64,000 nucleotides of DNA from contig JALVEE010000121.1 of the NCBI GenBank assembly GCA_027008645.1, forward strand, positions 6,740-70,739, in the 5' to 3' direction. Made by a program: the position numbers and the translations under genes. The notes below the pieces were generated by a model that did not search any database, had not been told where the DNA came from, and was given only the letters and a program-made list of their open reading frames with translations. Positions 1-64,000 of this stretch are shown piece by piece (positions within the stretch are counted from its first letter, which is position 1; every line of letters starts with the position of its first letter). This DNA comes from Saprospiraceae bacterium (lineage in GTDB: Bacteria > Bacteroidota > Bacteroidia > Chitinophagales > Saprospiraceae).

Positions 1-1347
1 AGATTGGCGATAAATGCCTTGGAAATGTACAAGAATGGCAACTATATCGTAACTTATTTCGATGGTTTGCCTGATATGTGGAATACTAAACCACCTCTTA
101 TGATTTGGTTGCAAGTATTGATGTTCAAGGCTTTTGGCATTAGTGTTTTATCACTTCGGCTACCTTCAGCTATTTCAGCGTTATTGACAACAATAGCAAT
201 TTTATTTTTTTCAATAAAATATCTCAAATCATTTTGGTTTGGGTTTATAGCGGTTTTTGTTTTAATTTCGATTGATGGTTATATAGAGTTACATTCTATT
301 AGAACAGGCGATTATGATTCCCTTCTTACATTATTTACAACTTTAAGCGGATTGACTTATTTTATGTTTATCGAAACAAAAAACAATAAATATCTACTAT
401 TATTTTTTATCTCTTTGATGTTTTCCGTTTTGTCTAAAGGAATAGCCGGACTAATGTTTATTCCAGGGTTATTTATTTATAGTCTATGGAGAAAACAAAT
501 TATTAGTATTTTAATAAACAAAAAATTTTATATCGGGCTTTTAATTTTCCTTGTTCCTGTTCTAGGTATTTATTTACTAAGAGAAGCCTACAACTCCGGT
601 TATCTGGAAGCCGTTTCCAACAATGAATGGGGAGGAAGATACTTTACGAATAAAAATATTAATAGTGATATTTTATACTACTTTAAAAGGTTGACAAGAC
701 AAAGACTTGTCCCTTGGTATAATATTGTCCCAATATCTATTGGTTTCGGTATGTTAAGTGATAAAAAGAAGGTTAAAAACCTAACTATTTTTTTATCATC
801 GATGATATTTCCGTACTTACTAATTATTTCATATTCTAGAACTAAACTGGTATGGTATGATGTACCCACTTTCCCGTTTATTGCAATCTTAATAGCAATT
901 TTATTATATGATATTTTTATCCGAATAATGAAAAAAAAATGGATGAATTATGGCTTTTTAAACAAAGTAATCCCGTTTATTTTTATTTTTAGTGTGATTG
1001 GAGTTCCCTATCTGAAAGTAATTAAAAAAAATAGCAGACCTCAAGATTATGTATATGATAAAATGGCTTTTGATTTGGGAAAATATTTACAAGATGGTGT
1101 AAAGGGTATTAATGATTTAAATGGATTTACCATTGTTTATACAGGATATAGACCTCAAATAGATTTTTATAAAAGAATTTTGGAAGACGAAGGTATCGAT
1201 ATAAAATTCAATGATTGGAATAAATTAGAAAAGGGAGATAAAGTATTGGCAGTCCGGAAAGAAGATATAGATAAAATTGAAAAAATATATATTATCACTA
1301 AATTGAAAAACAAAGGAAGTCTTGCGATATACCAAATAATTCAATGA
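1..1347 (+). CDS. ArnT/PMT-like lipid-linked glycosyltransferase (GT39/GT83-type), N-terminally truncated by the window edge
   Basis: The frame is open from base 1, and the TTG at 4 is only the ORF-track start. Multi-pass membrane protein with the ArnT-type loop YFDGLPDMWNTKPPLMIWLQ and RLPSAISALL. The C-terminal part is a soluble domain. Confidence 0.65.
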   Translation, partial: RLAINALEMYKNGNYIVTYFDGLPDMWNTKPPLMIWLQVLMFKAFGISVLSLRLPSAISALLTTIAILFFSIKYLKSFWFGFIAVFVLISIDGYIELHSIRTGDYDSLLTLFTTLSGLTYFMFIETKNNKYLLLFFISLMFSVLSKGIAGLMFIPGLFIYSLWRKQIISILINKKFYIGLLIFLVPVLGIYLLREAYNSGYLEAVSNNEWGGRYFTNKNINSDILYYFKRLTRQRLVPWYNIVPISIGFGMLSDKKKVKNLTIFLSSMIFPYLLIISYSRTKLVWYDVPTFPFIAILIAILLYDIFIRIMKKKWMNYGFLNKVIPFIFIFSVIGVPYLKVIKKNSRPQDYVYDKMAFDLGKYLQDGVKGINDLNGFTIVYTGYRPQIDFYKRILEDEGIDIKFNDWNKLEKGDKVLAVRKEDIDKIEKIYIITKLKNKGSLAIYQIIQ

Positions 1348-1366
1348 TATTATTACTTTTCAAATT

Positions 1367-1417
1367 ATTATCGGCTACTTAACTGATATCTTACATTATC
1401 GGCTATTTAACCGATAT
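1367..1417. repeat. Two 23-bp direct repeats (attatcggctaYttaacYgatat) 28 bp apart between convergent genes. The second copy is a palindrome tatcgg-N8-ccgata.
   Basis: Read directly: 1367-1389 and 1395-1417 differ at 2 of 23 positions. They lie in the 149-bp convergent spacer, so they could be a bidirectional terminator or a protein-binding site. Confidence 0.5.
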
Positions 1418-1496
1418 TTATTATTATAATCTAAATCAGTATTTTCATCAAAAACCTCAAAGTTTACACTCTTTCTGATCCAGCGTCCTCATTCTC

Positions 1497-3032
1497 CTAT
1501 ACCTTCTCCCACTCATACCCGATAATATTCCTTTGTTCCCGGCTGAATTCTATGCCGATAAGGTAAATATTTTCGAAATCCCGGTATTTTTCCCAATATC
1601 TCTTTTCTTTGATTTGCTTTAGTGCATTACCGGTAGCTTTTTCAGACAGTTTGAATTCAAAAATAAATACCTTACCTTCAAGTTTGACCGATAGATCCAT
1701 TCTACCGAGATTGGTGGTATCTTCAGGGATGATATCCAGACCGATACTTGCGAGGTAAGCATATACAACGCTTCCATAGTATCCTTCATAATCGTATAAC
1801 TTACTATTGGTAAAATTGGTATATGATATGGAAGCAAACAGCGTAAAAAGAGCTTCTTTGAATCCATCCAAATCGGTATTCCGCAACATTTTCAGTAATC
1901 CTTTTTGATATTTTAACTTTTCTGTTGTTTGATTTGTCAAATAGGTTATAAAGAGATTATTTAAAGATATACTTATTTCTTTGTTCGGGATACCCAATTT
2001 GTATTCTATTCCAAAGATATCTTCAATCTTCTCGGTAATTGTCAAATATCCCGTTTGCCATAGCAATGCTACCAATTCTATTCTTTCGACATCAAAAGTG
2101 TTAAGGATTTCTTTGCTGGCAACAAAATTTTCCAATTCCGGAATATAATAATTTTGTGTTTTCAGCATATCTATCAGAAATGAAGGATTCCCTGTTTCCC
2201 ACCAGTAATTACTAAAATCGAAATCTTTTTTAATAAATAGCAAAATATCAAACGGATTATAAACTTTATCTCCGAGATAATAATACCCATTGTACCATTT
2301 TTTGACTTTTTCCATATTAGCGCCTTGTAAATGTTCACTGAAAACGGTTAATAAATCATTATGAGTATAGCCGCAAATTGTCGCAAAATTTTTATCCAAT
2401 GTAATATCTTCAAGATTGTTCAACCCACTAAAAAGATTCATTATGGAAAATTTGCTAACTCCGGTGATAAATACAAACCGGATATAAGCGTCATTGTCTT
2501 TTATCACTCCGTAAAAGTCTTTCATTGCATCCCGCATCTCACGGGCAACTTCTTTGTCTGTGATATTATCAAGGATGGGTTTGTCGTATTCATCGATAAG
2601 TATGACTACTTTTTTATTGTATTTTTCACTTGTCTTTTGAATCAATTCTTTAAAGCAGTCATTAGGGTCAGATGACTGACACTTAATACTAACAGCTTTC
2701 TCTGCATCTTCTAAAGTGCTAATCAATCTCTTATTTAATTTTTCTATATTTTTAAGCACACCTGAGCCAAGACTTATTTTTAAAACCGGATGCTTCACAT
2801 CCCAATCCCATTTGTCATAAATATACAATCCCTTGAAAAGCTCTTTATTCCCTTCAAAAATCTCTTTGAGTGTATCCAAAAACAAGCTTTTACCAAACCG
2901 GCGCGGGCGGGAAAGAAAGTAATAACCTGCTGTTTGGATCAAATTATATGCAATTTCGGTTTTATCAACATAAACAAAGTCTCCTTCTATTATTTTGCTT
3001 AATGTTTGTATTCCGATTGGTAATTTTTTCAT
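1497..3032 (-). CDS. AAA-ATPase-like plus PD-(D/E)XK nuclease family protein (PF09820/PDDEXK_9 architecture)
   Basis: The N-terminus MKKLPIGIQTLSKIIEGDFVYVDKTE...FLSRPRRFGKSL (Walker A-like RRFGKS) is the hallmark of this family. The C-terminus LSVKLEGKVFIFEFK is the PD-(D/E)XK-like tail. I place the start at ATG 3032, because the 24 extra codons of the ORF-track start at 3104 lie inside a repeat element. Confidence 0.8.
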   Translation of the reverse strand: MKKLPIGIQTLSKIIEGDFVYVDKTEIAYNLIQTAGYYFLSRPRRFGKSLFLDTLKEIFEGNKELFKGLYIYDKWDWDVKHPVLKISLGSGVLKNIEKLNKRLISTLEDAEKAVSIKCQSSDPNDCFKELIQKTSEKYNKKVVILIDEYDKPILDNITDKEVAREMRDAMKDFYGVIKDNDAYIRFVFITGVSKFSIMNLFSGLNNLEDITLDKNFATICGYTHNDLLTVFSEHLQGANMEKVKKWYNGYYYLGDKVYNPFDILLFIKKDFDFSNYWWETGNPSFLIDMLKTQNYYIPELENFVASKEILNTFDVERIELVALLWQTGYLTITEKIEDIFGIEYKLGIPNKEISISLNNLFITYLTNQTTEKLKYQKGLLKMLRNTDLDGFKEALFTLFASISYTNFTNSKLYDYEGYYGSVVYAYLASIGLDIIPEDTTNLGRMDLSVKLEGKVFIFEFKLSEKATGNALKQIKEKRYWEKYRDFENIYLIGIEFSREQRNIIGYEWEKV

Positions 3033-3097
3033 AAAAAATGCTTTTGAAATGCTAATATACGATAAAATATTCATAAAAAATAAATCCCCCAAATAAA

Positions 3098-3212
3098 GGT
3101 GCATTTCATTTTTTCGCGTTATTAAAGAAGTTTTGTTAATGTGGGCAACATTGCGTACCTACGGCACGCATTTTAGTTGGTTATTAAAAGCCTTTTATAC
3201 CTATGTTTTTAG
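3098..3212 (-). mobile_element. Truncated copy (about half) of the ~220-bp MITE-like element, inverted relative to the copies at 12297 and 62539
   Basis: ggtgcatttcattttttcgcg...gcgtacctacggcacgcattttagttgg aligns to the reverse complement of 12420-12517 with few mismatches. Similarity fades after about 3212 and no second terminal repeat is present. Confidence 0.6.
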
Positions 3213-3344
3213 CATTTTTTTATCCTAACTATTAATTATTACTTATTATCTAGTCATTTTAATTAATTTAGCATTATTTTGTGACGTTTTTGAATCTTAA
3301 AACCAATAGATATTGTAGATTTGAATACCTGCAAAAAAAATAAT

Positions 3345-5678
3345 ATGAAAAAACATCTTACATTTCTAATTATCCTTATTTCGATTTTGACATCTCAGGC
3401 TCAAGAACAATACTCAAGGGTAAAAATCGACTTAAGAGATAAAAGCATTCAAGGCTTAGCCAAAACCGGAATTGAACTTGACCACGGTATCTTCAAAAAA
3501 AGTAAATACTTCATCTGCGAGTTATCCTCAAAAGAACTCCAAAAAGTAAAGTCCGCCGGATACAACTACAAATTAATGGTTCAAGATTTGCAAAAAGAGA
3601 TTTCCCACAGAAGAGAAGAGATAGATTATAGGGGAGGCGATAATTGCAGTACACATTCAAAAAAAGACTATAGAACCCCTGATAATTTTCATCTCGGTTC
3701 AATGGCAGGAAACCTGACTTATAACGAGATGTTGCAAAGTCTGGATTCGATGAATATATTGTATCCTAATCTGATAAGTAAAAGACAAGTAATCGATACA
3801 TTTCTCACTGTGGAAGGAAGACCTATATACTGGTACAAAATATCAGATAATCCCGGGACAAAAGAAAATGAACCGGAAATATTGTACACAGCTCTTCACC
3901 ATGCAAGAGAACCAGTAAGTATGATGCAAATGGTCTATTATATGTGGTATCTCCTTGAAAATTACGGTAAAAATGATCAAATCACTTATTTGGTCAATAA
4001 CAGGGAAATGTATTTTATCCCCTGTGTGAATCCTGACGGATACCTATTCAATGAAAAAACAAACCCCAACGGAGGAGGCTTTTGGAGAAAAAACAGACAT
4101 GATTTTGGTGATGAAGTCTATGGAGTAGATCTCAACAGAAATTATGGTTATAAATGGGGTTATGACAATAATGGTTCCTCACCGGATGCTTCTTCCAATA
4201 CATATAGAGGGACAAAAGAATTTTCAGAAGAAGAAACCAAAGCAGTTAAATATTTTTGCGAAAATCACAATTTTACTATCGCTTTGAATTTTCATACTTA
4301 TAGCAATTTGCTTATTCACCCTTGGGGGTATAAACCTGCAGAGACCAAGGATTCCACGGCTTTTATTGCAATAGGCAAACTCCTTACAAGTGAAAATAAC
4401 TACAATTCAGGATTGGCAGTCCAAACTGTAGGGTATCCGGCTAATGGAGATTCCGATGATTGGATGTATGGCGATACAAGCAAAAAAAATAGAATTTTTG
4501 TTTTTACACCCGAGGTAGGAACAGAAGGGTTTTGGCCTGATAAAAGCTTGATTTTACAACAGTGCAAAGAAAATATATTCCTTAATTTAACGGCAGCATC
4601 AGTAACAGAACCATACGCAAGCTTTGAGGAAACTACAGCCAGTATTATATCAAAAAAAGATACCCTGTCTTTTGACATTACCAATACAGGATTGAAAAAG
4701 GGAATAATTATATTCAGTGTAAAAAGCATAAACTCTGATATTGTTGACTATTCCGAAAAAATTATTTTGGATTCATTTAAGACTGTAAAAAGACACATTA
4801 TGTTTGATCTGGATGAAAATGTAATTGACGGTACCTCTTTCGATTTTGAAATTACTGTTGATAACGGTAATTTTGAATTTAAAGACACTATCCAAAAGAC
4901 ATATGCCATCATAAAAGAGCAATATATTTCCGACTGTAATGACATAGATGAATGGAATACCAATGGGACTTGGAATACAACAAATAAAGATTTTGTCTCA
5001 GCCGGTTACTCCATTACAGACTCACCTGACGGCAACTATTCCCCAAATACAAAAAATGAATTGATCTCTAAAAACAAATTCTATGTGCCTGATGACAAAT
5101 TTGTCTTCTTGAGTTTTAAGGCAAAATGGGATATTGAAAAAGCCTATGATTGGACAGCAGTATTTGCAGGAAAAGACCTAAGTGAATTAACTGCTTTATG
5201 CGGCAAAAACACCGTTTTAGGTACTAAGGATCAACTTCCTGATGAGCCTGTTTTTGACGGTACACAAGATGAATGGACAGATGTAAATTTGGATATAAGC
5301 AATTTTGCAGGTGATTCTATTTTCATAAAATTCGTGATGAATTCAGACCCATACGTAAATGGTGACGGATTTTATTTTGACGATCTGAAATTTACAAGTT
5401 ATGGTAAATCAAAATATGATAAAACAAGCCAAATCAATATATATAATATCATTGCAAGTCCAAACCCTTCTGTTGAAAAAGTAGAGTTCAGAAATTTATT
5501 GGCTGGTGATAGATTGATAATAAAGGATATAGTCGGCAATATTGTATTTGATAAAATAGTCAATAATAAAACAAAAACTATACAAATCTCTGCTTGGCAA
5601 CCCGGAATGTATTTTTATAATATAATAAGAAATGGTAAAAAATCTGTTTTTAGAAAACTTGTGGTGATATCAAAATAA
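3345..5678 (+). CDS. Secreted M14-family zinc carboxypeptidase with a jelly-roll (MAM-like) domain and a T9SS C-terminal sorting domain
   Basis: Signal peptide MKKHLTFLIILISILTSQAQ. M14 motifs LHHAREPVS, GVDLNRNY and FHTYSNLLIHPWGY. C-terminal ~80 aa (ASPNPSVEKVEF...GMYFYNIIRNGKKSVFRKLVV) match the Por/T9SS CTD pattern. ATG 3345 is preferred over TTG 3321. Confidence 0.85.
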   Translation: MKKHLTFLIILISILTSQAQEQYSRVKIDLRDKSIQGLAKTGIELDHGIFKKSKYFICELSSKELQKVKSAGYNYKLMVQDLQKEISHRREEIDYRGGDNCSTHSKKDYRTPDNFHLGSMAGNLTYNEMLQSLDSMNILYPNLISKRQVIDTFLTVEGRPIYWYKISDNPGTKENEPEILYTALHHAREPVSMMQMVYYMWYLLENYGKNDQITYLVNNREMYFIPCVNPDGYLFNEKTNPNGGGFWRKNRHDFGDEVYGVDLNRNYGYKWGYDNNGSSPDASSNTYRGTKEFSEEETKAVKYFCENHNFTIALNFHTYSNLLIHPWGYKPAETKDSTAFIAIGKLLTSENNYNSGLAVQTVGYPANGDSDDWMYGDTSKKNRIFVFTPEVGTEGFWPDKSLILQQCKENIFLNLTAASVTEPYASFEETTASIISKKDTLSFDITNTGLKKGIIIFSVKSINSDIVDYSEKIILDSFKTVKRHIMFDLDENVIDGTSFDFEITVDNGNFEFKDTIQKTYAIIKEQYISDCNDIDEWNTNGTWNTTNKDFVSAGYSITDSPDGNYSPNTKNELISKNKFYVPDDKFVFLSFKAKWDIEKAYDWTAVFAGKDLSELTALCGKNTVLGTKDQLPDEPVFDGTQDEWTDVNLDISNFAGDSIFIKFVMNSDPYVNGDGFYFDDLKFTSYGKSKYDKTSQINIYNIIASPNPSVEKVEFRNLLAGDRLIIKDIVGNIVFDKIVNNKTKTIQISAWQPGMYFYNIIRNGKKSVFRKLVVISK

Positions 5679-5774
5679 AATTTCACTTATTTTTTCTTAT
5701 AAAAAACACTATTATCATCACTTTATCGTTGAGAAAGTAGAATTAATTCGAAGCAACGATCAAAGCTATTAATC

Positions 5775-6521
5775 ATGAGAACAGTTTTTCTATTTTTGTT
5801 CTATATAGCCTTTGTTTTAACAAATATTTCTTCTCAAGAAGATATATTGAATAAGGCAGGTAAGGAATACAATAACGGCAACTTTGACAAATCAATAACA
5901 TTGTATGATTCTTTGCTTCAAGATGGGTATTACTCCCCTGATTTGTACTATAACTTAGGCAATTTCTATTACAAAAAGAACGATTTGGGTAAAGCGGTCT
6001 TGTATTACGAAAAAGCCCTGAAATATCGACCAAATGATGCAGATATTAAACACAATTTATATCTAACCAGAAGAAAAATAGATTCTGAAATCGTTGAACT
6101 TCCTGATTTCTTTCTGCGACGATGGTGGGTGAAAATTTCGGACTTTTTCGGACTTAGTATATGGACATTTTTATCCATATTTTTTGCCCTGTTTTTAGCG
6201 GTTATTTTAGGTCTTAATTGGCTAAAAAACTATAGATTCAATAGATATTTACCAATATTAAATGCTTTTTTGATTTTGTTTTTTCTTGTATCGCTATTTG
6301 CTTCATTTCGAAAATATGAAGTAATATACAATAGTGATAAATGTATTTTAATACAACCCGATAGTTTGTTTAAAGCACCGGATAATCGAAGTGATTTGTT
6401 ATACAAACTCGAACCTGGAGAAAAACTGCAATTAATTGATAGCATCAATACTTGGTACAAAATCAAATTGGTAAATAAAGAAACAGGGTGGATAGGTAAA
6501 TCCAATTGTAAAAAAATATAA
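5775..6521 (+). CDS. TPR-repeat / transmembrane / SH3b protein (BatE-like)
   Basis: Signal sequence, then TPR repeats (YYNLGNFYYKKNDLGKAVLYYEKALKYRPND), two TM helices, and a C-terminal SH3b-like WYKIKLVNKETGWIGKSN. This is the architecture of BatE from Bacteroides aerotolerance operons, but no batA-D genes are adjacent. Confidence 0.55.
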   Translation: MRTVFLFLFYIAFVLTNISSQEDILNKAGKEYNNGNFDKSITLYDSLLQDGYYSPDLYYNLGNFYYKKNDLGKAVLYYEKALKYRPNDADIKHNLYLTRRKIDSEIVELPDFFLRRWWVKISDFFGLSIWTFLSIFFALFLAVILGLNWLKNYRFNRYLPILNAFLILFFLVSLFASFRKYEVIYNSDKCILIQPDSLFKAPDNRSDLLYKLEPGEKLQLIDSINTWYKIKLVNKETGWIGKSNCKKI

Positions 6522-6703
6522 GAATTATATTATTTTAACAGTATTTTTATACTAACATAATATATTTGTTAATATCTTTGGAACATATAAAAAATTAGGG
6601 ATTGGTTTTAGAAATAATATTGATTTATTTTTAGCGATTATCGTTATTTTTTTTCAATAACCGTTATTATCATTGTTGCTGTTTTTTTTTAAATACATTT
6701 GAT

Positions 6704-7969
6704 ATGAATATCTTATTAATCGGTTCAGGAGGGAGAGAGTCAGCATTTGCGTGGAAACTACACCAAAGCCCTCTCTTGGATAAACTTTATATATCACCGG
6801 GAAATCCCGGCACTGCACAATACGGAACTAATGTCAATATCGACATTGAAAGTATCGATGAGTTGGTTGACTTTATAAAAAAATCAAAAATAGAGATGTT
6901 GATTGTAGGTCCGGAAAAACCTTTGGTGGAAGGGATATACGATAAATTAATAAAGATTTTACCAAAATTAAAAATAATAGGACCATCTCAAAAGGGGGCA
7001 ATGCTTGAAGGAAGCAAAGCTTACGCCAAAGAGTTTATGAAAGAATTCGGAATTCCGACTGCCGGATATAAGGTTTTCACTCAAAATCAAAAAGAAGAGG
7101 CACTGGAGTTTATCGACTCTATCAAAACGCCCATTGTTATCAAGGCTGACGGTTTGGCAGCAGGTAAAGGAGTATTTATCACCGAGGATAAGCAAAGTGC
7201 AAAAAATAGTATTAGTGATATTTTCAATGGTAAATTTGGTGATGCAGGTAATAAAATAGTTATTGAAGAATTTTTAGACGGAATAGAATACTCTGTTTTT
7301 GTAATTACCGATAGCAAGAGTTTCAAAATGCTTCCCATAGCCAAAGATTATAAGAGAATTGGGGAAGGAGACACAGGATTGAACACAGGAGGTATGGGTG
7401 CCATTTCCCCTGTTTCATTTATAAATGATGATTTGCTCATCAAAACCGTTGTTAAGATTATCCAACCTACTATCTCCGGTATATGGCAAAAAGACATAGA
7501 TTACAAGGGATTTATATTTTTTGGACTTATCAATGTCGATGGTGACCCATACGTAATCGAATACAATTGCAGAATGGGTGACCCCGAATCTGAAGTAGTA
7601 TTTCCCAGGCTTAAAAACGATCTTATTGAGCTATTAAATTCTCTTTACACAGCAGATTTGGCAGAGCATACTATTGAGCACAACTCTGACTATGCAGTTA
7701 CTGTCATGCTTACATCAAAAGGATATCCCGAAAAATACGAAACAGCAAAAGAGATAAATAATCTCGGCATTGTCGATGAAAGTATCATATTTCACGCAGG
7801 TACAAAAAATATTGATGACAAGATTGTCACAAGTGGTGGCAGGGTACTGGCGATTACATCTCTTGGTAAAACAAAAGAAAAAGCGTTGGAAAAAAGCTTA
7901 AAAAATGCTTCCAAAATCGATTTTGAAGGCAAATACTACCGTAGAGATATAGGATTCGATGTTGAATAA
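6704..7969 (+). CDS. purD: Phosphoribosylamine--glycine ligase (GAR synthetase)
   Basis: MNILLIGSGGRESAFAWKL start, ATP-grasp core (VIKADGLAAGKGV, EEFLDGIEYS), IEYNCRMGDPE and GGRVLA motifs. 421 aa, the typical PurD length. Confidence 0.95.
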   Translation: MNILLIGSGGRESAFAWKLHQSPLLDKLYISPGNPGTAQYGTNVNIDIESIDELVDFIKKSKIEMLIVGPEKPLVEGIYDKLIKILPKLKIIGPSQKGAMLEGSKAYAKEFMKEFGIPTAGYKVFTQNQKEEALEFIDSIKTPIVIKADGLAAGKGVFITEDKQSAKNSISDIFNGKFGDAGNKIVIEEFLDGIEYSVFVITDSKSFKMLPIAKDYKRIGEGDTGLNTGGMGAISPVSFINDDLLIKTVVKIIQPTISGIWQKDIDYKGFIFFGLINVDGDPYVIEYNCRMGDPESEVVFPRLKNDLIELLNSLYTADLAEHTIEHNSDYAVTVMLTSKGYPEKYETAKEINNLGIVDESIIFHAGTKNIDDKIVTSGGRVLAITSLGKTKEKALEKSLKNASKIDFEGKYYRRDIGFDVE

Positions 7970-8091
7970 TAAGCTTGTTAATCAGAAAGTCAGTTTTTAG
8001 GGAATTTCCAAAATCTCAAAACGCATATTGGCTATCAAATTGCCCATAATAATGTTGGTTTTGACGACCAACCAAAGAAGTTTTTGACTGC

Positions 8092-9273
8092 TTATGTATT
8101 ATTTCTTCTTTTGATTTCCTTTTTTATCAATTCAAGCTCTCTTGTAGTTTGTCCCTCTACCGAAGTGTTTTCTTGTGCTCTCCTAATTAAATACGGTATT
8201 ACTTGTTTGACCGGACCGTAAGGAATATATTTTTGTACATTGTACCCTGCTTTAGCCATAGTAAAACTAATATTATCACTCATTCCTTTTAGTTGAGCTG
8301 AAACTATCCTAGGGTGATTTTCGGGTAAATTGTGTTCTTTCATCAATTGAGCCAAATACTCACAACTGTATTCGTTATGTGTAGCATTTGACAAGTGAAA
8401 TGTATCAATGTTTTCGATACAATATTTCAATCCGGCATTATAATTATTATGTGTTTCTTCTATTGTTTCACATATAGGACTTGGATATCCCATTTCCAAT
8501 GCTCTGGCTCTTTCTTTTTCAAGGTATGCTCCTCTCACGAGTTTAACTGCCGGAATATAATTGTGTTTTTTTGCGTGTTCAAGACTTGTTTTTAGAAAAT
8601 CCAATTTGTCTTTGATATAAAGCTGAACACCGTTTATTACCGTCGGAAATTCTTTATTAAATACTGCACTCAATTCAAAAGCAATATCATCTATTGCCCC
8701 TTGAATCCATGTTTCCTCCGCATCCAAATGCAGATGTACTCTTTTTTCACTAGCAGCTTTAACAAGATTCCTAAGTCTTGATTTTCCTTTCTCAAATCTT
8801 ATATTTTCCGCATCGCTCAACTCTTGCCCCGATGTGAGTTTTTGTAGTAAATCATGTTCGATTAATCCCGAAGGTTTACAGCTAATCGTATTGATATTAT
8901 CGTTTTGTACGGCGTATTCCAATGTTTTATGTAGGGATTTTGCTGTTTTCTCAAATTCTTCTTCCGTATGTTTACCCTCAACTCCATAGTTTAATATAAC
9001 ATTGATACCATATGTGCTTAATTTTTCAACAACGCTCTTGACTTCCGGGATTGTTTCCCCACCACAAAAATGCTTATAAACCGTATTTTTTAGTATGGAT
9101 TTTATAGGTAAATGCAATTTTAGTGCTAACAGTGTTGCCTTAGAACCTATGCTAACCAGTGAAGCATAACTCATAGCTTTGAAAATTTGGTATGCATTTT
9201 GCAGTTCTTTATCTGAGAGATATGAAAATGCTACTTCTGTATTATCAAAATTAAAGAATTTTGTTGCTTTCAT
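8092..9273 (-). CDS. Proline dehydrogenase family protein (stand-alone ProDH)
   Basis: ~390-aa TIM-barrel protein with the conserved C-terminal YIPYGP...IPYLIRRAQENTS motif and the N-terminal helical region typical of Bacteroidota monofunctional proline dehydrogenases. Confidence 0.8.
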   Translation of the reverse strand: MKATKFFNFDNTEVAFSYLSDKELQNAYQIFKAMSYASLVSIGSKATLLALKLHLPIKSILKNTVYKHFCGGETIPEVKSVVEKLSTYGINVILNYGVEGKHTEEEFEKTAKSLHKTLEYAVQNDNINTISCKPSGLIEHDLLQKLTSGQELSDAENIRFEKGKSRLRNLVKAASEKRVHLHLDAEETWIQGAIDDIAFELSAVFNKEFPTVINGVQLYIKDKLDFLKTSLEHAKKHNYIPAVKLVRGAYLEKERARALEMGYPSPICETIEETHNNYNAGLKYCIENIDTFHLSNATHNEYSCEYLAQLMKEHNLPENHPRIVSAQLKGMSDNISFTMAKAGYNVQKYIPYGPVKQVIPYLIRRAQENTSVEGQTTRELELIKKEIKRRNNT

Positions 9274-9608
9274 ATTTGAGATATTTATGCAGCGAAAGTA
9301 TGAAAAATATAATCATAGTCATAAAGATTCAGAGATTATTATTTTATAATTTATAATCTTGTGAAATAAGCTTGAAATATGTTTTGACAATAAGTATTTT
9401 AACCCTACGGAATTATTTTATGAAGCCGAACAAGCTAAAAAGAAACATTTTATATTCTTAAATTTGATGACAATTTGATATTATATCTACATAAAACTAA
9501 AAGCATGTATAATCCGGGTTAAATATTTTATCTGCTTCTATATGAAAATATAAATTTTTTAAATATTGATAATTACTAATCTAATTTTGATATTATACAA
9601 TTATTTAA

Positions 9609-9616
9609 TACCTTTG
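9609..9616 (+). promoter_or_regulatory. Candidate Bacteroidota -7 promoter box (TAccTTTG)
   Basis: Matches the TAnnTTTG consensus ~100 bp upstream of the ATG at 9715, inside a 441-bp AT-rich divergent intergenic region. This is a motif match only. Confidence 0.25.
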
Positions 9617-9714
9617 TATCATACACTTGATAAAAATCGAAATTTAATAACAAGAATAAATTCTGAATTTGAGATATTTTTATACAAACACTATTCATCA
9701 AAAAATACGTTAAA

Positions 9715-11067
9715 ATGATTAAATACATAACTTTTTTCATAGTGACTTTAGGTATTTTAATTCCTGATTCAAACCTTTTTGCTCAATGTTTTGATGGTGA
9801 TCCAAGCAGTAATGCACCGGATTGGGATTTTACCAAAACCATTGAAGAGAATTATAATGATGCCAGAAGGTGGGAGGAAACAAATCTTGGTTTGACTCCA
9901 AACTGTCTTGGTGATATGGTTGAACCAAGTGTGGGTTGGGGAGGTATGAATGAAGAATCTACCGCCTTGTACATTCACAACTCTGAGAGGGTAGCGAGAG
10001 GTAAACTGCCATTGTATGATGTCGAAAGTAATTTGGATGATGTTGCCCAAAATCACTCTAATTGGCAGATAGCTAATGACGTATTCAGTCACGGCGGAGA
10101 TCCTGCTCTTGGCTCAGATAGCAATTATAAATTATGTTCAAACTGCAGTACTAGCCTGTCAGGGTCAAGTCCATATGAAAGGATGAATCAAAATCCTCCA
10201 CTAAAAAACAACTATGATTGGAGAAGCGAAAATATAGGTGTCCGTGTGACTAGTGGTAGTTCATTGGCTGATTTTGTTCCCGAAAGAATTTATGCCTTTA
10301 TTTATAAGGATGCAGGTTCAAGTTGGGGACACAGGCATGCCGTATTTCACGATTTTAACAATGACTGGGGTGATGGGAATACAGAAGGGTTTATCGGAGT
10401 TGGTATCAAGGATGGTAATGGATATGACATATGTCAATGGGGATGTAATGATAATTGGAATTATGCAAAATTTATTACAATAGATTACTATGATCCTGAA
10501 GGGAGTGCTTCCGGCTTTAGTTTCAAAGGATTACCCATCAAATTATTGGCTTTTGCCGCAAAAAAATCAAAATCTAATGTTTTGCTCTCATGGTCAACAG
10601 GAACAGAACTAAATAATGATTATTTTTTGATTGAAAAATCAACAGATGGATTGGAGTTTGAAGAATTGGTAAAAATAGATGGAGCTATCGACAGCAAATC
10701 CCAAAAAGATTATAAATACACTGACTTCAATCCTGTGATTGGGATTAACTATTATAGATTAAAGCAAGTTGATTTGGATGGTAATTTCAGTTATTCCAAT
10801 GTAGAAAAAGTAGAATTTGAAATTGAAAATACTGTTGTGATTTCACCAAATCCTTTTGATGATTTTATCATTGTAAACAGTTCTTTTAAAAATGATAAAA
10901 GCACAATTCAAATTTTTAACTTAAAGGGTGAAACTGTATTTAATTCCACTATTCCTGCAGGCAATAACACAACTAAACTTTATTTGCCTGATTTGGATTC
11001 AGGGATATATTTTGTAAAAATAAAAAATAGTAACTTCAAAAAGGTTTTCAAACTTGTTAAGTTATAA
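9715..11067 (+). CDS. Secreted CAP/SCP-like domain protein with a T9SS C-terminal sorting domain
   Basis: Signal peptide. CAP-like stretch HNSERVARGKLPLYDVESNLDDVAQNHSNWQIANDVFSHGG...WGHRHAVF. Ig-like middle region. C-terminal ISPNPFDDFIIV...GIYFVKIKNSNFKKVFKLVKL is T9SS CTD-like. Confidence 0.6.
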   Translation: MIKYITFFIVTLGILIPDSNLFAQCFDGDPSSNAPDWDFTKTIEENYNDARRWEETNLGLTPNCLGDMVEPSVGWGGMNEESTALYIHNSERVARGKLPLYDVESNLDDVAQNHSNWQIANDVFSHGGDPALGSDSNYKLCSNCSTSLSGSSPYERMNQNPPLKNNYDWRSENIGVRVTSGSSLADFVPERIYAFIYKDAGSSWGHRHAVFHDFNNDWGDGNTEGFIGVGIKDGNGYDICQWGCNDNWNYAKFITIDYYDPEGSASGFSFKGLPIKLLAFAAKKSKSNVLLSWSTGTELNNDYFLIEKSTDGLEFEELVKIDGAIDSKSQKDYKYTDFNPVIGINYYRLKQVDLDGNFSYSNVEKVEFEIENTVVISPNPFDDFIIVNSSFKNDKSTIQIFNLKGETVFNSTIPAGNNTTKLYLPDLDSGIYFVKIKNSNFKKVFKLVKL

Positions 11068-11079
11068 GAAGATAATCCA

Positions 11080-12291
11080 TTAACCAAACTTTTGGTTTAA
11101 ATGAGATGCCAATGAATATCCCATACTGAAAGATGCTTGCAGTAGATAGCCACCGGTGGGTGCATCCCAATTCAGCATTTCTCCAATCGCATAATGATAT
11201 GGCAGAGATTTTATCTTCATATTTTGGTCAACTGCATTCAGGCTAATCCCGCCAACAGTTGAAATCGCCTCGTCAATTTCAGCTATTCCACTTATATTTA
11301 CTTTTAGATTTTTAATAACCGAAGAAAGTTTTTTTATATCTTTAAATTCTTCTTTAGTAGTATAATTTTTTATTAAATCTATTTTTGTTTTATCAAGTTT
11401 TATATATTGTTTTAGAATATTAGTAATTGATTTAGCGCCACTTAATATTTTAAATTTATTTTCTATCTCTTTAGACCTTAGATTGGGTTTCAAATCGATA
11501 AGTATATCTGTTTTTCCTTTTTCATTCAATTCCTTTCGCAATAAACCGCTCATAGCATAAATAGCACCTCCCTCCAAACCAAATCCGGTAATCATCAATT
11601 CCCCCTTAACAGTTTTTCCCTTTTTATAAGTAGTTATATTTTTCAAAGGCTTTCCTTCGTTTTTGCTTAAAAAAGATTCAGACCAATCTACTTTAAATGC
11701 ACAATTTGACGGTTCAAATCCTATGGTTTCTACGCCTGCCTTAGCAAGAATATCTATCCATTTGCCATCCGAACCTGTAACTTTCCAACTAGCTCCTCCC
11801 AAGGCAAAAACCACAATATCAGCTGTTATAACAGTACGCAAATCACCATGCTTAAAAACCGGTTTTCCACTGCTTGAAATATCGATAAATTCGTGATTAT
11901 AGTGTAGTTTCACATTATTATCTCTCAATTTGCCTTTGATTGCATTCAATACCTCAACCGGTTTAATCCCCTTTACAGGATATATTTTTTTGCTGCTTCC
12001 AATCATTGTGGGAATACCTGCATTTTCCAACCATTTTCGCAGGTCATTATTATTAAATTGCTCAATAAAGGGCTTTAAAAACGATGATGGCTCATACCTG
12101 CCAATAAAAGTTTCCTTTGGTTCGGAATGTGTCAAGTTAAATCCGCCTTTCCCTGCCACTAAAAATTTTCTACCAAGCCCTATGCCCTTTTCATAAATAT
12201 TGATATCAAATAAATCACTATCCAATTCCGCAGCCAGCATCATAGCTGCTACCCCACCTCCGATTATCACTATTTTATTTTTTGTTTTCAT
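11080..12291 (-). CDS. HI0933/BaiN-like NAD(FAD)-dependent flavoprotein
   Basis: Rossmann motif KIVIIGGGVAAMMLAAEL, then FLVAGKGGFNLTH and C-terminal GGYLLQASFSMG, all typical of the HI0933-like family. Start set at ATG 12291 (MKTKNK), because the upstream ATG 12315 lies inside the terminal repeat of the adjacent element. Confidence 0.8.
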   Translation of the reverse strand: MKTKNKIVIIGGGVAAMMLAAELDSDLFDINIYEKGIGLGRKFLVAGKGGFNLTHSEPKETFIGRYEPSSFLKPFIEQFNNNDLRKWLENAGIPTMIGSSKKIYPVKGIKPVEVLNAIKGKLRDNNVKLHYNHEFIDISSSGKPVFKHGDLRTVITADIVVFALGGASWKVTGSDGKWIDILAKAGVETIGFEPSNCAFKVDWSESFLSKNEGKPLKNITTYKKGKTVKGELMITGFGLEGGAIYAMSGLLRKELNEKGKTDILIDLKPNLRSKEIENKFKILSGAKSITNILKQYIKLDKTKIDLIKNYTTKEEFKDIKKLSSVIKNLKVNISGIAEIDEAISTVGGISLNAVDQNMKIKSLPYHYAIGEMLNWDAPTGGYLLQASFSMGYSLASHLNQKFG

Positions 12292-12296
12292 TTTAA

Positions 12297-12517
12297 ATAT
12301 TTCATTTTTTCGCATATAAGGTTAATCTTTTTATTTGCACAGACCACCCCGCTTATGAAATTAATTCGTTTTACTTCTATATAACTACCTCAATGTGCCG
12401 TTAGGCACAAAATATGGGTAAAAAGGCTATTAACCAACTAAAATGCGTGCCGTAGGTACGCTATGTTACCCACATCAACAAAATTTCTTGTAATAACGCG
12501 AAAAAATGAAATGCACC
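12297..12517 (+). mobile_element. Full-length ~221-bp MITE-like element with terminal inverted repeats
   Basis: The left end atatttcattttttcgc and right end cgcgaaaaaatgaaatgcacc are inverted repeats. The interior is near-identical to 62539-62754, including the hairpins gtgccgttaggcac and gcgtgccgtaggtacgc. It has no coding capacity. Confidence 0.7.
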
Positions 12518-12751
12518 TGTTTTTTTTGTTTAACAATTATTTCATCACTTGATTATTCTGTCAAAAACATAAGTTTTATTGCTGGAGTAATCCTTAAATC
12601 CAACGAGCACATTTATCGGTATTACACGAGCTAAAAAAAAGAAGTCCTATGGTCACAAAAACAAATAATCTTTCCATTTGAATATATTTTTATTTTGAGA
12701 TTTGGCTTAAAATGGCAATTATAGAATACAAACAATGTCAATCTAACGCTA

Positions 12752-14527
12752 TTATCTCAGTTTTATTCCTTTAATAGTCATTTTCAATTCCTCCCATCTA
12801 TTGTCATCTTTAAGTGGGTTTAATCCAAAAACACTTACTCCTGAAACTCCGTTTTGTAGCGAAACATTGACTGCTTTGGTTATTTCACCGGGATTTTTAA
12901 GATCCGGGGCAAATATTCCGGCAATAATCTTTGTACTAGGAAAAGATGTTTTGACATCTTCAGTTACCATCCGGCCTATCCATTCTATATCTTTATTATA
13001 AAAATTGTGATATAGCATCGGGAAAGCTAAATCAAGTGGCCATTTACCCCAATCCTGATAAACCATTTCTCTCGACATTTCAGGTGTTGGAAATACCGCT
13101 GCTGTTAATAGCTTATCATATGCTTGAGTCAAACTGTCAATCTGAAGAATAAATTCAGTAACTTGATTTAAACGAAATTGAGACCAGGTACTATCTGATG
13201 TGGGATTCTTAATATGCAAAGGATCAACCCCCGTTTTGTTTTTATACTTATTTCGCATATAGGGATGATAACCATAATCAAATTGCGGATAAACCTTGTC
13301 TTGAACGATGCCGTATTTTGACCAAAGCCCAACCGGAAGAATAGCATCAACATAACGGATATAATCAAGATGAATTCCTTTCAAACCGGGTATTTTACAC
13401 AGTTCTTCGATTTTCTCCTTAAGTGCATTTCTCACTTTAGGAATAGCAGGACATAAAAATTTGTAGTCATTTACATAGGCTTTTTTCTCTTTCAGCGATT
13501 TGTTTTCACGATTTACACTTAGCCATTCCGGGTGTTTTTTTGCAAGATCCCTCCTATTCATCGTGATAAACCAAGCGTAAACATTTATATTGTATTTTTT
13601 AGCTTTAGTTACCACTTTTTTGAGTTTATCCGTACTGACATTAACCATTATATTACGAATACCGGTATTATATATTTTATCTAATGCTTTATCGATATTA
13701 TCATCAGAATAATCATTTCTTAGATTTAACCAAATCCAAAAAGATTTGTCCTGTTTTGCTTGTGTTTTATCGATAAAATACACATATCCCCACTTTTCAG
13801 GTATGTGCATATCGATAATATATTGGGGAGACCATACGCAATTGTGTTCGGGTTTATCAAGTTTCACATACTTTCCTTGTTCAACCTTCGTATCCCACTC
13901 AACTCGTGAAAAATTGATACGCCAAAAATCATTTATTGCGGGTTTGATTTTGTTTTCCTTATTCTTATAAATTTCAGAAAACGGAATAGCTATTTCGACC
14001 ACCCAAGAGGTATCAATATCAACCGGATTATTCAAAGTACCGTTTATTTTGACGCCAGTTTTCATATCTTCAATATCCAATGTCAAATCACTTTTTCCGC
14101 CCAATTGGTATGGTTTATTCATAAACAAATCCATAATGGTATTAAGTGCATTTACCTCAACTTCATAATACATTTTCCCATCACCATCATGATCTATAAA
14201 AACCTCGAAGTCATTGTCTCGATAAATAATATCATCTCTGTTTTTTAATGTAGCCCAAATATGATTCTCTTCCAATACCGCTGCGATATAGAGATAATTA
14301 TCATCCCAAAGCATTTTAATCTTTGTTTTTTGCTTTGGCTTCTCCCCTCGTTCACCCAAAATATCCACAAAATCAGTTGACCATTCTGCAATTTTCCAGG
14401 CAGATTCATCTAAATTACCATCAATATTGATAGCAGAATTTGCTTTATTGCAAATATATTTTTTTGGAATTTGTCCGTGTACGGCTTGAATAACAAACAA
14501 GACAATTAGTAAAATATTTAGTTTCAT
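12752..14527 (-). CDS. Secreted CBM9-like (DOMON-type) carbohydrate-binding domain fused to a GHL10/DUF187 glycoside-hydrolase-like TIM barrel
   Basis: Signal peptide. N-terminal INIDGNLDESAWKIAEWSTDFVDI...MLWDDNYLYIAAVLEE is the CBM9-like signature. The C-terminal half (NINVYAWFITMN, HPEWLSVN, LKGIHLDYIRYVD) resembles the family 10 glycosylhydrolase-like fold. Confidence 0.55.
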   Translation of the reverse strand: MKLNILLIVLFVIQAVHGQIPKKYICNKANSAINIDGNLDESAWKIAEWSTDFVDILGERGEKPKQKTKIKMLWDDNYLYIAAVLEENHIWATLKNRDDIIYRDNDFEVFIDHDGDGKMYYEVEVNALNTIMDLFMNKPYQLGGKSDLTLDIEDMKTGVKINGTLNNPVDIDTSWVVEIAIPFSEIYKNKENKIKPAINDFWRINFSRVEWDTKVEQGKYVKLDKPEHNCVWSPQYIIDMHIPEKWGYVYFIDKTQAKQDKSFWIWLNLRNDYSDDNIDKALDKIYNTGIRNIMVNVSTDKLKKVVTKAKKYNINVYAWFITMNRRDLAKKHPEWLSVNRENKSLKEKKAYVNDYKFLCPAIPKVRNALKEKIEELCKIPGLKGIHLDYIRYVDAILPVGLWSKYGIVQDKVYPQFDYGYHPYMRNKYKNKTGVDPLHIKNPTSDSTWSQFRLNQVTEFILQIDSLTQAYDKLLTAAVFPTPEMSREMVYQDWGKWPLDLAFPMLYHNFYNKDIEWIGRMVTEDVKTSFPSTKIIAGIFAPDLKNPGEITKAVNVSLQNGVSGVSVFGLNPLKDDNRWEELKMTIKGIKLR

Positions 14528-14669
14528 TTTGTAAAAATATCGCTATTAATAGAAATAAAAGGAGATTTTGTCTATTTATTTAAGTTTTTTGTCAATCCTA
14601 CTTGATTTCTATTATTTAATATAATATCTTTGTGATATCATTTTGATATTATTATTAAAAAAAACAACT

Positions 14670-15521
14670 ATGAAAAAAGAACACATCTCAAATGGAATTA
14701 ATGGCTATTTAATGCTTTTGGTATTTTTTATCCTAATCGGTTTAGGAATTTATTTTATTACTCTAAAAATGGTACTTATTTTTGTGCCACTATTTGTAAT
14801 TGCATTTTTTATTCTTCCGGGATTTTCTATAGTGAACCCAAATGAATCCATTGTGACCATACTGTTCGGTGCGTACAAGGGAACTCTAAAAAAGAATGGG
14901 TTTTTGTGGGTAAACCCCTTTATGGCAAAGAAAAAATTGTCATTACGAGCTAGGAATTTCAATAGTGAGCCACTAAAGGTTAATGATAAAATAGGTAATC
15001 CGGTTTTGATTGGAGCAGTTGTGGTTTGGAGAGTAAAAGATACTTTTAAAGCTGCATTTGAAGTAGATGATTATGAGCACTTCGTCAGAATACAGACAGA
15101 AGCAGCCATCAGAAAACTTGCAGGGCTTTATCCTTACGATAATTTGGAAGACGAAAATGCCAAATTAACACTTAGGGAAGGAGGCGAAGAGGTAAACAAA
15201 CAATTGGAATCTGAAGTGTCGGAGAGGTTGGAAATAGCAGGTATTGAAATACTCGAAGCGAGAATTAACTATCTTGCTTACGCTACGGAAATAGCAAGTG
15301 CAATGCTTAAAAGACAACAGGCAGTAGCGATAATTGCCGCAAGAACCAAAATTGTAGAAGGTGCTGTCAGTATGGTCGAAATGGCACTTGAAGATTTGAG
15401 TAAAAAAGATATCGTACATCTCGATGAAGAAAGAAAAGCACAGATGGTAAGCAATCTTATGGTGGTTTTGACTTCAGACAAAGATGTAATGCCAATTGTT
15501 AATACAGGAAGCATATATTAA
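14670..15521 (+). CDS. SPFH/Band 7 (stomatin/prohibitin-like) membrane protein
   Basis: Two N-terminal TM helices followed by an SPFH core (SIVNPNESIVTILFGAYKGTLKKNGFLWVNPF...VVWRVKDTFKAAFEVDD) and a coiled-coil tail. ATG 14670 is preferred over TTG 14643. Confidence 0.85.
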   Translation: MKKEHISNGINGYLMLLVFFILIGLGIYFITLKMVLIFVPLFVIAFFILPGFSIVNPNESIVTILFGAYKGTLKKNGFLWVNPFMAKKKLSLRARNFNSEPLKVNDKIGNPVLIGAVVVWRVKDTFKAAFEVDDYEHFVRIQTEAAIRKLAGLYPYDNLEDENAKLTLREGGEEVNKQLESEVSERLEIAGIEILEARINYLAYATEIASAMLKRQQAVAIIAARTKIVEGAVSMVEMALEDLSKKDIVHLDEERKAQMVSNLMVVLTSDKDVMPIVNTGSIY

Positions 15522-15525
15522 AAAA

Positions 15526-16065
15526 ATGGAAAATGATATACTACATAAGGAAAAAGTTAATGTAAATCTATCAACTAAACAATGGGTTATTTCCGGAGTT
15601 TTGTTGATAGATTTTGTATTTTTCTCAATATTATTCTATCAATATACTATAGGAAAAATACCTAATAACAGCTTTCGATTGGATGATATAATCGGGGTTT
15701 CTGTCGTATTGATTATGTTTTCAGCAATTATTCTAATTGTAGTTTTATCCAGAGGGTATTCTATCACAATCGATCACAATAAATTGACATTAAAACACGA
15801 TAGATTTTATACCGCTTCAATAAATAAAGACTCTATAAAATCGTTTTCAAAAATAACTAAAAAAGAATATCTGAAGTTATTAAGAGGAAAGGGAGTTGTG
15901 GCTACAAAGAAGCACAGAAGAACAAAGATGATGGAGAGTTATATAATAAAATACCCCAATTTTGTAGTGTATTTAACCGATGGAAGAAAGATTTTTATAG
16001 AAACCAATAAGGAATCTGCATTCGAATATTCGATGAATAAGATGCTAAATCTAAAATATGTCTAA
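15526..16065 (+). CDS. Two-TM membrane protein with a possible bacterial PH-like C-terminal domain
   Basis: ATG 15526 lies 5 nt after the SPFH stop. It has two hydrophobic helices and then a ~100-aa soluble domain. I recognise no catalytic motif. The coding call rests on ORF length, tight spacing and codon usage. Confidence 0.45.
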   Translation: MENDILHKEKVNVNLSTKQWVISGVLLIDFVFFSILFYQYTIGKIPNNSFRLDDIIGVSVVLIMFSAIILIVVLSRGYSITIDHNKLTLKHDRFYTASINKDSIKSFSKITKKEYLKLLRGKGVVATKKHRRTKMMESYIIKYPNFVVYLTDGRKIFIETNKESAFEYSMNKMLNLKYV

Positions 16066-16225
16066 AAAGAAAAGTTTCGTATTGAGGATTGACGAGGCTA
16101 CATATGCAGCTTTGGTTCGTTGGGCAAACGATGAATTTCGCAGTGTCAATGGGCAACTTGAATGGTTGATAAACGAGCAACTGAAAAAGGCAAAAAGATT
16201 ACCAAAGAAGGGGAGAGAGGAGTAG
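16058..16225 (+). CDS. 55-aa ribbon-helix-helix (Arc/MetJ-like) DNA-binding protein candidate, absent from the ORF track (below its size cut-off)
   Basis: ATG 16058 overlaps the stop of the preceding gene by 8 nt (ATGTCTAA). Translation is MSKKKSFVLRIDEATYAALVRWANDEFRSVNGQLEWLINEQLKKAKRLPKKGREE*. It shows a basic N-terminus, a beta-strand SFVLRI and two helices, the RHH pattern seen in small Arc-family or HicB-like annotated proteins. Confidence 0.5.
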   Translation: MSKKKSFVLRIDEATYAALVRWANDEFRSVNGQLEWLINEQLKKAKRLPKKGREE

Positions 16226-16609
16226 TAAGTCATCAAAAATTCGTATATATCAATTTCTGTTCTTTCCAAAAACAGTGCTAAAGTAATGGGATGAATTTTT
16301 AATTCGTTTAATCCTTTTTTCAGATAATTATAAAATATTGTATCAATAATATAATTTTCAATATGATAATGAGAAACAAACCAGTTTCCCGGTTTCATCG
16401 AATCTTAACCCGCATTATTCTCATTGGTTTTCGTAGTGAGAATTCAGAAAACCAAAAGTAAAGGAAAGCGCAAGAAATACTTATTCAAAATCTTTGCAGC
16501 CTTTACAACTATTTTTGTATCTTCATTGTTATAACAAGAATAAAAATTTACAAGTTTAAAGCATAATGAGTGTACTACTAAAGATACTCAATAGTCAAAC
16601 TAAGATGTG

Positions 16610-18058
16610 ATGATCAGATTTTTTTTAATTTTATTATTATTCACTTATTCTAATCTATCAAAAGGGCAAGAACAGCTTTCATTACATCTGGAAAATCACA
16701 GTGGAATAAATGCTATTGCTATAAATCCGGCAAACTCTTTTCTTAGTCCTCATAAATGGGATGTAAATATTGTTTCAGCCGGACTTTTCTTTGAAAATAA
16801 TTATGGTTTCTTTAGAAATACCAATACTATCAAATTATATAAAAATAAAAAAAATCCTATTATAGAATTGGATTCAACAAAATATGGAAAAACTTCATAT
16901 CTTCCTAATACAGTATTATTAGATTTTTATGACAGAAAAAAACCGAGTTATATTTTTCTATCAGGAAATATAACAGGTCCATCTGTTTCGCTTAAGATAA
17001 ATAAGAATAGCTCTATAGGTTTTGTATCAAGATTCAGGATGTTGGGAGGAGTGCCTAAAATACCAAAGGAATTGGGATATTATGATTATTATAACAAAGC
17101 TTTCTTTCAGTCATTTCCTATTTCTTCATTCAATTCCGGTTTTATATCTTGGCACGAATACGGCATAAACTATACAAATAATATCAAGGGGCTCACTCAT
17201 AATACCATTATTGGAGCGACGATAAAATATTTGAGAGGGAATGAGGCAATGTTTTTTGAAAATAAACACACATTTCAGTTCCAACAAATGCCAAATGATT
17301 CAATAGCTGCACTTGACAGGCTTGATTTCCGGTATGCTTATACAAATTCAAATTTTAAATCCCAAAGTTTTAAATTTAAACACAATGGCACGGGCATCTC
17401 AGCTGATTTAGGCATTACCCTTGTTTTTGGTGAAAATATTAAGGATTATAAAGCCAGACTGGGGCTTTCTATATTGGATATAGGTTTGATTAATTTTAAT
17501 AAAAATTCATTTAGATATTCGATAAGTGTCGATACAACGGTCGCTATTAGTATAAATGCATTTAAAGAAATCAGGCAATTATCACAATTGGATTCGGTAA
17601 GTGAGATTTTAAGTCGCCAAATCTATAATGACCCCAATAAATCTTTATCTGCTAACTCTTTTGTAATGTGGTTACCAATGGCTTTGAGTATTCAATTTGA
17701 TTATTCAATTTCAAAATTGTTTTATATAAACGGAACGCTTATACAAAGGATAAAACCCAAGGGGCATTCAGTTACAAGAAGAAATCTTTTTGCTTTATCA
17801 CCAAGATTTGAACATAGGTGGTTTTCCGCATCAACATCCCTAATAGTCTATGATTGGAAGAATTTAAGATTGGGGGCTTCTGTTAGACTGGCATATCTGA
17901 CCATTGGTTCTGACAATTTATTGAGTGTATTTTCAAATCAATCTCGGTTTACGGGTTCCGATTTATATGTAGGATTGAAATTCAATCCATTTTCTCTTGG
18001 AAAAAAGAGAAGAAGTCACCCTAATTTGAATAGAAAAATCAAATGTTATAAGTTTTAA
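16610..18058 (+). CDS. Putative outer-membrane beta-barrel protein of unknown function
   Basis: Signal peptide (LLLFTYSNLSKGQ), alternating beta-strand pattern throughout, and an aromatic C-terminus (KCYKF). The N-terminal NPAN motif is reminiscent of PorP/SprF- and DUF5723-type barrels. The family assignment is uncertain. Confidence 0.4.
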   Translation: MIRFFLILLLFTYSNLSKGQEQLSLHLENHSGINAIAINPANSFLSPHKWDVNIVSAGLFFENNYGFFRNTNTIKLYKNKKNPIIELDSTKYGKTSYLPNTVLLDFYDRKKPSYIFLSGNITGPSVSLKINKNSSIGFVSRFRMLGGVPKIPKELGYYDYYNKAFFQSFPISSFNSGFISWHEYGINYTNNIKGLTHNTIIGATIKYLRGNEAMFFENKHTFQFQQMPNDSIAALDRLDFRYAYTNSNFKSQSFKFKHNGTGISADLGITLVFGENIKDYKARLGLSILDIGLINFNKNSFRYSISVDTTVAISINAFKEIRQLSQLDSVSEILSRQIYNDPNKSLSANSFVMWLPMALSIQFDYSISKLFYINGTLIQRIKPKGHSVTRRNLFALSPRFEHRWFSASTSLIVYDWKNLRLGASVRLAYLTIGSDNLLSVFSNQSRFTGSDLYVGLKFNPFSLGKKRRSHPNLNRKIKCYKF

Positions 18059-18087
18059 TAAGCTGCATTGTATATTTTTTTACATTT

Positions 18088-18104
18088 TAGGAATATAATT
18101 CCTA
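18088..18104. terminator. Perfect palindrome taggaat-ata-attccta in the spacer between the barrel gene and the ATPase gene
   Basis: Read directly: 7-bp arms and a 3-nt loop, 30 bp after the stop at 18058. The same arms recur at 19325-19341. Confidence 0.3.
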
Positions 18105-18131
18105 TAATGTATTATCTTTGTCATAAAAAGT

Positions 18132-19310
18132 ATGATAAATAGATTAATAGGTAATAAAATAATCGAATACTCTCATCAATTTAGAGCAGTAGCAATTACC
18201 GGTTCAAGACAATCCGGCAAAACTACCTTGTGCAAATACCTATTTCCCGATAAACCTTATGTTAATTTTGAAAATATTGATACTCTTAATTTATCATATT
18301 CCGATCCAAGAGGATTCTTGAAAAAATATAAAAAAACAGGGTGCATTTTAGATGAAATTCAAAAAGCACCCGAATTATTCAATTATTTGCAACAGATTTT
18401 GGATGAAGAACAAGAAAGAGGTAAGTATATATTAACCGGTAGCAGCAATTTTTTGCTTAACGAAAAAATCAGTCAAAGTTTAGCCGGGCGATTAGCTTAT
18501 CTAAATATGTTTCCATTAAGTTTTCAGGAGATACAATCAAACGAACTATTATACAATGACTTTTGGGAATTGATATTTAAAGGAGCTTATCCTGAGATTT
18601 GGAGTCAAAATATCAATCCTGAATATTACTATCCGTCATATATTCAAAGCGTGATAGAAAAAGATATTAGGCAATTGGTGAATATTAGGAAGTGGGGTGG
18701 CTTTCAACAATTTGTAAAATTGGCTGCTACCCGTATAGGTCAAGAATGGAATAGCAATAAAGCCGGAAATGAATTGGGAGTAGATGCTAAAACCATAAGT
18801 TCTTGGATTTCTTTTTTGCAAATATCCGGAATTGTATATTTTTTACCTCCCTTTTACAATAATTATGGTAAAAGGATAATAAAAAAACCTAAACTTTATT
18901 TTACTGATACCGGAATCGCTTCAAATTTGCTTGGAATACAAAACATCAATCACCTTGAATCCCACCCTTTAAAAGGAGAGCTTTTTGAAAACTACATCAT
19001 AATGGATTTTGTTAAACAAAACTCTTTTAGGTTGAAACCGGTAAATTTATATTTTTGGAGAAGTAATGACGGCATTGAAATAGATTTAATCATTGAGAGT
19101 GCAAATGAATTAATACCTGTTGAAATTAAATCCGGTATGACATTCAATAATTATTGGTGGAGAAATATCGATAAATGGCAAAAATTTTCAAAGAATAAAT
19201 CAAAAGCCTATATAATATATAATGGCGAAAATGAGATGGCATTGACAGATAATAAAATCATCGTAAATTCATCAAAATTAAATCTATCCAAAATATTGGA
19301 AACAAGTTAA
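18132..19310 (+). CDS. AAA_14 / DUF4143 family ATPase
   Basis: Walker A AITGSRQSGKTTL and Walker B GCILDEIQ. The C-terminal half has the DUF4143-type pattern (KLYFTDTGIASNLLGI...GELFENYI...YFWRSNDGIEIDLIIE, a restriction-endonuclease-like fold). Confidence 0.85.
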   Translation: MINRLIGNKIIEYSHQFRAVAITGSRQSGKTTLCKYLFPDKPYVNFENIDTLNLSYSDPRGFLKKYKKTGCILDEIQKAPELFNYLQQILDEEQERGKYILTGSSNFLLNEKISQSLAGRLAYLNMFPLSFQEIQSNELLYNDFWELIFKGAYPEIWSQNINPEYYYPSYIQSVIEKDIRQLVNIRKWGGFQQFVKLAATRIGQEWNSNKAGNELGVDAKTISSWISFLQISGIVYFLPPFYNNYGKRIIKKPKLYFTDTGIASNLLGIQNINHLESHPLKGELFENYIIMDFVKQNSFRLKPVNLYFWRSNDGIEIDLIIESANELIPVEIKSGMTFNNYWWRNIDKWQKFSKNKSKAYIIYNGENEMALTDNKIIVNSSKLNLSKILETS

Positions 19311-19324
19311 ATCTTTATACTAAA

Positions 19325-19341
19325 TAGGAATTGTATTCCTA
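19325..19341. terminator. Palindrome taggaat-tgt-attccta immediately after the ATPase gene
   Basis: Read directly, 15 bp after the stop at 19310. The arms are identical to those of the palindrome at 18088-18104. Confidence 0.3.
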
Positions 19342-19471
19342 AACCGTATAAATAAAATTAGTCTTGAATTTTGCCGGCTTACAGGCGTAATCAACGTAGT
19401 ATTTCATCGGGGGTTGCTACTTCCCCCTATAATTTTTCTTCACCTCAATCTTTTTGACTAAGTTTGCGCTG

Positions 19472-20686
19472 ATGAAACTTGCTTTTGACATAGCCCGGCG
19501 ATATTTATTTGGAAAAAAGACGATAAATGCTATAAATATAATTACAGGTATTTCTGTATTTGGTATTTCTATTGGTGCAGCTGCATTGGTATTGATTTTA
19601 TCGGTTTTTAACGGGTTTGAGGAACTTATTGGCGACCATTTCAATGCATTTAACCCCGAGATAAAAATCACTCCCAAAAAAGGTAAATTTTTTAAAATCG
19701 ACAGCAATATTCTCAAGAAACTAAATGGTATTGATGAGATATCAGATTACTCCTTGACGGTAGAAGAGGTCGCTTATTTTATCTATGGCAATAGTCAATC
19801 CTTTGGGCTGATCAAAGGAGTTGATGATAAATTCAATATCGTCAATAATATAGACACAGCCATAGTTGCCGGAGAGTATTTGTTGGAAAAACAGGGTATG
19901 AATTATGGTGTTATCGGTAATGGACTTGCCGGCAAAATGGGAGTCAATGTATCTGACAAAATCACTCCAATCAGTATCAATGTTCTGAACAAAAAGACAA
20001 CCGGTTCTAAAAGAGGAGAAGTTTTCCCTTCGGGCAAATTTGCTATTCTCAGCCAATCGGATTTGGAATATGTGCTAATATCTCTGGATTTGGCTCAATA
20101 CTTAATAGGAAATACCAAGGGAAAAAATGCCGATAAATATTCTGCAATTGAGATAAAAACCAAGGGAGATGTGGATTTGGTTCAAGAAAAATTGAAAAAA
20201 TCATTGGGAGATGCTTATTATATTAAAAACCGTAAAGAGCAAGATTCGGAATTGATGAAAATAATGAATATGGAGAAATGGATAGCTTATGTTATCGTTT
20301 CATTATCATTATTTTTGATTGCAATCAATCTGATTGGTAGCCTTTGGATGATAGTATTGGATAAGAAAAAGGATATTGCAATGTTGCAATCAATGGGGGC
20401 AAATAAGAGTATGATCAAGCAGATATTTTTGTATGTAGGGATGCTTATCTCCGGTTTTGGACTTATTATAGGTTTTATTATCGCCTTGATATTTTATTTT
20501 GCACAAAAGAATTTTGATCTGATAGGTATCCCGGAGGGAGCAACAATTATCGATGCCTATCCCGTGCAATTGCGTTTTGTAGATTTCATCATTGTCTCTA
20601 TAACAGTCTTGCTGATTGGTTTTTTGATTTCACTGTTACCCGCCAGAAAAGCAGGACAAATATCGGCATTTATTAGAGAGGAATAA
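19472..20686 (+). CDS. LolC/LolE-type ABC transporter permease (FtsX/MacB fold)
   Basis: MKLAFDIARRYLFGKK...ISVFGISIGAAALVLILSVFNGFEELI is the canonical LolE N-terminus. It is followed by a large periplasmic domain and a C-terminal FtsX 3-TM bundle. ATG 19472 is preferred over TTG 19454. Confidence 0.85.
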   Translation: MKLAFDIARRYLFGKKTINAINIITGISVFGISIGAAALVLILSVFNGFEELIGDHFNAFNPEIKITPKKGKFFKIDSNILKKLNGIDEISDYSLTVEEVAYFIYGNSQSFGLIKGVDDKFNIVNNIDTAIVAGEYLLEKQGMNYGVIGNGLAGKMGVNVSDKITPISINVLNKKTTGSKRGEVFPSGKFAILSQSDLEYVLISLDLAQYLIGNTKGKNADKYSAIEIKTKGDVDLVQEKLKKSLGDAYYIKNRKEQDSELMKIMNMEKWIAYVIVSLSLFLIAINLIGSLWMIVLDKKKDIAMLQSMGANKSMIKQIFLYVGMLISGFGLIIGFIIALIFYFAQKNFDLIGIPEGATIIDAYPVQLRFVDFIIVSITVLLIGFLISLLPARKAGQISAFIREE

Positions 20687-20691
20687 AGACA

Positions 20692-21642
20692 TTATTTTTC
20701 TTCATACCAACCAAGGTTAAATAGAGCATCACCCATATTTACTATCGGCGCGTTATTGTGTCCAAGAATATAAGCATTTCTATTTGAGTGGATATTTTTT
20801 GATTGTTCACCCATAATATCTTTTATCATTCCTATCAATTCCTTATTGTCCACTTGATACCCGGATTTTTTCAAACTCCTGAACAAGCCGGATTCTCTAG
20901 CTCTAATCCAAGACGTTTTATTTATTTTAATCGCAGGGTTTGTATCTTGTGTTTTTTCCGGTTCAATCATATCAAAATGGAGCAGGATGTTTTTTATTCC
21001 GGCAAGTCCCTTCTCTATTGCAAAATCATCAAGTCTTTTTGATTCTCCACCTTCATAAACAATGATAGGAACTCCCATATCGTGAGCAGCTTTACGAAGT
21101 GATTTTTTTATCATCGGCTTTTCAATCATAAAAGGTGCATTGAATACTTCTGCCAATGTCTTTGATTCTCTAACTCCTTTGGAATATCTTATCTGGGGAT
21201 AATTGTATCTTGAATCACCTCCTGTATGAAAATCTATCCCGAAATCAACGTAAGGCAAAATGAATTTTGTCAATTTTCTTGCAACTCTTGATGCTAAAGA
21301 CCCGGTATTTACTCCTGGGAAACTCCTGTTTACGTCTTTACCATCCGGCACTTCCCTACTGAAATTGATAAATCCGTAAACATTCAGAAGTGGAATAGCA
21401 ATAACGGTTCCTGATTTTAAATCTTCGTAATACTCTTGTTCTATTGATCTACGGATTATCTCTACCCCATTGATTTCATCACCGTGTATTCCACCCAATA
21501 TGAGTATGGTTTTACCCTTTTTCTTAGCTCTATAAACGTTGGCAAAAATATTGATATGAGTACCCGAAGGTAATTTTCCAACCCTGATTTTTATTTTTTT
21601 ATTTTCTCCCGGTCGAATTTCATTTCCGTTAATCTCCATCAT
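20692..21642 (-). CDS. Succinylglutamate desuccinylase/aspartoacylase (AstE/AspA) family zinc deacylase
   Basis: ILGGIHGDEINGVEI (H-x-x-E zinc site), FHTGG and the overall length match the AstE/AspA family. Its start overlaps the rimK stop by 4 nt. Confidence 0.8.
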   Translation of the reverse strand: MMEINGNEIRPGENKKIKIRVGKLPSGTHINIFANVYRAKKKGKTILILGGIHGDEINGVEIIRRSIEQEYYEDLKSGTVIAIPLLNVYGFINFSREVPDGKDVNRSFPGVNTGSLASRVARKLTKFILPYVDFGIDFHTGGDSRYNYPQIRYSKGVRESKTLAEVFNAPFMIEKPMIKKSLRKAAHDMGVPIIVYEGGESKRLDDFAIEKGLAGIKNILLHFDMIEPEKTQDTNPAIKINKTSWIRARESGLFRSLKKSGYQVDNKELIGMIKDIMGEQSKNIHSNRNAYILGHNNAPIVNMGDALFNLGWYEEK

Positions 21643-22523
21643 AATCTAAACTTTGAGTCTCTTTCTACCAATGAAATAATTGAACGTGCGATATTGACGT
21701 TTGTTGTGGTTTCTATTCCTTCAAGTCCGGGAGATGCATTTACTTCTATCACCACAGAGCCTTTATTTGACCTGAGAATATCGACACCCGCAACTTGAAG
21801 TCCCAGTATTCTGGCAGATTTTTTTGCAATCGACACCTCTTCATTAGTCAATCTTATACTCTCTGAACTTCCTCCCCTGTGCAAATTGGATCTAAACTCT
21901 CCTTCGACAGCTCTTCGCTCCATAGCTGCCACTACTTTTCCTCCTACCACAAAAGCTCTGATATCGGTTCCCGAGGACTCTTTAATAAACTCTTGGACCA
22001 ATACCTTATGTTTAAGATTGAGAAATGCTTCCAACAATGTTGCGCTAACTTTTGGAGTATCGGACTTGATTACTCCTTCACCATGAGTACTGCTCAATAA
22101 CTTTATTATCACAGGGTGCTCTTGAAATAATTCAAGGAAAATATCCAAATCTTCCGTGTAGTTTGTAGTAGCTGTATTTGGAATAGGAATACCGTTTTTT
22201 GCCAAAATCTGTAAACAGGTAAATTTATTTCTTGCTTTCTGCAAGCTATCAGGTCTCAACACACTATAAACTCCCATATTTTCAAAATGTCTGATTACAT
22301 AAGAGCCGTATTCTGTAGCAGTTGCTCCAATTCTGGGTATTATGGCGTGAATACCTTGAAGTTCGTAACCATTGTAAAAGACTTTTGATTTTCCATCCTT
22401 TATTAAAAGGTCACAGTACATATGATCAATTATTTGAACAAAATGACCTCTCATCACAGCTGCTCTGTACAAACTTTGAGTGCTATATAGCGCAGCGCCC
22501 CTTGACAATATTATAATATTCAT
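21639..22523 (-). CDS. rimK: RimK-family ATP-grasp alpha-L-glutamate ligase
   Basis: MNIIILSRGAALYSTQSLYRAA..., ATP-grasp motifs (VIIKLLSSTHGEGV, VQEFIKESSGTDIRAFVVGG, GVDILRSNKGSVVIEVNASPGLEGIE). ~294 aa. Confidence 0.85.
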   Translation of the reverse strand: MNIIILSRGAALYSTQSLYRAAVMRGHFVQIIDHMYCDLLIKDGKSKVFYNGYELQGIHAIIPRIGATATEYGSYVIRHFENMGVYSVLRPDSLQKARNKFTCLQILAKNGIPIPNTATTNYTEDLDIFLELFQEHPVIIKLLSSTHGEGVIKSDTPKVSATLLEAFLNLKHKVLVQEFIKESSGTDIRAFVVGGKVVAAMERRAVEGEFRSNLHRGGSSESIRLTNEEVSIAKKSARILGLQVAGVDILRSNKGSVVIEVNASPGLEGIETTTNVNIARSIISLVERDSKFRL

Positions 22524-22654
22524 CTGCTATTTAATCTAAAATTTAATTGTTTTGACAGCAAGATATCAATAATCATCCAGAAAAGAATATTTATAAATAA
22601 AAAATATTTATTTTGCAGACTATTTAACAGTTTTATTTGAAGAAAAATCGACTA

Positions 22655-23944
22655 ATGGTACTTAATGATAAAAAAACTATAAACGGCTGGGCATTGTATG
22701 ACTGGGCTAATTCCGCATATTTTTTGGTGATATCCACAGCTATTTTTCCGGCATATTTTTTAGCCCAAACCAGCAGTAAAATAAGTATTTTCGGAATGGA
22801 GTTGACCAATAGTTCCGTGTTTTCGTATGCGGTGTCACTGTCATATCTTGTAATAGTGATTTTATCACCAATATTATCCGGAATCTCTGATTATAGTGGA
22901 AAAAGAATGTTCTTTTTGAAGCTTTTTACTTATTTAGGATCTATTTCGTGTATAGCATTATCTTTTTTCTCAGGTGACTCTGATGTATGGATTGGTATAT
23001 CTGCATTTATGCTTGCGACAATTGGAGCATCAGGAGGAATAGTCTTTTACAATGCGTATTTACCCGAAATAGCTACTGAAGACAAATATGATGAAGTGAG
23101 TGCAAGAGGCTTTGCTTTTGGATATATAGGAAGCGTTCTTTTATTGGTATTTATACTATTTATGTCGTTAAAACCCCTGATTTTTGGAATACCCGAAGGC
23201 ACAACCATACCCTATAGACTTGGATTTGCATTGGTAGGAATTTGGTGGATTGGGTTTGCACAAATCACCTTCAGAAGATTACCTAAGGATAAAAGAACGG
23301 GATTTAGCGGCAAGGTAATTTCGAAAGGAATCGAAGAAATAAAAAAAGTATTCACAAAAGTAAGATCAAATCCGCATCTTCTATTGTTTTTGGCTGCATT
23401 TTTCTTTTATAGTGCAGGGGTTCAGACAGTGGTTTACTTGGCATCCATCTTTGCTAAACAGGAATTGATGTTCTCAACCGATGAATTGATAATCGTAATA
23501 CTGATACTACAATTAGTAGCAATAATCGGTGCTTATTTATTTGCAATTTTTTCAAAGAAACTTGGCAATAAACTGTCTTTGATAATTCAGGTTATTATTT
23601 GGGCAATCATCGCGATTGTTGCATATATGGTACAGAGCAAATTGCAGTTCTACATACTTGCAGGAATGGTTGGAATGGTATTGGGAGGAATTCAATCCCA
23701 ATCGAGATCAGCTTATTCTAAAATTGTAGAATCACAAAAGAATGATTTGACTTCCTATTTTAGCTTCTATGATATAGTATTCAAAATATCCATAGTAGTC
23801 GGTACTTTTGCTTTTGGTATAGTCAATGAGATCACCGGAGATTTGCGAAAAAGTGTTTTGTCTCTGGCTTTCTTTTTTGTACTGGGATTGGTACTATTAT
23901 TGGTCACTAATTTTAGAAAAGCTGAAGAAGGAGTAAAATTATAA
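22655..23944 (+). CDS. MFS transporter, UMF1/Atg22-like family
   Basis: GWALYDWANSAYFLVISTAIFPAYF is the signature opening of UMF1 transporters, and there are ~12 TM segments. The start is ambiguous between TTG 22637 and ATG 22655. Confidence 0.75.
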   Translation: MVLNDKKTINGWALYDWANSAYFLVISTAIFPAYFLAQTSSKISIFGMELTNSSVFSYAVSLSYLVIVILSPILSGISDYSGKRMFFLKLFTYLGSISCIALSFFSGDSDVWIGISAFMLATIGASGGIVFYNAYLPEIATEDKYDEVSARGFAFGYIGSVLLLVFILFMSLKPLIFGIPEGTTIPYRLGFALVGIWWIGFAQITFRRLPKDKRTGFSGKVISKGIEEIKKVFTKVRSNPHLLLFLAAFFFYSAGVQTVVYLASIFAKQELMFSTDELIIVILILQLVAIIGAYLFAIFSKKLGNKLSLIIQVIIWAIIAIVAYMVQSKLQFYILAGMVGMVLGGIQSQSRSAYSKIVESQKNDLTSYFSFYDIVFKISIVVGTFAFGIVNEITGDLRKSVLSLAFFFVLGLVLLLVTNFRKAEEGVKL

Positions 23945-23955
23945 TTATTAGTATT

Positions 23956-24897
23956 ATGGAATACAATCCGGTTTTACCTTTCAGAAATGCTCATTTCAAT
24001 ACTATATATCGCAAGGCATTTACCAATCCTGTTGTAGAATTTAGCAGAAAAAGATTGATAACTCCTGATAATGATTTTTTGGACTTGGATTTCTCAAAAG
24101 TAAATTCCAATATAATTATTATCATCGTTCACGGTTTGGAAGGAAGTTCGAAGTCCAAATATGTTTTATCAAATACCAAATACTTCAATAGAAGTGGATA
24201 TGATGTTTGCGCTATGAATATGAGAGGATGTAGTGGTGAACCAAACTCTCTTTACAGCTCATATCACAGTGGTAAAACCGATGATTTGAGCCTTATCATC
24301 GATGAAATATCCGGACAATATGAAGATATTTATTTATTGGGATATAGTCTTGGAGGCAATATTGTTTTGAAATATACCGGCGAAAATAGTGGGGTTTTGA
24401 ATAATAAAATTAGGAAATCGATTGGAATATCCGTTCCGGTAGATTTGAAGAGTGCTGCTGTTGAATTGGCGAAAAAGAAAAACTATATCTACAATTATAT
24501 GTTTATGAAAGAGATGAAAGAAAAGTTGAGATCGAGGGTAAAAAAATTCGGAGTTGATATTAGCTTAGAGGAAATAAACAGGATTAAAAATTTTAATGAA
24601 TTTGACAATATTTACACTTCGGTTGCCCATGGATTTAAAGATGCCAAAGATTATTGGAAAAAGAACTCCAGTAAACAGTTTTTGGAACATATAAAAATAC
24701 CGGCTTTATTGCTCAATGCAGCCGATGATACTTTTCTGGGAGAAAATTGCTATCCATTTGCAGAAGCTAAAAATAATAGATTTCTTATATTGGAAGTTCC
24801 AAAATATGGAGGACATGTTGGGTTCAATGTGTCTTTTAAGCCCGAGAAAAATCATTGGTTAGAAAAACGAATTTTAAATTTTATAGAAAATGAGTAA
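23956..24897 (+). CDS. Alpha/beta-fold hydrolase (YheT-type)
   Basis: HGLEGSS oxyanion region, nucleophile elbow LLGYSLGGNIV, C-terminal DD and GGHVGF catalytic residues. ~313 aa. Confidence 0.8.
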   Translation: MEYNPVLPFRNAHFNTIYRKAFTNPVVEFSRKRLITPDNDFLDLDFSKVNSNIIIIIVHGLEGSSKSKYVLSNTKYFNRSGYDVCAMNMRGCSGEPNSLYSSYHSGKTDDLSLIIDEISGQYEDIYLLGYSLGGNIVLKYTGENSGVLNNKIRKSIGISVPVDLKSAAVELAKKKNYIYNYMFMKEMKEKLRSRVKKFGVDISLEEINRIKNFNEFDNIYTSVAHGFKDAKDYWKKNSSKQFLEHIKIPALLLNAADDTFLGENCYPFAEAKNNRFLILEVPKYGGHVGFNVSFKPEKNHWLEKRILNFIENE

Positions 24898-25070
24898 TCT
24901 CAATATCCAAAGCATTATAAAAACAGAACACGGATGACACTGATTGAACTGATTTTCACAGATTTATTCAAATTATCATCTTTACTTCAACTATACGATA
25001 TTATTCATTGTCAGCATGTTATTTCATTTTATCGCTTTTTTACAAAAAATGTTGCTGAGAAGGGCAGTGC

Positions 25071-25529
25071 CTATTCTCCCGCCGAATCTATATAAAATTT
25101 GATTGCCTTTACCCCTTCAAGAGAATCTTTTCTGGTAAATTGTTCGATTTTTATCGAATGTTTTCCCGGTTTATCAAACTTAAAAGACTTCCTTAACAGT
25201 GTATTAAAGGAATAAATATCACCGCTTTTCTTACCGTACCAAATACCGTAAGGGTTTGACAAATTGATACTGACTATATCTGTATCTTTTTTCTCCTTAA
25301 AATCATCTGTAATCCGCAAATAGATATTTTCATAGGGATAATCACCGGTGTGTTCCAATCCGAAATAAATATCATATGGCACATTTCGTTCTACATCGAA
25401 ACTCGCATTAAAGAAATCTGCATATAACCAGATATTATTGTCAGGCAAATCTTTTTCCACGAAAACCACGTGATTATTCCCGCAAGAAAACAACAGTAAT
25501 AACAACAATAATGGCAAATATTTCATCAT
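25071..25529 (-). CDS. gldH: Gliding-motility / T9SS-associated lipoprotein GldH
   Basis: Lipobox LLLFSCG, ~150 aa, and GldH-like conserved spacing (W...F.F, DYPYENIYLRI, ...IEQFTRKDSLEGVKAI). It starts 6 nt after the nqrF stop on the same strand. Confidence 0.6.
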   Translation of the reverse strand: MMKYLPLLLLLLLFSCGNNHVVFVEKDLPDNNIWLYADFFNASFDVERNVPYDIYFGLEHTGDYPYENIYLRITDDFKEKKDTDIVSINLSNPYGIWYGKKSGDIYSFNTLLRKSFKFDKPGKHSIKIEQFTRKDSLEGVKAIKFYIDSAGE

Positions 25530-25535
25530 TTGCTT

Positions 25536-26858
25536 TTAACCGAAATCATCAAAGTATATTTGTTCTTTTGGCACTCCCAAATCATCCAAAGTCTTCATTA
25601 TAGAAGCTGCCATTGCAGGAGGTCCACAGTAGTAGTATTCGCATTCTTCCGGTTCGGGATGATCTTTCAGGTATTGTTCATAAAGTACATTCATAATATA
25701 TCCTTTGAAGCCATCTCCCGGTGCATCGATATTTTCTTTTATTTTCCAATTATCTTCAGGCAACGGATTATCAAGAGCTACGAAAAATCTAAAATTGTCA
25801 AATTCTTTTTCTATCTCCCTAAATTCTTCGATATAAAATAATTCTCTTCTTGTACGTCCACCATACCAATAAGACACCTTGCGTTTACGCTGTTTTTCAG
25901 TATGGAACATATGGAATATATGTGAGCGCAAAGGAGCCATTCCGGCACCCCCACCAATATAAATCATTTCACGATCGGAATTTTCATTGATAAAAAATTC
26001 TCCATAAGGTCCTGAAATAACAACTTTATCTCCGGGTTTTTGGTCAAATACATATGAAGAGCATACTCCGGGATTGATATCCATCCAATTGTTTTTCTCC
26101 CTATCCCAAGGTGGAGCAGCTATACGTATATTAAGCATAATGATATCGCCTTCTGCCGGGTGACTTGCCATTGAGTAGGCACGGAATTGTGGTTCTTCAT
26201 TTATCATTTTCAAGCCCCACATCTTGAATTTATCCCATTCTCCTTTGAAAGTGTTAGGATCTTTGTGATATTTTGGATGTGCTGTAATATCAAAATCTTT
26301 GAATTCTACTTTAAGCGGTGCAGGTACATCGATTTGGATATATCCGCCGGCTTTGAAATCCAAATGCTCGCCTTCAGGTAATTTCACTACAAATTCCTTG
26401 ATAAATGAAGCTACATTGTAGTTTGAAATCACCTCACATTCCATTTTCTTAATTCCAAAAATTTCTTCAGGAATTCTTATTTTTATATCATCACGCACTT
26501 TAACTTGGCAGGCTAATCTTACTCCTTCATTAGCTTCTTTTCTACTCAAATGGTTCATTTCGGTAGGTAATACATCTCCTCCCCCCTCTTCTACTTTGCA
26601 TTTGCACATAGCACAAGTTCCACCACCACCGCAAGCACTGGGCAGAAATATATTATTATCAGCCAATGTGCTTAAAAGTGATGAGCCCGGATCTACTTCC
26701 TTTGCTTCATCCACTTTGCCATTGATTATCAACTTAACTTTACCTTGTGGTAAAAGTTTTTTTCTTGCAAACAAAAGCATAATTGATAGTAATAAAATAA
26801 TGACTACAAATACTACTACCGATGTTATAATAAAATTAAAATCTATTGCTAATACCAT
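25536..26858 (-). CDS. nqrF: Na+-translocating NADH:quinone oxidoreductase subunit F
   Basis: N-terminal TM helix, 2Fe-2S ferredoxin motif [15 protein letters not shown] site RAYSMAS and NADH site GGGAGMAP. Confidence 0.97.
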
Positions 26859-26870
26859 TATATTAATTTT

Positions 26871-27485
26871 TTATTTGCCACTAAAAAAGATAGCAGGATC
26901 AATTCCCATAAGACCCATAAATGCCATTCCCATTAAACCTGTTATGATAAATGCTATACCCAATCCTCTAAGAGGTGCAGGAATATTTGAATACTTCAAT
27001 TTTTCTCTAATCGCCGCTATGGCTATAATCGCAAGAAACCAACCAAAACCGCCTCCTAAACCAAATGCCACACTTTCAGAGAAATTGTATTCTCTGGAAA
27101 TCATAAACAATGATGCTCCCAAAATCGCACAATTCACAGTAATCAGCGGCAAAAATATACCCAAGGAATTATAAAGTGCCGGCGATACTTTCTCGATAAC
27201 CATTTCAACCAATTGCACCATTGATGCAATAACCGCAATAAATAATATAAACCTCAAAAAGGTCAAATCCATCCCCAATAAACCGCCTTCAGACAAAATA
27301 TAGTGATTAATCAACCAGTTTATCGGAACTGTAATTCCTAACACAAATATTACTGCCAATCCCAATCCCATAGCTGTTTTTACGGATTTGGATACAGCCA
27401 AATACGAACACATACCGAGAAAATATGACAAAACCAAGTTCTCGACAAATGCTGACTTTATAAATATATTCAAAAAATCTTCCAT
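26871..27485 (-). CDS. nqrE: Na+-translocating NADH:quinone oxidoreductase subunit E
   Basis: ~200-aa six-TM protein. [21 protein letters not shown] and ITVNCAILG are typical of NqrE/RnfA, and its position in the operon fits. Confidence 0.95.
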
Positions 27486-27506
27486 CTTTATATTTTTTTA
27501 CTTTAT

Positions 27507-28214
27507 CTAAGAAATATCGACCAATTTTGAGTTTTTGCTTCTTTGATACCAAATAATCAAACCCATTATAAATAGAGCCGCTGCAGGCAAAACCATCAGA
27601 TTGTTATTGACATACCAACCGAAATATGGATTTGTAGTAGTATCAATCCAAAAATCCGAACTGGCACCTATTATCTTCATTTCCAAAGGAGTCCCGGAGA
27701 GAAGTGTCCCCCTACCAAATAATTCTCTAATAAATGAAATTATTATGAGTATAATTCCATATCCCAAACCATTCCCAATACCGTCAAGAAATGATTGCCA
27801 AGGTTTATTTGCCATAGCAAATGCCTCCAATCTTCCCATCACTATACAGTTGGTTATAATCAATCCGATAAATACTGACAATTGCTTATACACAGGATAA
27901 CTGTAAGCTTTTAATGTCAATTCTACTATTGTCACCAAAAAAGCGATTACTACCAATTGTACAATCATCCTGACTTGCTTTGGTATATAATTTCTCAACA
28001 ATGATATAGTCAGATTTGAAAATGCTATCACAAATGTAACCGCGATTGCCATCACTATTGAGGGCAGCAACATCGAAGTCACAGCGAGTGCCGAACATAT
28101 TCCCAGTACCTGAACCGTAACCGGATTATTGTCATTTAATGGATCAAAAAGCAATTTCCTTTCCTTTTTAGTCATAGGAAACAATGCTTTTTTGCTTTCT
28201 TTTACTTCAGCCAT
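27507..28214 (-). CDS. nqrD: Na+-translocating NADH:quinone oxidoreductase subunit D
   Basis: DPLNDNNPVTVQVLGICSALAVT and LIITNCIVMGRLEAFA are typical of NqrD/RnfE, and its position in the operon fits. Confidence 0.95.
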   Translation of the reverse strand: MAEVKESKKALFPMTKKERKLLFDPLNDNNPVTVQVLGICSALAVTSMLLPSIVMAIAVTFVIAFSNLTISLLRNYIPKQVRMIVQLVVIAFLVTIVELTLKAYSYPVYKQLSVFIGLIITNCIVMGRLEAFAMANKPWQSFLDGIGNGLGYGIILIIISFIRELFGRGTLLSGTPLEMKIIGASSDFWIDTTTNPYFGWYVNNNLMVLPAAALFIMGLIIWYQRSKNSKLVDIS

Positions 28215-28224
28215 TTTTTATATT

Positions 28225-28968
28225 TTATTTAGTTTTTTTCAAAAATTCATAATAATTTTCAAGGCTCGTTTTAAGCATATCTGTTATTCCGTCAGATGTC
28301 AATGTCGCTCCGGATATAGCATCTACATCGTGTTCTTTGTCAACAGCACCTCCTTTGCGCACATTGATTGACACCAATTTTCCTGAGTTATCAAATATCT
28401 TTTTGCCTTTGAATTGCGCTCTAAACTTGGGATTATCTTTCATTTCCGCTCCCATACCGGGTGTTTCCCCTTTATGGTCAAAACTCGCTCCGACTATAGT
28501 ATTTTTGTCTGAATCAAGGGCTAGATAACCGCTAATCTCATCCCACAGACCTTTACCGAATAACCTCAAGATGTAAATATCTTTTCCGCTTTTATCCTTA
28601 AATGTGTATAGGGGCAAAAATCTCTTGTCTTTGGGTTTTCTCATCTCAACTTTCATATCGATATTTTCAGCTTTCCCACCTTTGTAACCGTTTTTTATCA
28701 TATCTTCTTCGCTCACGATATTACCTTTTGTATCCAAAACAGATTGCTTTACATTTTTTGTAAAAATATCCATTATTTCAGCATCGTCAAGTGAAGCCAC
28801 ATCTTTACCCAACTTGTCTTGTATAGCAGCTAAAACAGCTCTTTTCTCAAAGAGAAGTTCATTTTGCTTGTGTTTATCTTTTAGACCTGTGTACATCAAT
28901 GACAGAACCAACGCAACGAAAGCTGTCAACAATGCAGTAAATCCTATTATGTATTTTGAACTATTCAC
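28225..28968 (-). CDS. nqrC: Na+-translocating NADH:quinone oxidoreductase subunit C (FMN-binding)
   Basis: Single N-terminal TM helix and the covalent-FMN motif DAISGATLTS. It overlaps the nqrB stop by 8 nt. Confidence 0.95.
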   Translation of the reverse strand: MNSSKYIIGFTALLTAFVALVLSLMYTGLKDKHKQNELLFEKRAVLAAIQDKLGKDVASLDDAEIMDIFTKNVKQSVLDTKGNIVSEEDMIKNGYKGGKAENIDMKVEMRKPKDKRFLPLYTFKDKSGKDIYILRLFGKGLWDEISGYLALDSDKNTIVGASFDHKGETPGMGAEMKDNPKFRAQFKGKKIFDNSGKLVSINVRKGGAVDKEHDVDAISGATLTSDGITDMLKTSLENYYEFLKKTK

Positions 28969-30217
28969 TTTTTAAACGTTTTTTGATGTGTTTTGAAATA
29001 ATAAAATGATCGATTAATGGTGCAAATGAATTCATAAATAGAATTGCTAGCATCCATCCTTCGGGATACGCAGGATTGATTACCCTGATTAACATCCCTA
29101 TTACACCAATCATAAATCCATATATCCACTTACCTCTGAAAGTACTCGATGCAGTAACCGGATCGGTAGCCATAAAAAATATAGCCAAAACAGCTCCACC
29201 GATATAAAAATGATAATACCAAGGAATAGTCATCAATGGAGTAGCTCCCCACAAATTGAATAAGAATCCTGATAAAACAATACCCAATATAGCACTGAAA
29301 GTAATTCTCCAATCAGCTATCCCGGTCAATAGTATCAACAATCCCCCTATGAGCAATAAAGGTTTTGAAGTCTCTCCAATTGAACCCGGTATCGTGCCCC
29401 AAAGCATATCTTTGGTAGAATAAACCTGTGTCACGGCATCCCAACCTCCGTCCTTTGCAATCGCCAATGGAGTAGCTCCGGTATAACCGTCAACTATCGC
29501 CCAGTGAGGATTGAATTGGGGAAGCCCTAACCAATCAAAAATTGTATTGAAAAAACCTGTGTGAAACCAACCGTAATCAGGACTTACTCCGGCAGCTAAT
29601 TTATCAAAACCACTTACCCAAACTTCATCTCCGGATATAGCCAAAGGGTATGCAAAAAATACAAAAATCCTCGCTAATAAAGCAACATTCCATATATTCA
29701 TCCCCGTACCACCAAAGACCTCTTTACCCAATACAACAGCAAAAGTGATAGCGATAGCCAAAATCCACAATGGAATATCAGGTGGCATAATCAATGGTAT
29801 CAATGCTCCTGAAACCAAAAAGCCCTCTTCAATACCTTCACCTTTTTTTGAAGCAAAAACAAATTCCCATCCTAAACCGACTACCATTGTCACAACGAAT
29901 ATTGGCAATAGCTTGATGAGTCCATGTGCTATTTTGAGATTCCAGCCTGAAAACAACTCCGTATATTGTCCTAAGGCTAAAAAATGCTGATGCCCTATAT
30001 TGTATATACCGAATATATATGCCGGTATAAGACCGATAACGACAAATGTCATCAATCTCTTTAAGTCCATCCTGTCTTTTATATGAGTACCTACTCCGGA
30101 TGTTACATCTTTTGGCACGAAGAAAAATGTAAAAAAGCTCTCCCACATAGAGTATAGAAGCGGCTTTTTTAATTTATCCGGCTCGATTTTTTTAAAATAT
30201 TTTAATATTCTTTTCAT
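28961..30217 (-). CDS. nqrB: Na+-translocating NADH:quinone oxidoreductase subunit B
   Basis: ~418-aa polytopic protein with NqrB/RnfD motifs (GGTGMNIWNVAL, DGYTGATPLA, FFMATDPVT). Confidence 0.95.
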   Translation of the reverse strand: MKRILKYFKKIEPDKLKKPLLYSMWESFFTFFFVPKDVTSGVGTHIKDRMDLKRLMTFVVIGLIPAYIFGIYNIGHQHFLALGQYTELFSGWNLKIAHGLIKLLPIFVVTMVVGLGWEFVFASKKGEGIEEGFLVSGALIPLIMPPDIPLWILAIAITFAVVLGKEVFGGTGMNIWNVALLARIFVFFAYPLAISGDEVWVSGFDKLAAGVSPDYGWFHTGFFNTIFDWLGLPQFNPHWAIVDGYTGATPLAIAKDGGWDAVTQVYSTKDMLWGTIPGSIGETSKPLLLIGGLLILLTGIADWRITFSAILGIVLSGFLFNLWGATPLMTIPWYYHFYIGGAVLAIFFMATDPVTASSTFRGKWIYGFMIGVIGMLIRVINPAYPEGWMLAILFMNSFAPLIDHFIISKHIKKRLKSE

Positions 30218-30616
30218 TTATATATTTAATTTTTATCCTAACTTTAAACCTTAAACATTTTGGGGTATTTCATTTTTTTTCTTTTTCCTCACTTTGCCTC
30301 TGACTCCTAAAGGAGAATCAACCCGCAAGCAAAAAAATGAAACGCTTTATTTTCAAACCCTGAACTTTATATTTTTATCTTTTATCTTCAAACTTTAAAC
30401 CTTGAACCTTAAACCTTGAACCTTAAACATTTTCTACTTTTATCTTTATAATTTGTACTTTTATCTTTAAACTTTGAACCTTGAACCTTAAACCTTAAAC
30501 CTTAAACCTTGAACCTTAAACATTTTCTACTTTTATCTTTATAATTTGTACTTTTATCTTTAAACTTTGAACCTTGAACTTTAAACCTTAAACCTTGAAC
30601 TTTAAACCTTGAACAC
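30218..30616. repeat. 399-bp composite repeat region filling the nqrA-nqrB gap
   Basis: Read directly: runs of the 8-bp unit aaccttRa. There is a perfect 76-bp direct duplication (30411-30486 = 30504-30579, period 93 bp) containing acttttatcttta twice per copy, plus a short TIR element at 30262-30345. Confidence 0.95.
30262..30345. mobile_element. ~84-bp mini-element whose ends resemble the TIRs of the 220-bp MITE-like family
   Basis: The left end ggggtatttcattttttttc and right end gcaaaaaaatgaaacgc are inverted repeats sharing the core tttcattttttt with the larger element. There is an internal hairpin ctcc-taaa-ggag. Confidence 0.5.
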
Positions 30617-32017
30617 CTATCCTTGCTCTATCATCATCCTATGCCCATCTCTCAATATCGCTTGAAACTCTTGTTTGGACGGACAAATAAATTCACACAA
30701 TGCCACATCTTCTTCAGCGAGTTCATTTATACCAAGACCTTCCATTTGCTCAATATCCCCTGCGAGTATTGACTTCATCAAATGTACCGGATAAATATCC
30801 ATCGGTAATACTTTTTCGTATATACCCGTCGCTACAAAAGCGCGTTTTTGACCATTTGTATTGGTATCTACATCCATTTCTTTATTGCCTCCAAGCCATT
30901 GGTCAATAAATGCTTTCCAAAATGTTGGTGTTTTTTTCTTTGAAATCAACCACCCAAAAGGAACATAATCATCTCCCTCTTTGATAATAGAAACTTGGCT
31001 GTCAAAAGCATTTAGATATTCTCCAAACATTTTTGTTTCACCTGACAATACATTGCCTGATATAACTCTACATTTCACATTTTTAATACATACTTTTACC
31101 GTATCGGAAACATCGGCTCCCATATATGTTTTTAGATATTTTGCGTCAATAACTTCGTCACCGGTTATAGCAATTATCCTTTGTGCATCGTAGATATTGT
31201 TTAGGAACATACTTCCAAATGTTATTACTTCCTGAACTCCCAATACCCACACTTTATCCTCTCCCTTTATCGGAGCGGTATGATGAATCTGTACACCTAC
31301 ATTCCCTGACGGATGAGGTCCCTTGAAATATGTTTTTTCTACACCTTCTGCCTTTGTAAATGCATCGGAAGGGGCTTTGTCTTTATTTGCATTCAATCCC
31401 AAATATACTTTTCCGGGTGTGAGTTTTTTAAGTACATCAAGACCGGTTTGAAACTCTTTTTCTCTACCTTTTACTACAAAATCCATATCAGCTGCTAAAG
31501 GTGCAGTATCAAATGTAGAAATAAAAATATTTTTAGGAACAGTATCCTTATCAGGAACATAATCGTATGGTCGTTGTCTTATCAATGGCCAAAGACCGGA
31601 CTCCAATAAAAATTCAACAAGTGAATCTCTATCAACTGTGCCTAAATCCGGTGTTTCAAATTTTCTATAATTGATATCCTTATCTGCTGCGATTACAATT
31701 TGCTTTATTGATCTTCTTTCTCCCCTGCGTATAGCGATTACTTCACCGCTTACAGGAGCTACAAACTTCAATTCAGTCTTCTTCTTGTCGTAAAATAAAA
31801 GATCTCCCGCTTTAACTTTATCACCTACTTCAACAACTACTTTTGGAATCGGAACAACACCTCTAAAATTTCCGGGTTGAACCGCATAATTTTTTATCTC
31901 GATGTCATCGAAATACGCCTTGGCAGCTTTCCCTTTAATATTTATATCAAATCCTCTATTTAGAAATATAATTTTGTTATTCGCAACAAAATCAGGTTTT
32001 TTATTGGCACTGAACAT
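30617..32017 (-). CDS. nqrA: Na+-translocating NADH:quinone oxidoreductase subunit A
   Basis: ~466-aa soluble subunit. It has the N-terminal biotinyl-like barrel (GFDINIKGKAAK...VKAGDLLFYDKK...APVSGEVIAIRRGERR) and the NqrA C-terminal domain. It is the first gene of the nqr cluster. Confidence 0.93.
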   Translation of the reverse strand: MFSANKKPDFVANNKIIFLNRGFDINIKGKAAKAYFDDIEIKNYAVQPGNFRGVVPIPKVVVEVGDKVKAGDLLFYDKKKTELKFVAPVSGEVIAIRRGERRSIKQIVIAADKDINYRKFETPDLGTVDRDSLVEFLLESGLWPLIRQRPYDYVPDKDTVPKNIFISTFDTAPLAADMDFVVKGREKEFQTGLDVLKKLTPGKVYLGLNANKDKAPSDAFTKAEGVEKTYFKGPHPSGNVGVQIHHTAPIKGEDKVWVLGVQEVITFGSMFLNNIYDAQRIIAITGDEVIDAKYLKTYMGADVSDTVKVCIKNVKCRVISGNVLSGETKMFGEYLNAFDSQVSIIKEGDDYVPFGWLISKKKTPTFWKAFIDQWLGGNKEMDVDTNTNGQKRAFVATGIYEKVLPMDIYPVHLMKSILAGDIEQMEGLGINELAEEDVALCEFICPSKQEFQAILRDGHRMMIEQG

Positions 32018-32069
32018 ATTGATGTATATATTGTATTTATTTAAAATATTCTAAATCATAAAATAACAT

Positions 32070-32077
32070 CAAATATA
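32070..32077 (-). promoter_or_regulatory. Candidate -7 box (TAtaTTTG on the minus strand) upstream of nqrA
   Basis: Plus-strand caaatata, 53-60 nt upstream of the nqrA start codon. Matches the Bacteroidota TAnnTTTG consensus. This is a motif match only. Confidence 0.25.
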
Positions 32078-32176
32078 CGTTCGATATATTAGATAAATAA
32101 GTTTTAACAAATTTTTTTTTAACCAACTTAATATTTATAATCAGCTTGCCTGCATTATTTTTACCATATAACTATC

Positions 32177-32602
32177 CTATTCCTCCTCTGCTAGCTGTGA
32201 CTTGAGTTGTGCAGCTTTTTCAAAGTCCTCTTTCTCAATGGCTTGTTGGAGTTCGTATTTGAGCCTAATAGTTTTATCTTCTTTGAGAAGCAACTCCATC
32301 CTACGAATTTTGAGCGTTGCCAAAAATTCCTCAGCTATTTTGTAAACAGACAAGGGAGCAAATGCCATTAACTCAGGAGGATACTCCCCTTCCATAGATC
32401 CTACTTCTTCGACAATAGTCTTAAATTTATCAACAGCACCCTCCATCATTTTGATATTGGCATCAATATCCTTTAGTTCCTTCGCACCGGCCATTTCACT
32501 TTCCAATTGGCAAGACAGGCAGACATAGTCCGAAATCTTAGTTTCTGCATGTATGAAAACAGCACCTGCTTGATTTTCTTTTCCACAAATTTTGCATTTC
32601 AT
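32177..32602 (-). CDS. Small zinc-ribbon protein with a C-terminal UVR (UvrB/UvrC-like) motif
   Basis: MKCKICGK...CLSCQ gives two CxxC pairs. The C-terminal AIEKEDFEKAAQLKSQL resembles the UVR helical hairpin. ATG 32602 is preferred over the upstream ATG 32641. Confidence 0.5.
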   Translation of the reverse strand: MKCKICGKENQAGAVFIHAETKISDYVCLSCQLESEMAGAKELKDIDANIKMMEGAVDKFKTIVEEVGSMEGEYPPELMAFAPLSVYKIAEEFLATLKIRRMELLLKEDKTIRLKYELQQAIEKEDFEKAAQLKSQLAEEE

Positions 32603-32668
32603 CGGTATTATTTTTTTATATGATACAGTATAATGGTACAAAGGTACATATTGAAATTGAATTCATCC

Positions 32669-35155
32669 TCAATTTATACTAATCGAAAAAGGTACTGAAA
32701 AAGAAACTCTAATGCCATTATCAAATGATTCACCTCCTCTAAACGCCCATGAATATCTCATACTAAAATACCCTAATATCTTGTCAAGTCCGGCTCCTAT
32801 CTCATAATAAGTACTTTCTTTGTATTTTTGAAGCAATTTGAAAGTTACGACTTCTTCCATTTTCAATCTTTTTAATAAGGGTATTTTGCTTATCAGTAAG
32901 CCCTTGAATTTTTGTTGAATCTTAAATATAAAATAAGACTTATAATCTGCCCCGGTGTAGTACGGTAATAAATGAAATGATTTGGTATAGTCTTTTGGAA
33001 ACATGAAAATCATCTGATTTCCGGAAAAATAATAATCGTCCAATCTATCTACTTTTTCATTGCTCAAATACTTTCCATACTCAAAATAATAAGAGGTATA
33101 ACCCAGCAAACCGGTGGATAAACTGCCTAAAATTCCTGTTTTTATCAAATCATAAGAGACAAAATCATTTCCAAGTGAAATTGCCTTGTTGTACTCTACA
33201 AATGCCTTTGGATATGGGGAATATAACGCTTGCATACTGTTTGGCCTTTCGATATATTTCACACCGGGTCTATAATAAATCTTGAATTTTACTAAAAATT
33301 TATTAGGGTATTTGATTTCATCCTCTTTTTCATAAATATTCGGCTCAAACGTATTCTCTTTTTTTGAAAATGAATAATTAGTATGATTGATAAGTTTTTT
33401 CCTTGTATTATATTCAACAAATAAGCCGGTGTTAATTCCCGGTATAAAATTTCTCCAAATATCAATATTAACAAACTTTTTGTCATATAACTTCAGGTAA
33501 TTTTTTGCATCAAATAGTACAACATCCGTATTGAGCATTCTATTCACCAACACCCTATCCGAAGGTTGCTCATATTTTCTGCCTGCCTTTAGAGTGTATT
33601 TAAACTCATACTTATTGTCAAGCATTTGCTCATATTTGATTCTCGGTAGCAATTGCTTATCCGCAAAACCGTATTCTGCAATAAGCTTAATTCTATAGTA
33701 CTTATTGGATTTTGTTTTGTTATAACCAATACCTATTTGTGAATTTAAGCCTTGAACAGGGTTAAAACCGGCATGAATTATTGGGGAGCTAATAAACCAA
33801 GATGACGAATTGAATGAATTATTGTGTGTATATCCGGTCAATAGATCTTTCAATTTGAATTTGTTATCAATCCTGTCCATTGAATCCAAATACTCTTTTG
33901 ATGATGTGACAGCTTCTATGCTGTCCATCTTGTGATACCCTTTTTGCTCTTTTAAGCCCAATGGTATCGGACGAATTTTATTCCAATATACACTATCCCT
34001 TTTATTTGAATCATCTTCGACTTTGATTTTTACTTTATCAAAAAAACCTTTTGGAAATTTTTGATTCAAATCGTAATTGATGAAGTTTTTTGAATGATAT
34101 CCTTTCGCTTGAAAACCCATAAATCCGATATTGAATGAAGCGTATTGAGATAGCAATGCCCACTCTTTTTTACTCTCTGTCAATTGTCTGAAATTCTGCT
34201 TTATTCTGATTGTATCAAGCAATCTATTATTTGTATTTTTTGAATCCAATTCCAGGTCCAATCCGTATATATTCCATATTTTATCTACAATAAAAATATC
34301 ACCTCTAAAGACAGGATCGTATTTCCTCTTTGGAATTACAAGTATCTTATTTATGGTATTTCCGTTTTTATCGACAAAAGTTCCCAACAACTTATATCTG
34401 TAAAACAGCATTGCATTGGATGCAATAGGGGAGATTAATTTTCTGCCAACGGGTACGTAATTATTGTAAAAAGATATATTTGAAAACAATGACGACATAT
34501 CCGAATATCCGTTTTTATCACCGCTTATCCTTGAAGAGATAATTGTTTCTTTCCATTTATCGCCTTTTGCTTTATAAAGCTCCGAGACAGTCTCAGTTAC
34601 TACAAGGATATTGCTATTTGTATCCAAAAGCTCTTCCATTTCTTTCTTATCTTCTTCGGATTTAGCTATTTCAATTCCCATGATTCTTTTTGGAGCATCA
34701 AGTAACTCCAATTTAAATTTTTGATAAATTTTGGATTTAAAATTGTTGGGCTTGTCTTTAAATAATTTTTTTGCTTTTATGGCATTTCTTACTATTGCAT
34801 ATGCCGGATCTTCGGCATCAGCACGGATAACAACGGCATTTAAAATCAATTCATTTGGTTTAAGGGATATGTTTTTTTCGATTTTTTCCCCTTTGTTATC
34901 TACGATCACCTCTTTTGTTTGATAGGATATGTATTTGTATATGACTTTGTTTTTTCCGGGATTCATTTTCAATAAATACTCTCCCTCTTCATTGCTAAAT
35001 GTGCCTGTTGTTGTTCCGTCGATATATACCGCTGCAAAAGGAAGTGGTTTGCCATTTTCATCCGTAATCTTACCGTATAGTTGAGCATTTAGATTTGGTA
35101 TTGAAAAAGCGAAAATGATTGTAAAAAGTATTATTTTTCCCATAATGGTTTTCAT
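32669..35155 (-). CDS. CarboxypepD_reg-domain plus DUF5686-like large outer-membrane/secreted protein
   Basis: Signal peptide MKTIMGKIILFTIIFAFSIPNLNAQ. This is followed by LYGKITDENGKPLPFAAVYIDGTTTGTFSNEEGEYLL (carboxypeptidase regulatory-like domain) and a long beta-rich C-terminal region. The start is at ATG 35155, so 33 codons of the ORF-track extension are discounted. Confidence 0.7.
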   Translation of the reverse strand: MKTIMGKIILFTIIFAFSIPNLNAQLYGKITDENGKPLPFAAVYIDGTTTGTFSNEEGEYLLKMNPGKNKVIYKYISYQTKEVIVDNKGEKIEKNISLKPNELILNAVVIRADAEDPAYAIVRNAIKAKKLFKDKPNNFKSKIYQKFKLELLDAPKRIMGIEIAKSEEDKKEMEELLDTNSNILVVTETVSELYKAKGDKWKETIISSRISGDKNGYSDMSSLFSNISFYNNYVPVGRKLISPIASNAMLFYRYKLLGTFVDKNGNTINKILVIPKRKYDPVFRGDIFIVDKIWNIYGLDLELDSKNTNNRLLDTIRIKQNFRQLTESKKEWALLSQYASFNIGFMGFQAKGYHSKNFINYDLNQKFPKGFFDKVKIKVEDDSNKRDSVYWNKIRPIPLGLKEQKGYHKMDSIEAVTSSKEYLDSMDRIDNKFKLKDLLTGYTHNNSFNSSSWFISSPIIHAGFNPVQGLNSQIGIGYNKTKSNKYYRIKLIAEYGFADKQLLPRIKYEQMLDNKYEFKYTLKAGRKYEQPSDRVLVNRMLNTDVVLFDAKNYLKLYDKKFVNIDIWRNFIPGINTGLFVEYNTRKKLINHTNYSFSKKENTFEPNIYEKEDEIKYPNKFLVKFKIYYRPGVKYIERPNSMQALYSPYPKAFVEYNKAISLGNDFVSYDLIKTGILGSLSTGLLGYTSYYFEYGKYLSNEKVDRLDDYYFSGNQMIFMFPKDYTKSFHLLPYYTGADYKSYFIFKIQQKFKGLLISKIPLLKRLKMEEVVTFKLLQKYKESTYYEIGAGLDKILGYFSMRYSWAFRGGESFDNGIRVSFSVPFSISIN

Positions 35156-35302
35156 TTGGTAAAAATTGTTTGGTGGTATTACGTTTAAAATTTCAAAAAA
35201 GTTACAATTGTATATGTAGTGTCTGATAGAAAACACAACAAATTTTAAATACAAAAGCAGACTACTGCAAATCTTAGTATATTAAACTAATAAAACTCTT
35301 TT

Positions 35303-38300
35303 TTATTTTAGTCTCTCTTTCTCATCATGACGATAGTAAGCAACTGTCGCTACCAATACCAAAACAAAAACCGAAATATATACCCAAATGGGAATTGGTA
35401 CCGGATCTCCTTGCGCATACGAATGAAGTCCCGATAAGTAGAAGTTTACGCCAAAGTATGTCATAATTACAGAAAATGAAGCGAATACTGATGCCAAATT
35501 ATAAGCAAACAGTGATTGTAAGCCTTTCATTTTTCGCATATGCAACACAAATGAATATATGAATATGGAAATCAAAGACCATGTTTCCTTAGCATCCCAA
35601 CCCCAATATCTACCCCAAGATTCATTAGCCCAAACACCTCCCAAGAATGTACCTATACTCAATAGAAATAATCCGATAGTAAGTGAAAATTCATTTACCG
35701 CAGTAAGCTCTTTTAATGTAAATGTAATATTGTCATTGGGTTTTGAATTGCCTCTGATAATAATCAAAAACAAGTTGATTAACCCCAATAATGCTCCCAA
35801 AAACAAAAATCCATAACTTGCGGTAATAACTGATACATGAATCATCAACCAATAGGATTTTAATACGGGAACCAGATTGGTAATCTGTGGGTCAAGCCAA
35901 TTCATAACAGCTACAATCAATATCCAACCTGCCAAAACAGAGGTTGCAGCCAAAGTGATAGGTGATTTTCTCGCCAATAAAACCCCTGCCAATACTATTG
36001 CCCAAGCTATATAAACCATCGATTCATACCCGTTGCTCCAAGGTGCATGACCGGCGATATACCATCTTAATCCCAATCCGAAAGTATGGGCAATAAATCC
36101 CAAGAATACCAATCCCATTCCTATTCTAATGGGCCATTTAAGATTCATCTTTGGTCTGAATACTTTGATTAAAAGCAATACTAACAGTATCAATCCGATT
36201 GTGAAATACCAACCGATAAGTTTATTAAAAATCAATAATCTATTATACAATAATTCAGCTTTAATCTTTCCTTCGGAGGGCATATAGTCTTTAGCGATTG
36301 ATATCTGATATTTTCTCAATCCGTCTAAAGCCAAATCTGCGTTCTCCCATTTATTTTCTTTTACTCCTTCTGCTACACTCTGTAGATACCAAGGCAAAAA
36401 GTTTTTCACCAGAACCCCTGCTTCTCCAAAATCCATATTTGATGCCTCTTTAGGAGTGTACCATTTACGGGTTGGATCGTTTTCTTTAGGAAATATCCTC
36501 AGAAAATTGCCCGAGAAAATCATATAAAGAATATTGAGCCTTTCATCAACTTTGATGACTTCTTTATCAAATTTTGATCTCTCTTTTTCCGGTTTGTGCA
36601 CAGCCTCTTCAATTTGCTTTGCCAGGACATATTCATTTTTATCATCAAACATATCGGAATATGAAGCGTATTTTTCAACACCCAAATATTTTCTAAGACC
36701 TGGATGCTTTACTATGATTAATTCGATATCCTGCCACTGATAAGGAAATGTCATCAACCCAAGCATTATTTGGTCTGAATTTTGGCCTAAAAACTTTTTC
36801 TTTTGTGCGATTTTTCTGATTAATTCACTTGACAGAGTGTTCATAGGCATTATTCTGCCACCTCTCTCTTGAACCAATATTTTACCAAAATCTTCGGCTT
36901 TTTCAGTATTTACAATCTTGAATGTATCAGGCAAACTCGTTTGTGCATTTACAGTTAAACTAATAATGGAAAATAGTGCAATAACCCCCAAATTTAATCT
37001 TTTATCCCTGTATTCACCTATCAATCTATTTAGTTTTTTTATTCTTGCTTTTTTTGTGAAAAAAGTCAAAAACATACCCAAAGTTAACAGAAAATAGCCC
37101 AAGTATGTCAAACCAGTTCCCCATTTATCGTGATTGGCTGATAATATGGTTCCTTTCTCATCGGGGTCATATGATGACTGAAAAAAGCGGTATCCTTTGT
37201 AGTCCAAAACATGATTCATATATATCCTGTAATCTTTTTTGATATTCTCCTTCTCATCGATTAATGTCACTTCAGATGCGTAAGAAGACGGGCTCATTGA
37301 CCCGGGATATCTCTCCAATTGGAAATCCCTGAGTTTTATTCTAAATGGTAATTTTATTATCTTTGATCCGTAGGAGATTTTGATTTTTGTATCTCCAAAA
37401 GCAACTTCTTTTTCTTGTCCAACCATTCCTTTATTTCCCCAAATATTCACCGTTTTCATTGTTTTACCATCAGATATATTCATCTCCAAAGCATTGTATG
37501 ATGCCGCTTCTATTTTATTGTTTTTTGACACGGGCTTCAATGCTCCTTGCGGTACATACTCCTTCAAAACTATGCTTTCTCCATTAAAAATATACAGAGC
37601 TCCCGTTGAAAAAGGGTGGTCTGTTTTGGCTGAAAGGGTATCTTTGGATTGATCGCTCATATACATCACCGGTATGGGATAATCGGAATTAACCAGCAAA
37701 CTGTCATTTCTGCTGAAAATTCTTACAGTGGAATTGTCGGGAGAATTAAAACCGATTGTAACATCGTTGAAAGACAGTTTCTCCTTGTCTTTTAGAAATC
37801 CTCCAACTCTTCCCTTGGGAGTCCCGTGCACAAGATAAAGGATAGGACTACCGTTTTCAACATCTTTTATTAAAGTCTCATTTGCATTAGGGTAAAACTT
37901 TTGTAAAGTTAATCTAAATGATTTACCATTGTAATTGAGAGTTTCATCAAAATGATTTCTACCAAGGCTGCCAAACAATACTTTTTTATCTATAAATGCC
38001 TTGTCAGAACCTATTATTTTCGCTTGAATATATGTGTCATCGGAAAGAATTTCATTGGATGATTCACCTTCTCTTATCGGCATTAGTCCTTCGTAGCTTA
38101 CATATCTTGTGATAGCAGCACCTATCAGAATAACAATCATCGCCAAGTGAAAAATAAGTATGCCGTATTTCACTTTTCTATACAATTTGAAAATAATAAT
38201 ATTGGCTATAAGTGAAACTCCAAACAAAAACCATAGCAATTCAAACCACCAAGATTTGTATATTACTTTTTGAACTGTCATTGTCCCGTAATCGTTTTCT

Positions 38301-38395
38301 ATGAAAGTAGCCACAGCCATAGCAGCAGCTAAAGTTAACATCAAAATTCCGGCAAAAGGCATTGAAAAGAAAAACTTATATATTTTTTTAAACAT
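35303..38395 (-). CDS. Fused ResB/CcsB-CcsA (CcsBA) system II cytochrome c biogenesis protein
   Basis: The N-terminal ResB-like half has TM helices flanking a large periplasmic domain. The C-terminal CcsA half has the tryptophan-rich WWD motif WGRYWGWDAKETWSL and conserved His residues. 1030 aa. Confidence 0.85.
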   Translation of the reverse strand: MFKKIYKFFFSMPFAGILMLTLAAAMAVATFIENDYGTMTVQKVIYKSWWFELLWFLFGVSLIANIIIFKLYRKVKYGILIFHLAMIVILIGAAITRYVSYEGLMPIREGESSNEILSDDTYIQAKIIGSDKAFIDKKVLFGSLGRNHFDETLNYNGKSFRLTLQKFYPNANETLIKDVENGSPILYLVHGTPKGRVGGFLKDKEKLSFNDVTIGFNSPDNSTVRIFSRNDSLLVNSDYPIPVMYMSDQSKDTLSAKTDHPFSTGALYIFNGESIVLKEYVPQGALKPVSKNNKIEAASYNALEMNISDGKTMKTVNIWGNKGMVGQEKEVAFGDTKIKISYGSKIIKLPFRIKLRDFQLERYPGSMSPSSYASEVTLIDEKENIKKDYRIYMNHVLDYKGYRFFQSSYDPDEKGTILSANHDKWGTGLTYLGYFLLTLGMFLTFFTKKARIKKLNRLIGEYRDKRLNLGVIALFSIISLTVNAQTSLPDTFKIVNTEKAEDFGKILVQERGGRIMPMNTLSSELIRKIAQKKKFLGQNSDQIMLGLMTFPYQWQDIELIIVKHPGLRKYLGVEKYASYSDMFDDKNEYVLAKQIEEAVHKPEKERSKFDKEVIKVDERLNILYMIFSGNFLRIFPKENDPTRKWYTPKEASNMDFGEAGVLVKNFLPWYLQSVAEGVKENKWENADLALDGLRKYQISIAKDYMPSEGKIKAELLYNRLLIFNKLIGWYFTIGLILLVLLLIKVFRPKMNLKWPIRIGMGLVFLGFIAHTFGLGLRWYIAGHAPWSNGYESMVYIAWAIVLAGVLLARKSPITLAATSVLAGWILIVAVMNWLDPQITNLVPVLKSYWLMIHVSVITASYGFLFLGALLGLINLFLIIIRGNSKPNDNITFTLKELTAVNEFSLTIGLFLLSIGTFLGGVWANESWGRYWGWDAKETWSLISIFIYSFVLHMRKMKGLQSLFAYNLASVFASFSVIMTYFGVNFYLSGLHSYAQGDPVPIPIWVYISVFVLVLVATVAYYRHDEKERLK

Positions 38396-38736
38396 TGTAC
38401 TTTATTTTATAACATATAATACAAGCAAAGGTAAGCATCTGTTTAGTTTTAGTTCATAAATCTTATCGAATAGTTAGCTATTTGTCTTTAGCAAACATTT
38501 TGATTTTTGCGTTTTATCAATTTAAATTTGACATAAATACCGGTTCGTATATCTTTGATTCAATTAAAAATTATGCCAGACGAACAAATTTAAGATTCAA
38601 ATATGGAATAAAATACTCATTGTATATATTTTAACACCTACAATAATGCGTGTTAGGCTATCTAAAGATTTTGTTTTTGGTATTAGGAAAACTTTCTAAT
38701 CTTCTTCTTTTTGTTTAATAAGCTATTATTCTTGAT

Positions 38737-38889
38737 CTACTTATTCCAATGGAAGTAAGACCATAAACCTTCTTTATACCCATCTACAAGTGTCCCTTTT
38801 TCATAATCCTTATCAACCTCGATCTTCTCTTGAGTAAAAGCTGATGAAATGCTAAATAGAATCAAAATGTAAAGTGAAAATCGTTTCAT
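38737..38889 (-). CDS. Possible 50-aa secreted peptide with a single MORN-variant-like repeat
   Basis: Translation is MKRFSLYILILFSISSAFTQEKIEVDKDYEKGTLVDGYKEGLWSYFHWNK*. It has a signal-peptide-like N-terminus and a G..EG.W.Y motif. It is short, lies in a 784-bp intergenic region, and may be a gene remnant. Confidence 0.3.
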   Translation of the reverse strand: MKRFSLYILILFSISSAFTQEKIEVDKDYEKGTLVDGYKEGLWSYFHWNK

Positions 38890-39016
38890 AATACAATATA
38901 TTGTTAAATATTTTTTTATAAATACCTATACTACTCCAAAAGTAATGAAAAAATATATTTCAGTCGATTTATTTTCGAAAAACTCAAAAAAAACGGTACA
39001 TTTATTGCTATTTTAT

Positions 39017-39024
39017 TAACTTTG
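39017..39024 (+). promoter_or_regulatory. Candidate -7 promoter box (TAacTTTG) upstream of the HTCS gene
   Basis: Consensus match ~155 bp upstream of ATG 39180. This is a motif match only. Confidence 0.2.
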
Positions 39025-39179
39025 ATATGTTGTATCAGATGAAAACCCAAAAGCCCGAAAAATTCGTTATCTTTTTTAAGTCTTTCTGCTATCAAAATAG
39101 AATAACTAAAAAAAATGGAATTTATTCAGTGCATTTTGACATTCAATCGATATTAAAAGAGTTTTGATTTAAAATAATT

Positions 39180-42100
39180 ATGGATAGATTCAAATATACA
39201 ATATTATTTTCATTTTTAATTTCCTTTGGTTTTGGTCAGATCACTACCGGCTTTAAGAAATTGAGCGTTCAGGGATATGTATCTCAGAGTATTATCTATA
39301 CAATTGCTCAAGATAGCCTTGGTAATATTTGGGCAGGAACAGAAGAAGGTGTAATGAGATACAATTCAAAAGATTTGTTTTTATACAATAAATACCAAGG
39401 AATGCCTGATTTTGCATCTAACAGGATTTCTGATATTTTTATAGATAGTGAAAATAGAATCTGGGTTGGAGTAGAAACCGGTTTATTGAAGTATGAGCTT
39501 GAAAAAAATATTTTTGTACCGGTTATTCCTGATAAAAATGATAATCTCAATCTGGTAAATTGTATTATTGAAGGAAAGAAAAACAATCTTTGGATAGGAG
39601 ATTTCAATGGATTATGGTTTTTTGATATTAAAACAGACAGTCTTAAAAATGTGTTCAAAGACAAAAGTGTTTTCTCTCTTGAATATACAGGTAATGGACT
39701 TTTAGTAGGAACCAATAAAGGATTGTATTATTTTGATGAAAAAATACAAAAAGCTGAGAAAATCAATATTGATATTAACAATGATAATTTTTCTGTTTCA
39801 TGCATTAAGAAGATTGGGAACAATTATTATATCGGGACAATGGAAAACGGATTATTTCTATTGGACGAAGACAAAAAATTTATTGGGACTGTCGATATAC
39901 CTGTGTTTTCTGATAGATATTTCAGGATAAATTCAATATTAAAACTCAACAATGACCTTGTAGTTATAGGAACAGACGGAGCTGGGCTAATATATCTTGA
40001 CAGGAATAACAATTATATTAATTCTGCTATAAATGATGTGAATGATCCCAACTCAATTTCAAGCAACGGGATATACGATATTTTGCTTGGGAAAGAAAAT
40101 ATTTTATGGATCGCTACGTATGGTGGAGGTATTAATATTTTACCATTCAACAAGCTCAAATTTAGAAATATAAGTCATATTATAAATGACAAAAACAGCC
40201 TGATTTATAATTTCACCAGGGCTATTTGTGAAGATACTCAAAGGAAGATATGGTTTGGAACTAAACAGGGTTTAAGTATTTGGGATAGGGGGCTCAATAA
40301 ATGGATCAATAAACTTGCAATCCAAAAATCATCAAAAGTACCTGATATTATACTTGCTCTTGAAGAAGATGGTGAATATATGTGGATAGCAACATATGGA
40401 AACGGAGTATTTAAAGTTGATAAGCGAGACTACTCATATACTCACTATGGAAATATAAAGAATACCGATAAAAAAATAGGATTGTCCAAAGTTTACTCTT
40501 TATTGAAAGACAGTCATAATAATATATGGCTGGGAGGAATAGACGGGGATTTGCATGAGATAAAAAAAGATGGGGAAATTGTTAGGTATCCAGTTCCCTT
40601 GGTCAAAGATATTATAGAATTGCAAGATGGGGCTATTATCGCAGTAGGTAGAATGGGAGTAAACATTATTAGAAATGGGAAGATAGATACTATAGTTGAG
40701 TTAAGTCAGGGGCATAATGAGCTGCATTATACGACTATTAATTGTGTGAAACAAAACTCAAAAGGTAATTTGATTATTGGTACAAATGGGGAAGGATTGA
40801 TTTTTTATGATATGCATAATAAACTTTTGAAAAAAATAAATATCAGCAATGGAATGCCTTCAGATATAGTTCAGGCTATCCTCATGCAGCAGGATACCGA
40901 CCTTTGGGTTAGCACAACCGGGGGATTGGCACATATTTTTTTAAATAAACAAGATACGGCTATTTACGTCTATAATAAGTTTGACGGGGTGGTTAGCAAT
41001 GAATTTAATTACGGTAGCGCAGCAAAATTGTCAGATGGCTCATTTATGTTTGGAGGAATAGACGGGGTTACAATGTTTGATCCAAAAGCTATAAAACTGC
41101 AAAGAGTAGTTCCCAATGTTGTTATCGAACAATTTAAACTATTCAAAACCAAAGAAACTAAAGACACTTCTTTGACATTATATGTAAACAATGTCAATAA
41201 TTTGCATTTGAGATACAATGAAAATTCATTCAATATAAAATTTGTCGGAATACTGCATAGTGCCCCTTCCAAGGTTTTGTATAGTTGGAAAATGTCAAGG
41301 ATAAATGATATATGGAGTGAGCCTTCAACCGAAACACAAATCAATTTCATAAATCTGTCTCCGGGCAAATATATATTTTATGTTAAGGCTTCCAATAGAG
41401 ACGGTATTTGGAGCCCTGCAAAAATGTTGAGTATTCATATTTCCCCTCCATGGTGGAAAACGACTTTAGCGTATTTATTTTACATTATCTTATTCCTTTT
41501 GGCTGTTGGTGCATTGTTTTACGGGATTAATTTGTATTTGACAAAAAGAAATGCCGAGGAGCAGATCAATTTCTTTAACAGTATTACTCATGAATTGAAA
41601 ACCCCTCTCACCATTTTATTATCAACTATTGAAACATTCCCTAAAATAGCAGATAATCCGGCATTATTGAAAATAAAATCTACTTCAAGGCAGTTGATCA
41701 ATCTGTTTGAACAATTGCTTAATTTTCATCTCGTAACTTCTGATGAGCAAAAGAGCGATAATATTAAAGAGCTGAGTCTTAATACATATATTGGAAAAGT
41801 GATTAGCAGATTCAAACCTTTATTGGAAGAGAAAAGTATTACAGTTGAAGTTGTCAATAAATGGGAAAAAGAAAATCAAAATGACTATTTTTATTATGAT
41901 AAATATATTTTGGATAAAATACTTTTCAATCTGTTGTCAAATGCTATAAAATATTCAAATAAAGGCGGAAAAATCAAAATTGTTTTGGATAAGAAAAAAG
42001 ATGATCTGATTATCTCTATCACGGATAATGGTATTGGAATCCCCAAAGACCAACAAAAATATATACTAAAAAGATATTACAGAGGTCGAAATGCCATAAA

Positions 42101-43091
42101 CAGTAATTTGCCCGGAACAGGACTGGGATTAATGATAGTCAAAAATATTATAGAAAAAGATAAGGGATTTATAAAATTTACCAGTGTTGAAAACAAAGGT
42201 TCTACCTTTACTGTGTCGCTTAAAAACAAAAAGCAACAATTTATTGAAAAAAATAAATTAAAAAATGATGAGGTTCAGCTTCCGGTTGCAGAGAGGGAGG
42301 CTCTCGACGAATATAGCGACAGCAAAATATTAATAGTTGAAGATAATAATGAATTGCGAGCCGATCTAGTTGATAAACTGGGAACATATTTTCAGGTTTA
42401 TGAAGCTGAAAACGGAAAAGAGGGATTAAAAATAGCTATGGATATTTTTCCCGATTTGATAATTACCGATCTTATTATGCCGGAAATGGATGGCTTGGAA
42501 ATGTCCCGTGCATTGCAGGATGACATCAATCTCAATCATATTCCAATTATAATGATGACCGTTTTGACAGGAAATAAACAAAAAATGGAAAGTGTGGAGA
42601 GTGGAATTTCAATTTATTTAGAAAAACCGGTTGATTATAATTATTTATTGGCTAAAGTGATAAATTCGCTGGGTTGGTCAAAAAAATTAAGAGAGAAATA
42701 TCTTCATGAGTTCGACGTGGGAAGTGCAGCTAAGTTTAGGACTCAAAAAGATGCCGACTTCATAAATAAATTGGAAAATTATGTTCTTTCAAATATCAAT
42801 GAAGAAGACCTCTCTGTGCATAATCTTTGCAGTTTTGTCAATATGAGTAGAACTGCCCTTTATATGAAACTTAAAAATATGGTAGATCTTTCACCTCAAA
42901 ACTTTATCATTCATACAAGATTGAAATATGCTAGAAAAAAACTTATAGAAGGTAAGATGAATGTTAAAGAAGTAGCGTATAGTTCAGGTTTTTCCAATCC
43001 AAAATATTTCAGTACATCATTTAAAAAGCTTTTTGGTATTTCTCCGACTACTTTTTTGAAAAATCTGAAAAACAATAATACCGAACAATAA
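39180..43091 (+). CDS. Hybrid two-component system (HTCS) sensor kinase/response regulator with an AraC-type output domain
   Basis: Periplasmic beta-propeller and Y_Y_Y sensor region, one TM helix, H-box FFNSITHELKTPLT, HATPase (GTGLGLMIVK), receiver (ILIVEDNNELR...DLIITDLIMPEMDG) and AraC HTH (VAYSSGFSNPKYFSTSFKKLFGISPTTF). This is the classic Bacteroidota PUL regulator. Confidence 0.93.
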   Translation: MDRFKYTILFSFLISFGFGQITTGFKKLSVQGYVSQSIIYTIAQDSLGNIWAGTEEGVMRYNSKDLFLYNKYQGMPDFASNRISDIFIDSENRIWVGVETGLLKYELEKNIFVPVIPDKNDNLNLVNCIIEGKKNNLWIGDFNGLWFFDIKTDSLKNVFKDKSVFSLEYTGNGLLVGTNKGLYYFDEKIQKAEKINIDINNDNFSVSCIKKIGNNYYIGTMENGLFLLDEDKKFIGTVDIPVFSDRYFRINSILKLNNDLVVIGTDGAGLIYLDRNNNYINSAINDVNDPNSISSNGIYDILLGKENILWIATYGGGINILPFNKLKFRNISHIINDKNSLIYNFTRAICEDTQRKIWFGTKQGLSIWDRGLNKWINKLAIQKSSKVPDIILALEEDGEYMWIATYGNGVFKVDKRDYSYTHYGNIKNTDKKIGLSKVYSLLKDSHNNIWLGGIDGDLHEIKKDGEIVRYPVPLVKDIIELQDGAIIAVGRMGVNIIRNGKIDTIVELSQGHNELHYTTINCVKQNSKGNLIIGTNGEGLIFYDMHNKLLKKINISNGMPSDIVQAILMQQDTDLWVSTTGGLAHIFLNKQDTAIYVYNKFDGVVSNEFNYGSAAKLSDGSFMFGGIDGVTMFDPKAIKLQRVVPNVVIEQFKLFKTKETKDTSLTLYVNNVNNLHLRYNENSFNIKFVGILHSAPSKVLYSWKMSRINDIWSEPSTETQINFINLSPGKYIFYVKASNRDGIWSPAKMLSIHISPPWWKTTLAYLFYIILFLLAVGALFYGINLYLTKRNAEEQINFFNSITHELKTPLTILLSTIETFPKIADNPALLKIKSTSRQLINLFEQLLNFHLVTSDEQKSDNIKELSLNTYIGKVISRFKPLLEEKSITVEVVNKWEKENQNDYFYYDKYILDKILFNLLSNAIKYSNKGGKIKIVLDKKKDDLIISITDNGIGIPKDQQKYILKRYYRGRNAINSNLPGTGLGLMIVKNIIEKDKGFIKFTSVENKGSTFTVSLKNKKQQFIEKNKLKNDEVQLPVAEREALDEYSDSKILIVEDNNELRADLVDKLGTYFQVYEAENGKEGLKIAMDIFPDLIITDLIMPEMDGLEMSRALQDDINLNHIPIIMMTVLTGNKQKMESVESGISIYLEKPVDYNYLLAKVINSLGWSKKLREKYLHEFDVGSAAKFRTQKDADFINKLENYVLSNINEEDLSVHNLCSFVNMSRTALYMKLKNMVDLSPQNFIIHTRLKYARKKLIEGKMNVKEVAYSSGFSNPKYFSTSFKKLFGISPTTFLKNLKNNNTEQ

Positions 43092-43112
43092 AATTAATTC
43101 TAAAATATTAAG

Positions 43113-43132
43113 TGTTTGTTTGAAAACAGACA
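43113..43132 (+). terminator. Weak hairpin after the HTCS gene
   Basis: tgtttgtt-tgaa-aacagaca forms an 8-bp stem with one G-U pair, 22 nt after the stop, followed by an A/T-rich tract. Confidence 0.2.
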
Positions 43133-43400
43133 ATTTATTATAATTCTGATAATTTTTTTATATAGATTTTGGTTTCTTTGTAATGATTTTATACCTTAGT
43201 ATCAATCACTTGAAAAAAACTAAAGGATGACAAAAATAACCGGTTTTAATTTTTTGTGTTTTCGACTATCACTATTTATACTTCATTCTGCGATTTATTT
43301 GATATAAATAATTAGATTTGACAATTTTTATACCCTTTTTGATTATTAGTATGTAGAATGATTAATTATGTTTATGTTGATTTGTATAAAAATTTGAAAG

Positions 43401-45059
43401 ATGAAAAATATTGATTTTATTAAAATGTTATTTATTGTTGGTTTCGGATTGCTGTTATCAATAAATTGTAAACCCGAAAAAAAACAAGAAGTTGAGAAAA
43501 AAACTGAAATTCAAAAACCGAATATCGTCTTTTTCATAGCGGATGATATGGAAAGATACATGTTCAATTGCCTGAAAGAAGGTAAAGGTAAAAACCTCTC
43601 GCCTCATCTTGATAAATTGGCAAATGAGGGAGTATTGATGCTAAATCAATATGTTAGTTCTGCTGTTTGTACTCCCAGTAGATTTGGATGTCTTACAGGT
43701 CAATATGCCAGTAGAGCCAAGAGTAAATATATGACAGATTTCACAAAGAAAATGGATGGACAAACTGTTGTACAATGGAATTCCTATATTGTGTCGGGAC
43801 AACCGACTATCGGTACTTATATGAAAGACCTGGGATATACAACAGGATTTTACGGAAAAAATCATGCAGTCGAGGCACCCGGATGGAAAAAACTTCCCCT
43901 AGACACAGATCCAACTACTCCTGAAGCAGTCAAAGTATTGAAAAATAATGCTAAAATAATTAGCGCACAACTAAAAAAATGCGGTTTCGATTATTCCGGA
44001 GGGCTTTATCAAGACAATCCAAGCTATCTCGGTCCTGAAAAATTAAGAGTTCAAAATCTGGATTGGATTACCGATAATGCCTTGGATTTCCTTAACAAAA
44101 CACCGGATAAACCTATATTCCTTTACTATGCCACAACAGTACCACACGGACCATCCAATGCAGAACAATCATGGTTTGGAGACAGAAGAGTTACCGCCGA
44201 AGGAATTTTGGATAAAGCTCCGACCTGTTTACCTCCTAAAGAGACTATTCCAAAACGGCTTATAGAGGCGGGATTGGTAAAAGAAGGAGAAAAAGTTCCC
44301 GATGCATTGGGCAATACTCTGTGGATTGATGATGCTCTTGGTGCATTGATGGACAAACTTGAAGAGCAAGGAAAACTGGATAATACCATTATATTTTTCT
44401 TCAATGACCACGGGCAACATGCCAAAGGTTCTGTATATGAAGGTGGGGTCAGTTCCCCCTCGTTGATTTGGAAAAAAGGAGGATTCAAGACTGGACATGT
44501 TAATAAAGCATTGGTATCAAACATTGATTTCGCCCCCACAATCATAGATATGGCAGGAGGCGATCCTCAAAAGATCAAAGCATTTGACGGCAAGAGCTTT
44601 TTACCAATATTAGATGCAAAAAAAGATAAAATCAGAGAATCGCTCTACTTCGAAATGGGATTCTCACGTGGTATCTTAAAGGACAGCTTCAAATATATAG
44701 CTCTTAGATACCCTGAGTATGCGATGAAATGGGACTTAAAAAAACGTAAGGAAATATTGGATAAATGGAATAACTTTAGAATAAAAAATAAATTGGAATA
44801 TCATTTTACCGATCCGTCTTTACCTTTTTCACATCTTATGTTGATACCCGGTGGAGGCGATGCCGAATTTCCTTCGACTAAAAGATATAAGCATTATTAT
44901 GATACTGATCAATTATACGACTTGAGAACAGATCCGAAAGAACAGAATAATCTATTCAATAATCCAAAATACAAGGATAGAGTTAAAGACTTGCAAAATG
45001 AATTGAAAAAGTATCTCGCTAAACTTCCGGGAAAATTTGGAGAGTTTAAAAAACAATAG
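43401..45059 (+). CDS. S1-family sulfatase (formylglycine-dependent), lipoprotein
   Basis: Lipobox LLLSINC, PNIVFFIADDM, and formylglycine motif SAVCTPSRFGCLTGQYASR. The C-terminal LYDLRTDPKEQNNL is typical of sulfatases. Confidence 0.9.
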   Translation: MKNIDFIKMLFIVGFGLLLSINCKPEKKQEVEKKTEIQKPNIVFFIADDMERYMFNCLKEGKGKNLSPHLDKLANEGVLMLNQYVSSAVCTPSRFGCLTGQYASRAKSKYMTDFTKKMDGQTVVQWNSYIVSGQPTIGTYMKDLGYTTGFYGKNHAVEAPGWKKLPLDTDPTTPEAVKVLKNNAKIISAQLKKCGFDYSGGLYQDNPSYLGPEKLRVQNLDWITDNALDFLNKTPDKPIFLYYATTVPHGPSNAEQSWFGDRRVTAEGILDKAPTCLPPKETIPKRLIEAGLVKEGEKVPDALGNTLWIDDALGALMDKLEEQGKLDNTIIFFFNDHGQHAKGSVYEGGVSSPSLIWKKGGFKTGHVNKALVSNIDFAPTIIDMAGGDPQKIKAFDGKSFLPILDAKKDKIRESLYFEMGFSRGILKDSFKYIALRYPEYAMKWDLKKRKEILDKWNNFRIKNKLEYHFTDPSLPFSHLMLIPGGGDAEFPSTKRYKHYYDTDQLYDLRTDPKEQNNLFNNPKYKDRVKDLQNELKKYLAKLPGKFGEFKKQ

Positions 45060-45079
45060 AAAACAAATAATACGCAACC

Positions 45080-47518
45080 ATGAAATACGGATTTTTTGAT
45101 GATAAGAGAAGAGAATATGTGATTACAAATCCCAAGACTCCATACCCTTGGATAAATTATTTGGGAAATCACGATTTTTTTTCTCTTATATCCAATACTT
45201 CCGGCGGATATTCATTCTATAAAGATGCAAAGTACCGGAGACTGACACGTTACCGTTATAATAATGTACCTACAGACGACGGAGGAAGATATTTCTACAT
45301 TAAAGATGGAGATACGGTTTGGTCTCCCGGATGGAAGCCTGCAAAAACAACCCTTGATAGCTATCAATGCAGACATGGACTGAGTTATACTATCATCCAA
45401 GGTAAAAAGGATGATTTGGAAGTAGAAGTCCTGTATTTTGTTCCTTTGCATTTCACAGGTGAGATTCAAAGGGTGAAATTGAAGAATACCGGAACAAAAA
45501 ATAAATCTTTCAAACTGTTTTCTCTTGTCGAATGGGCATTGTGGAATGCTGAGGACGATATGACCAATTTTCAGAGAAATTTTAATACCGGTCAAGTAGA
45601 AGTTGATGATAGTGTCATTTATCATAAAACAGAATTTAGAGAAAGGAGAAATCATTACGCTTTTCATTCCGTTAACCAAAAACACGATGGATTTGATACT
45701 GACCGTGAGACATTCTTAGGGCTTTATAATGGATTTAATGAACCGCAAAATGTTTTGTCCGGAAAACCTGCTGATTCAATTGCACACGGTTGGTCACCAA
45801 TAGCTTCACATTATTTTGATATAGAACTGGAGCCGGGGGAAGAAAAATCATTGATATTTATGCTTGGTTATGTGGAATTGCCGGAAGAAGATAAATGGGA
45901 ATCGAAAGGTATAATTAATAAAAAACCTGCCGAGGCGATGATTGCAGAATTTGATACTGATGAAAAAATCGAAAAAGCTTTGGAAGAATTGGCTAAATAT
46001 TGGGATGATTTGTTGTCAAAATTCTATTTGAAATCAAGTGATCCTAAATTGAACCGTATGGTCAATATCTGGAATCAATACCAATGCATGATCACATTTA
46101 ATATGTCCAGAAGCGCTTCTTATTTCGAATCGGGAATTGGTAGAGGCATGGGTTTCAGAGACTCAAATCAGGATTTGATCGGTTTTGTTCATCAATCACC
46201 GGATCGGGCTAGACAACGAATAATCGATATCGCTTCAACTCAATTTCCAGACGGTAGCTGTTATCACCAATATCAGCCGTTAACAAAAAGGGGGAATGAT
46301 GCGATTGGAAGTGGCTTTAACGACGACCCTCTATGGTTGATTTTAGGAACAACAGCATACTTAAAGGAAACCGGCGATTTCAGTATTCTGGATGAATCAG
46401 TACCATTTGACAATAACAAAAGCCTTGCAAAATCATTGTTTGACCATTTGACAATATCGTTTGACCATGTGATAAATAATCTCGGACCACACAATCTTCC
46501 GTTGATAGGAAGAGCTGACTGGAATGATTGTCTTAATCTCAATTGTTTTTCCAAAGATCCCAATGAATCATTTCAAACTACTGAAAACAAAACAGAAGGT
46601 TCTAAAGCCGAATCTTTAATGATTGCCGGTCTGTTTGTTGTTTATGGTACGGAATATGTGGAACTATGTAAATTCTTAGATAAAGACAAAGAAGCAAAGA
46701 GAGCTCAAAAACACGTAGATAAAATGATAGAAGCCGTAAAAAAATACGGTTGGGATGGTGAATGGTTTCTCAGAGCCTATGATTTTTTTGGAAATAAAAT
46801 TGGAAGCAATGAAAATGAAGAAGGAAAAATTTTCATTGAATCCAATGGATGGTGCAGTATGGCCGGTATTGGACTTGAAGACGGATTGGTCAAAAAATCA
46901 TTAAACTCAGTTAAGAAATATTTGGATACAGACTATGGTATTATATTAAATAGTCCGAGTTTCACAAAATACTATATCGAAATGGGAGAAATCTCCACTT
47001 ATCCGGAAGGATATAAGGAAAATGGCTCCATATTTTGCCACAACAACCCATGGATTATCATTGCAGAAACCGGTATTGGAAGAGGTGAAATGGCATTTGA
47101 CTATTATAAAAAAATCGCCCCCGCTTATCTGGAGGATATCAGCGATTTACATAGAACAGAACCTTATGTCTATGCACAAATGATTGCAGGTAGAGATGCC
47201 TATAAGCCTGGCGAAGCAAAAAACTCCTGGCTTACCGGTACGGCTGCTTGGAATTATTATGCAGTGACACAATATATTTTGGGAATCAGACCGGATTATG
47301 ACTCACTGATTATCGACCCATGCATTCCGGGATCTTGGAAAGAATTCAAGATTAAAAGAGTTTTTAGAGGAGCGATTTACAATATAGAAGTCAAAAACCC
47401 AAATCACATCTCCAAAGGAATCAATAAGATCATTGTCGATGGAAAAGAACAATCCGGTAACAGATTACCTGTTTTTAAAGAAAAAACAGAACATGATATT
47501 ATAGTAATACTCGGATAA
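45080..47518 (+). CDS. GH94 glycoside phosphorylase, cellobiose phosphorylase-like
   Basis: From memory it aligns nearly end to end with characterised cellobiose phosphorylase (e.g. Cellulomonas/Cellvibrio gilvus CBP). Matching blocks are [130 protein letters not shown] and [11 protein letters not shown]. It has no signal peptide, so it is cytoplasmic. Confidence 0.9.
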
Positions 47519-47551
47519 TTAGATTAATCATTATTAGAAAATAAAATTGAT

Positions 47552-48997
47552 ATGCTAAACAAAGAAGAACGCAAACCCTTAATCGCACCGGAAGACAAAG
47601 TGCCTTTTAAAAGCAAATTGGCTTATGCTGCTGCCGGTCCGGTGGATGTTTTAGGAATTTGGGTTCTCGTGAGTATAGCATATCAGGTATTCAATATGGA
47701 ACTAAAACTTCCTCCTACTTATGTCGCCATTATACTGATGTCACTAAGATTATGGGATGGTGTATTGGATCCTATTATGGGTTGGATATCAGACAATACT
47801 CGTACCAAATGGGGTCGAAGAAGACCATTTATTTTTGTTGGTGCGATAATGGCAGGACTCCTATATCCCCTCATTTGGTGGTTTCCTACTGATTTATCAC
47901 AAGTAGGTATTATGTTTTGGGTTATTGGATTCGGTATTATTTTTTATACATTTTTCACGATTTGGGGCATTCCTTACCAAAGCCTTTTGATGGAAATGAC
48001 CCCGGATTACAATGAACGAACACGTGTTGCAGAAATGAGAAGTTATTTCCAAACAATTGCAGGTTTTGCAAATGGATGGATATGGTGGTTGTCAATGTTA
48101 CCGGTATTTTTTATAGTAAAAGACGGTGTTGAAGTACCAAGCCCGCTAAATGGAATGAGATATATCAGTATAATAATCGGTGCCTTGATCATTATTCTCG
48201 GTATTTTACCGGCAATTTTTCTAAAAGAAAGGTATTATGAAAGTGATTTGGTACAAAACCAAAAACAAATAAAATTATGGACAAGTATAAGAGAGACTTT
48301 AAGCAATAGACCGTTTCTTATATTGAGTCTAATCACAATCTTCTTCTTGATGGGACAAGCGATTTTTGATGGTTACGGTCGTTATGTCGGCACCTATTAT
48401 GTTCTTGGAGGAGACTGGGGAGAAGGAGCAAAATTTGCCGGATATGGCACAGTGATATATACGGTTTTTAGCCTGATTTTTATTCCTATTTTTCGCTCTT
48501 TATCTGAAAAAATCGGTAAGAAAAAAGTACTTACGATATCGATGACTCTTGCTATTATTTCTTATGCAACAACTTGGTGGACTTTTACACCAAGTAATCC
48601 TTGGTTGATGCTGCTAAATACGGTTTTTATAGGAGCAGGATATGCAGGATTGTGGCTGATGCTACCGTCTATGCAAGCAGATGTAGTTGATTACGACGAA
48701 TTAAAAACGGGAGAAAGGCGTGAAGGAGGTTTTTCTTCTATATATTCTTGGATTTTAAAATTGAGCTTTATGGTTGGTTTTTTGATTACAGGACCTTTGC
48801 TTGAGATAACAGGATTTGATGCTGAATTGGGAAGTACTCAAGCGGAAGGAGTATATACAAATATGAGAATTGGATTCTTGGTTATTCCCGTTGTTGCATT
48901 AGGGATTGCATTGTATTTGTTAAGATCTTTTCCTATTACAGCAAAAAAAGCAAATGAAATACGAACAGAATTGGAAAATAGAAGAGGAAATGTATAA
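47552..48997 (+). CDS. GPH-family (MFS_2) glycoside:cation symporter
   Basis: 12-TM protein with the GPH signature LRLWDGVLDPIMGWISDNTRTKWGRRRPFIFVGA. It lies between the two phosphorylase genes. Confidence 0.85.
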   Translation: MLNKEERKPLIAPEDKVPFKSKLAYAAAGPVDVLGIWVLVSIAYQVFNMELKLPPTYVAIILMSLRLWDGVLDPIMGWISDNTRTKWGRRRPFIFVGAIMAGLLYPLIWWFPTDLSQVGIMFWVIGFGIIFYTFFTIWGIPYQSLLMEMTPDYNERTRVAEMRSYFQTIAGFANGWIWWLSMLPVFFIVKDGVEVPSPLNGMRYISIIIGALIIILGILPAIFLKERYYESDLVQNQKQIKLWTSIRETLSNRPFLILSLITIFFLMGQAIFDGYGRYVGTYYVLGGDWGEGAKFAGYGTVIYTVFSLIFIPIFRSLSEKIGKKKVLTISMTLAIISYATTWWTFTPSNPWLMLLNTVFIGAGYAGLWLMLPSMQADVVDYDELKTGERREGGFSSIYSWILKLSFMVGFLITGPLLEITGFDAELGSTQAEGVYTNMRIGFLVIPVVALGIALYLLRSFPITAKKANEIRTELENRRGNV

Positions 48998-49028
48998 ATA
49001 AAATAATCACGCAGTACACTTACGCTAC

Positions 49029-49140
49029 AACCTGAAACATTGAACCTGAAACATCGAACCTGAAACATCGAACCTGAAACATTGAACCTGAAACATTGAA
49101 CCTGAAACATTGAACCTGAAACATTGAACCTTAAACATAA
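49029..49140. repeat. Tandem array of a 14-bp unit aacctgaaacatYg (7 full copies plus 1 degenerate)
   Basis: Read directly: units start at 49029, 49043, 49057, 49071, 49085, 49099 and 49113, with a degenerate unit at 49127. The array ends 16-18 bp before ATG 49156. Confidence 0.97.
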
Positions 49141-49155
49141 AAGAAGAAGAAGAAT

Positions 49156-51564
49156 ATGAACTACGGATATTTTGATGATAAGAACAGAGAATATATAATC
49201 ACCAATCCTAAGACCCCTGTTAAATGGATAAATTACGTCGGCACACTTTCTTTTGGTGGAATCGTTGATCATACGGGCGGTTCGCTTATTACCAAGGGTG
49301 ACCCGGCATTGAATAGAATCGTAAAATATATACCCCAATTACCAAACTCTGATTTCAAGGGAGAAAGCCTGTACTTGAGAATTAAAGAAAAAGACGGATA
49401 TAAAGTTTTTTCACCATTTTTTGTACCTACTCTTGACAGATACGACAAGTATGAATGTCATGTAGGGCTTGGATACCAAAAAATCATTTCGGAGTTTTAT
49501 AATATAAAAACAGAGGTTACAATTTTTGTGCCTACCGGTTCAAATGTAGTAGTCAGGGATATAAAAGTGACAAATTTAAGGGATGAAAATGTAGAAATAG
49601 ATATTATTCCGGTTGTGGAATTTAGTCATTTTGATGCGCTCAAGCAATTCACAAATGCTGATTGGGTTCCTCAAACAATGACTGTTGATGCAGAAAGAAA
49701 AGACGATGGCACAGTTGTGCTAAAGCAATATGCATTTATGAAAAAAGAGTATGAAAACAATTTTTTCACATCCAATTACCCTGCAGATTCATTCCAAACA
49801 GATAGAAAACTATTCCTTGGGGACAATGAATATGGGACTTGGAAAAATCCCCTTGAATTACAAAACTCAAGTTTATCTAATTATGAAGCAAGGAGGGGGG
49901 ATAATATTGCTGCAATTTTGCATAAAATGGGCACTGTCTCTCCAAATGAAACTGTTCGTATCGTAACTCAATTAGGGCAATCAGAACCGGATAATATTGA
50001 TGCTTCTATTGAAAAATACAAGAACTTCATAAATGTCAATAAAGCATTTAACGAATTATCGCAATTTTGGGATGATTATTTATCCAAAATGTACTTTGAC
50101 ACACCTGACCCTGCATTCAATTCGATGATTAACATTCACAATCCGAGACAATGTCATACTACTTTGAATTGGTCAAGATACTTATCTCTGTATCAACTCG
50201 GTTTGGGAGCAAGAGGCTTAGGTTTCAGAGATAGTTCTCAAGATGTATTGGGCATACTACCCGCTGTACCTGATGAAGGGAGAAAACTGATAGAAAAATT
50301 ATTGTCTGTACAAAAGCCCGATGGTTCCGCAATGCATCAATTTTTCCCTTTGACTATGGAAGCAAACGAAGGCGATTCCCGTGAAGAAGGCGAAAAGCAA
50401 TATTATGGAGACGATCATTTATGGATAATCCTTTCTGTTTGTGATTACTTGAAAGAAACAGGAGACTACGATTTTCTGGACAAAGAAATAAGCTTTTATG
50501 ACAAAGACTTGGAACTTGAAGAAAGGGAAAAAGCTACGGTTTTTGAACATCTCAAAAGATCCTTGGATTTTACAAAAAATAATACAGGCAAACACGGATT
50601 ACCATTGCTCGGATTTGCTGATTGGAATGATACTGTCAATTTGCCAGGAGATGCTGAAAGTGTTTTTATCGCAAATCTCTATGGAAGAGCATTATTAAAA
50701 ATGATAAGCCTATTGACATATTTAGGGCAGGAAGACTTATTAAATGAATATAAAAAAGACTACGAACATATGAAATCCATTGTCAACAATAATTGTTGGG
50801 ATGGAGAATGGTATATCAGATATATAGAAGAAGATGGGACACCGGTCGGGTCTAAGCAAAATCAACAAGGGCAAATATACACAAATGCTCAATCTTGGAG
50901 TGTATTGTCAAGGTTTGCAAGTTTAGAAAGGGCTAAAACCGCATTGGATTCAGTAAATAAAATAATGAATACTGAATTTGGCATCAAATTGAGCTATCCC
51001 GGATACAATGGCTTCGACCCTAATATTGGAGGCGTAACAACATATCCTCCGGGAGCAAAAGAAAACGGTGGCATTTTTCTTCATTCCAATCCTTGGGTTA
51101 TAATCGCAGAAACACTTCTTGGTAATGGTGATAGAGCTGTCCAATATTACAATCAAATAAATCCTGCTGCTAAAAATGATATAATAGACAGGTATGAATT
51201 AGACCCCTATTGTTATCCTCAAAACATTTTGGGTGATGAGCATCCCCAATTTGGCTTAGCAAGAAATCATTGGTTGTCCGGAACTTCTTCGTGGGTATAT
51301 CAAGCAGCAACCAAATATATACTGGGTATCAGACCACAGCATACAGGATTAAAAATAGATCCTTGCATACCAAAAAATTGGGATGGATTTAAAGCCGTAA
51401 GAAAATTTAGAAATTCGACCTACAATATCACTGTGCGTAATCCTGATAAAGTTTCAAAGGGAGTGACCAAGATAACTGTAGATGGCAATCAAATTGACGG
51501 CAACATAGTCCCGGTATTCGATGATAATAGTACCCATAATATTGAAGTGATTATGGGAATTTAA
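49156..51564 (+). CDS. GH94 glycoside phosphorylase, divergent paralog of unknown specificity
   Basis: It shares the GH94 scaffold (MNYGYFDD.NREYIITNPKTP..WINY.G, GFRDSSQD, GFADWNDT.NL, GAKENGGIFLHSNPWVIIAE, NHWLSGTSSW). It differs strongly from the upstream CBP-like copy in the N-terminal domain and around the catalytic loops. It has no signal peptide. Confidence 0.85.
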   Translation: MNYGYFDDKNREYIITNPKTPVKWINYVGTLSFGGIVDHTGGSLITKGDPALNRIVKYIPQLPNSDFKGESLYLRIKEKDGYKVFSPFFVPTLDRYDKYECHVGLGYQKIISEFYNIKTEVTIFVPTGSNVVVRDIKVTNLRDENVEIDIIPVVEFSHFDALKQFTNADWVPQTMTVDAERKDDGTVVLKQYAFMKKEYENNFFTSNYPADSFQTDRKLFLGDNEYGTWKNPLELQNSSLSNYEARRGDNIAAILHKMGTVSPNETVRIVTQLGQSEPDNIDASIEKYKNFINVNKAFNELSQFWDDYLSKMYFDTPDPAFNSMINIHNPRQCHTTLNWSRYLSLYQLGLGARGLGFRDSSQDVLGILPAVPDEGRKLIEKLLSVQKPDGSAMHQFFPLTMEANEGDSREEGEKQYYGDDHLWIILSVCDYLKETGDYDFLDKEISFYDKDLELEEREKATVFEHLKRSLDFTKNNTGKHGLPLLGFADWNDTVNLPGDAESVFIANLYGRALLKMISLLTYLGQEDLLNEYKKDYEHMKSIVNNNCWDGEWYIRYIEEDGTPVGSKQNQQGQIYTNAQSWSVLSRFASLERAKTALDSVNKIMNTEFGIKLSYPGYNGFDPNIGGVTTYPPGAKENGGIFLHSNPWVIIAETLLGNGDRAVQYYNQINPAAKNDIIDRYELDPYCYPQNILGDEHPQFGLARNHWLSGTSSWVYQAATKYILGIRPQHTGLKIDPCIPKNWDGFKAVRKFRNSTYNITVRNPDKVSKGVTKITVDGNQIDGNIVPVFDDNSTHNIEVIMGI

Positions 51565-51575
51565 AAATAGTTTAA

Positions 51576-53156
51576 ATGAAAAAGACATTACATTTATTGC
51601 CCTTTTTATTGGTTCTGTTTAGTTGCAATAGCTCAAAACAACTCAGTAGTAAAACCAATCAATACAATATATCAGTCGATGTAAACAAAACTATCGCCCA
51701 TTACAATAAACAAATGCTTTTGGGGACAAACGTAGGTGTGTTTTATGAAGAATCTTCATTGATGAATCTTGATTTGTTGGAAAACCTCAAACGATTAAAT
51801 CCCGGAATAATAAGAATGCCCGGTGGCACTTGGTCAAATGAATTGTATTGGAACGGAAATAAAGTCAGACTATCAGAAGAAAGTTATATCCCTGAAAAAG
51901 AGTGGAAAGATGCGATTAAAAGGGGTAAAAACCCAATCGAAGTCGCTTTTGATACAACAAAATACAAGAATGGAAAATGGGATGTGGATTATACCGGTTA
52001 TGCACCGGGGTTCAGGATAAAAGACACCAAGCACAATCTTTCGGATTTTCACGGTTTTACAGATGTCCTGTATTTGCATAAATTTATCCAATCTTTTGGC
52101 GCGGAGACAATGGTCACGGTAAATATGGGTACAGGAACAGTAAAAATGGCTGTGGAATGGGTGAAGTGGGTCAAGCAAAGACAATATTTTGCCAGAGAAC
52201 CATTTAATGTTAAATATTGGGAAATGGGTAATGAAATGGACGGTGATTGGGAACTAGGCTATACCTTACCCGATGGTAGCACAATGAATGCAAAAGAATA
52301 TGTCAGACGGTACAAACTGTTTGCAAATGCAATGAAAAAAGCAGATCCGGAAATCAAAGTCGGAGGAAGTGTCGCTTCAAGTATGGCACTGAAATTTATT
52401 GAAGAGCTTATCCGCGATAAGGATGCACCAATAGATTTTATCTCCTTTCACGCATATCCCTCTAATAACAAGGATACTGATTTTGTTAAAATGGTCGATG
52501 AGGCAGTCAAGATTAATGATGCCGTAAAAAGAATAAAATCTTGGTTGGCTCAGTACAGACCTTATAAAAAAGACAAAATCGAAATAGCCGTAACCGAGTG
52601 GAATATCAAAGTCAAAGAAGATAATACTACAATCGACTTGACAAATACTCTTTGGTCAGCGGTAATGTTAGGTGAAATGGCAAAAGCAGGGGTTGATATC
52701 GCTATACAATGGGACTTATTTTCGACTACCGATACGGGTGGACACGGACTTTTTAACCCCAAGGATAAAAAAATGAATCCGAGAAGCCAATATTGGGCTA
52801 TGTATCTATGGAGCAAATTTATGGGAAATACTATGCTAAAAACTCAACTCAATGCTCCTGATTATATTCGTGCATATACCACAATTGAAAATAATGAAGT
52901 CAGTATTATGCTCATAAATGGTTCAAAAACTGTAAATGTAAATTTGGATATCAATCTTCAAAATGCGGATTTTGACAATAAATATGAGTTAATAAATTAT
53001 TCTGCTAAGCAATATGTGATAGATAAAAATTCTACAATACCAAAATTGAGCACGCAGCCATTGAAAACAACTAAATTGAATAAACCGCTTCATAGTATCG
53101 ATATAGCACCCTACAGTATAAAAGTCATTAAATACCATACAAAACAAAAGAAATGA
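51576..53156 (+). CDS. Clan GH-A (beta/alpha)8 glycoside hydrolase, GH51-like, lipoprotein
   Basis: Lipobox LLVLFSCNSS. The acid/base region VKYWEMGNEMDGDWELGY resembles the GH51 signature GNEMDG.WQ.G. The putative nucleophile is in IAVTEWNIK. The C-terminal beta-sandwich is plausible. The family assignment is tentative. Confidence 0.55.
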   Translation: MKKTLHLLPFLLVLFSCNSSKQLSSKTNQYNISVDVNKTIAHYNKQMLLGTNVGVFYEESSLMNLDLLENLKRLNPGIIRMPGGTWSNELYWNGNKVRLSEESYIPEKEWKDAIKRGKNPIEVAFDTTKYKNGKWDVDYTGYAPGFRIKDTKHNLSDFHGFTDVLYLHKFIQSFGAETMVTVNMGTGTVKMAVEWVKWVKQRQYFAREPFNVKYWEMGNEMDGDWELGYTLPDGSTMNAKEYVRRYKLFANAMKKADPEIKVGGSVASSMALKFIEELIRDKDAPIDFISFHAYPSNNKDTDFVKMVDEAVKINDAVKRIKSWLAQYRPYKKDKIEIAVTEWNIKVKEDNTTIDLTNTLWSAVMLGEMAKAGVDIAIQWDLFSTTDTGGHGLFNPKDKKMNPRSQYWAMYLWSKFMGNTMLKTQLNAPDYIRAYTTIENNEVSIMLINGSKTVNVNLDINLQNADFDNKYELINYSAKQYVIDKNSTIPKLSTQPLKTTKLNKPLHSIDIAPYSIKVIKYHTKQKK

Positions 53157-54133
53157 TTTTAAACTCAAAATTGAATTTTGCTCTATTGCCGGCATTCCTA
53201 ATCAGTTTGTTTACTGTATTTAACTCAATCAACGCTCAAAATGACACCGTAGAAATATACAACAACCATTTAAAGGCAAAAATAGCTTTAAAAGGTGCTG
53301 AGATAATTTCATTGTTTGACAAAACCGATAGTATCGAATATATATGGCAAGGAAGTGATGAGTCTTGGAAGAAACACTCTCCTATCTTGTTCCCTTTTGT
53401 CGGAAAAATCAAAGGGGGCTTTTACAAAATAGCCTGCAAAAAATACAAAATGAAAAACCACGGCTTTGCTTCCCGTAAAATATTTAAAATATCAGAACAA
53501 TCCCCCTCAAAATTAGTCTTAGTCTTGGAAAGTAATCCCTCTACATTAAAAATTTATCCTTTTAAATTCAGATTGACCGTATGTTATTCCTTGGAGGGCA
53601 ATGAACTCAAAGTAACCAATACAGTTGAAAATATCGACACAAAGAATATATTTTTCTCTATAGGAGCGCATCCGGGTTTCAATATCCCATTTGTTCCTAA
53701 TGAAAAATTCGAAGACTACTTCATCGAGTTTGACACAACAGAAGTTGCCGATCGTATCGTTCTTTCCAAGCCAAAAGGATATCCGACTGATAGTTTGCTG
53801 CGCAATTATCTAGGCAATGGTAATATTCTGCCTCTCAACCACGATTTATTCCGGGATAGAGTAATCATCTTAAGGGGATTGAAATCAAAAACATTGACAA
53901 TCAGAAGTAAAAATTCAAAAAGAGGAATACGAGTCAAAGGAATTGATAAATTTCAATATCTGGGCATATGGACTTTTGTGAAAAAAGATGAACCGTTTGT
54001 CTGTATAGAACCTTGGTACGGTATATCCGATTATGTCAATTCATCCGGAGAAATAGCAGAAAAAACAGGGATTCAATCATTGGAATCCGGAAAAGTATTT
54101 AAAATGAAATACAGTATTGAAATACAAAAATAA
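53153..54133 (+). CDS. Aldose 1-epimerase (galactose mutarotase-like, LacX/YihR-type) family protein with a signal peptide
   Basis: SPILFPFVGK, NHGFAS and IGAHPGFNIPF are typical of the mutarotase-like fold. The ATGA start overlaps the stop of the preceding hydrolase. N-terminal signal LPAFLISLFTVFNSINAQ. Confidence 0.75.
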   Translation: MILNSKLNFALLPAFLISLFTVFNSINAQNDTVEIYNNHLKAKIALKGAEIISLFDKTDSIEYIWQGSDESWKKHSPILFPFVGKIKGGFYKIACKKYKMKNHGFASRKIFKISEQSPSKLVLVLESNPSTLKIYPFKFRLTVCYSLEGNELKVTNTVENIDTKNIFFSIGAHPGFNIPFVPNEKFEDYFIEFDTTEVADRIVLSKPKGYPTDSLLRNYLGNGNILPLNHDLFRDRVIILRGLKSKTLTIRSKNSKRGIRVKGIDKFQYLGIWTFVKKDEPFVCIEPWYGISDYVNSSGEIAEKTGIQSLESGKVFKMKYSIEIQK

Positions 54134-54173
54134 AATTTTTAAACAGATGGAATCTTTGATAAAAAATAAACAG

Positions 54174-55643
54174 ATGAAAAATCTTTTATTCCTTGCTCTT
54201 TTTACAATATTAGGAAGTACTGCTTGCCATTTAGACACAAAAACAAACAAAGTAAGCAAAAAACCCACAGACAAACCTAAAAACGTACTATTTATCGCTG
54301 TTGATGACTTGAAACCATTATTAGGTTGTTATGATACCCCATTAATAAAAACACCTAATATTGACAAATTGGCTTCACAGGGTTATGTATTTAAAAACAA
54401 TCATTGCCAACAAGCGGTATGCGGTCCGTCGAGAGCGAGTATCCTGACTGGTAAAAGGCCTGATTATACCAAAATTTGGAATTTAAAAACATTGATAAGG
54501 GATAAAAACCCTGATATTGTGACTATGCCCCAATACTTCAAACAATTGGGGTATCAAACAGCTGCTGTTGGTAAAATATTTGACTATAGGTCGGTAGATG
54601 AATTGAATGATTCCCTTTCTTGGAGTTATAAATACGATAATTTCAAGCATCATACGGATATTGGAAAGGAATATATCAAATCCAAGGAGAGGGTGTCGAT
54701 GGAAATAACAAATGTTCCTGATAGTATGACAGCTGATGGAGAAGTAGTAAGGCGCAGTGTTAAGTACCTAAAGAAATTTGCAAAAGAAGACAAACCTTTT
54801 TTTATGGCTGTCGGATTTTACAAACCTCATTTACCCTTTGTAGTACCTCAAAAATATTGGGATTTGTACAGAGATGAGGATATCAAGCTCCCCCCTTACA
54901 GGAAAGCGCCCGTTGGTGCACCAAAATATGCTACTCAACCAAGTTGGGAATTGCGAGGTGGATACGCAGATATCCCCAAGGATTACAATGTAGAAATTCC
55001 TGTACAAAAACAGTTAGATCTTATTCACGGATATTATGCTTGTGTATCGTTCATAGATCAGCAGATAGGTAGAGTTTTGGACGAATTGGACAAACTGGGA
55101 TTGCGTGAAAGTACGGTAATTGTCCTTTGGGGTGACCACGGTTGGCATCTCGGAGATCACGATATGTTTTGCAAGCATACCAATTACGAGCAAGCTACAC
55201 GTTCCCCTTTGATTTTTTCCACTTTTAAGGGCAAAACAGGTTCAACCGATTCTCCTACAGAATTTGTGGATGTATATCCTACACTTTGTGATTTATCGGG
55301 GATCAAAACGCCTCAAGACCTTGACGGCAAAAGTCTTGTTCCTCTAATTGATGGAAAAGTACAAAAGATTAAAGATTATGCTGTCAGTCAATTTCCAAGG
55401 GAAGGCAACAAAATGGGCTATGCATTCAGGGATGAAAGATACCGGTATGTGATTTGGGTTAAAAATCACTTCAATTCGGAAAAACATTTTGATGATTCCC
55501 TTGTAGATGCGGAAGAACTCTATGATTATAATGTAGATCCTTTGGAAACAAAAAATCTGATTTCTGAAAATAAATACTTAAAAACAGCTTCAAAATTCAG
55601 AAAAACAGCAAAGGATTTTTTCAAAAAATTTGAGAAAAAATAG
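54174..55643 (+). CDS. S1-family sulfatase, iduronate-2-sulfatase-like, lipoprotein
   Basis: MKNLLFLALFTILGSTAC lipobox. NVLFIAVDDLKPLLGCYDTPLIKTPNIDKLASQG...QQAVCGPSRASILTGKRPD parallels the human IDS N-terminus. WGDHGWHLGDH is also present. ATG 54174 is preferred over the overlapping upstream ATG 54117. Confidence 0.9.
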   Translation: MKNLLFLALFTILGSTACHLDTKTNKVSKKPTDKPKNVLFIAVDDLKPLLGCYDTPLIKTPNIDKLASQGYVFKNNHCQQAVCGPSRASILTGKRPDYTKIWNLKTLIRDKNPDIVTMPQYFKQLGYQTAAVGKIFDYRSVDELNDSLSWSYKYDNFKHHTDIGKEYIKSKERVSMEITNVPDSMTADGEVVRRSVKYLKKFAKEDKPFFMAVGFYKPHLPFVVPQKYWDLYRDEDIKLPPYRKAPVGAPKYATQPSWELRGGYADIPKDYNVEIPVQKQLDLIHGYYACVSFIDQQIGRVLDELDKLGLRESTVIVLWGDHGWHLGDHDMFCKHTNYEQATRSPLIFSTFKGKTGSTDSPTEFVDVYPTLCDLSGIKTPQDLDGKSLVPLIDGKVQKIKDYAVSQFPREGNKMGYAFRDERYRYVIWVKNHFNSEKHFDDSLVDAEELYDYNVDPLETKNLISENKYLKTASKFRKTAKDFFKKFEKK

Positions 55644-55746
55644 ATTTTTACGTATAATTTTTTGATTTAGATTTAATTTTTAGTTGTTTGACAATAAACA
55701 AACCTTTTATGATTATTATTATACAGAAACATTGGTATATTTTGCG

Positions 55747-55754
55747 TAAATTTG
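55747..55754 (+). promoter_or_regulatory. Candidate -7 promoter box (TAaaTTTG) upstream of the SusC-like gene
   Basis: Consensus match 117 bp upstream of ATG 55871 in a 227-bp intergenic gap. This is a motif match only. Confidence 0.25.
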
Positions 55755-55870
55755 AGCATCTTTTAACAGAGAAATGAAATCTACATTTAACTTGATGTGA
55801 CGGTTAGAAATAATCTACACACAACTTTTGTAGATTGCGTCTGAAATTAATTAATTAAAAAAAATTACGG

Positions 55871-58800
55871 ATGAAAACAAAACTACTTTTTATTATTTCG
55901 ATTTTTTTTCTATCTCTTTCTTTTACCTATGCGCAGAGGACGGTAAAAGGGCAAGTAATAGATAAGGATACCAAAGAACCATTGATTGGGGCATCGGTTG
56001 TCATTCCCAATCTTAACAAAGGGGCAATTACTGATTTGGATGGTAAATTCAGCATTGAATTACCTGCAAACACGGAAAGGATTAGAGTCTCATACATAGG
56101 TTATCAGACTAAAACAGTTAAGCTTGAACCCAACAAAGATGATTATCTCATAAAGCTTGCTTCCGGGAAAGTACTTGATGAGGTTGTCGTGGTAGGATAT
56201 GGAAAATTAAAAAAACGTGACTTGACAGGATCTGTTTCCAAATTGGTGGAAGATCCAAAAACAGCAAGACAGTATAGTGGTGTTGATGAGCTATTGCAAG
56301 GAAGAGTATCGGGAGTAAATGTTACATCCAATGCCGGATCTCCCAATGGTGCTGTCAGTGTCAGAATTAGAGGAATCAATAGTCTTAGAGGAAATAATGA
56401 GCCGCTTTATGTTATTGACGGTGTCATTATTAGTACAGCAGGGGAAGATGTTCTTGAAGCGACTCCTGATGCCAACGAGATGCAAACAGCTCAAAATGGG
56501 CTTACGGGTCTTAATCCGAGGGATATTAAAAGTATTGAGATATTAAAAGATGCTTCAGCAACGGCAATTTACGGGTCGAGAGGTGCTAATGGAGTAGTAT
56601 TGATCACTACAAAAAGCGGTTCAAAAACAGGCGGTAAGCCCAAAATCAGTGCCTATGCTTCAAGTACTATGGCATCAATAACTAAGAAAATTGATATGTT
56701 GGATCCGTTATCATTTGCAAGATATCAAAATGATGCTTTGATTGCCGATGGTAATAACCCAAAATATGTTATTGAAGGCGATAACATTTATTCAATTTCA
56801 GAATACTCTGATACCAATATCGTAAAAAGCCCTGATGCTGCAAAAAAAGTAAACTGGCAAGATGAAATATATCAAAAAGCTATCAGTTACAATACAGGAT
56901 TCTCATTCGGAGGAAAGAAAAATAAGACAGGATACTACTTCTCAGCCGGATTCAATAATATCAACGGGATTGTGGAAACTACAAATCTTAAAAAAGGAGA
57001 TATACGATTGAATCTAAATTCAAGACTAACTTCAAAACTAACTTTTGACAACAGGGTCGCTCTTACATACCAAGAAGGTTCATTTGCTCAAGCAGGAAGT
57101 CGTTCGGGAGGTAATAGAAGTTTCACAAAACAAGTATTAACTTATAGACCGCTGATCGATAAACTTGAAGACGATGTGGATTTGGAAATATCCAACCCGT
57201 ATTCTTGGCTTACCGATTTTGATGACCTGATAAAGGAGTTAAGAGCCAATTTATCAACATCGTTCAATTATGAAATAATAAAAGGTCTCAGTTATACATT
57301 GAGAGGAGGAGTCGATTACAGATTTAAGAATAGGGACAAATGGTACGGTACTGAAATTTTCAAAGGAGCGAAAGTGAATGCATTAGCCGATTATTCGACC
57401 TTAAATAGAAAATCATATACTCTTGACAATATAATAAACTACAATACTAAAATAAATAAAAAACACAGAATTAATTCTATGTTTGCGGTAACTTATGACG
57501 GTGTAATAAGTTCCAATGATATTTTTGAGATAACTGACTTTCCGATTAAAACCCTACGTTCCAAAGCACCTCAATTAGGTCAATTGATTACACAGCCAAG
57601 AACTCTACTGAATAGAGATGAGGCGATTTTCTCCACTTTGGGAAGAGTCAACTACAGTTATAAAAGCAAATATATATTGACAGCAAGTATTAGAGCAGAT
57701 AAGTCTTCCAAGTTTACCAAAGGACGACAATGGGGATACTTCCCGTCAGCATCTTTTGCTTGGAGACTCGGTGAAGAAAAGTTTATAAAAAATCTTAATT
57801 GGTTTTACAATCTAAAATTGAGATTAGGTTGGGGGATAACGGGAAATCAGGGAATACGCCCATATCAAACACTTTCAACATATTCAACAGTTTACTATGT
57901 AGATGGTAGAGACAATACGGTTATTGGTAGTGTACCAAGCAGAATTGCAAACCCGGATTTAACTTGGGAGTCAACCGAACAATATAATTCGGGATTGGAT
58001 ATATCAGTACTTTCAGGAAAGCTGAATTTTGTAATTGATGCCTACTACAAAAAGACCAAAAACCTATTGCAAAATATCAGTTTACCCACCTCAACAGGTT
58101 TTTCAAAAATGACCGTAAACAGGGGTGAAATTGAAAATAAAGGTGTAGAGTTGTCTATGGATGCCGATCTTTTGCGCAAAGATGATTTGAATTTAACAGT
58201 AGGAGGACATATTTCATTCAATAGAAACAAGGTGCTCTCTCTGGGTTTGCCGGCTTCAACTGTTTGGATTGACGGAAAAGAAAGGCAAGAATCATTCTAT
58301 TTTGGTAATTATATATCCACAGGAGGATATTTCAAAGCTCCGGCAAATATATTTATGGAAGGACAACCGATAGGTATGTTTTGGGGATATAAAACTAATG
58401 GAGTATATAAATCACAAGAAGAAGCAGCTGCAGGTCCTACTTATAAAGGCAATGCAAATAAAGCAGGCGATTTGGTTTTTGTAGATGTAAATGGAGATGG
58501 TAATATCAATGATGATGACAGGACTTTCATCGGTAATCCAAATCCGGATTTCACTTATGGATTTGATTTGGTAGCAAAATACAAAAGATTTACAGTCAAA
58601 GCTCTGTTTGACGGAGTATATGGCAATGACATAGCAAATGGTTATAATCTTGAGATTGGTTTTGCCGAAGGGCGATTCAAAAATATATTGAAGAACGCTT
58701 ATGAAAATGCTTGGTCTGAAGAGCATCCTGACAATACAAGACCAAGGTTGAATTACGATTTAATGAACCAAGGATTTGTTGATCTAATCGTAGAGGACGG

Positions 58801-59035
58801 AAGTTATTTCAGATTAAATATACTTACACTTTCTTATGATTTACCTGTAAAAACGTCTTATGTTGACAATGTAAATATTTATGTTTCCGGAAGAAATTTA
58901 TTTTACATAACCAAGTATTCAGGATACGAACCTCAAATAACAAGTTTTCTTGGTGACGGTACTATTATCGGAGTTGATTGGGTAGGAACACCAAACGTGA
59001 GATCATTTTTGTTTGGAGTTAATTTGAGCTTTTAA
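55871..59035 (+). CDS. SusC/RagA-family TonB-dependent outer-membrane transporter
   Basis: Signal peptide, carboxypeptidase-regulatory-like domain (VKGQVIDKDTKEPLIGASVVIPN), plug with VVVGYGKLKKRDLTGSVS and SIEILKDASATAIYGSRGANGVVLITTK, a ~1050-aa barrel and a terminal F. Confidence 0.95.
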   Translation: MKTKLLFIISIFFLSLSFTYAQRTVKGQVIDKDTKEPLIGASVVIPNLNKGAITDLDGKFSIELPANTERIRVSYIGYQTKTVKLEPNKDDYLIKLASGKVLDEVVVVGYGKLKKRDLTGSVSKLVEDPKTARQYSGVDELLQGRVSGVNVTSNAGSPNGAVSVRIRGINSLRGNNEPLYVIDGVIISTAGEDVLEATPDANEMQTAQNGLTGLNPRDIKSIEILKDASATAIYGSRGANGVVLITTKSGSKTGGKPKISAYASSTMASITKKIDMLDPLSFARYQNDALIADGNNPKYVIEGDNIYSISEYSDTNIVKSPDAAKKVNWQDEIYQKAISYNTGFSFGGKKNKTGYYFSAGFNNINGIVETTNLKKGDIRLNLNSRLTSKLTFDNRVALTYQEGSFAQAGSRSGGNRSFTKQVLTYRPLIDKLEDDVDLEISNPYSWLTDFDDLIKELRANLSTSFNYEIIKGLSYTLRGGVDYRFKNRDKWYGTEIFKGAKVNALADYSTLNRKSYTLDNIINYNTKINKKHRINSMFAVTYDGVISSNDIFEITDFPIKTLRSKAPQLGQLITQPRTLLNRDEAIFSTLGRVNYSYKSKYILTASIRADKSSKFTKGRQWGYFPSASFAWRLGEEKFIKNLNWFYNLKLRLGWGITGNQGIRPYQTLSTYSTVYYVDGRDNTVIGSVPSRIANPDLTWESTEQYNSGLDISVLSGKLNFVIDAYYKKTKNLLQNISLPTSTGFSKMTVNRGEIENKGVELSMDADLLRKDDLNLTVGGHISFNRNKVLSLGLPASTVWIDGKERQESFYFGNYISTGGYFKAPANIFMEGQPIGMFWGYKTNGVYKSQEEAAAGPTYKGNANKAGDLVFVDVNGDGNINDDDRTFIGNPNPDFTYGFDLVAKYKRFTVKALFDGVYGNDIANGYNLEIGFAEGRFKNILKNAYENAWSEEHPDNTRPRLNYDLMNQGFVDLIVEDGSYFRLNILTLSYDLPVKTSYVDNVNIYVSGRNLFYITKYSGYEPQITSFLGDGTIIGVDWVGTPNVRSFLFGVNLSF

Positions 59036-59091
59036 TATGCTTAAAGTATAAAATAATAATCGAGATTATTAAATATAAAAAAAGTATTAAA

Positions 59092-60651
59092 ATGAAAAAA
59101 ATAAATTTATATATAACAATTATCTTTCTTTCAATCATAGGAATGGTTTCTTGTGAATTGAATGAAAACCCTACATTCTTGAGTTCGAATAATTTATTTG
59201 AGGATGTAGATGGAGCAAAAATAGCTTTAAACGGTGTTTATGCAGGATTGACAGACTATGGTTATCTGGGTTCTGAATATCACCATACCTTGAATTGGAC
59301 ATCAGGGATGTACAACTCCAATAGAGATGCCAGTCTAAAGGACATTGCAGCATTAAACCCCTCCTCAAATGATAAATTTATCACTAATCTTTGGGCAGGG
59401 ATATACAGAACTATAAGTAGAGCTAATAATGTTATTTCTCAATTGGAAGAAAAGGATTTAGGCAATCCGGCTCAAAGGGATTTTATCCTTGGACAAGCAT
59501 TATTCATTAGAGCTTATGCTTATTTTGATTTGGTAAGAATTTTCGGTAGAGCTCCTATTATCACAAAGCCGATAACAAGTGATAATCCTAATTTTGGTCT
59601 GAGTTCATCACAAGATTTATTTGCTCAAATAATAGAAGACGGAGAAAGAGCTGCTACATTATTGCCACCAAAGGGAGATAACGAATTGGGAAGACCTGCA
59701 AATCTTGCTGCAAATATGCTTTTAGCAAAAGTCTATATGTGGATGGCAGGTAACAAAAAAGCATCAGAAACAGATTTGTGGCAAAAAGCTTATGATAATG
59801 CCATAAAAGTATATGGGAATTATAGCCTGGTGGATAATTTTGGAGATTTATGGCAAGATGATACTAGAAATAATACGACAGAATCAATTTTTGAAATAAT
59901 GGGAAATGTCGAAAACTCTTTTAAATTAATCAAGTATTGGAGTGCAGGCAAATCTCACGTTGGAGGTTTGACTTGGGGACGATTTAAACCAAATCTTGAA
60001 GTTTATGATAGACACCTTGCAACTTATCCCGGTGATCCAAGAATTGGATATTCGTTCAAAACCGAATTCAATAAATACAAACCGGATGGAAGTTTTACCC
60101 TTGTCAAAGCGTATCCTAATTACACAAAAAGAAACAATAAGGAAAAGAGCTATCCTTACGGGTATAAGTATTTCATTAAAAACGAACTCGCTCTAAATAC
60201 AGAATCTAATATGAATTATGTAGCTTACAGATATGCAGATTTGTTGTTGATGCTCGCGGAAATAGAAAATGAATTAAATGGTCCCGCAAATGCTTATCAA
60301 TACGTAAACGAAGTATTGACAAGAGCCAGAAATTCTTCAGATACTTTGGTTACAACTCCTGCAAATTGGAGCGGCTTAACTCAAGATTCATTTAGAGAAG
60401 CAATCACAAAAGAGTATTTCTTTGAATTGCAACAAGAAGGACAAGACTTTTTTAATGTCAGAAGAAGAGGCTATGAGTTTTTTAAAGAATTTGTAATCGA
60501 TGCTCATAATAATCACCCTCTCTATGATTTTAAGAAAAAAAGAGATATTGAACTGTTAGACAACAAAAGGATTATGGTCTTACCGATTCCTGATATTGAG
60601 ATTAATTCCAATCCCAAAATCAGTACTTCAGACCAAAATCCGGGGTATTAA
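59092..60651 (+). CDS. SusD/RagB-family nutrient-binding outer-membrane lipoprotein
   Basis: Lipobox IGMVSC. TPR-like SusD core (ALFIRAYAYFDLVRIFG, YRYADLLLMLAEIENEL, FFELQQEGQDFFNVRR). It lies immediately downstream of the SusC-like gene. Confidence 0.92.
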   Translation: MKKINLYITIIFLSIIGMVSCELNENPTFLSSNNLFEDVDGAKIALNGVYAGLTDYGYLGSEYHHTLNWTSGMYNSNRDASLKDIAALNPSSNDKFITNLWAGIYRTISRANNVISQLEEKDLGNPAQRDFILGQALFIRAYAYFDLVRIFGRAPIITKPITSDNPNFGLSSSQDLFAQIIEDGERAATLLPPKGDNELGRPANLAANMLLAKVYMWMAGNKKASETDLWQKAYDNAIKVYGNYSLVDNFGDLWQDDTRNNTTESIFEIMGNVENSFKLIKYWSAGKSHVGGLTWGRFKPNLEVYDRHLATYPGDPRIGYSFKTEFNKYKPDGSFTLVKAYPNYTKRNNKEKSYPYGYKYFIKNELALNTESNMNYVAYRYADLLLMLAEIENELNGPANAYQYVNEVLTRARNSSDTLVTTPANWSGLTQDSFREAITKEYFFELQQEGQDFFNVRRRGYEFFKEFVIDAHNNHPLYDFKKKRDIELLDNKRIMVLPIPDIEINSNPKISTSDQNPGY

Positions 60652-60674
60652 GAATAACATTTAATTTATGCAAG

Positions 60675-60709
60675 TGAATTCAGTCAGCTGTTTTAGCTGA
60701 CTGAATTCA
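60675..60709 (+). terminator. Strong hairpin (15-bp perfect stem, 5-nt loop) after the SusD-like gene
   Basis: tgaattcagtcagct-gtttt-agctgactgaattca, read directly, 24 nt after the stop at 60651. The trailing T-tract is weak (agtttaacttt). Confidence 0.55.
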
Positions 60710-60875
60710 AGTTTAACTTTATATAGTCACTTTCTAATAAACATACAAATGGAAAAAAGAATTATGGGTAGGAACAGGACAATAGAAAGAATCATTTTTC
60801 TATTGATATACACAATAATAACTATATTAACATATATGCATTTCGTCGAAGCCTATTAATTTGAAATCATTTAAA

Positions 60876-62501
60876 ATGTCAAAGTCATTTAAAATACTAT
60901 TATTGTTCATCAATTTGTCGCTATTTTCAGTTTCTTGTACCAACAAAGAAGTGAAAAATGAACAAAATGATAAGCCCAATATAATCTATATTATGGCTGA
61001 TGATTTGACAACTCAAGCAATCAGTGCTTACGGTGGGATTTATAAAAATATAGCCCCGACTCCAAATATAGATAAATTGGCTGATGAGGGAATTTTATTT
61101 AAAAATGTGATGTGCACAAATGCTATTTGCGGTCCCAGTAGAGCGGCGATTCTTACCGGCAAATACAGTAATATTAACGGCTATTACAAAAATGAAAGTG
61201 GGGGCAAATTCAATGCTAATCAATGGACATTTCCCCAAGAATTTCAGAAAAAAGGCTACCAGACAAGTTTATTTGGAAAATGGCATCTTGGTTCCGAACC
61301 AAAAGGCTTTGACTTTTATAAATATCATATCAGCAGCGGCCAGCAAGGTGTATATTGGAATCCGGAATACAATGAAAATGGTAAAAAAGTTAAAGAAAAC
61401 GGATATGCTACAAATATAACCGCCGACGCATCTATTGATTGGCTAAAAAAAATCCGGAATAAGAAGAAACCGTTTTTAATGCTCCTCCAGTTTAAAGCAC
61501 CCCACAGACCTTGGGAGCCTGATAAAAAATACGAAAAGCTTTGGGATGATATTGAAATGCCCTACCCCGTCACATTTGACGATGACTATAAAGGTAGAGA
61601 ACTGACAGCAGGCGATACCGAAATGACAATGGATTATCTCGCCAATGCAGACCTCAAATTACCAAAACCCGAAGGTTTGGAAGGAGACAAACTGCTGAAA
61701 TGGATTTTTTATGGAGCAGCTAAAGGTGAGATTGTTCAACCCAAAGGAATGTCAAAAGAAGAAGGCAAAAAATGGCGATATCAGATTTATATCAAAGATT
61801 ATTTAGCTTGTGTAAAATCGATAGATGACAATATCGGAAAACTTTTGACTTACCTTAAACAAAATAATCTTGATAAAAATACGGTAATCGTACTGACTTC
61901 CGATCAGGGATTCTATCTCGGTGAACACGGTTTTTTTGATAAGAGGTTTATATATGAAGAGTCACTTAGAATGCCCTTTATAGTAAGATATCCCGCAAAA
62001 ATCCGGAAAAAACAAATAAATACAGATATCATTTCGAATATAGATTTCGCTCCAACATTTTTGGATTTAGCCCAAATCAAAACCAATGAAAAATTGCAAG
62101 GAAGAAGTTTTGCAAATATTATTAAGGGTAAGCCGCTTAAAAATTGGCGCCAGTCTATGTATTATCATTATTATGAATTTCCCTATTGGCATCATGTTCA
62201 ACCACATTACGGAATAAGGACAAAAAGATATACTTTAGCTCATTTCTACTACAATATTGATAAATGGGAGCTTTATGATTTGGAAAAAGATCCTTATCAA
62301 ATAAATAATATCATTGATTCACCTCAATACGAAGATATTGTTATTAAACTAAAAAAAGAATTAAAACAGTTGCAAAAACAATATGGGGATGACTTGCCAT
62401 TGAAAGCATACCGCGAGATAACCGATAAAGACTTTGGTTATATATCTGACGAAGACAATAATGGTAAAGTCAGAGATATTTTAAAACAAGAAACAAAATA
62501 A
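60876..62501 (+). CDS. S1-family sulfatase, N-acetylglucosamine-6-sulfatase-like
   Basis: Lipobox LSLFSVSC, PNIIYIMADDL, and NAICGPSRAAILTGKYSNINGYY. The C-terminal YYHYYEFPYWHHVQPHYGIRTKRYTLAHFY...WELYDLEKDPYQINN resembles hexosamine/hexose-6-O-sulfatases of Bacteroides. ATG 60876 is preferred over TTG 60861. Confidence 0.9.
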   Translation: MSKSFKILLLFINLSLFSVSCTNKEVKNEQNDKPNIIYIMADDLTTQAISAYGGIYKNIAPTPNIDKLADEGILFKNVMCTNAICGPSRAAILTGKYSNINGYYKNESGGKFNANQWTFPQEFQKKGYQTSLFGKWHLGSEPKGFDFYKYHISSGQQGVYWNPEYNENGKKVKENGYATNITADASIDWLKKIRNKKKPFLMLLQFKAPHRPWEPDKKYEKLWDDIEMPYPVTFDDDYKGRELTAGDTEMTMDYLANADLKLPKPEGLEGDKLLKWIFYGAAKGEIVQPKGMSKEEGKKWRYQIYIKDYLACVKSIDDNIGKLLTYLKQNNLDKNTVIVLTSDQGFYLGEHGFFDKRFIYEESLRMPFIVRYPAKIRKKQINTDIISNIDFAPTFLDLAQIKTNEKLQGRSFANIIKGKPLKNWRQSMYYHYYEFPYWHHVQPHYGIRTKRYTLAHFYYNIDKWELYDLEKDPYQINNIIDSPQYEDIVIKLKKELKQLQKQYGDDLPLKAYREITDKDFGYISDEDNNGKVRDILKQETK

Positions 62502-62538
62502 TAAAAAATAATTCCATTTACTATGAAAGCGAGGTCAG

Positions 62539-62754
62539 GGGCGCATTTCATTTTTTCGCACTTAATGCTATTTTTTCTATTTGGATAGACCACCCCACTT
62601 ATGAAATTAATACGGCTTAGAAACTACAGCAATGTGCCGTTAGGTACAAAATATGGGTAAAAAATCTATGCCAACTAAAATGCGTGCCATAGGTACGCTA
62701 TTTTAAACATATCAACAAAACTTCTTGTAAAAAAGCCAAAAAATGAAATGCACC
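62539..62754 (+). mobile_element. Full-length ~216-bp MITE-like element with ~20-bp terminal inverted repeats
   Basis: The left ggcgcatttcattttttcgc and right gccaaaaaatgaaatgcacc match at 18 of 20 positions as inverted repeats. The interior is near-identical to 12297-12517. It is non-coding. Confidence 0.75.
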
Positions 62755-62903
62755 TAACGATTATTATACTCTTTCAGATAATATTTAAACCGTAAATTGA
62801 AAAAAATTGTGTTAATTTGTTGCTAAATAAACAAACACAGTACTTATCTACTATTGTAGAGTGTTGTGTAATTAATTAAATGTAGTTTTAAAATCTATAA
62901 ACA

Positions 62904-64000
62904 ATGAAACACAATAATCACTTCAAAGCAATAGCATCTTTGCTCATTTTAATCCTTGCTTTCAATTTGAGTGCACAAAACAAAGCAAAAAACATACTTT
63001 TTATCGCAGTAGATGACTTAAAACCTCTGTTGAGTAACTACGGACATAAAGAAATGCATACACCTAATTTTGACAGACTTGCTAATATGGGGGTTACATT
63101 TACACACGCTTATGTTCAACAAGCAGTATGTGGTCCCTCAAGAGCCAGTGTTATGACAGGAACTCCTCCTGACAGAACAAGAGTTTGGGATTTGCATACC
63201 AATTTTAGAGAAGCTAATCCTAATCTTGTATCTATGCCGGAATATCTTACTTCTCAAGGATATGAGACGACAGCGATAGGAAAAATATATCACAAAGGCT
63301 CCGCATCTCCCGGACACGATGGGAAATCGTGGAGTATTCCCCATATCATTCCAAGGGATTACGATCCTAAATATGGAGAACCCGCTTTGGAATACTATCA
63401 AAAACCTGAAACAAAAAAAGAAATCGAAAGGCTCGCCAAGGAACTGGTATCTCAGGGGGTCAAAGGTGGTTTGAGAACAAAAATAATGAAAAGGATAAAG
63501 CCCAGTACCGAAATGGTAGATGTTTCTGACGAAGCATATCAAGACGGAATATATACAAAAGAAGCCCTTAAGAGAATGAGAAAACTGGCTAAAGGAGATA
63601 AGCCTTTTTTCCTCGGCGTAGGATTCCAAAAACCACATCTGCCTTTTATAGCCCCTAAAAAATATTGGGATTTATACGATCGTGACAAAATAAAACTATC
63701 ACCCCAACAATCATATAGTGACGGTACTCCTAAAATAGCATACCATACCTATGGTGAATTAAGAGCCTATACCGATATACCTAATAAAGTCAAAAAAGGC
63801 GTGCCCCTACCGGAAGATAAACAAAGGCAACTTATCCACGGATATATGGCCGCTGTATCATACATAGATGCACAATTAGGAAAAATTTTGGATGAATATG
63901 AAAGATTGGGACTTGATAAAAATACAATTATAGTCCTATGGGGAGATCACGGTTATCATCTTGGTGACCATACTTTGTGGTGCAAACACAGTAACTTTGA
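62904..64000 (+). CDS. S1-family sulfatase, iduronate-2-sulfatase-like, C-terminally truncated by the window edge (absent from the ORF track)
   Basis: ATG 62904 is followed by a frame open to base 64000. Signal peptide AIASLLILILAFNLSAQ. NILFIAVDDLKPLLSNYGH...QQAVCGPSRASVMTGTPPD, FQKPHLPF and WGDHGYHLGDH. It is a paralog of 54174-55643. Confidence 0.9.
   Translation, partial: MKHNNHFKAIASLLILILAFNLSAQNKAKNILFIAVDDLKPLLSNYGHKEMHTPNFDRLANMGVTFTHAYVQQAVCGPSRASVMTGTPPDRTRVWDLHTNFREANPNLVSMPEYLTSQGYETTAIGKIYHKGSASPGHDGKSWSIPHIIPRDYDPKYGEPALEYYQKPETKKEIERLAKELVSQGVKGGLRTKIMKRIKPSTEMVDVSDEAYQDGIYTKEALKRMRKLAKGDKPFFLGVGFQKPHLPFIAPKKYWDLYDRDKIKLSPQQSYSDGTPKIAYHTYGELRAYTDIPNKVKKGVPLPEDKQRQLIHGYMAAVSYIDAQLGKILDEYERLGLDKNTIIVLWGDHGYHLGDHTLWCKHSNF

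Follow-up and report, generated by a model that had tools for sequence, protein, structure and literature searches.

We asked which substrate a gene cluster that brackets two cytoplasmic GH94 phosphorylases with sulfatases might serve, and whether its genes form a single functional unit. The cluster occupies positions 39180 to 64000 of the window, the 64,000-nucleotide stretch of a Saprospiraceae contig that was analyzed. The original prediction had described it as one polysaccharide utilization locus (PUL) coupling periplasmic desulfation, import, and cytoplasmic phosphorolysis of beta-glucosides, acting on a sulfated gluco-polymer. This core idea is supported by tight linkage, by recurrence in other genomes, and by the partner enzymes, and on balance we favor as the substrate a sulfated beta-glucan whose backbone is beta-1,4-linked and resembles cellulose.

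Gene content and layout

Open reading frames and Pfam domains reproduced exactly the predicted order on a single strand, namely HTCS, sulfatase, GH94, GPH symporter, GH94, GH51-like lipoprotein, secreted aldose epimerase, sulfatase, SusC, SusD, sulfatase, and sulfatase. The features are the following:

39180..43091, + strand: HTCS regulator, 1303 aa (Pfam Reg_prop, Y_Y_Y, HisKA, HATPase_c, Response_reg, HTH_18)
43401..45059, + strand: Sulf-A, S1 formylglycine sulfatase with lipoprotein leader (Pfam Sulfatase, 148 bits)
45080..47518, + strand: GH94-1, predicted canonical cytoplasmic cellobiose phosphorylase, 812 aa (sequence match to cellobiose phosphorylase)
47552..48997, + strand: GPH-family (MFS_2) glycoside:cation symporter, 481 aa (Pfam MFS_2, 256 bits; TIGR00792 gph, 204 bits)
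49156..51564, + strand: GH94-2, divergent, predicted cytoplasmic GH94 phosphorylase with remodelled acceptor (+1) site, 802 aa
51576..53156, + strand: GH-A, GH51-like (beta/alpha)8 glycoside hydrolase lipoprotein, 526 aa, candidate endo-beta-glucanase
53153..54133, + strand: secreted aldose 1-epimerase (mutarotase)-like protein, 326 aa (Pfam Aldose_epim, 106 bits; SPI-like leader)
54117..55643 (probable start 54147), + strand: Sulf-B, S1_7-like sulfatase lipoprotein
55871..59035, + strand: SusC-like TonB-dependent transporter (TIGR04056, 839 bits; Pfam CarbopepD_reg_2, Plug)
59092..60651, + strand: SusD-like surface glycan-binding lipoprotein (Pfam SusD_RagB, SusD-like_3)
60861..62501, + strand: Sulf-C, S1_11-like predicted exo-6-O-sulfatase lipoprotein (sequence match to S1_11 enzymes)
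62904..64000, running off the window, + strand: Sulf-D, N-terminal 365 aa, the S1_7-like domain of a 1069-aa two-sulfatase fusion

N termini were read by eye. Lipoprotein (ending in C) or SPI-type leaders were seen on the sulfatases, as had been predicted for all four, and on GH-A, the epimerase, SusC, and SusD, while both phosphorylases are leaderless, as predicted, with N termini resembling that of the cytoplasmic Clostridium thermocellum enzyme. Homologs of the secreted epimerase are present in three related loci (L003, L005, and L017).

The GH94 genes lie in a tightly spaced block (gaps of 21, 34, 159, and 12 bp, after which two pairs of ORFs overlap) that is bounded by sulfatases on both sides. 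Terminator-like hairpins lie 3' of susD (16 bp, at 60675-60709) and of Sulf-C, which makes several transcripts probable for the region. These hairpins would suit two independent, adjacent units, a cellodextrin/cellobiose phosphorolysis operon beside a PUL rich in sulfatases and directed at an unrelated sulfated glycan, an arrangement that we consider unlikely. Indeed, 21 bp separate the end of Sulf-A from GH94-1, the ORF of Sulf-B and the epimerase gene overlap on the opposite side of this block, and no terminator-like hairpin was found in the intergenic gaps between 43401 and 55643. Furthermore, a single HTCS flanks the entire set, as it does in the related loci L005 and L012, where the HTCS homologs are 40 to 47% identical.

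The two phosphorylases and the symporter

Judged by its sequence, GH94-1 is a canonical cellobiose phosphorylase (CBP). It matched the CBPs of C. thermocellum (3QDE) and C. gilvus with 1350 and 1129 bits, respectively, and keeps the equivalents of N156, N163, Q165, R166, the T508 loop, E649, Y653, K658/E659, and H666/N667, with all residues of the +1 subsite retained. The roles of several of these hallmark residues come from structural work on the C. gilvus enzyme.

GH94-2 is 39% identical to GH94-1 and scored 568 bits against CBP, 494 bits against chitobiose phosphorylase, and only 78 to 84 bits against the cellodextrin phosphorylase type of approximately 980 to 1000 aa. In a comparison with solved enzymes it falls in a clade separate from CBP that spans at least 592 species. 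It retains the catalytic DWND motif and the phosphate-binding histidine, and its acceptor site is remodelled. In Cellulomonas uda CBP, five engineered mutations (N156D, N163D, T508I, E649G, and N667A) allow cellobiose to be accepted and cellotriose to be made (PMC8140972). GH94-2 is altered at four of these five positions, naturally harboring Asp156, Gly649, and a small Ser667, and lacking a 19-aa loop that includes T508. Unlike the engineered enzyme, it keeps N163, replaces Q165/R166 with D/W, and belongs to a natural clade with only 39% identity to CBP. Its acceptor site suggests that oligosaccharides of more than two units are imported, which makes the predicted trimming to disaccharides doubtful.

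The similar scores against CBP and chitobiose phosphorylase, together with a short catalytic loop that GH94-2 shares with the latter, raise the alternative of an amino-sugar polymer (sulfated chitin- or glycosaminoglycan-like), in which GH94-2 would be a chitobiose-type phosphorylase and the S1_11 enzyme a GlcNAc-6-sulfatase. GlcNAc-6-sulfatase is the best-studied S1_11 member, and glycosaminoglycans are substrates of iduronate-2-sulfatase (IDS)-like sulfatases. Nevertheless, we regard this alternative as highly improbable. GH94-2 retains Tyr630, where chitobiose phosphorylase has a valine that makes room for the N-acetyl group, and is not chitobiose phosphorylase-like. In addition, its partner paralog GH94-1 is a bona fide CBP by sequence, non-marine members of the GH94-2 clade are accompanied by cellulases, and neither the locus nor its relatives contained GH18, GH20, GH84, GH88, or PL8-type genes, a GlcNAc kinase, or a deacetylase. 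The glucosaminoglycan-like option of the original prediction is thus disfavored.

The GPH symporter gene is directly upstream of GH94-2 in the near-identical locus L003 (98% identity) and in 12 marine loci from other species (61 to 83% identity).

Sulfatases and the GH51-like hydrolase

All four sulfatases of the window keep the predicted C-x-P-S-R formylglycine motif (CTPSR, CGPSR, CGPSR, and CGPSR in gene order). Over its full length, Sulf-A best matched 9FVT among PDB entries (207 bits), which is the S1_51 enzyme OpSulf1 (PMC13063451); its homologs, with the CTPSR motif and 45 to 51% identity, adjoin GH94-2 in loci of nine other species, and a 93% identical copy is found in L003. Sulf-B and Sulf-D scored 286 and 253 bits, respectively, against 6HHM, an S1_7 sulfatase for ulvan, and 247 and 214 bits against human IDS, which bears out their earlier labeling as IDS-like. 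Homologs of Sulf-B (67 to 70%) lie directly 3' of GH94-2 in L005, L009, and L012, and S1_7 members include a galactose-4-sulfatase. Likewise, the label 6-sulfatase-like fits Sulf-C, which matched the GlcNAc-6-sulfatase 5G2V with 442 bits and the exo-L-galactose-6-sulfatase 7LHA with 354 bits, and a 70% identical homolog is present in the Polaribacter locus L009. A mannose-6-sulfate sulfatase is also found among S1_11 members (PMC13063451). The relatives of the locus sulfatases act on 6-O- and 2-O-sulfated pyranoses. The backbone probably carries sulfate at O-6 and O-2 and may carry it elsewhere as well.

To read past position 64000, we used a contig (L001) whose proteins are 100% identical across the overlap. 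The locus indeed continues beyond the edge, as predicted: the last gene of the window encodes a 1069-aa fusion of two sulfatase domains separated by a Lys-rich linker, the second domain being S1_16/S1_15-like (260 bits to 6UST and 253 bits to 9FO1), and the next gene encodes an S1_16-like sulfatase of 486 aa. These S1_16-like domains are similar to galactose/GalNAc sulfatases, which, like the galactose-4-sulfatase among the S1_7 members, counts against a glucan. The predicted count of four sulfatases holds for genes in the window, while the locus as a whole harbors six or more sulfatase domains.

Relatives of these downstream sulfatases (75 to 81%) were found on another contig (L084), where they are followed by a GH29 fucosidase, a GH10, and unknown T9SS proteins, suggesting that a plain glucan may be too simple a description of the substrate. 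This contig begins at the sulfatase fusion, and linkage to the GH94 module cannot be shown.

GH-A gave weak Pfam matches to GH39 and GH44 and matched GH51 arabinofuranosidases over residues 169 to 351 (1e-21). In a Foldseek search with its AlphaFold (AF2) model (pLDDT 89), GH51 arabinofuranosidases were the best structural matches (TM 0.64 to 0.73, at most 20% identity), followed by GH44 glucanases, in agreement with the earlier GH51-like label. GH-A also shares 27% identity (E 3e-27) with the catalytic portion of a CBM30-CBM11 protein from Fibrobacter, an architecture shared with the experimentally verified GH51 cellulase FSU_0382 (PMC3079729), and the glutamates of its GNE and TEW motifs are invariant among 30 homologs. 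By these homologies GH-A is a candidate endo-beta-glucanase, although, given that its identity to solved GH51 enzymes does not exceed 20%, it may instead be an exo-acting debranching enzyme.

Recurrence in other genomes and proposed pathway

We sampled 80 species-level loci carrying GH94-2 and counted sulfatases within 10 kb. Such sulfatases were present in 18 loci, all from the marine lineages Bacteroidota, Kiritimatiellota, or Opitutales/Puniceicoccales, and in 14 of these every sulfatase was on the same strand. In the Bacteroidota and Kiritimatiellota loci, the nearest sulfatase typically lies within one gene of GH94-2. Representative gene orders are as follows:

Polaribacter L009: SusC-SusD-S1_11-GH1-MFS-GH94_2-S1_7-GH3-...-GH5-SulfA-S1_7
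Flavobacteriaceae L083: GH94-MFS-GH94-S1_7-GH3-GH5-SulfA-HTCS
L090: GH94-esterase-MFS-GH94-GHA-SulfA-GH12 (weak match)-S1_11
Pontiella L002: GH94-MFS-GH94-GH10-GHA-SulfA-CE2-GHA-GH1
L012 (compact relative): HTCS-MFS-GH94-MFS-GH94-S1_7-GH3

Two independent units would be consistent with the 62 loci in which the GH94 pair has no sulfatase at all and with the high background of chance adjacency in sulfatase-rich phyla; in Kiritimatiellota, adjacency alone tells little. However, it is homologs of the same sulfatases, and not arbitrary ones, that lie beside GH94-2 and the symporter in three lineages (Flavobacteriaceae, Kiritimatiellota, and Opitutales/Puniceicoccales), in varying gene orders and at identities of 45 to 51% for the first sulfatase, 36 to 70% for the S1_7-like, and 40 to 70% for the closer S1_11-like matches. 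Moreover, Flavobacteriaceae, in which fewer sulfatases are expected, carry two to four in these loci and one in a compact Hyunsoonleella locus. The pairing is therefore no chance neighborhood, as the same combination is found across phyla.

In marine relatives, the set is joined by GH5, GH3, and GH1 enzymes and by a weak match to GH12. Non-marine clade members have no sulfatases and are accompanied by a CBP paralog and cellulases, as in Clostridia and in Fibrobacter, where the neighbors are a GH51 endoglucanase-type CBM30/CBM11 protein and a GH9. These partners suggest a beta-glucan, although the GH5 enzymes of the marine loci may be mannanases and not cellulases.

A less probable alternative is a sulfated heteropolysaccharide with beta-glucosyl linkages as only one element, such as an algal hemicellulose resembling xyloglucan or glucoxylan, or a sulfated glycan that bears fucose or xylose. 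The GH94 module would then salvage glucose-containing fragments, and the window would cover part of a larger island. CBP-type enzymes tolerate acceptor changes at C2 and C6, xylose included, and in ulvan the S1_7 relatives have xylose-2-sulfate as their target. That the six sulfatase domains fall into four types suggests several sulfate contexts, and six are many for a simple homoglucan. The GH10 directly after GH94-2 and the CE2 in Pontiella, together with the GH29, GH10, and T9SS proteins of L084, hint at a heteroglycan and likewise count against a sulfated beta-glucan. In a Melioribacteraceae genome, GH94-2 adjoins an esterase and a BNR/sortilin protein, which we take to be typical of GH74 xyloglucanases. 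On the other hand, no fucosidase, xylosidase, GH31, or lyase was found in the window, L012, or L090, L084 is not demonstrably linked to the GH94 module, and cellulases accompany the non-marine members.

For the favored sulfated beta-glucan, we infer the following order of steps and cellular locations. The HTCS would sense a breakdown product and induce the locus, and SusD/SusC would capture and import sulfated oligomers. Sulfate esters would then be removed by lipoprotein or periplasmic S1 sulfatases, namely one S1_51-like enzyme that may be endo-acting, a pair of the S1_7-like type, an S1_11-like exo-6-O-sulfatase, and, just past the window, two S1_16-like enzymes. GH-A would cut the desulfated chain to short cello-oligosaccharides, whose anomers the periplasmic mutarotase may equilibrate. 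Di- and trisaccharides would enter through the GPH symporter; GH94-2 would phosphorolyse glucosyl units off oligomers whose reducing-end glucose is still C1-substituted, and GH94-1 would split the leftover cellobiose to glucose-1-phosphate without spending ATP. The recurrent pairing points to an algal sulfated glucan as its target. The sulfated glucan of red algae is reportedly a 6-sulfated beta-1,4-glucan. Red-algal walls contain a natural sulfated glucan (Lechat et al. 2000, as cited in PMC8307928). We found no description of a breakdown pathway for such a glucan in the searchable literature. Similarly, the original prediction knew of no characterized PUL pairing sulfatases with GH94 phosphorylases, and none was found in the searchable full-text literature.

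Known systems share parts of this scheme. Ulvan lyases, unsaturated-uronate hydrolases, and rhamnosidases reportedly form the core of the ulvan PUL of Formosa agariphila, whereas Pfam revealed no lyase or rhamnosidase domain in the window locus. GH94 is missing from the ulvan PUL, which releases products other than beta-glucosides. This PUL is likewise marine and sulfatase-rich, and its P18_S1_7 endo-xylose-2-sulfatase, 6HHM, is the closest match of both Sulf-B and Sulf-D (Reisky et al. 2019, as summarized in PMC9096561). The sulfated alpha-1,3-mannan PUL of Polaribacter and Ochrovirga pacifica, also from marine Bacteroidota, targets a C6-sulfated hexose homopolymer, in which the backbone hydrolase follows an S1_51 endo-sulfatase and an S1_11 exo-6-sulfatase completes the process (PMC13063451). 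The nearest solved structure to Sulf-A is its S1_51 enzyme, and Sulf-C is S1_11-like. However, its backbone is cut to mannose by GH195 and GH92 mannosidases, which are absent here; instead, we find a GH51-like enzyme, a GPH symporter, two cytoplasmic GH94s, and S1_7- and S1_16-like sulfatases.

Cellulolytic bacteria, such as Fibrobacter and C. thermocellum with its CBP and cellodextrin phosphorylase, likewise use cytoplasmic GH94s to convert imported cello-oligosaccharides to glucose-1-phosphate. Cellodextrin uptake in C. thermocellum is ascribed to an ABC transporter (Nataf et al. 2009, as cited in PMC3079729), whereas here it would proceed through a GPH symporter behind SusC/D. In addition, the second phosphorylase here belongs to a clade of approximately 800 aa with its own acceptor site, not to the cellodextrin phosphorylase type, and the module is embedded among sulfatases.

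Gene content and organization of the locus

According to the original prediction, the locus at 39180-64000 is a run of sulfatase, GH94 phosphorylase and Sus-type genes on a single strand. The gene order was reproduced by an ORF listing combined with Pfam scans.

Genes of the locus (coordinates, strand, product, evidence)
39180-43091, +, HTCS (hybrid two-component system) regulator; ORF listing and Pfam
43401-45059, +, sulfatase Sulf-A; Pfam
45080-47518, +, GH94-1; Pfam
47552-48997, +, GPH/MFS_2 symporter; Pfam
49156-51564, +, GH94-2; Pfam
51576-53156, +, clan GH-A lipoprotein, GH51-like (GHA); weak Pfam GH39/GH44
53153-54133, +, aldose 1-epimerase; Pfam
54117-55643, +, sulfatase Sulf-B; Pfam
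55871-59035, +, SusC-like TonB-dependent transporter; TIGR04056, 839 bits
59092-60651, +, SusD-like lipoprotein; SusD_RagB and SusD-like_3
60861-62501, +, sulfatase Sulf-C; Pfam
62904 to past the window edge, +, sulfatase Sulf-D; Pfam

The susC-like (55871-59035) and susD-like (59092-60651) genes are adjacent, and two GH94s, a GH51-like hydrolase, four sulfatases and an HTCS lie with them on the same strand. By gene content, the locus is thus a SusC/SusD-type PUL. The predicted details of the proteins were borne out as well: a C-x-P-S-R motif, CTPSR or CGPSR, is present in every sulfatase, lipoprotein or SPI-type leaders were recognized by eye on every predicted extracytoplasmic protein, and both GH94s, proposed to lack a leader, start exactly as does the cytoplasmic C. 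thermocellum enzyme. NCBIfam returned only generic names across the proteins and matched neither GH94.

Because cytochrome c assembly, DUF5686 and NQR genes lie upstream of the HTCS on the opposite strand, we place the beginning of the locus at the HTCS. One of the features there is a single 1030-aa ORF (35303-38395, - strand) with ResB-like and CcsA-like (Cytochrom_C_asm) cytochrome c assembly domains, divergent from the HTCS and separated from it by 785 bp. The rest of the window is housekeeping and includes GldH and T9SS-tailed proteins, which are Bacteroidota markers. A Pfam scan of window positions 1-39000 found no related CAZymes, no further sulfatases and no sulfatase maturation enzyme (FGE/anSME) among the housekeeping genes. 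One 591-aa protein outside the PUL (12752-14527, - strand), standing alone among these housekeeping genes, carries CBM9-like and GHL10 (glycosyl hydrolase-like 10) domains. The nearest genome is a MAG labelled Saprospiraceae, with protein identities of 87 to 98%.

From Sulf-A to Sulf-B, the genes are spaced by 21, 34, 159 and 12 bp, after which two pairs of ORFs overlap, and no terminator-like hairpin was found in the intergenic gaps of this stretch. Shuffled sequence gave at least as many predicted promoter- and terminator-like sites, and the sigma-70 promoter model is unsuited to Bacteroidota; for these reasons, we used only two intergenic hairpin positions. The strongest terminator-like structure of the locus is a perfect 16-bp hairpin at 60675-60709, 24 bp past the susD stop codon. 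A weaker one lies downstream of Sulf-C (62682-62698).

Sulfatases within and beyond the window

All four sulfatase genes matched Pfam Sulfatase (135 to 189 bits) and carry the maturation motif. The subfamily names used here (S1_51, S1_7, S1_11 and S1_16) are those of the nearest solved structures. Sulf-A is nearest to 9FVT (207 bits, full length). Sulf-B and Sulf-D are nearest to the ulvan endo-xylose-2-sulfatase P18_S1_7 (6HHM, 286 and 253 bits, respectively) and to iduronate-2-sulfatase. Sulf-C is nearest to S1_11 exo-6-O-sulfatases (5G2V, 442 bits), whose substrates comprise GlcNAc-6S, L-Gal-6S and Man-6S (the last in PMC13063451). The Akkermansia sulfatase structures (9S8Y and others) are mucin enzymes and gave no additional help. 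Despite the sulfatase cluster, no FGE/anSME was detected by Pfam in the 64-kb window, and this gene may lie elsewhere in the genome.

The locus had been predicted to continue past position 64000, and a metagenome contig (L001), the proteins of which are 100% identical over the shared part, indeed extends it. The contig was matched through the SusD sequence, exact look-ups of Sulf-C and GH94-2 having given nothing. This contig carries the complete Sulf-D (L001:13813-17022, continuing window positions 62904-64000), a 1069-aa protein in which two sulfatase domains are fused: an S1_7-like domain comes first, then a Lys/Asn-rich linker, then a domain whose nearest relatives are S1_16/S1_15-type sulfatases. 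The next gene encodes a 486-aa S1_16-like lipoprotein sulfatase, and the contig stops about 190 bp further, where another lipoprotein gene begins. The S1_16-like domains beyond the window scored about 255 bits against 6UST and 9FO1. With the fusion and the 486-aa enzyme, the locus therefore has at least six sulfatase domains. The Sulf-D linker, of about 50 residues, contains KKDKNHKRKKNKKNKKNKKHKKNKKNKKGK, and the C-terminus is a poly-Lys tail; linker and tail are both polycationic, and the expected substrate is a polyanionic glycan.

When the region past L001 was sought in the metagenome collection by an exact 50-nt DNA match, nothing was found, and a protein-based scan returned solely L084, a contig carrying relatives of the downstream sulfatases at 75 to 81% identity. 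There (L084:3132-15624), the genes after these relatives encode, in order, a pair of T9SS-tailed proteins lacking any further Pfam domain, a GH29 fucosidase, a 601-aa protein without a Pfam match, another sulfatase and a GH10; this run may or may not be attached to a GH94 module.

The two GH94 phosphorylases and the GH51-like hydrolase

GH94-1 scored 1350 bits against the C. thermocellum cellobiose phosphorylase (CBP; 3QDE) and 1129 bits against the C. gilvus enzyme, and 573 and 288 bits against the Pfam GH94 supersandwich and catalytic domains. The catalytic Asp of the DWND motif and the phosphate-binding His of the HN motif are aligned. In the alignment, it also retains Q165, R166, E649, Y653, N667 and the 495-513 loop (C. 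gilvus numbering), which we take from the C. gilvus CBP structure papers to be the acceptor-site residues. By any sequence criterion, GH94-1 is a cellobiose phosphorylase.

GH94-2 is only 39% identical to GH94-1. It belongs to GH94 (Pfam, 447 and 177 bits) and keeps the DWND motif, the phosphate-binding His and the equivalent of Tyr653 (Tyr630). With 568 bits against CBP and 494 bits against chitobiose phosphorylase, it lies at much the same distance from both; the cellodextrin, cellobionic-acid and laminaribiose phosphorylases are far more remote. Among the CBP acceptor-site residues tested, the Y653 equivalent is the only one retained: Q165/R166 are replaced by D169/W170, E649 by G626 and N667 by S644. 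Moreover, N156 is replaced by Asp, and a 19-residue loop bearing T508 is deleted. According to a review, in C. uda CBP, combining T508I/N667A with N156D, N163D and E649G removed the requirement for a free anomeric hydroxyl, and this five-mutation variant used cellobiose as an acceptor, making mainly cellotriose (PMC8140972). Since the changes in GH94-2 parallel those of the engineered variant, we infer that GH94-2 would act on oligomers or glucosides with a C1-substituted +1 sugar.

Two other assignments were rejected. A chitobiose phosphorylase would have Val where GH94-2 has Tyr630; in addition, CBP scored higher, there are no chitin genes, and relatives of GH94-2 adjoin cellulases. Against a classical cellodextrin phosphorylase (CDP), the score was only about 80 bits, and the CDP N-terminal extension is missing.

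The GH51-like hydrolase, GHA, gave weak Pfam matches to GH39 and GH44 and matched GH51 enzymes at 1e-21 over one third of the protein. An AlphaFold model built from 30 homologues (pLDDT 89) has the GH51 fold, a (beta/alpha)8 barrel with a C-terminal beta-sandwich. Its best Foldseek matches were GH51 arabinofuranosidases (TM 0.64 to 0.73, at most 20% identity), followed by GH44 glucanases and xyloglucanases. The candidate acid/base residue E220 (GNE) and the candidate nucleophile E341 (TEW) are invariant across the 30 homologues. GHA could be a distant GH51 member or represent a clan GH-A family that has yet to be classified. Its identity to the catalytic region of a Fibrobacter CBM30-CBM11 protein is 27% (E 3e-27). 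The same architecture is found in F. succinogenes FSU_0382, which is assigned to GH51 and whose cellulase activity has been verified (PMC3079729). Three of 111 GHA homologues at E <= 1e-10 are automatically labelled "alpha-L-arabinofuranosidase," and nearly all others are unnamed.

Conservation of the sulfatase-GH94 pairing and the predicted substrate

A profile scan for the GH94-2 clade, with one genome per species, found at least 592 carriers, and the best 80 were kept for locus comparison by tblastn with the window proteins. Among these best 80 of at least 592 loci, 18 have sulfatases within 10 kb of GH94-2, and all 18 fall in three lineages: Flavobacteriales/Saprospiraceae; Kiritimatiellota with unclassified "Verrucomicrobiota" MAGs; and Opitutales/Puniceicoccales/Coraliomargaritaceae. 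In 14 of the 18, all sulfatases share the strand of GH94-2, and in Bacteroidota and Kiritimatiellota the nearest one is typically no more than one gene away. The recurring sulfatases are homologous to those of the window; Sulf-A homologues (45 to 51% identity, CTPSR) occur in the loci of nine further species. The coupling of sulfatases to GH94 phosphorolysis, as originally proposed, is thus supported by independent comparative evidence from synteny across genomes.

Gene orders at related loci
Polaribacter sp. R77954 (L009): SusC-SusD-S1_11-GH1-MFS-GH94_2-S1_7-GH3-(beta-helix T9SS protein)-GH5-SulfA-S1_7
Flavobacteriaceae MAG (L083): SASA esterase-GH94-MFS-GH94-S1_7-GH3-GH5-SulfA-HTCS
Hyunsoonleella jejuensis (L012): HTCS-MFS-GH94-MFS-GH94-S1_7-GH3
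Marine PVC contig (L090): GH94-esterase-MFS-GH94-GHA-SulfA-GH12 (weak match)-S1_11-MFS
Pontiella sulfatireligans (L002): GH94-MFS-GH94-GH10-GHA-SulfA-CE2-GHA-GH1

In a neighbour-joining tree, the first two of the three sulfatase-bearing lineages share one sub-clade with 70 to 76% identity across phyla. Since this exceeds the 63% identity between the window GH94-2 and Bacteroidales sequences, it suggests horizontal spread. On the marine PVC-group contig (L090:1-4417 and 4891-20381), the whole cassette adjoins a phage-type integrase and Fic and HipA toxin-antitoxin genes, a context that fits a mobile island and agrees with the similarity of GH94-2 across phyla.

The other 62 of the 80 loci have no sulfatases and belong to Fibrobacter, Anaerolineae, Clostridia, Spirochaetota, myxobacteria and others. 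A CBP-like paralogue is frequently adjacent, and cellulases are present in at least some. The simplest reading of these comparisons is that an old pair for cello-oligosaccharide phosphorolysis was joined with a recurring sulfatase set in marine glycan specialists. In a Melioribacteraceae locus without sulfatases (L091:12687-16856), GH94-2 lies beside an esterase and a 1088-aa BNR/sortilin-repeat protein, which we take to be GH74-like, with GH130, GH2 and MFS genes nearby.

The gene content, motifs, homology and synteny, together with the altered GH94-2 site, are directly established; we infer the substrate, sulfate positions, compartments and order of steps, and the finding is a genomic prediction. 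We consider it fairly probable that the locus targets a sulfated beta-glucan. GH94-2 would be the first to attack the imported oligomer, leaving the disaccharide for a second enzyme to finish. This order fits the Polaribacter locus, where a GH1 beta-glucosidase takes the place of GH94-1 and the MFS transporter and GH94-2 are retained. In the same locus, a T9SS-tailed right-handed beta-helix protein (Beta_helix, DUF5123-like; L009:15765-17444) lies between GH3 and GH5; absent from the window, it is a candidate secreted depolymerase.

A natural source of sulfated beta-glucan is a minor component of red-algal walls, reportedly a beta-1,4-glucan sulfated at C6. The 6-O-sulfatase-type enzymes fit a C6-sulfated glucan. 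That red-algal walls contain a sulfated glucan goes back to Lechat et al. 2000, as cited in PMC8307928. The S1_7- and S1_16-like enzymes point past 6-O-sulfate and imply further sulfate positions or additional sugars, and for this reason a heteroglycan rather than a plain glucan stays a serious, if rather unlikely, rival.

Backbone enzymes of known sulfated glycans include ulvan lyases and GH105/GH78 for ulvan, GH16/GH82/GH150 and GH127/129 for carrageenan, GH86/GH117 for porphyran, GH29/GH107/GH168 for fucoidan and GH92/GH195 for sulfated alpha-mannan. Of the GH families among them that have a Pfam model, which several lack, none was detected in 39180-64000 or L001, and neither was any lyase domain. 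The recently described sulfated alpha-mannan PUL (PMC13063451) has a similar logic, in which an S1_51 endo-sulfatase precedes a backbone enzyme and an S1_11 exo-sulfatase comes last, but its backbone machinery is entirely different. Conversely, the CBP/CDP system of cellulolytic bacteria resembles the cytoplasmic half, but here the second phosphorylase differs and a GPH symporter is present. In agreement with the original prediction, which named no characterised equivalent, full-text searches of the open-access literature, where absence is not proof of absence, found neither a characterised PUL that brings GH94 and sulfatases together nor a characterised system for the catabolism of sulfated glucan or for glucose-6-sulfate. 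As a PUL, the locus is of a known kind; the conserved sulfatase-GH94 combination is new and predicts a further substrate.

Sulfated algal glycans are a large, partly recalcitrant marine carbon pool. Bacterial pathways are known for galactans, fucans, ulvan and, since recently, a sulfated mannan. A conserved locus joining sulfatases to cellulose-type phosphorolysis predicts an additional marine substrate class, sulfated beta-glucan. More tentatively, it is possible that a sulfated cellulose-like beta-glucan from marine producers, algae or others, is common enough to have selected a dedicated, horizontally spread cassette (S1_51-like, S1_7 and S1_11 sulfatases, GH51-like glucanase, GPH symporter and GH94-2) in Bacteroidota, Kiritimatiellota and Opitutales/Puniceicoccales. 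GH94-2 would then have a specificity new to GH94, as a short-form phosphorylase acting on cello-oligosaccharides or on beta-glucosides substituted at the reducing end.

Both the GH94-2 clade and the cross-phylum cassette are of interest to marine glycobiology, and the candidate endo-sulfatase, the exo-6-sulfatase and the GH51-like glucanase could reveal such a glycan in seawater and algae and measure its amount. The GH94-2 clade, widespread and uncharacterised, has an acceptor site resembling that of the engineered cellotriose-forming enzyme and is relevant to enzymatic cello-oligosaccharide synthesis. Variants of the locus are present in the cultured strains Polaribacter sp. R77954, Hyunsoonleella jejuensis DSM 21035 and Pontiella sulfatireligans F21.

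Follow-up and report, generated by a model that had tools for sequence, protein, structure and literature searches.

A 14-nucleotide tandem array before a GH94 phosphorylase gene of a Saprospiraceae bacterium as a probable microsatellite of a genome-wide heptamer family

Is a tandem array lodged immediately in front of a glycoside phosphorylase gene a device that sets the expression of this gene, or is it repeat DNA that the operon simply tolerates? The question arises from a window of 64,000 nucleotides, the whole stretch of DNA analysed here, which belongs to a Saprospiraceae MAG of 4.09 Mb, 366 contigs and 33.7% GC (G000 in the following). The features on which the argument rests are, all given on the plus strand:

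47552 to 48997, plus strand: gene of an MFS_2 sugar symporter, next to the array on its 5' side (ORF; Pfam MFS_2, E = 7.9e-76)
48998 to 49028, plus strand: non-repeat spacer of 31 nt from the symporter stop to the array (sequence)
49029 to 49126, plus strand: seven full 14-nt units AACCTGAAACATYG, each made of two RAACNTK heptamers
49127 to 49138, plus strand: degenerate terminal unit AACCTTAAACAT, which matches the family-typical end GAACCTTAAACAT
49139 to 49155, plus strand: purine-rich leader of 17 nt, AAAAGAAGAAGAAGAAT, with A at -3 (sequence)
49156 to 51564, plus strand: GH94b, a diverged GH94 phosphorylase paralog, 3' of the array (Pfam Glyco_hydro_94, E = 7.9e-134)
30218 to 30616, plus strand: nqrB-nqrA spacer of 399 nt with three RAACNTK blocks antisense to the nqr genes

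Tandem Repeats Finder described the array as a period-14 repeat from 49029 to 49138 with 7.9 copies of the consensus unit AACCTGAAACATTG, 96% matches, no indels and a score of 199, the highest of all period-14 arrays in the genome. Five of the seven full units are exact and two neighbouring ones (49043 and 49057) carry a T>C exchange at position 13; the eighth, terminal unit comprises 12 nt. At up to two mismatches, the array pattern matched the window 14 times, compared with 1.14 ± 0.85 matches in 100 shuffles. Read in register, each unit resolves into the two heptamers GAACCTG and AAACATT, both of which fit RAACNTK; the repeat can also be written (GAACCUGAAACAUU)n. The coordinates, copy counts and distances given for the array in an earlier, sequence-only reading of this DNA all proved correct by Tandem Repeats Finder and by reading of the sequence. 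That reading also had the array cover the initiation region of GH94b, from which it is instead separated by the 17-nt purine-rich, non-repeat leader. With its end 17 nt before the GH94b ATG, the array has the 5'-leader placement of SSR contingency loci, and it is not placed between promoter elements. REP, BIME and MITE elements are marked by a palindromic core or by terminal inverted repeats, and neither was found, as the unit has no self-complementarity and the spacer no inverted partner. BLAST of the array flanks revealed no second allele of the locus in the assembly, and a metagenome scan with a 30-mer from the symporter end had as its sole match a contig binned into the MAG of a sister species. 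Since the array occurs at the same site in this independently assembled sister species, it is not an assembly artefact.

The intercistronic spacer between symporter and GH94b measures 158 nt in total. It contains no terminator-like site and no sigma-70-like promoter, the latter being a consensus unsuited to Bacteroidota; the Bacteroidota promoter motifs, TTTG-N17-23-TAnnTTTG and TAnnTTTG alone, were found neither in the spacer nor near the array. Judged from the sequence, co-transcription of symporter and GH94b would be the simplest inference, and a short spacer without a terminator-like site or a Bacteroidota-type promoter motif fits the polycistronic transcript that had been assumed for this locus. 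According to Pfam, GH94 catalytic and supersandwich domains are present in 49156-51564 and also in 45080-47518 (GH94a), and the cluster around the array further encodes a hybrid two-component regulator with an HTH_18/AraC domain (39180-43091), two sulfatases, a GH39-like protein and an aldose epimerase. Two ORFs at 55871-59035 (1054 aa) and 59092-60651 (519 aa) are taken, by their size, as a putative SusC/SusD-like pair, and we read the gene cluster with its short spacers as a polysaccharide-utilisation locus. The sulfatase genes (43401-45059 and 54117-55643) stand in an operon-like cluster with the two GH94 phosphorylases and the MFS_2 symporter; sulfatases paired with phosphorolytic beta-glucoside enzymes are an unusual combination. 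The closest solved relative of GH94b is the cellobiose phosphorylase 3qde, with 568 bits, whereas GH94a scores 1350 bits. GH94b is 74-76% identical to proteins of Kiritimatiellales, Melioribacteraceae and Flavobacteriia MAGs and, at 79%, barely closer to its counterpart in a congener (G007). This near-equal identity to a congener and to distant MAGs suggests, at the level of sequence comparison, a lateral spread of the GH94b paralog.

The array is part of a family that extends throughout the genome. Runs of at least three RAACNTK heptamers occur 57 times, compared with 0-1 in shuffled genomes, and 54 of them lie between ORF proxies, in both orientations. Merging of nearby runs yields 34 islands, which by crude ORF proxies (longest ORFs of at least 100 aa, first ATG as start) are convergent in six cases, divergent in three, co-directional antisense in 12, co-directional sense in six, at contig ends in four and inside ORF proxies in three. 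The sequence-only reading had proposed a dispersed repeat family because the unit is one mismatch from a sequence in the nqr spacer, and these 34 islands, set against the 0-1 runs expected, bear this out. That the family is tied to gene leaders, as was also supposed, is not supported by the census, and the refuting condition named in that reading applies in part: six islands lie between convergent gene ends, so that the family is not leader-specific, and co-directional islands are antisense twelve times versus six times sense.

In the nqrB-nqrA spacer, the heptamers are AAACCTT, GAACCTT, AAACTTT and AAACATT. The sequence GAACCTTAAACATT, present at 30418-30431 and 30511-30524, is one mismatch away from the array unit in the register GAACCTGAAACATT, AACCTTAAACATT is found at 30247, and the family-typical end recurs at 30247, 30419 and 30512. 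The spacer as a whole is made up of heptamer blocks, two copies of a 93-nt unit and a mini-element that has been inserted. This element, of about 85 nt with inverted ends (30260-30345), is absent from the nqr spacer of the sister species, matches dozens of sites in G007 and the sister species at 81-92% identity and has the look of a MITE-like family that is active in the genus. The essential respiratory operon nqr tolerates recent repeat expansion antisense to its transcript.

Heptamers are favoured in this genome beyond the RAACNTK pattern. There are 17 perfect arrays of at least three copies with period 7, every one between ORFs; for periods 5, 6, 8, 9, 10 and 11 the corresponding numbers are 8, 7, 1, 4, 0 and 0. 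Whichever detector was used, period 7 stood out among periods 5-16, and 22 of about 47 inter-ORF arrays with at least four copies found by Tandem Repeats Finder have periods of 7, 14, 21 or 28. Further heptamer families are TGCTTGT, TCGCAAC-type, ATCTCTC/ATCACTC and TACTTTT/ATCTTTA. Two arrays between ORFs, (TGCTTGT) x 12.4 at C111:10535-10621 and (TGCTTAC) x 7 at C54:3263-3311, are 100% pure. Pure arrays of unrelated heptamers suggest a heptamer-generating process that is independent of unit sequence.

Orientation is not evenly distributed. In the 80 nt that precede start codons, 17 genes have the GAAC strand in sense and six have it in antisense; in the 80 nt that follow stops, the sense count is nine and the antisense count 15. 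Among heptamer arrays nearer to the upstream stop, the sense strand is G-rich in 10 of 11. For 17 heptamer arrays, GC skew did not correlate significantly with relative position in the spacer (Spearman rho = -0.17, p = 0.52), and the pattern appears only when arrays are split by nearer stop versus nearer start. We hence regard the orientation bias as a trend, drawn from small numbers and crude gene models. The GH94b array falls into the minority class, with its C-rich strand sense and its end near a start, as do the arrays at C212:8172 (7-12 nt from the start) and C121:78361 (16 nt). At least these three sense arrays end 7-23 nt before a start, a placement of sense arrays that is more orderly than pure neutrality predicts.

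Comparison with relatives, all of them draft MAGs in which repeats are often unassembled, shows how quickly these arrays change. In the sister species, also a Saprospiraceae MAG (G003), GH94b is 96% identical and adjoins the same symporter and GH94a. The array is found at the same site with 4.7 copies of AACTTGAAACATTG, compared with 7.9 in G000, and the two arrays differ in length by 42 nt (3 x 14). All units of the sister species differ at position 4, where they have T (G in the degenerate first unit) instead of the C of G000, which is a concerted change or an independent expansion. That copy number changes at this locus, as the sequence-only reading had surmised, is thus seen between species as a whole-unit difference (7.9 versus 4.7) together with a concerted C>T unit change. 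The GAA run before the GH94b ATG is shorter in the sister species (AAAAGAAGAAG), A at -3 is common to both, and the 31-nt spacer at 48998-49028 aligns with far less conservation between the two species than the flanking coding DNA. In G007, with GH94b at 79% identity, the spacer is much longer and contains unrelated repeats, and no array was found there.

Other loci behave likewise, and none of the five orthologous arrays compared between G000 and its sister species is unchanged, each differing in its length or in whether it occurs at all. G000 has an array at C212 that the sister species lacks, the array at C121:78361 has 17.9 heptamers versus about 6, and the C252 array 9.7 versus 6.7, a 21-nt indel. 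The nqrB-nqrA spacer measures 399 nt in G000, about 115 nt in the sister species and 18-90 nt in G001, G004, G005 and G007. A four-unit pattern search in 31 related genomes gave 84 matches in G000, 56 in G005, 38 in G003 and 0-3 in the others; among the eight species sampled from the genus, the RAACNTK family is abundant in these three. From the turnover at all five loci and the restriction to three genomes it follows that the arrays are young, labile and lineage-restricted.

At the level of RNA, the sense strand of the array has the composition 44% A, 24% C, 13% G and 20% T (C/G = 1.86), with a CC dimer every 14 nt over its 110 nt. ATG does not occur in it, and each of the three frames contains stops; an array that codes for a peptide was rejected, as every sense frame is closed. 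The antisense strand, in contrast, carries eight ATG and is nearly stop-free. The minimum free energy of the leader at 48990-49200 is -6.4 kcal/mol versus -13.8 ± 2.8 for dinucleotide shuffles (z = +2.65), a weaker fold than in all 200 of them, and in the centroid structure the array leader is unpaired. No Rfam family matched 48700-49400 at E ≤ 1. Bacteroidota make no use of Shine-Dalgarno pairing to start translation; mRNA structure and key nucleotides tune initiation, A at -3 being favourable, and AUG is avoided close to start codons (PMC6847099). In a thermodynamic model that leaves aside proteins, Rho and co-transcriptional effects, the mean probability of being unpaired over -20 to +12 of the GH94b start was 0.72-0.76 with 1-16 copies of the unit and 0.66 with none. 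When the array was reverse-complemented, the modelled value fell to 0.50 and the minimum free energy to -37 kcal/mol. The model hence predicts that array orientation matters for accessibility of the start site and that copy number does not. This does not support a further proposal of the sequence-only reading, namely that copy number could alter RNA structure, since modelled start accessibility is independent of copies and the leader is less structured than its shuffles; the phase-variation-like control of GH94b put forward in the same reading may still apply.

We consider it probable that the array is a slippage-driven heptamer microsatellite of the LSSR/STRR-like type, and that the operon spacer tolerates it owing to a sense strand that is inert in both folding and initiation. 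It would be a hypermutable member of the lineage-specific RAACNTK family that fills intergenic spacers, lengthening and shortening by 7 or 14 nt at a time through replication slippage, a mechanism that we infer from the observed step sizes and concerted change. Within the 158-nt operon spacer, its A/C-rich, G-poor strand lies in mRNA sense. As this strand has no AUG, UGA stops in three frames and no self-pairing, it is predicted to form an unstructured, translationally inert spacer, and GH94b would, according to the model, keep its A-rich initiation region open at any copy number. The array would then be tolerated, orientation-filtered repeat DNA rather than a dedicated GH94b switch. Its score, the highest of any short-period array in the genome, and its 96% purity could nevertheless reflect a recent expansion under selection rather than drift.

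Among known repeats, the family comes closest to the heptamers among long simple sequence repeats (LSSR), to the extent that the survey of Mrazek et al. 2007 is summarised in PMC4679880; there, heptamers are the most abundant LSSR class in most prokaryotic genomes surveyed. On both sides, 7-nt units are tandemly repeated above chance, mainly in non-coding DNA, with a sporadic, lineage-specific spread, which for LSSR is ascribed in that summary to polymerase slippage. The RAACNTK arrays show tandem units of 7-nt multiples, many dispersed non-coding loci and length differences in unit multiples, all as in LSSR/STRR-like repeats; they differ from the LSSR heptamers in that the amplified unit is here a 14-nt double heptamer. 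The STRR heptamers of heterocystous cyanobacteria, reportedly described by Mazel et al. in 1990, are said to form several families of intergenic tandem arrays per genome, and the co-existence of several heptamer families as intergenic arrays in the present genome resembles them. It is not a strict STRR case, because the host is a Saprospiraceae rather than a cyanobacterium and the units are RAACNTK and not, for example, CCCCAGT. The MIRU VNTRs of Mycobacterium tuberculosis are intercistronic, with units of about 40-100 bp, strain-variable copies, an operon orientation and possible translation. The GH94b array shares with them the lodging of a variable-copy tandem repeat between operon genes, but its units of 7 or 14 nt are closed in every sense frame.

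TAACTGA heptamers have been found in Beggiatoaceae, cyanobacteria and five Bacteroidetes, often just before starts (MacGregor 2015, PMC4679880), with 7-nt indels between close strains, absence from close relatives and other heptamers mixed in (PMC4679880). The GH94b locus is similar in that a heptamer array lies in forward orientation a few nt before a start, indels come in 7-nt steps and a close relative is without the array. It differs in that only a minority of RAACNTK islands lie upstream of a start in forward orientation, and no set of two or more TAACTGA direct repeats was found in this genome. Our literature search found no description of the RAACNTK family, of the Saprospiraceae genus that hosts it or of tandem intergenic repeats in Saprospiraceae. 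The GH94b array is a further example of an already known class of bacterial repeats, within a genome-wide, fast-changing heptamer family.

Tuning by copy number would give the array a function. The transcribed array might be a length-variable platform for Rho or for a single-strand RNA-binding protein (S1, Csp, RRM), with slippage grading the expression of GH94b and later genes; we judge this rather unlikely. Rut sites are stretches of RNA, of at least some 70-80 nt, that are unstructured, untranslated, rich in C and poor in G. The array lies in sense orientation in an untranslated spacer close to the GH94b ATG, its leader is predicted to be unstructured and its composition is C over G with regular CC dimers; on the other hand, 14-nt spacing and 24% C are weakly rut-like. 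The genome has a rho gene, and copy number differs between the sister species, but modelled start accessibility is flat across copy numbers. A precedent for 5' UTR heptamer tracts that grade expression is the (ATCTTTC)n tract of Haemophilus influenzae hmw1A, where a long hairpin with a G-rich partner is cleaved by RNase III and more copies lead to lower expression (PMC12721329). The tract upstream of hmw1A and the AGAT tract of uspA2 are the analogues named for such tuning, and binding of a post-transcriptional regulator was proposed by MacGregor for heptamers just before starts (PMC4679880). Like hmw1A, GH94b has tandem heptamers in its presumably transcribed leader, with a copy number that would likewise change by slippage. 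The hmw mechanism, however, requires a long hairpin with a G-rich partner arm, and there is no such arm in the GH94b leader, which is less structured than its shuffles; folding rules out an hmw-like hairpin. Furthermore, GH94b encodes a cytoplasmic catabolic enzyme of an environmental bacterium, unlike the surface antigens typical of contingency loci. Nor does one reader acting on RNA account for the RAACNTK family, since its arrays are found in either orientation and also between convergent genes.

A different suggestion concerns where the array came from. It might be the footprint, or a solo arm, of an IVS-like cassette with heptamer arms that was inserted and then amplified, instead of being born from a chance local seed, which we regard as doubtful. 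On contig C57 of G000, a 23S_rRNA_IVP gene (PF05635, 106.7 bits) is flanked by RAACNTK arrays with inverted arms at 831-851 and 1345-1365, and IVP genes adjoin such arrays also in G003:C148 and G005:C76. What the sister species lacks at C212 is a single block that comprises the array and about 60 nt of non-heptamer sequence, and the terminal GAACCTTAAACAT is common to several loci. The GH94b array, in contrast, comes with neither a partner arm nor a target-site duplication nor any non-repeat cargo, and as the sister species already has an array at this site, an insertion event is not visible. IVP genes are present in 26 of 31 genomes across the order, and their number is unlinked to abundance of the family. 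As a determinant of RAACNTK abundance, IVP gene copy number was ruled out by G004 (18 IVP matches, 0 arrays) and G002 (10, 0). The link between IVP genes and arrays is real at C57, G003:C148 and G005:C76 but does not explain the distribution of the family. Even if correct, the cassette would account for origin and not for function, and it is compatible with the microsatellite explanation. At the C57 locus (L111, C57:1-1740), the IVP gene spans about 932-1320, and both of its spacers read, in order, stop, G-rich GTTC-type heptamers, A-run, C-rich GAAC-type units and start; the two neighbouring genes have the same spacer layout.

Both suggestions may be joined in one. Sense arrays with C over G at 7-23 nt before starts (GH94b, C212:8172, C121:78361 and the C57 genes) would then be unstructured, length-variable platforms for Rho or single-strand RNA-binding proteins that give graded, slippage-driven contingency control of operon parts, in this case the distal portion of the polysaccharide-utilisation locus, and these arrays as well as the G-rich arrays after stops would derive from arms of IVS-like cassettes with 23S_rRNA_IVP. 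We offer this as a speculation with little chance of being right. That the array is a DNA operator array, for example for the AraC-type domain of the adjacent hybrid regulator, and drives an internal GH94b promoter is extremely improbable: AraC-family binding sites are typically direct repeats and the regulator is encoded in the same cluster, but no -7 motif (TAnnTTTG) and no -33/-7 pair occur in or near the spacer, the 34 islands of the family are unrelated to one another and include the nqr operon as well as 3'-3' spacers, and unit sequence and copy number differ even in the sister species, with the array absent in G007.

Returning to the array as a tolerated microsatellite, its interest lies in the class to which it belongs. 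The reason for bacterial heptamer arrays is unsettled, and slippage favoured by the DNA polymerase has been proposed. The present genome offers a clean, small example: one unit family in three of eight species, turnover at every compared locus and an orientation bias that places the C-rich, AUG-free strand ahead of starts and the G-rich one behind stops. Were expression indeed tuned by copy number, this would be contingency-type control of carbohydrate catabolism in a free-living Bacteroidota. Heptamer arrays should not be taken for regulatory elements from sequence without expression data.

Such arrays also break short-read assemblies and create false ORFs on the stop-free strand. Islands of the family stand at contig ends of C57, C62, C277 and C313, and these four cases make heptamer repeats one cause of the fragmentation into 366 contigs. 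On the minus strand, 48838-49338 reads as a TTG-initiated ORF of 166 aa that runs across the whole array and into the symporter gene and GH94b, the two real genes; this frame owes its existence solely to the scarcity of stops on the antisense repeat strand, and in automatic annotation it is likely a false gene call. Apart from the heptamers, the genome contains a high-copy tandem family with a 51-nt unit, the consensus of which begins with CCAAGACTCGGAAGCTCAAAGAG. Its arrays have up to about 10 copies and occur on at least five contigs, at C223:2392-2936, C44:6674-7202, C101:1913-3460, C219:36156-37018 and C39:14691-15228.
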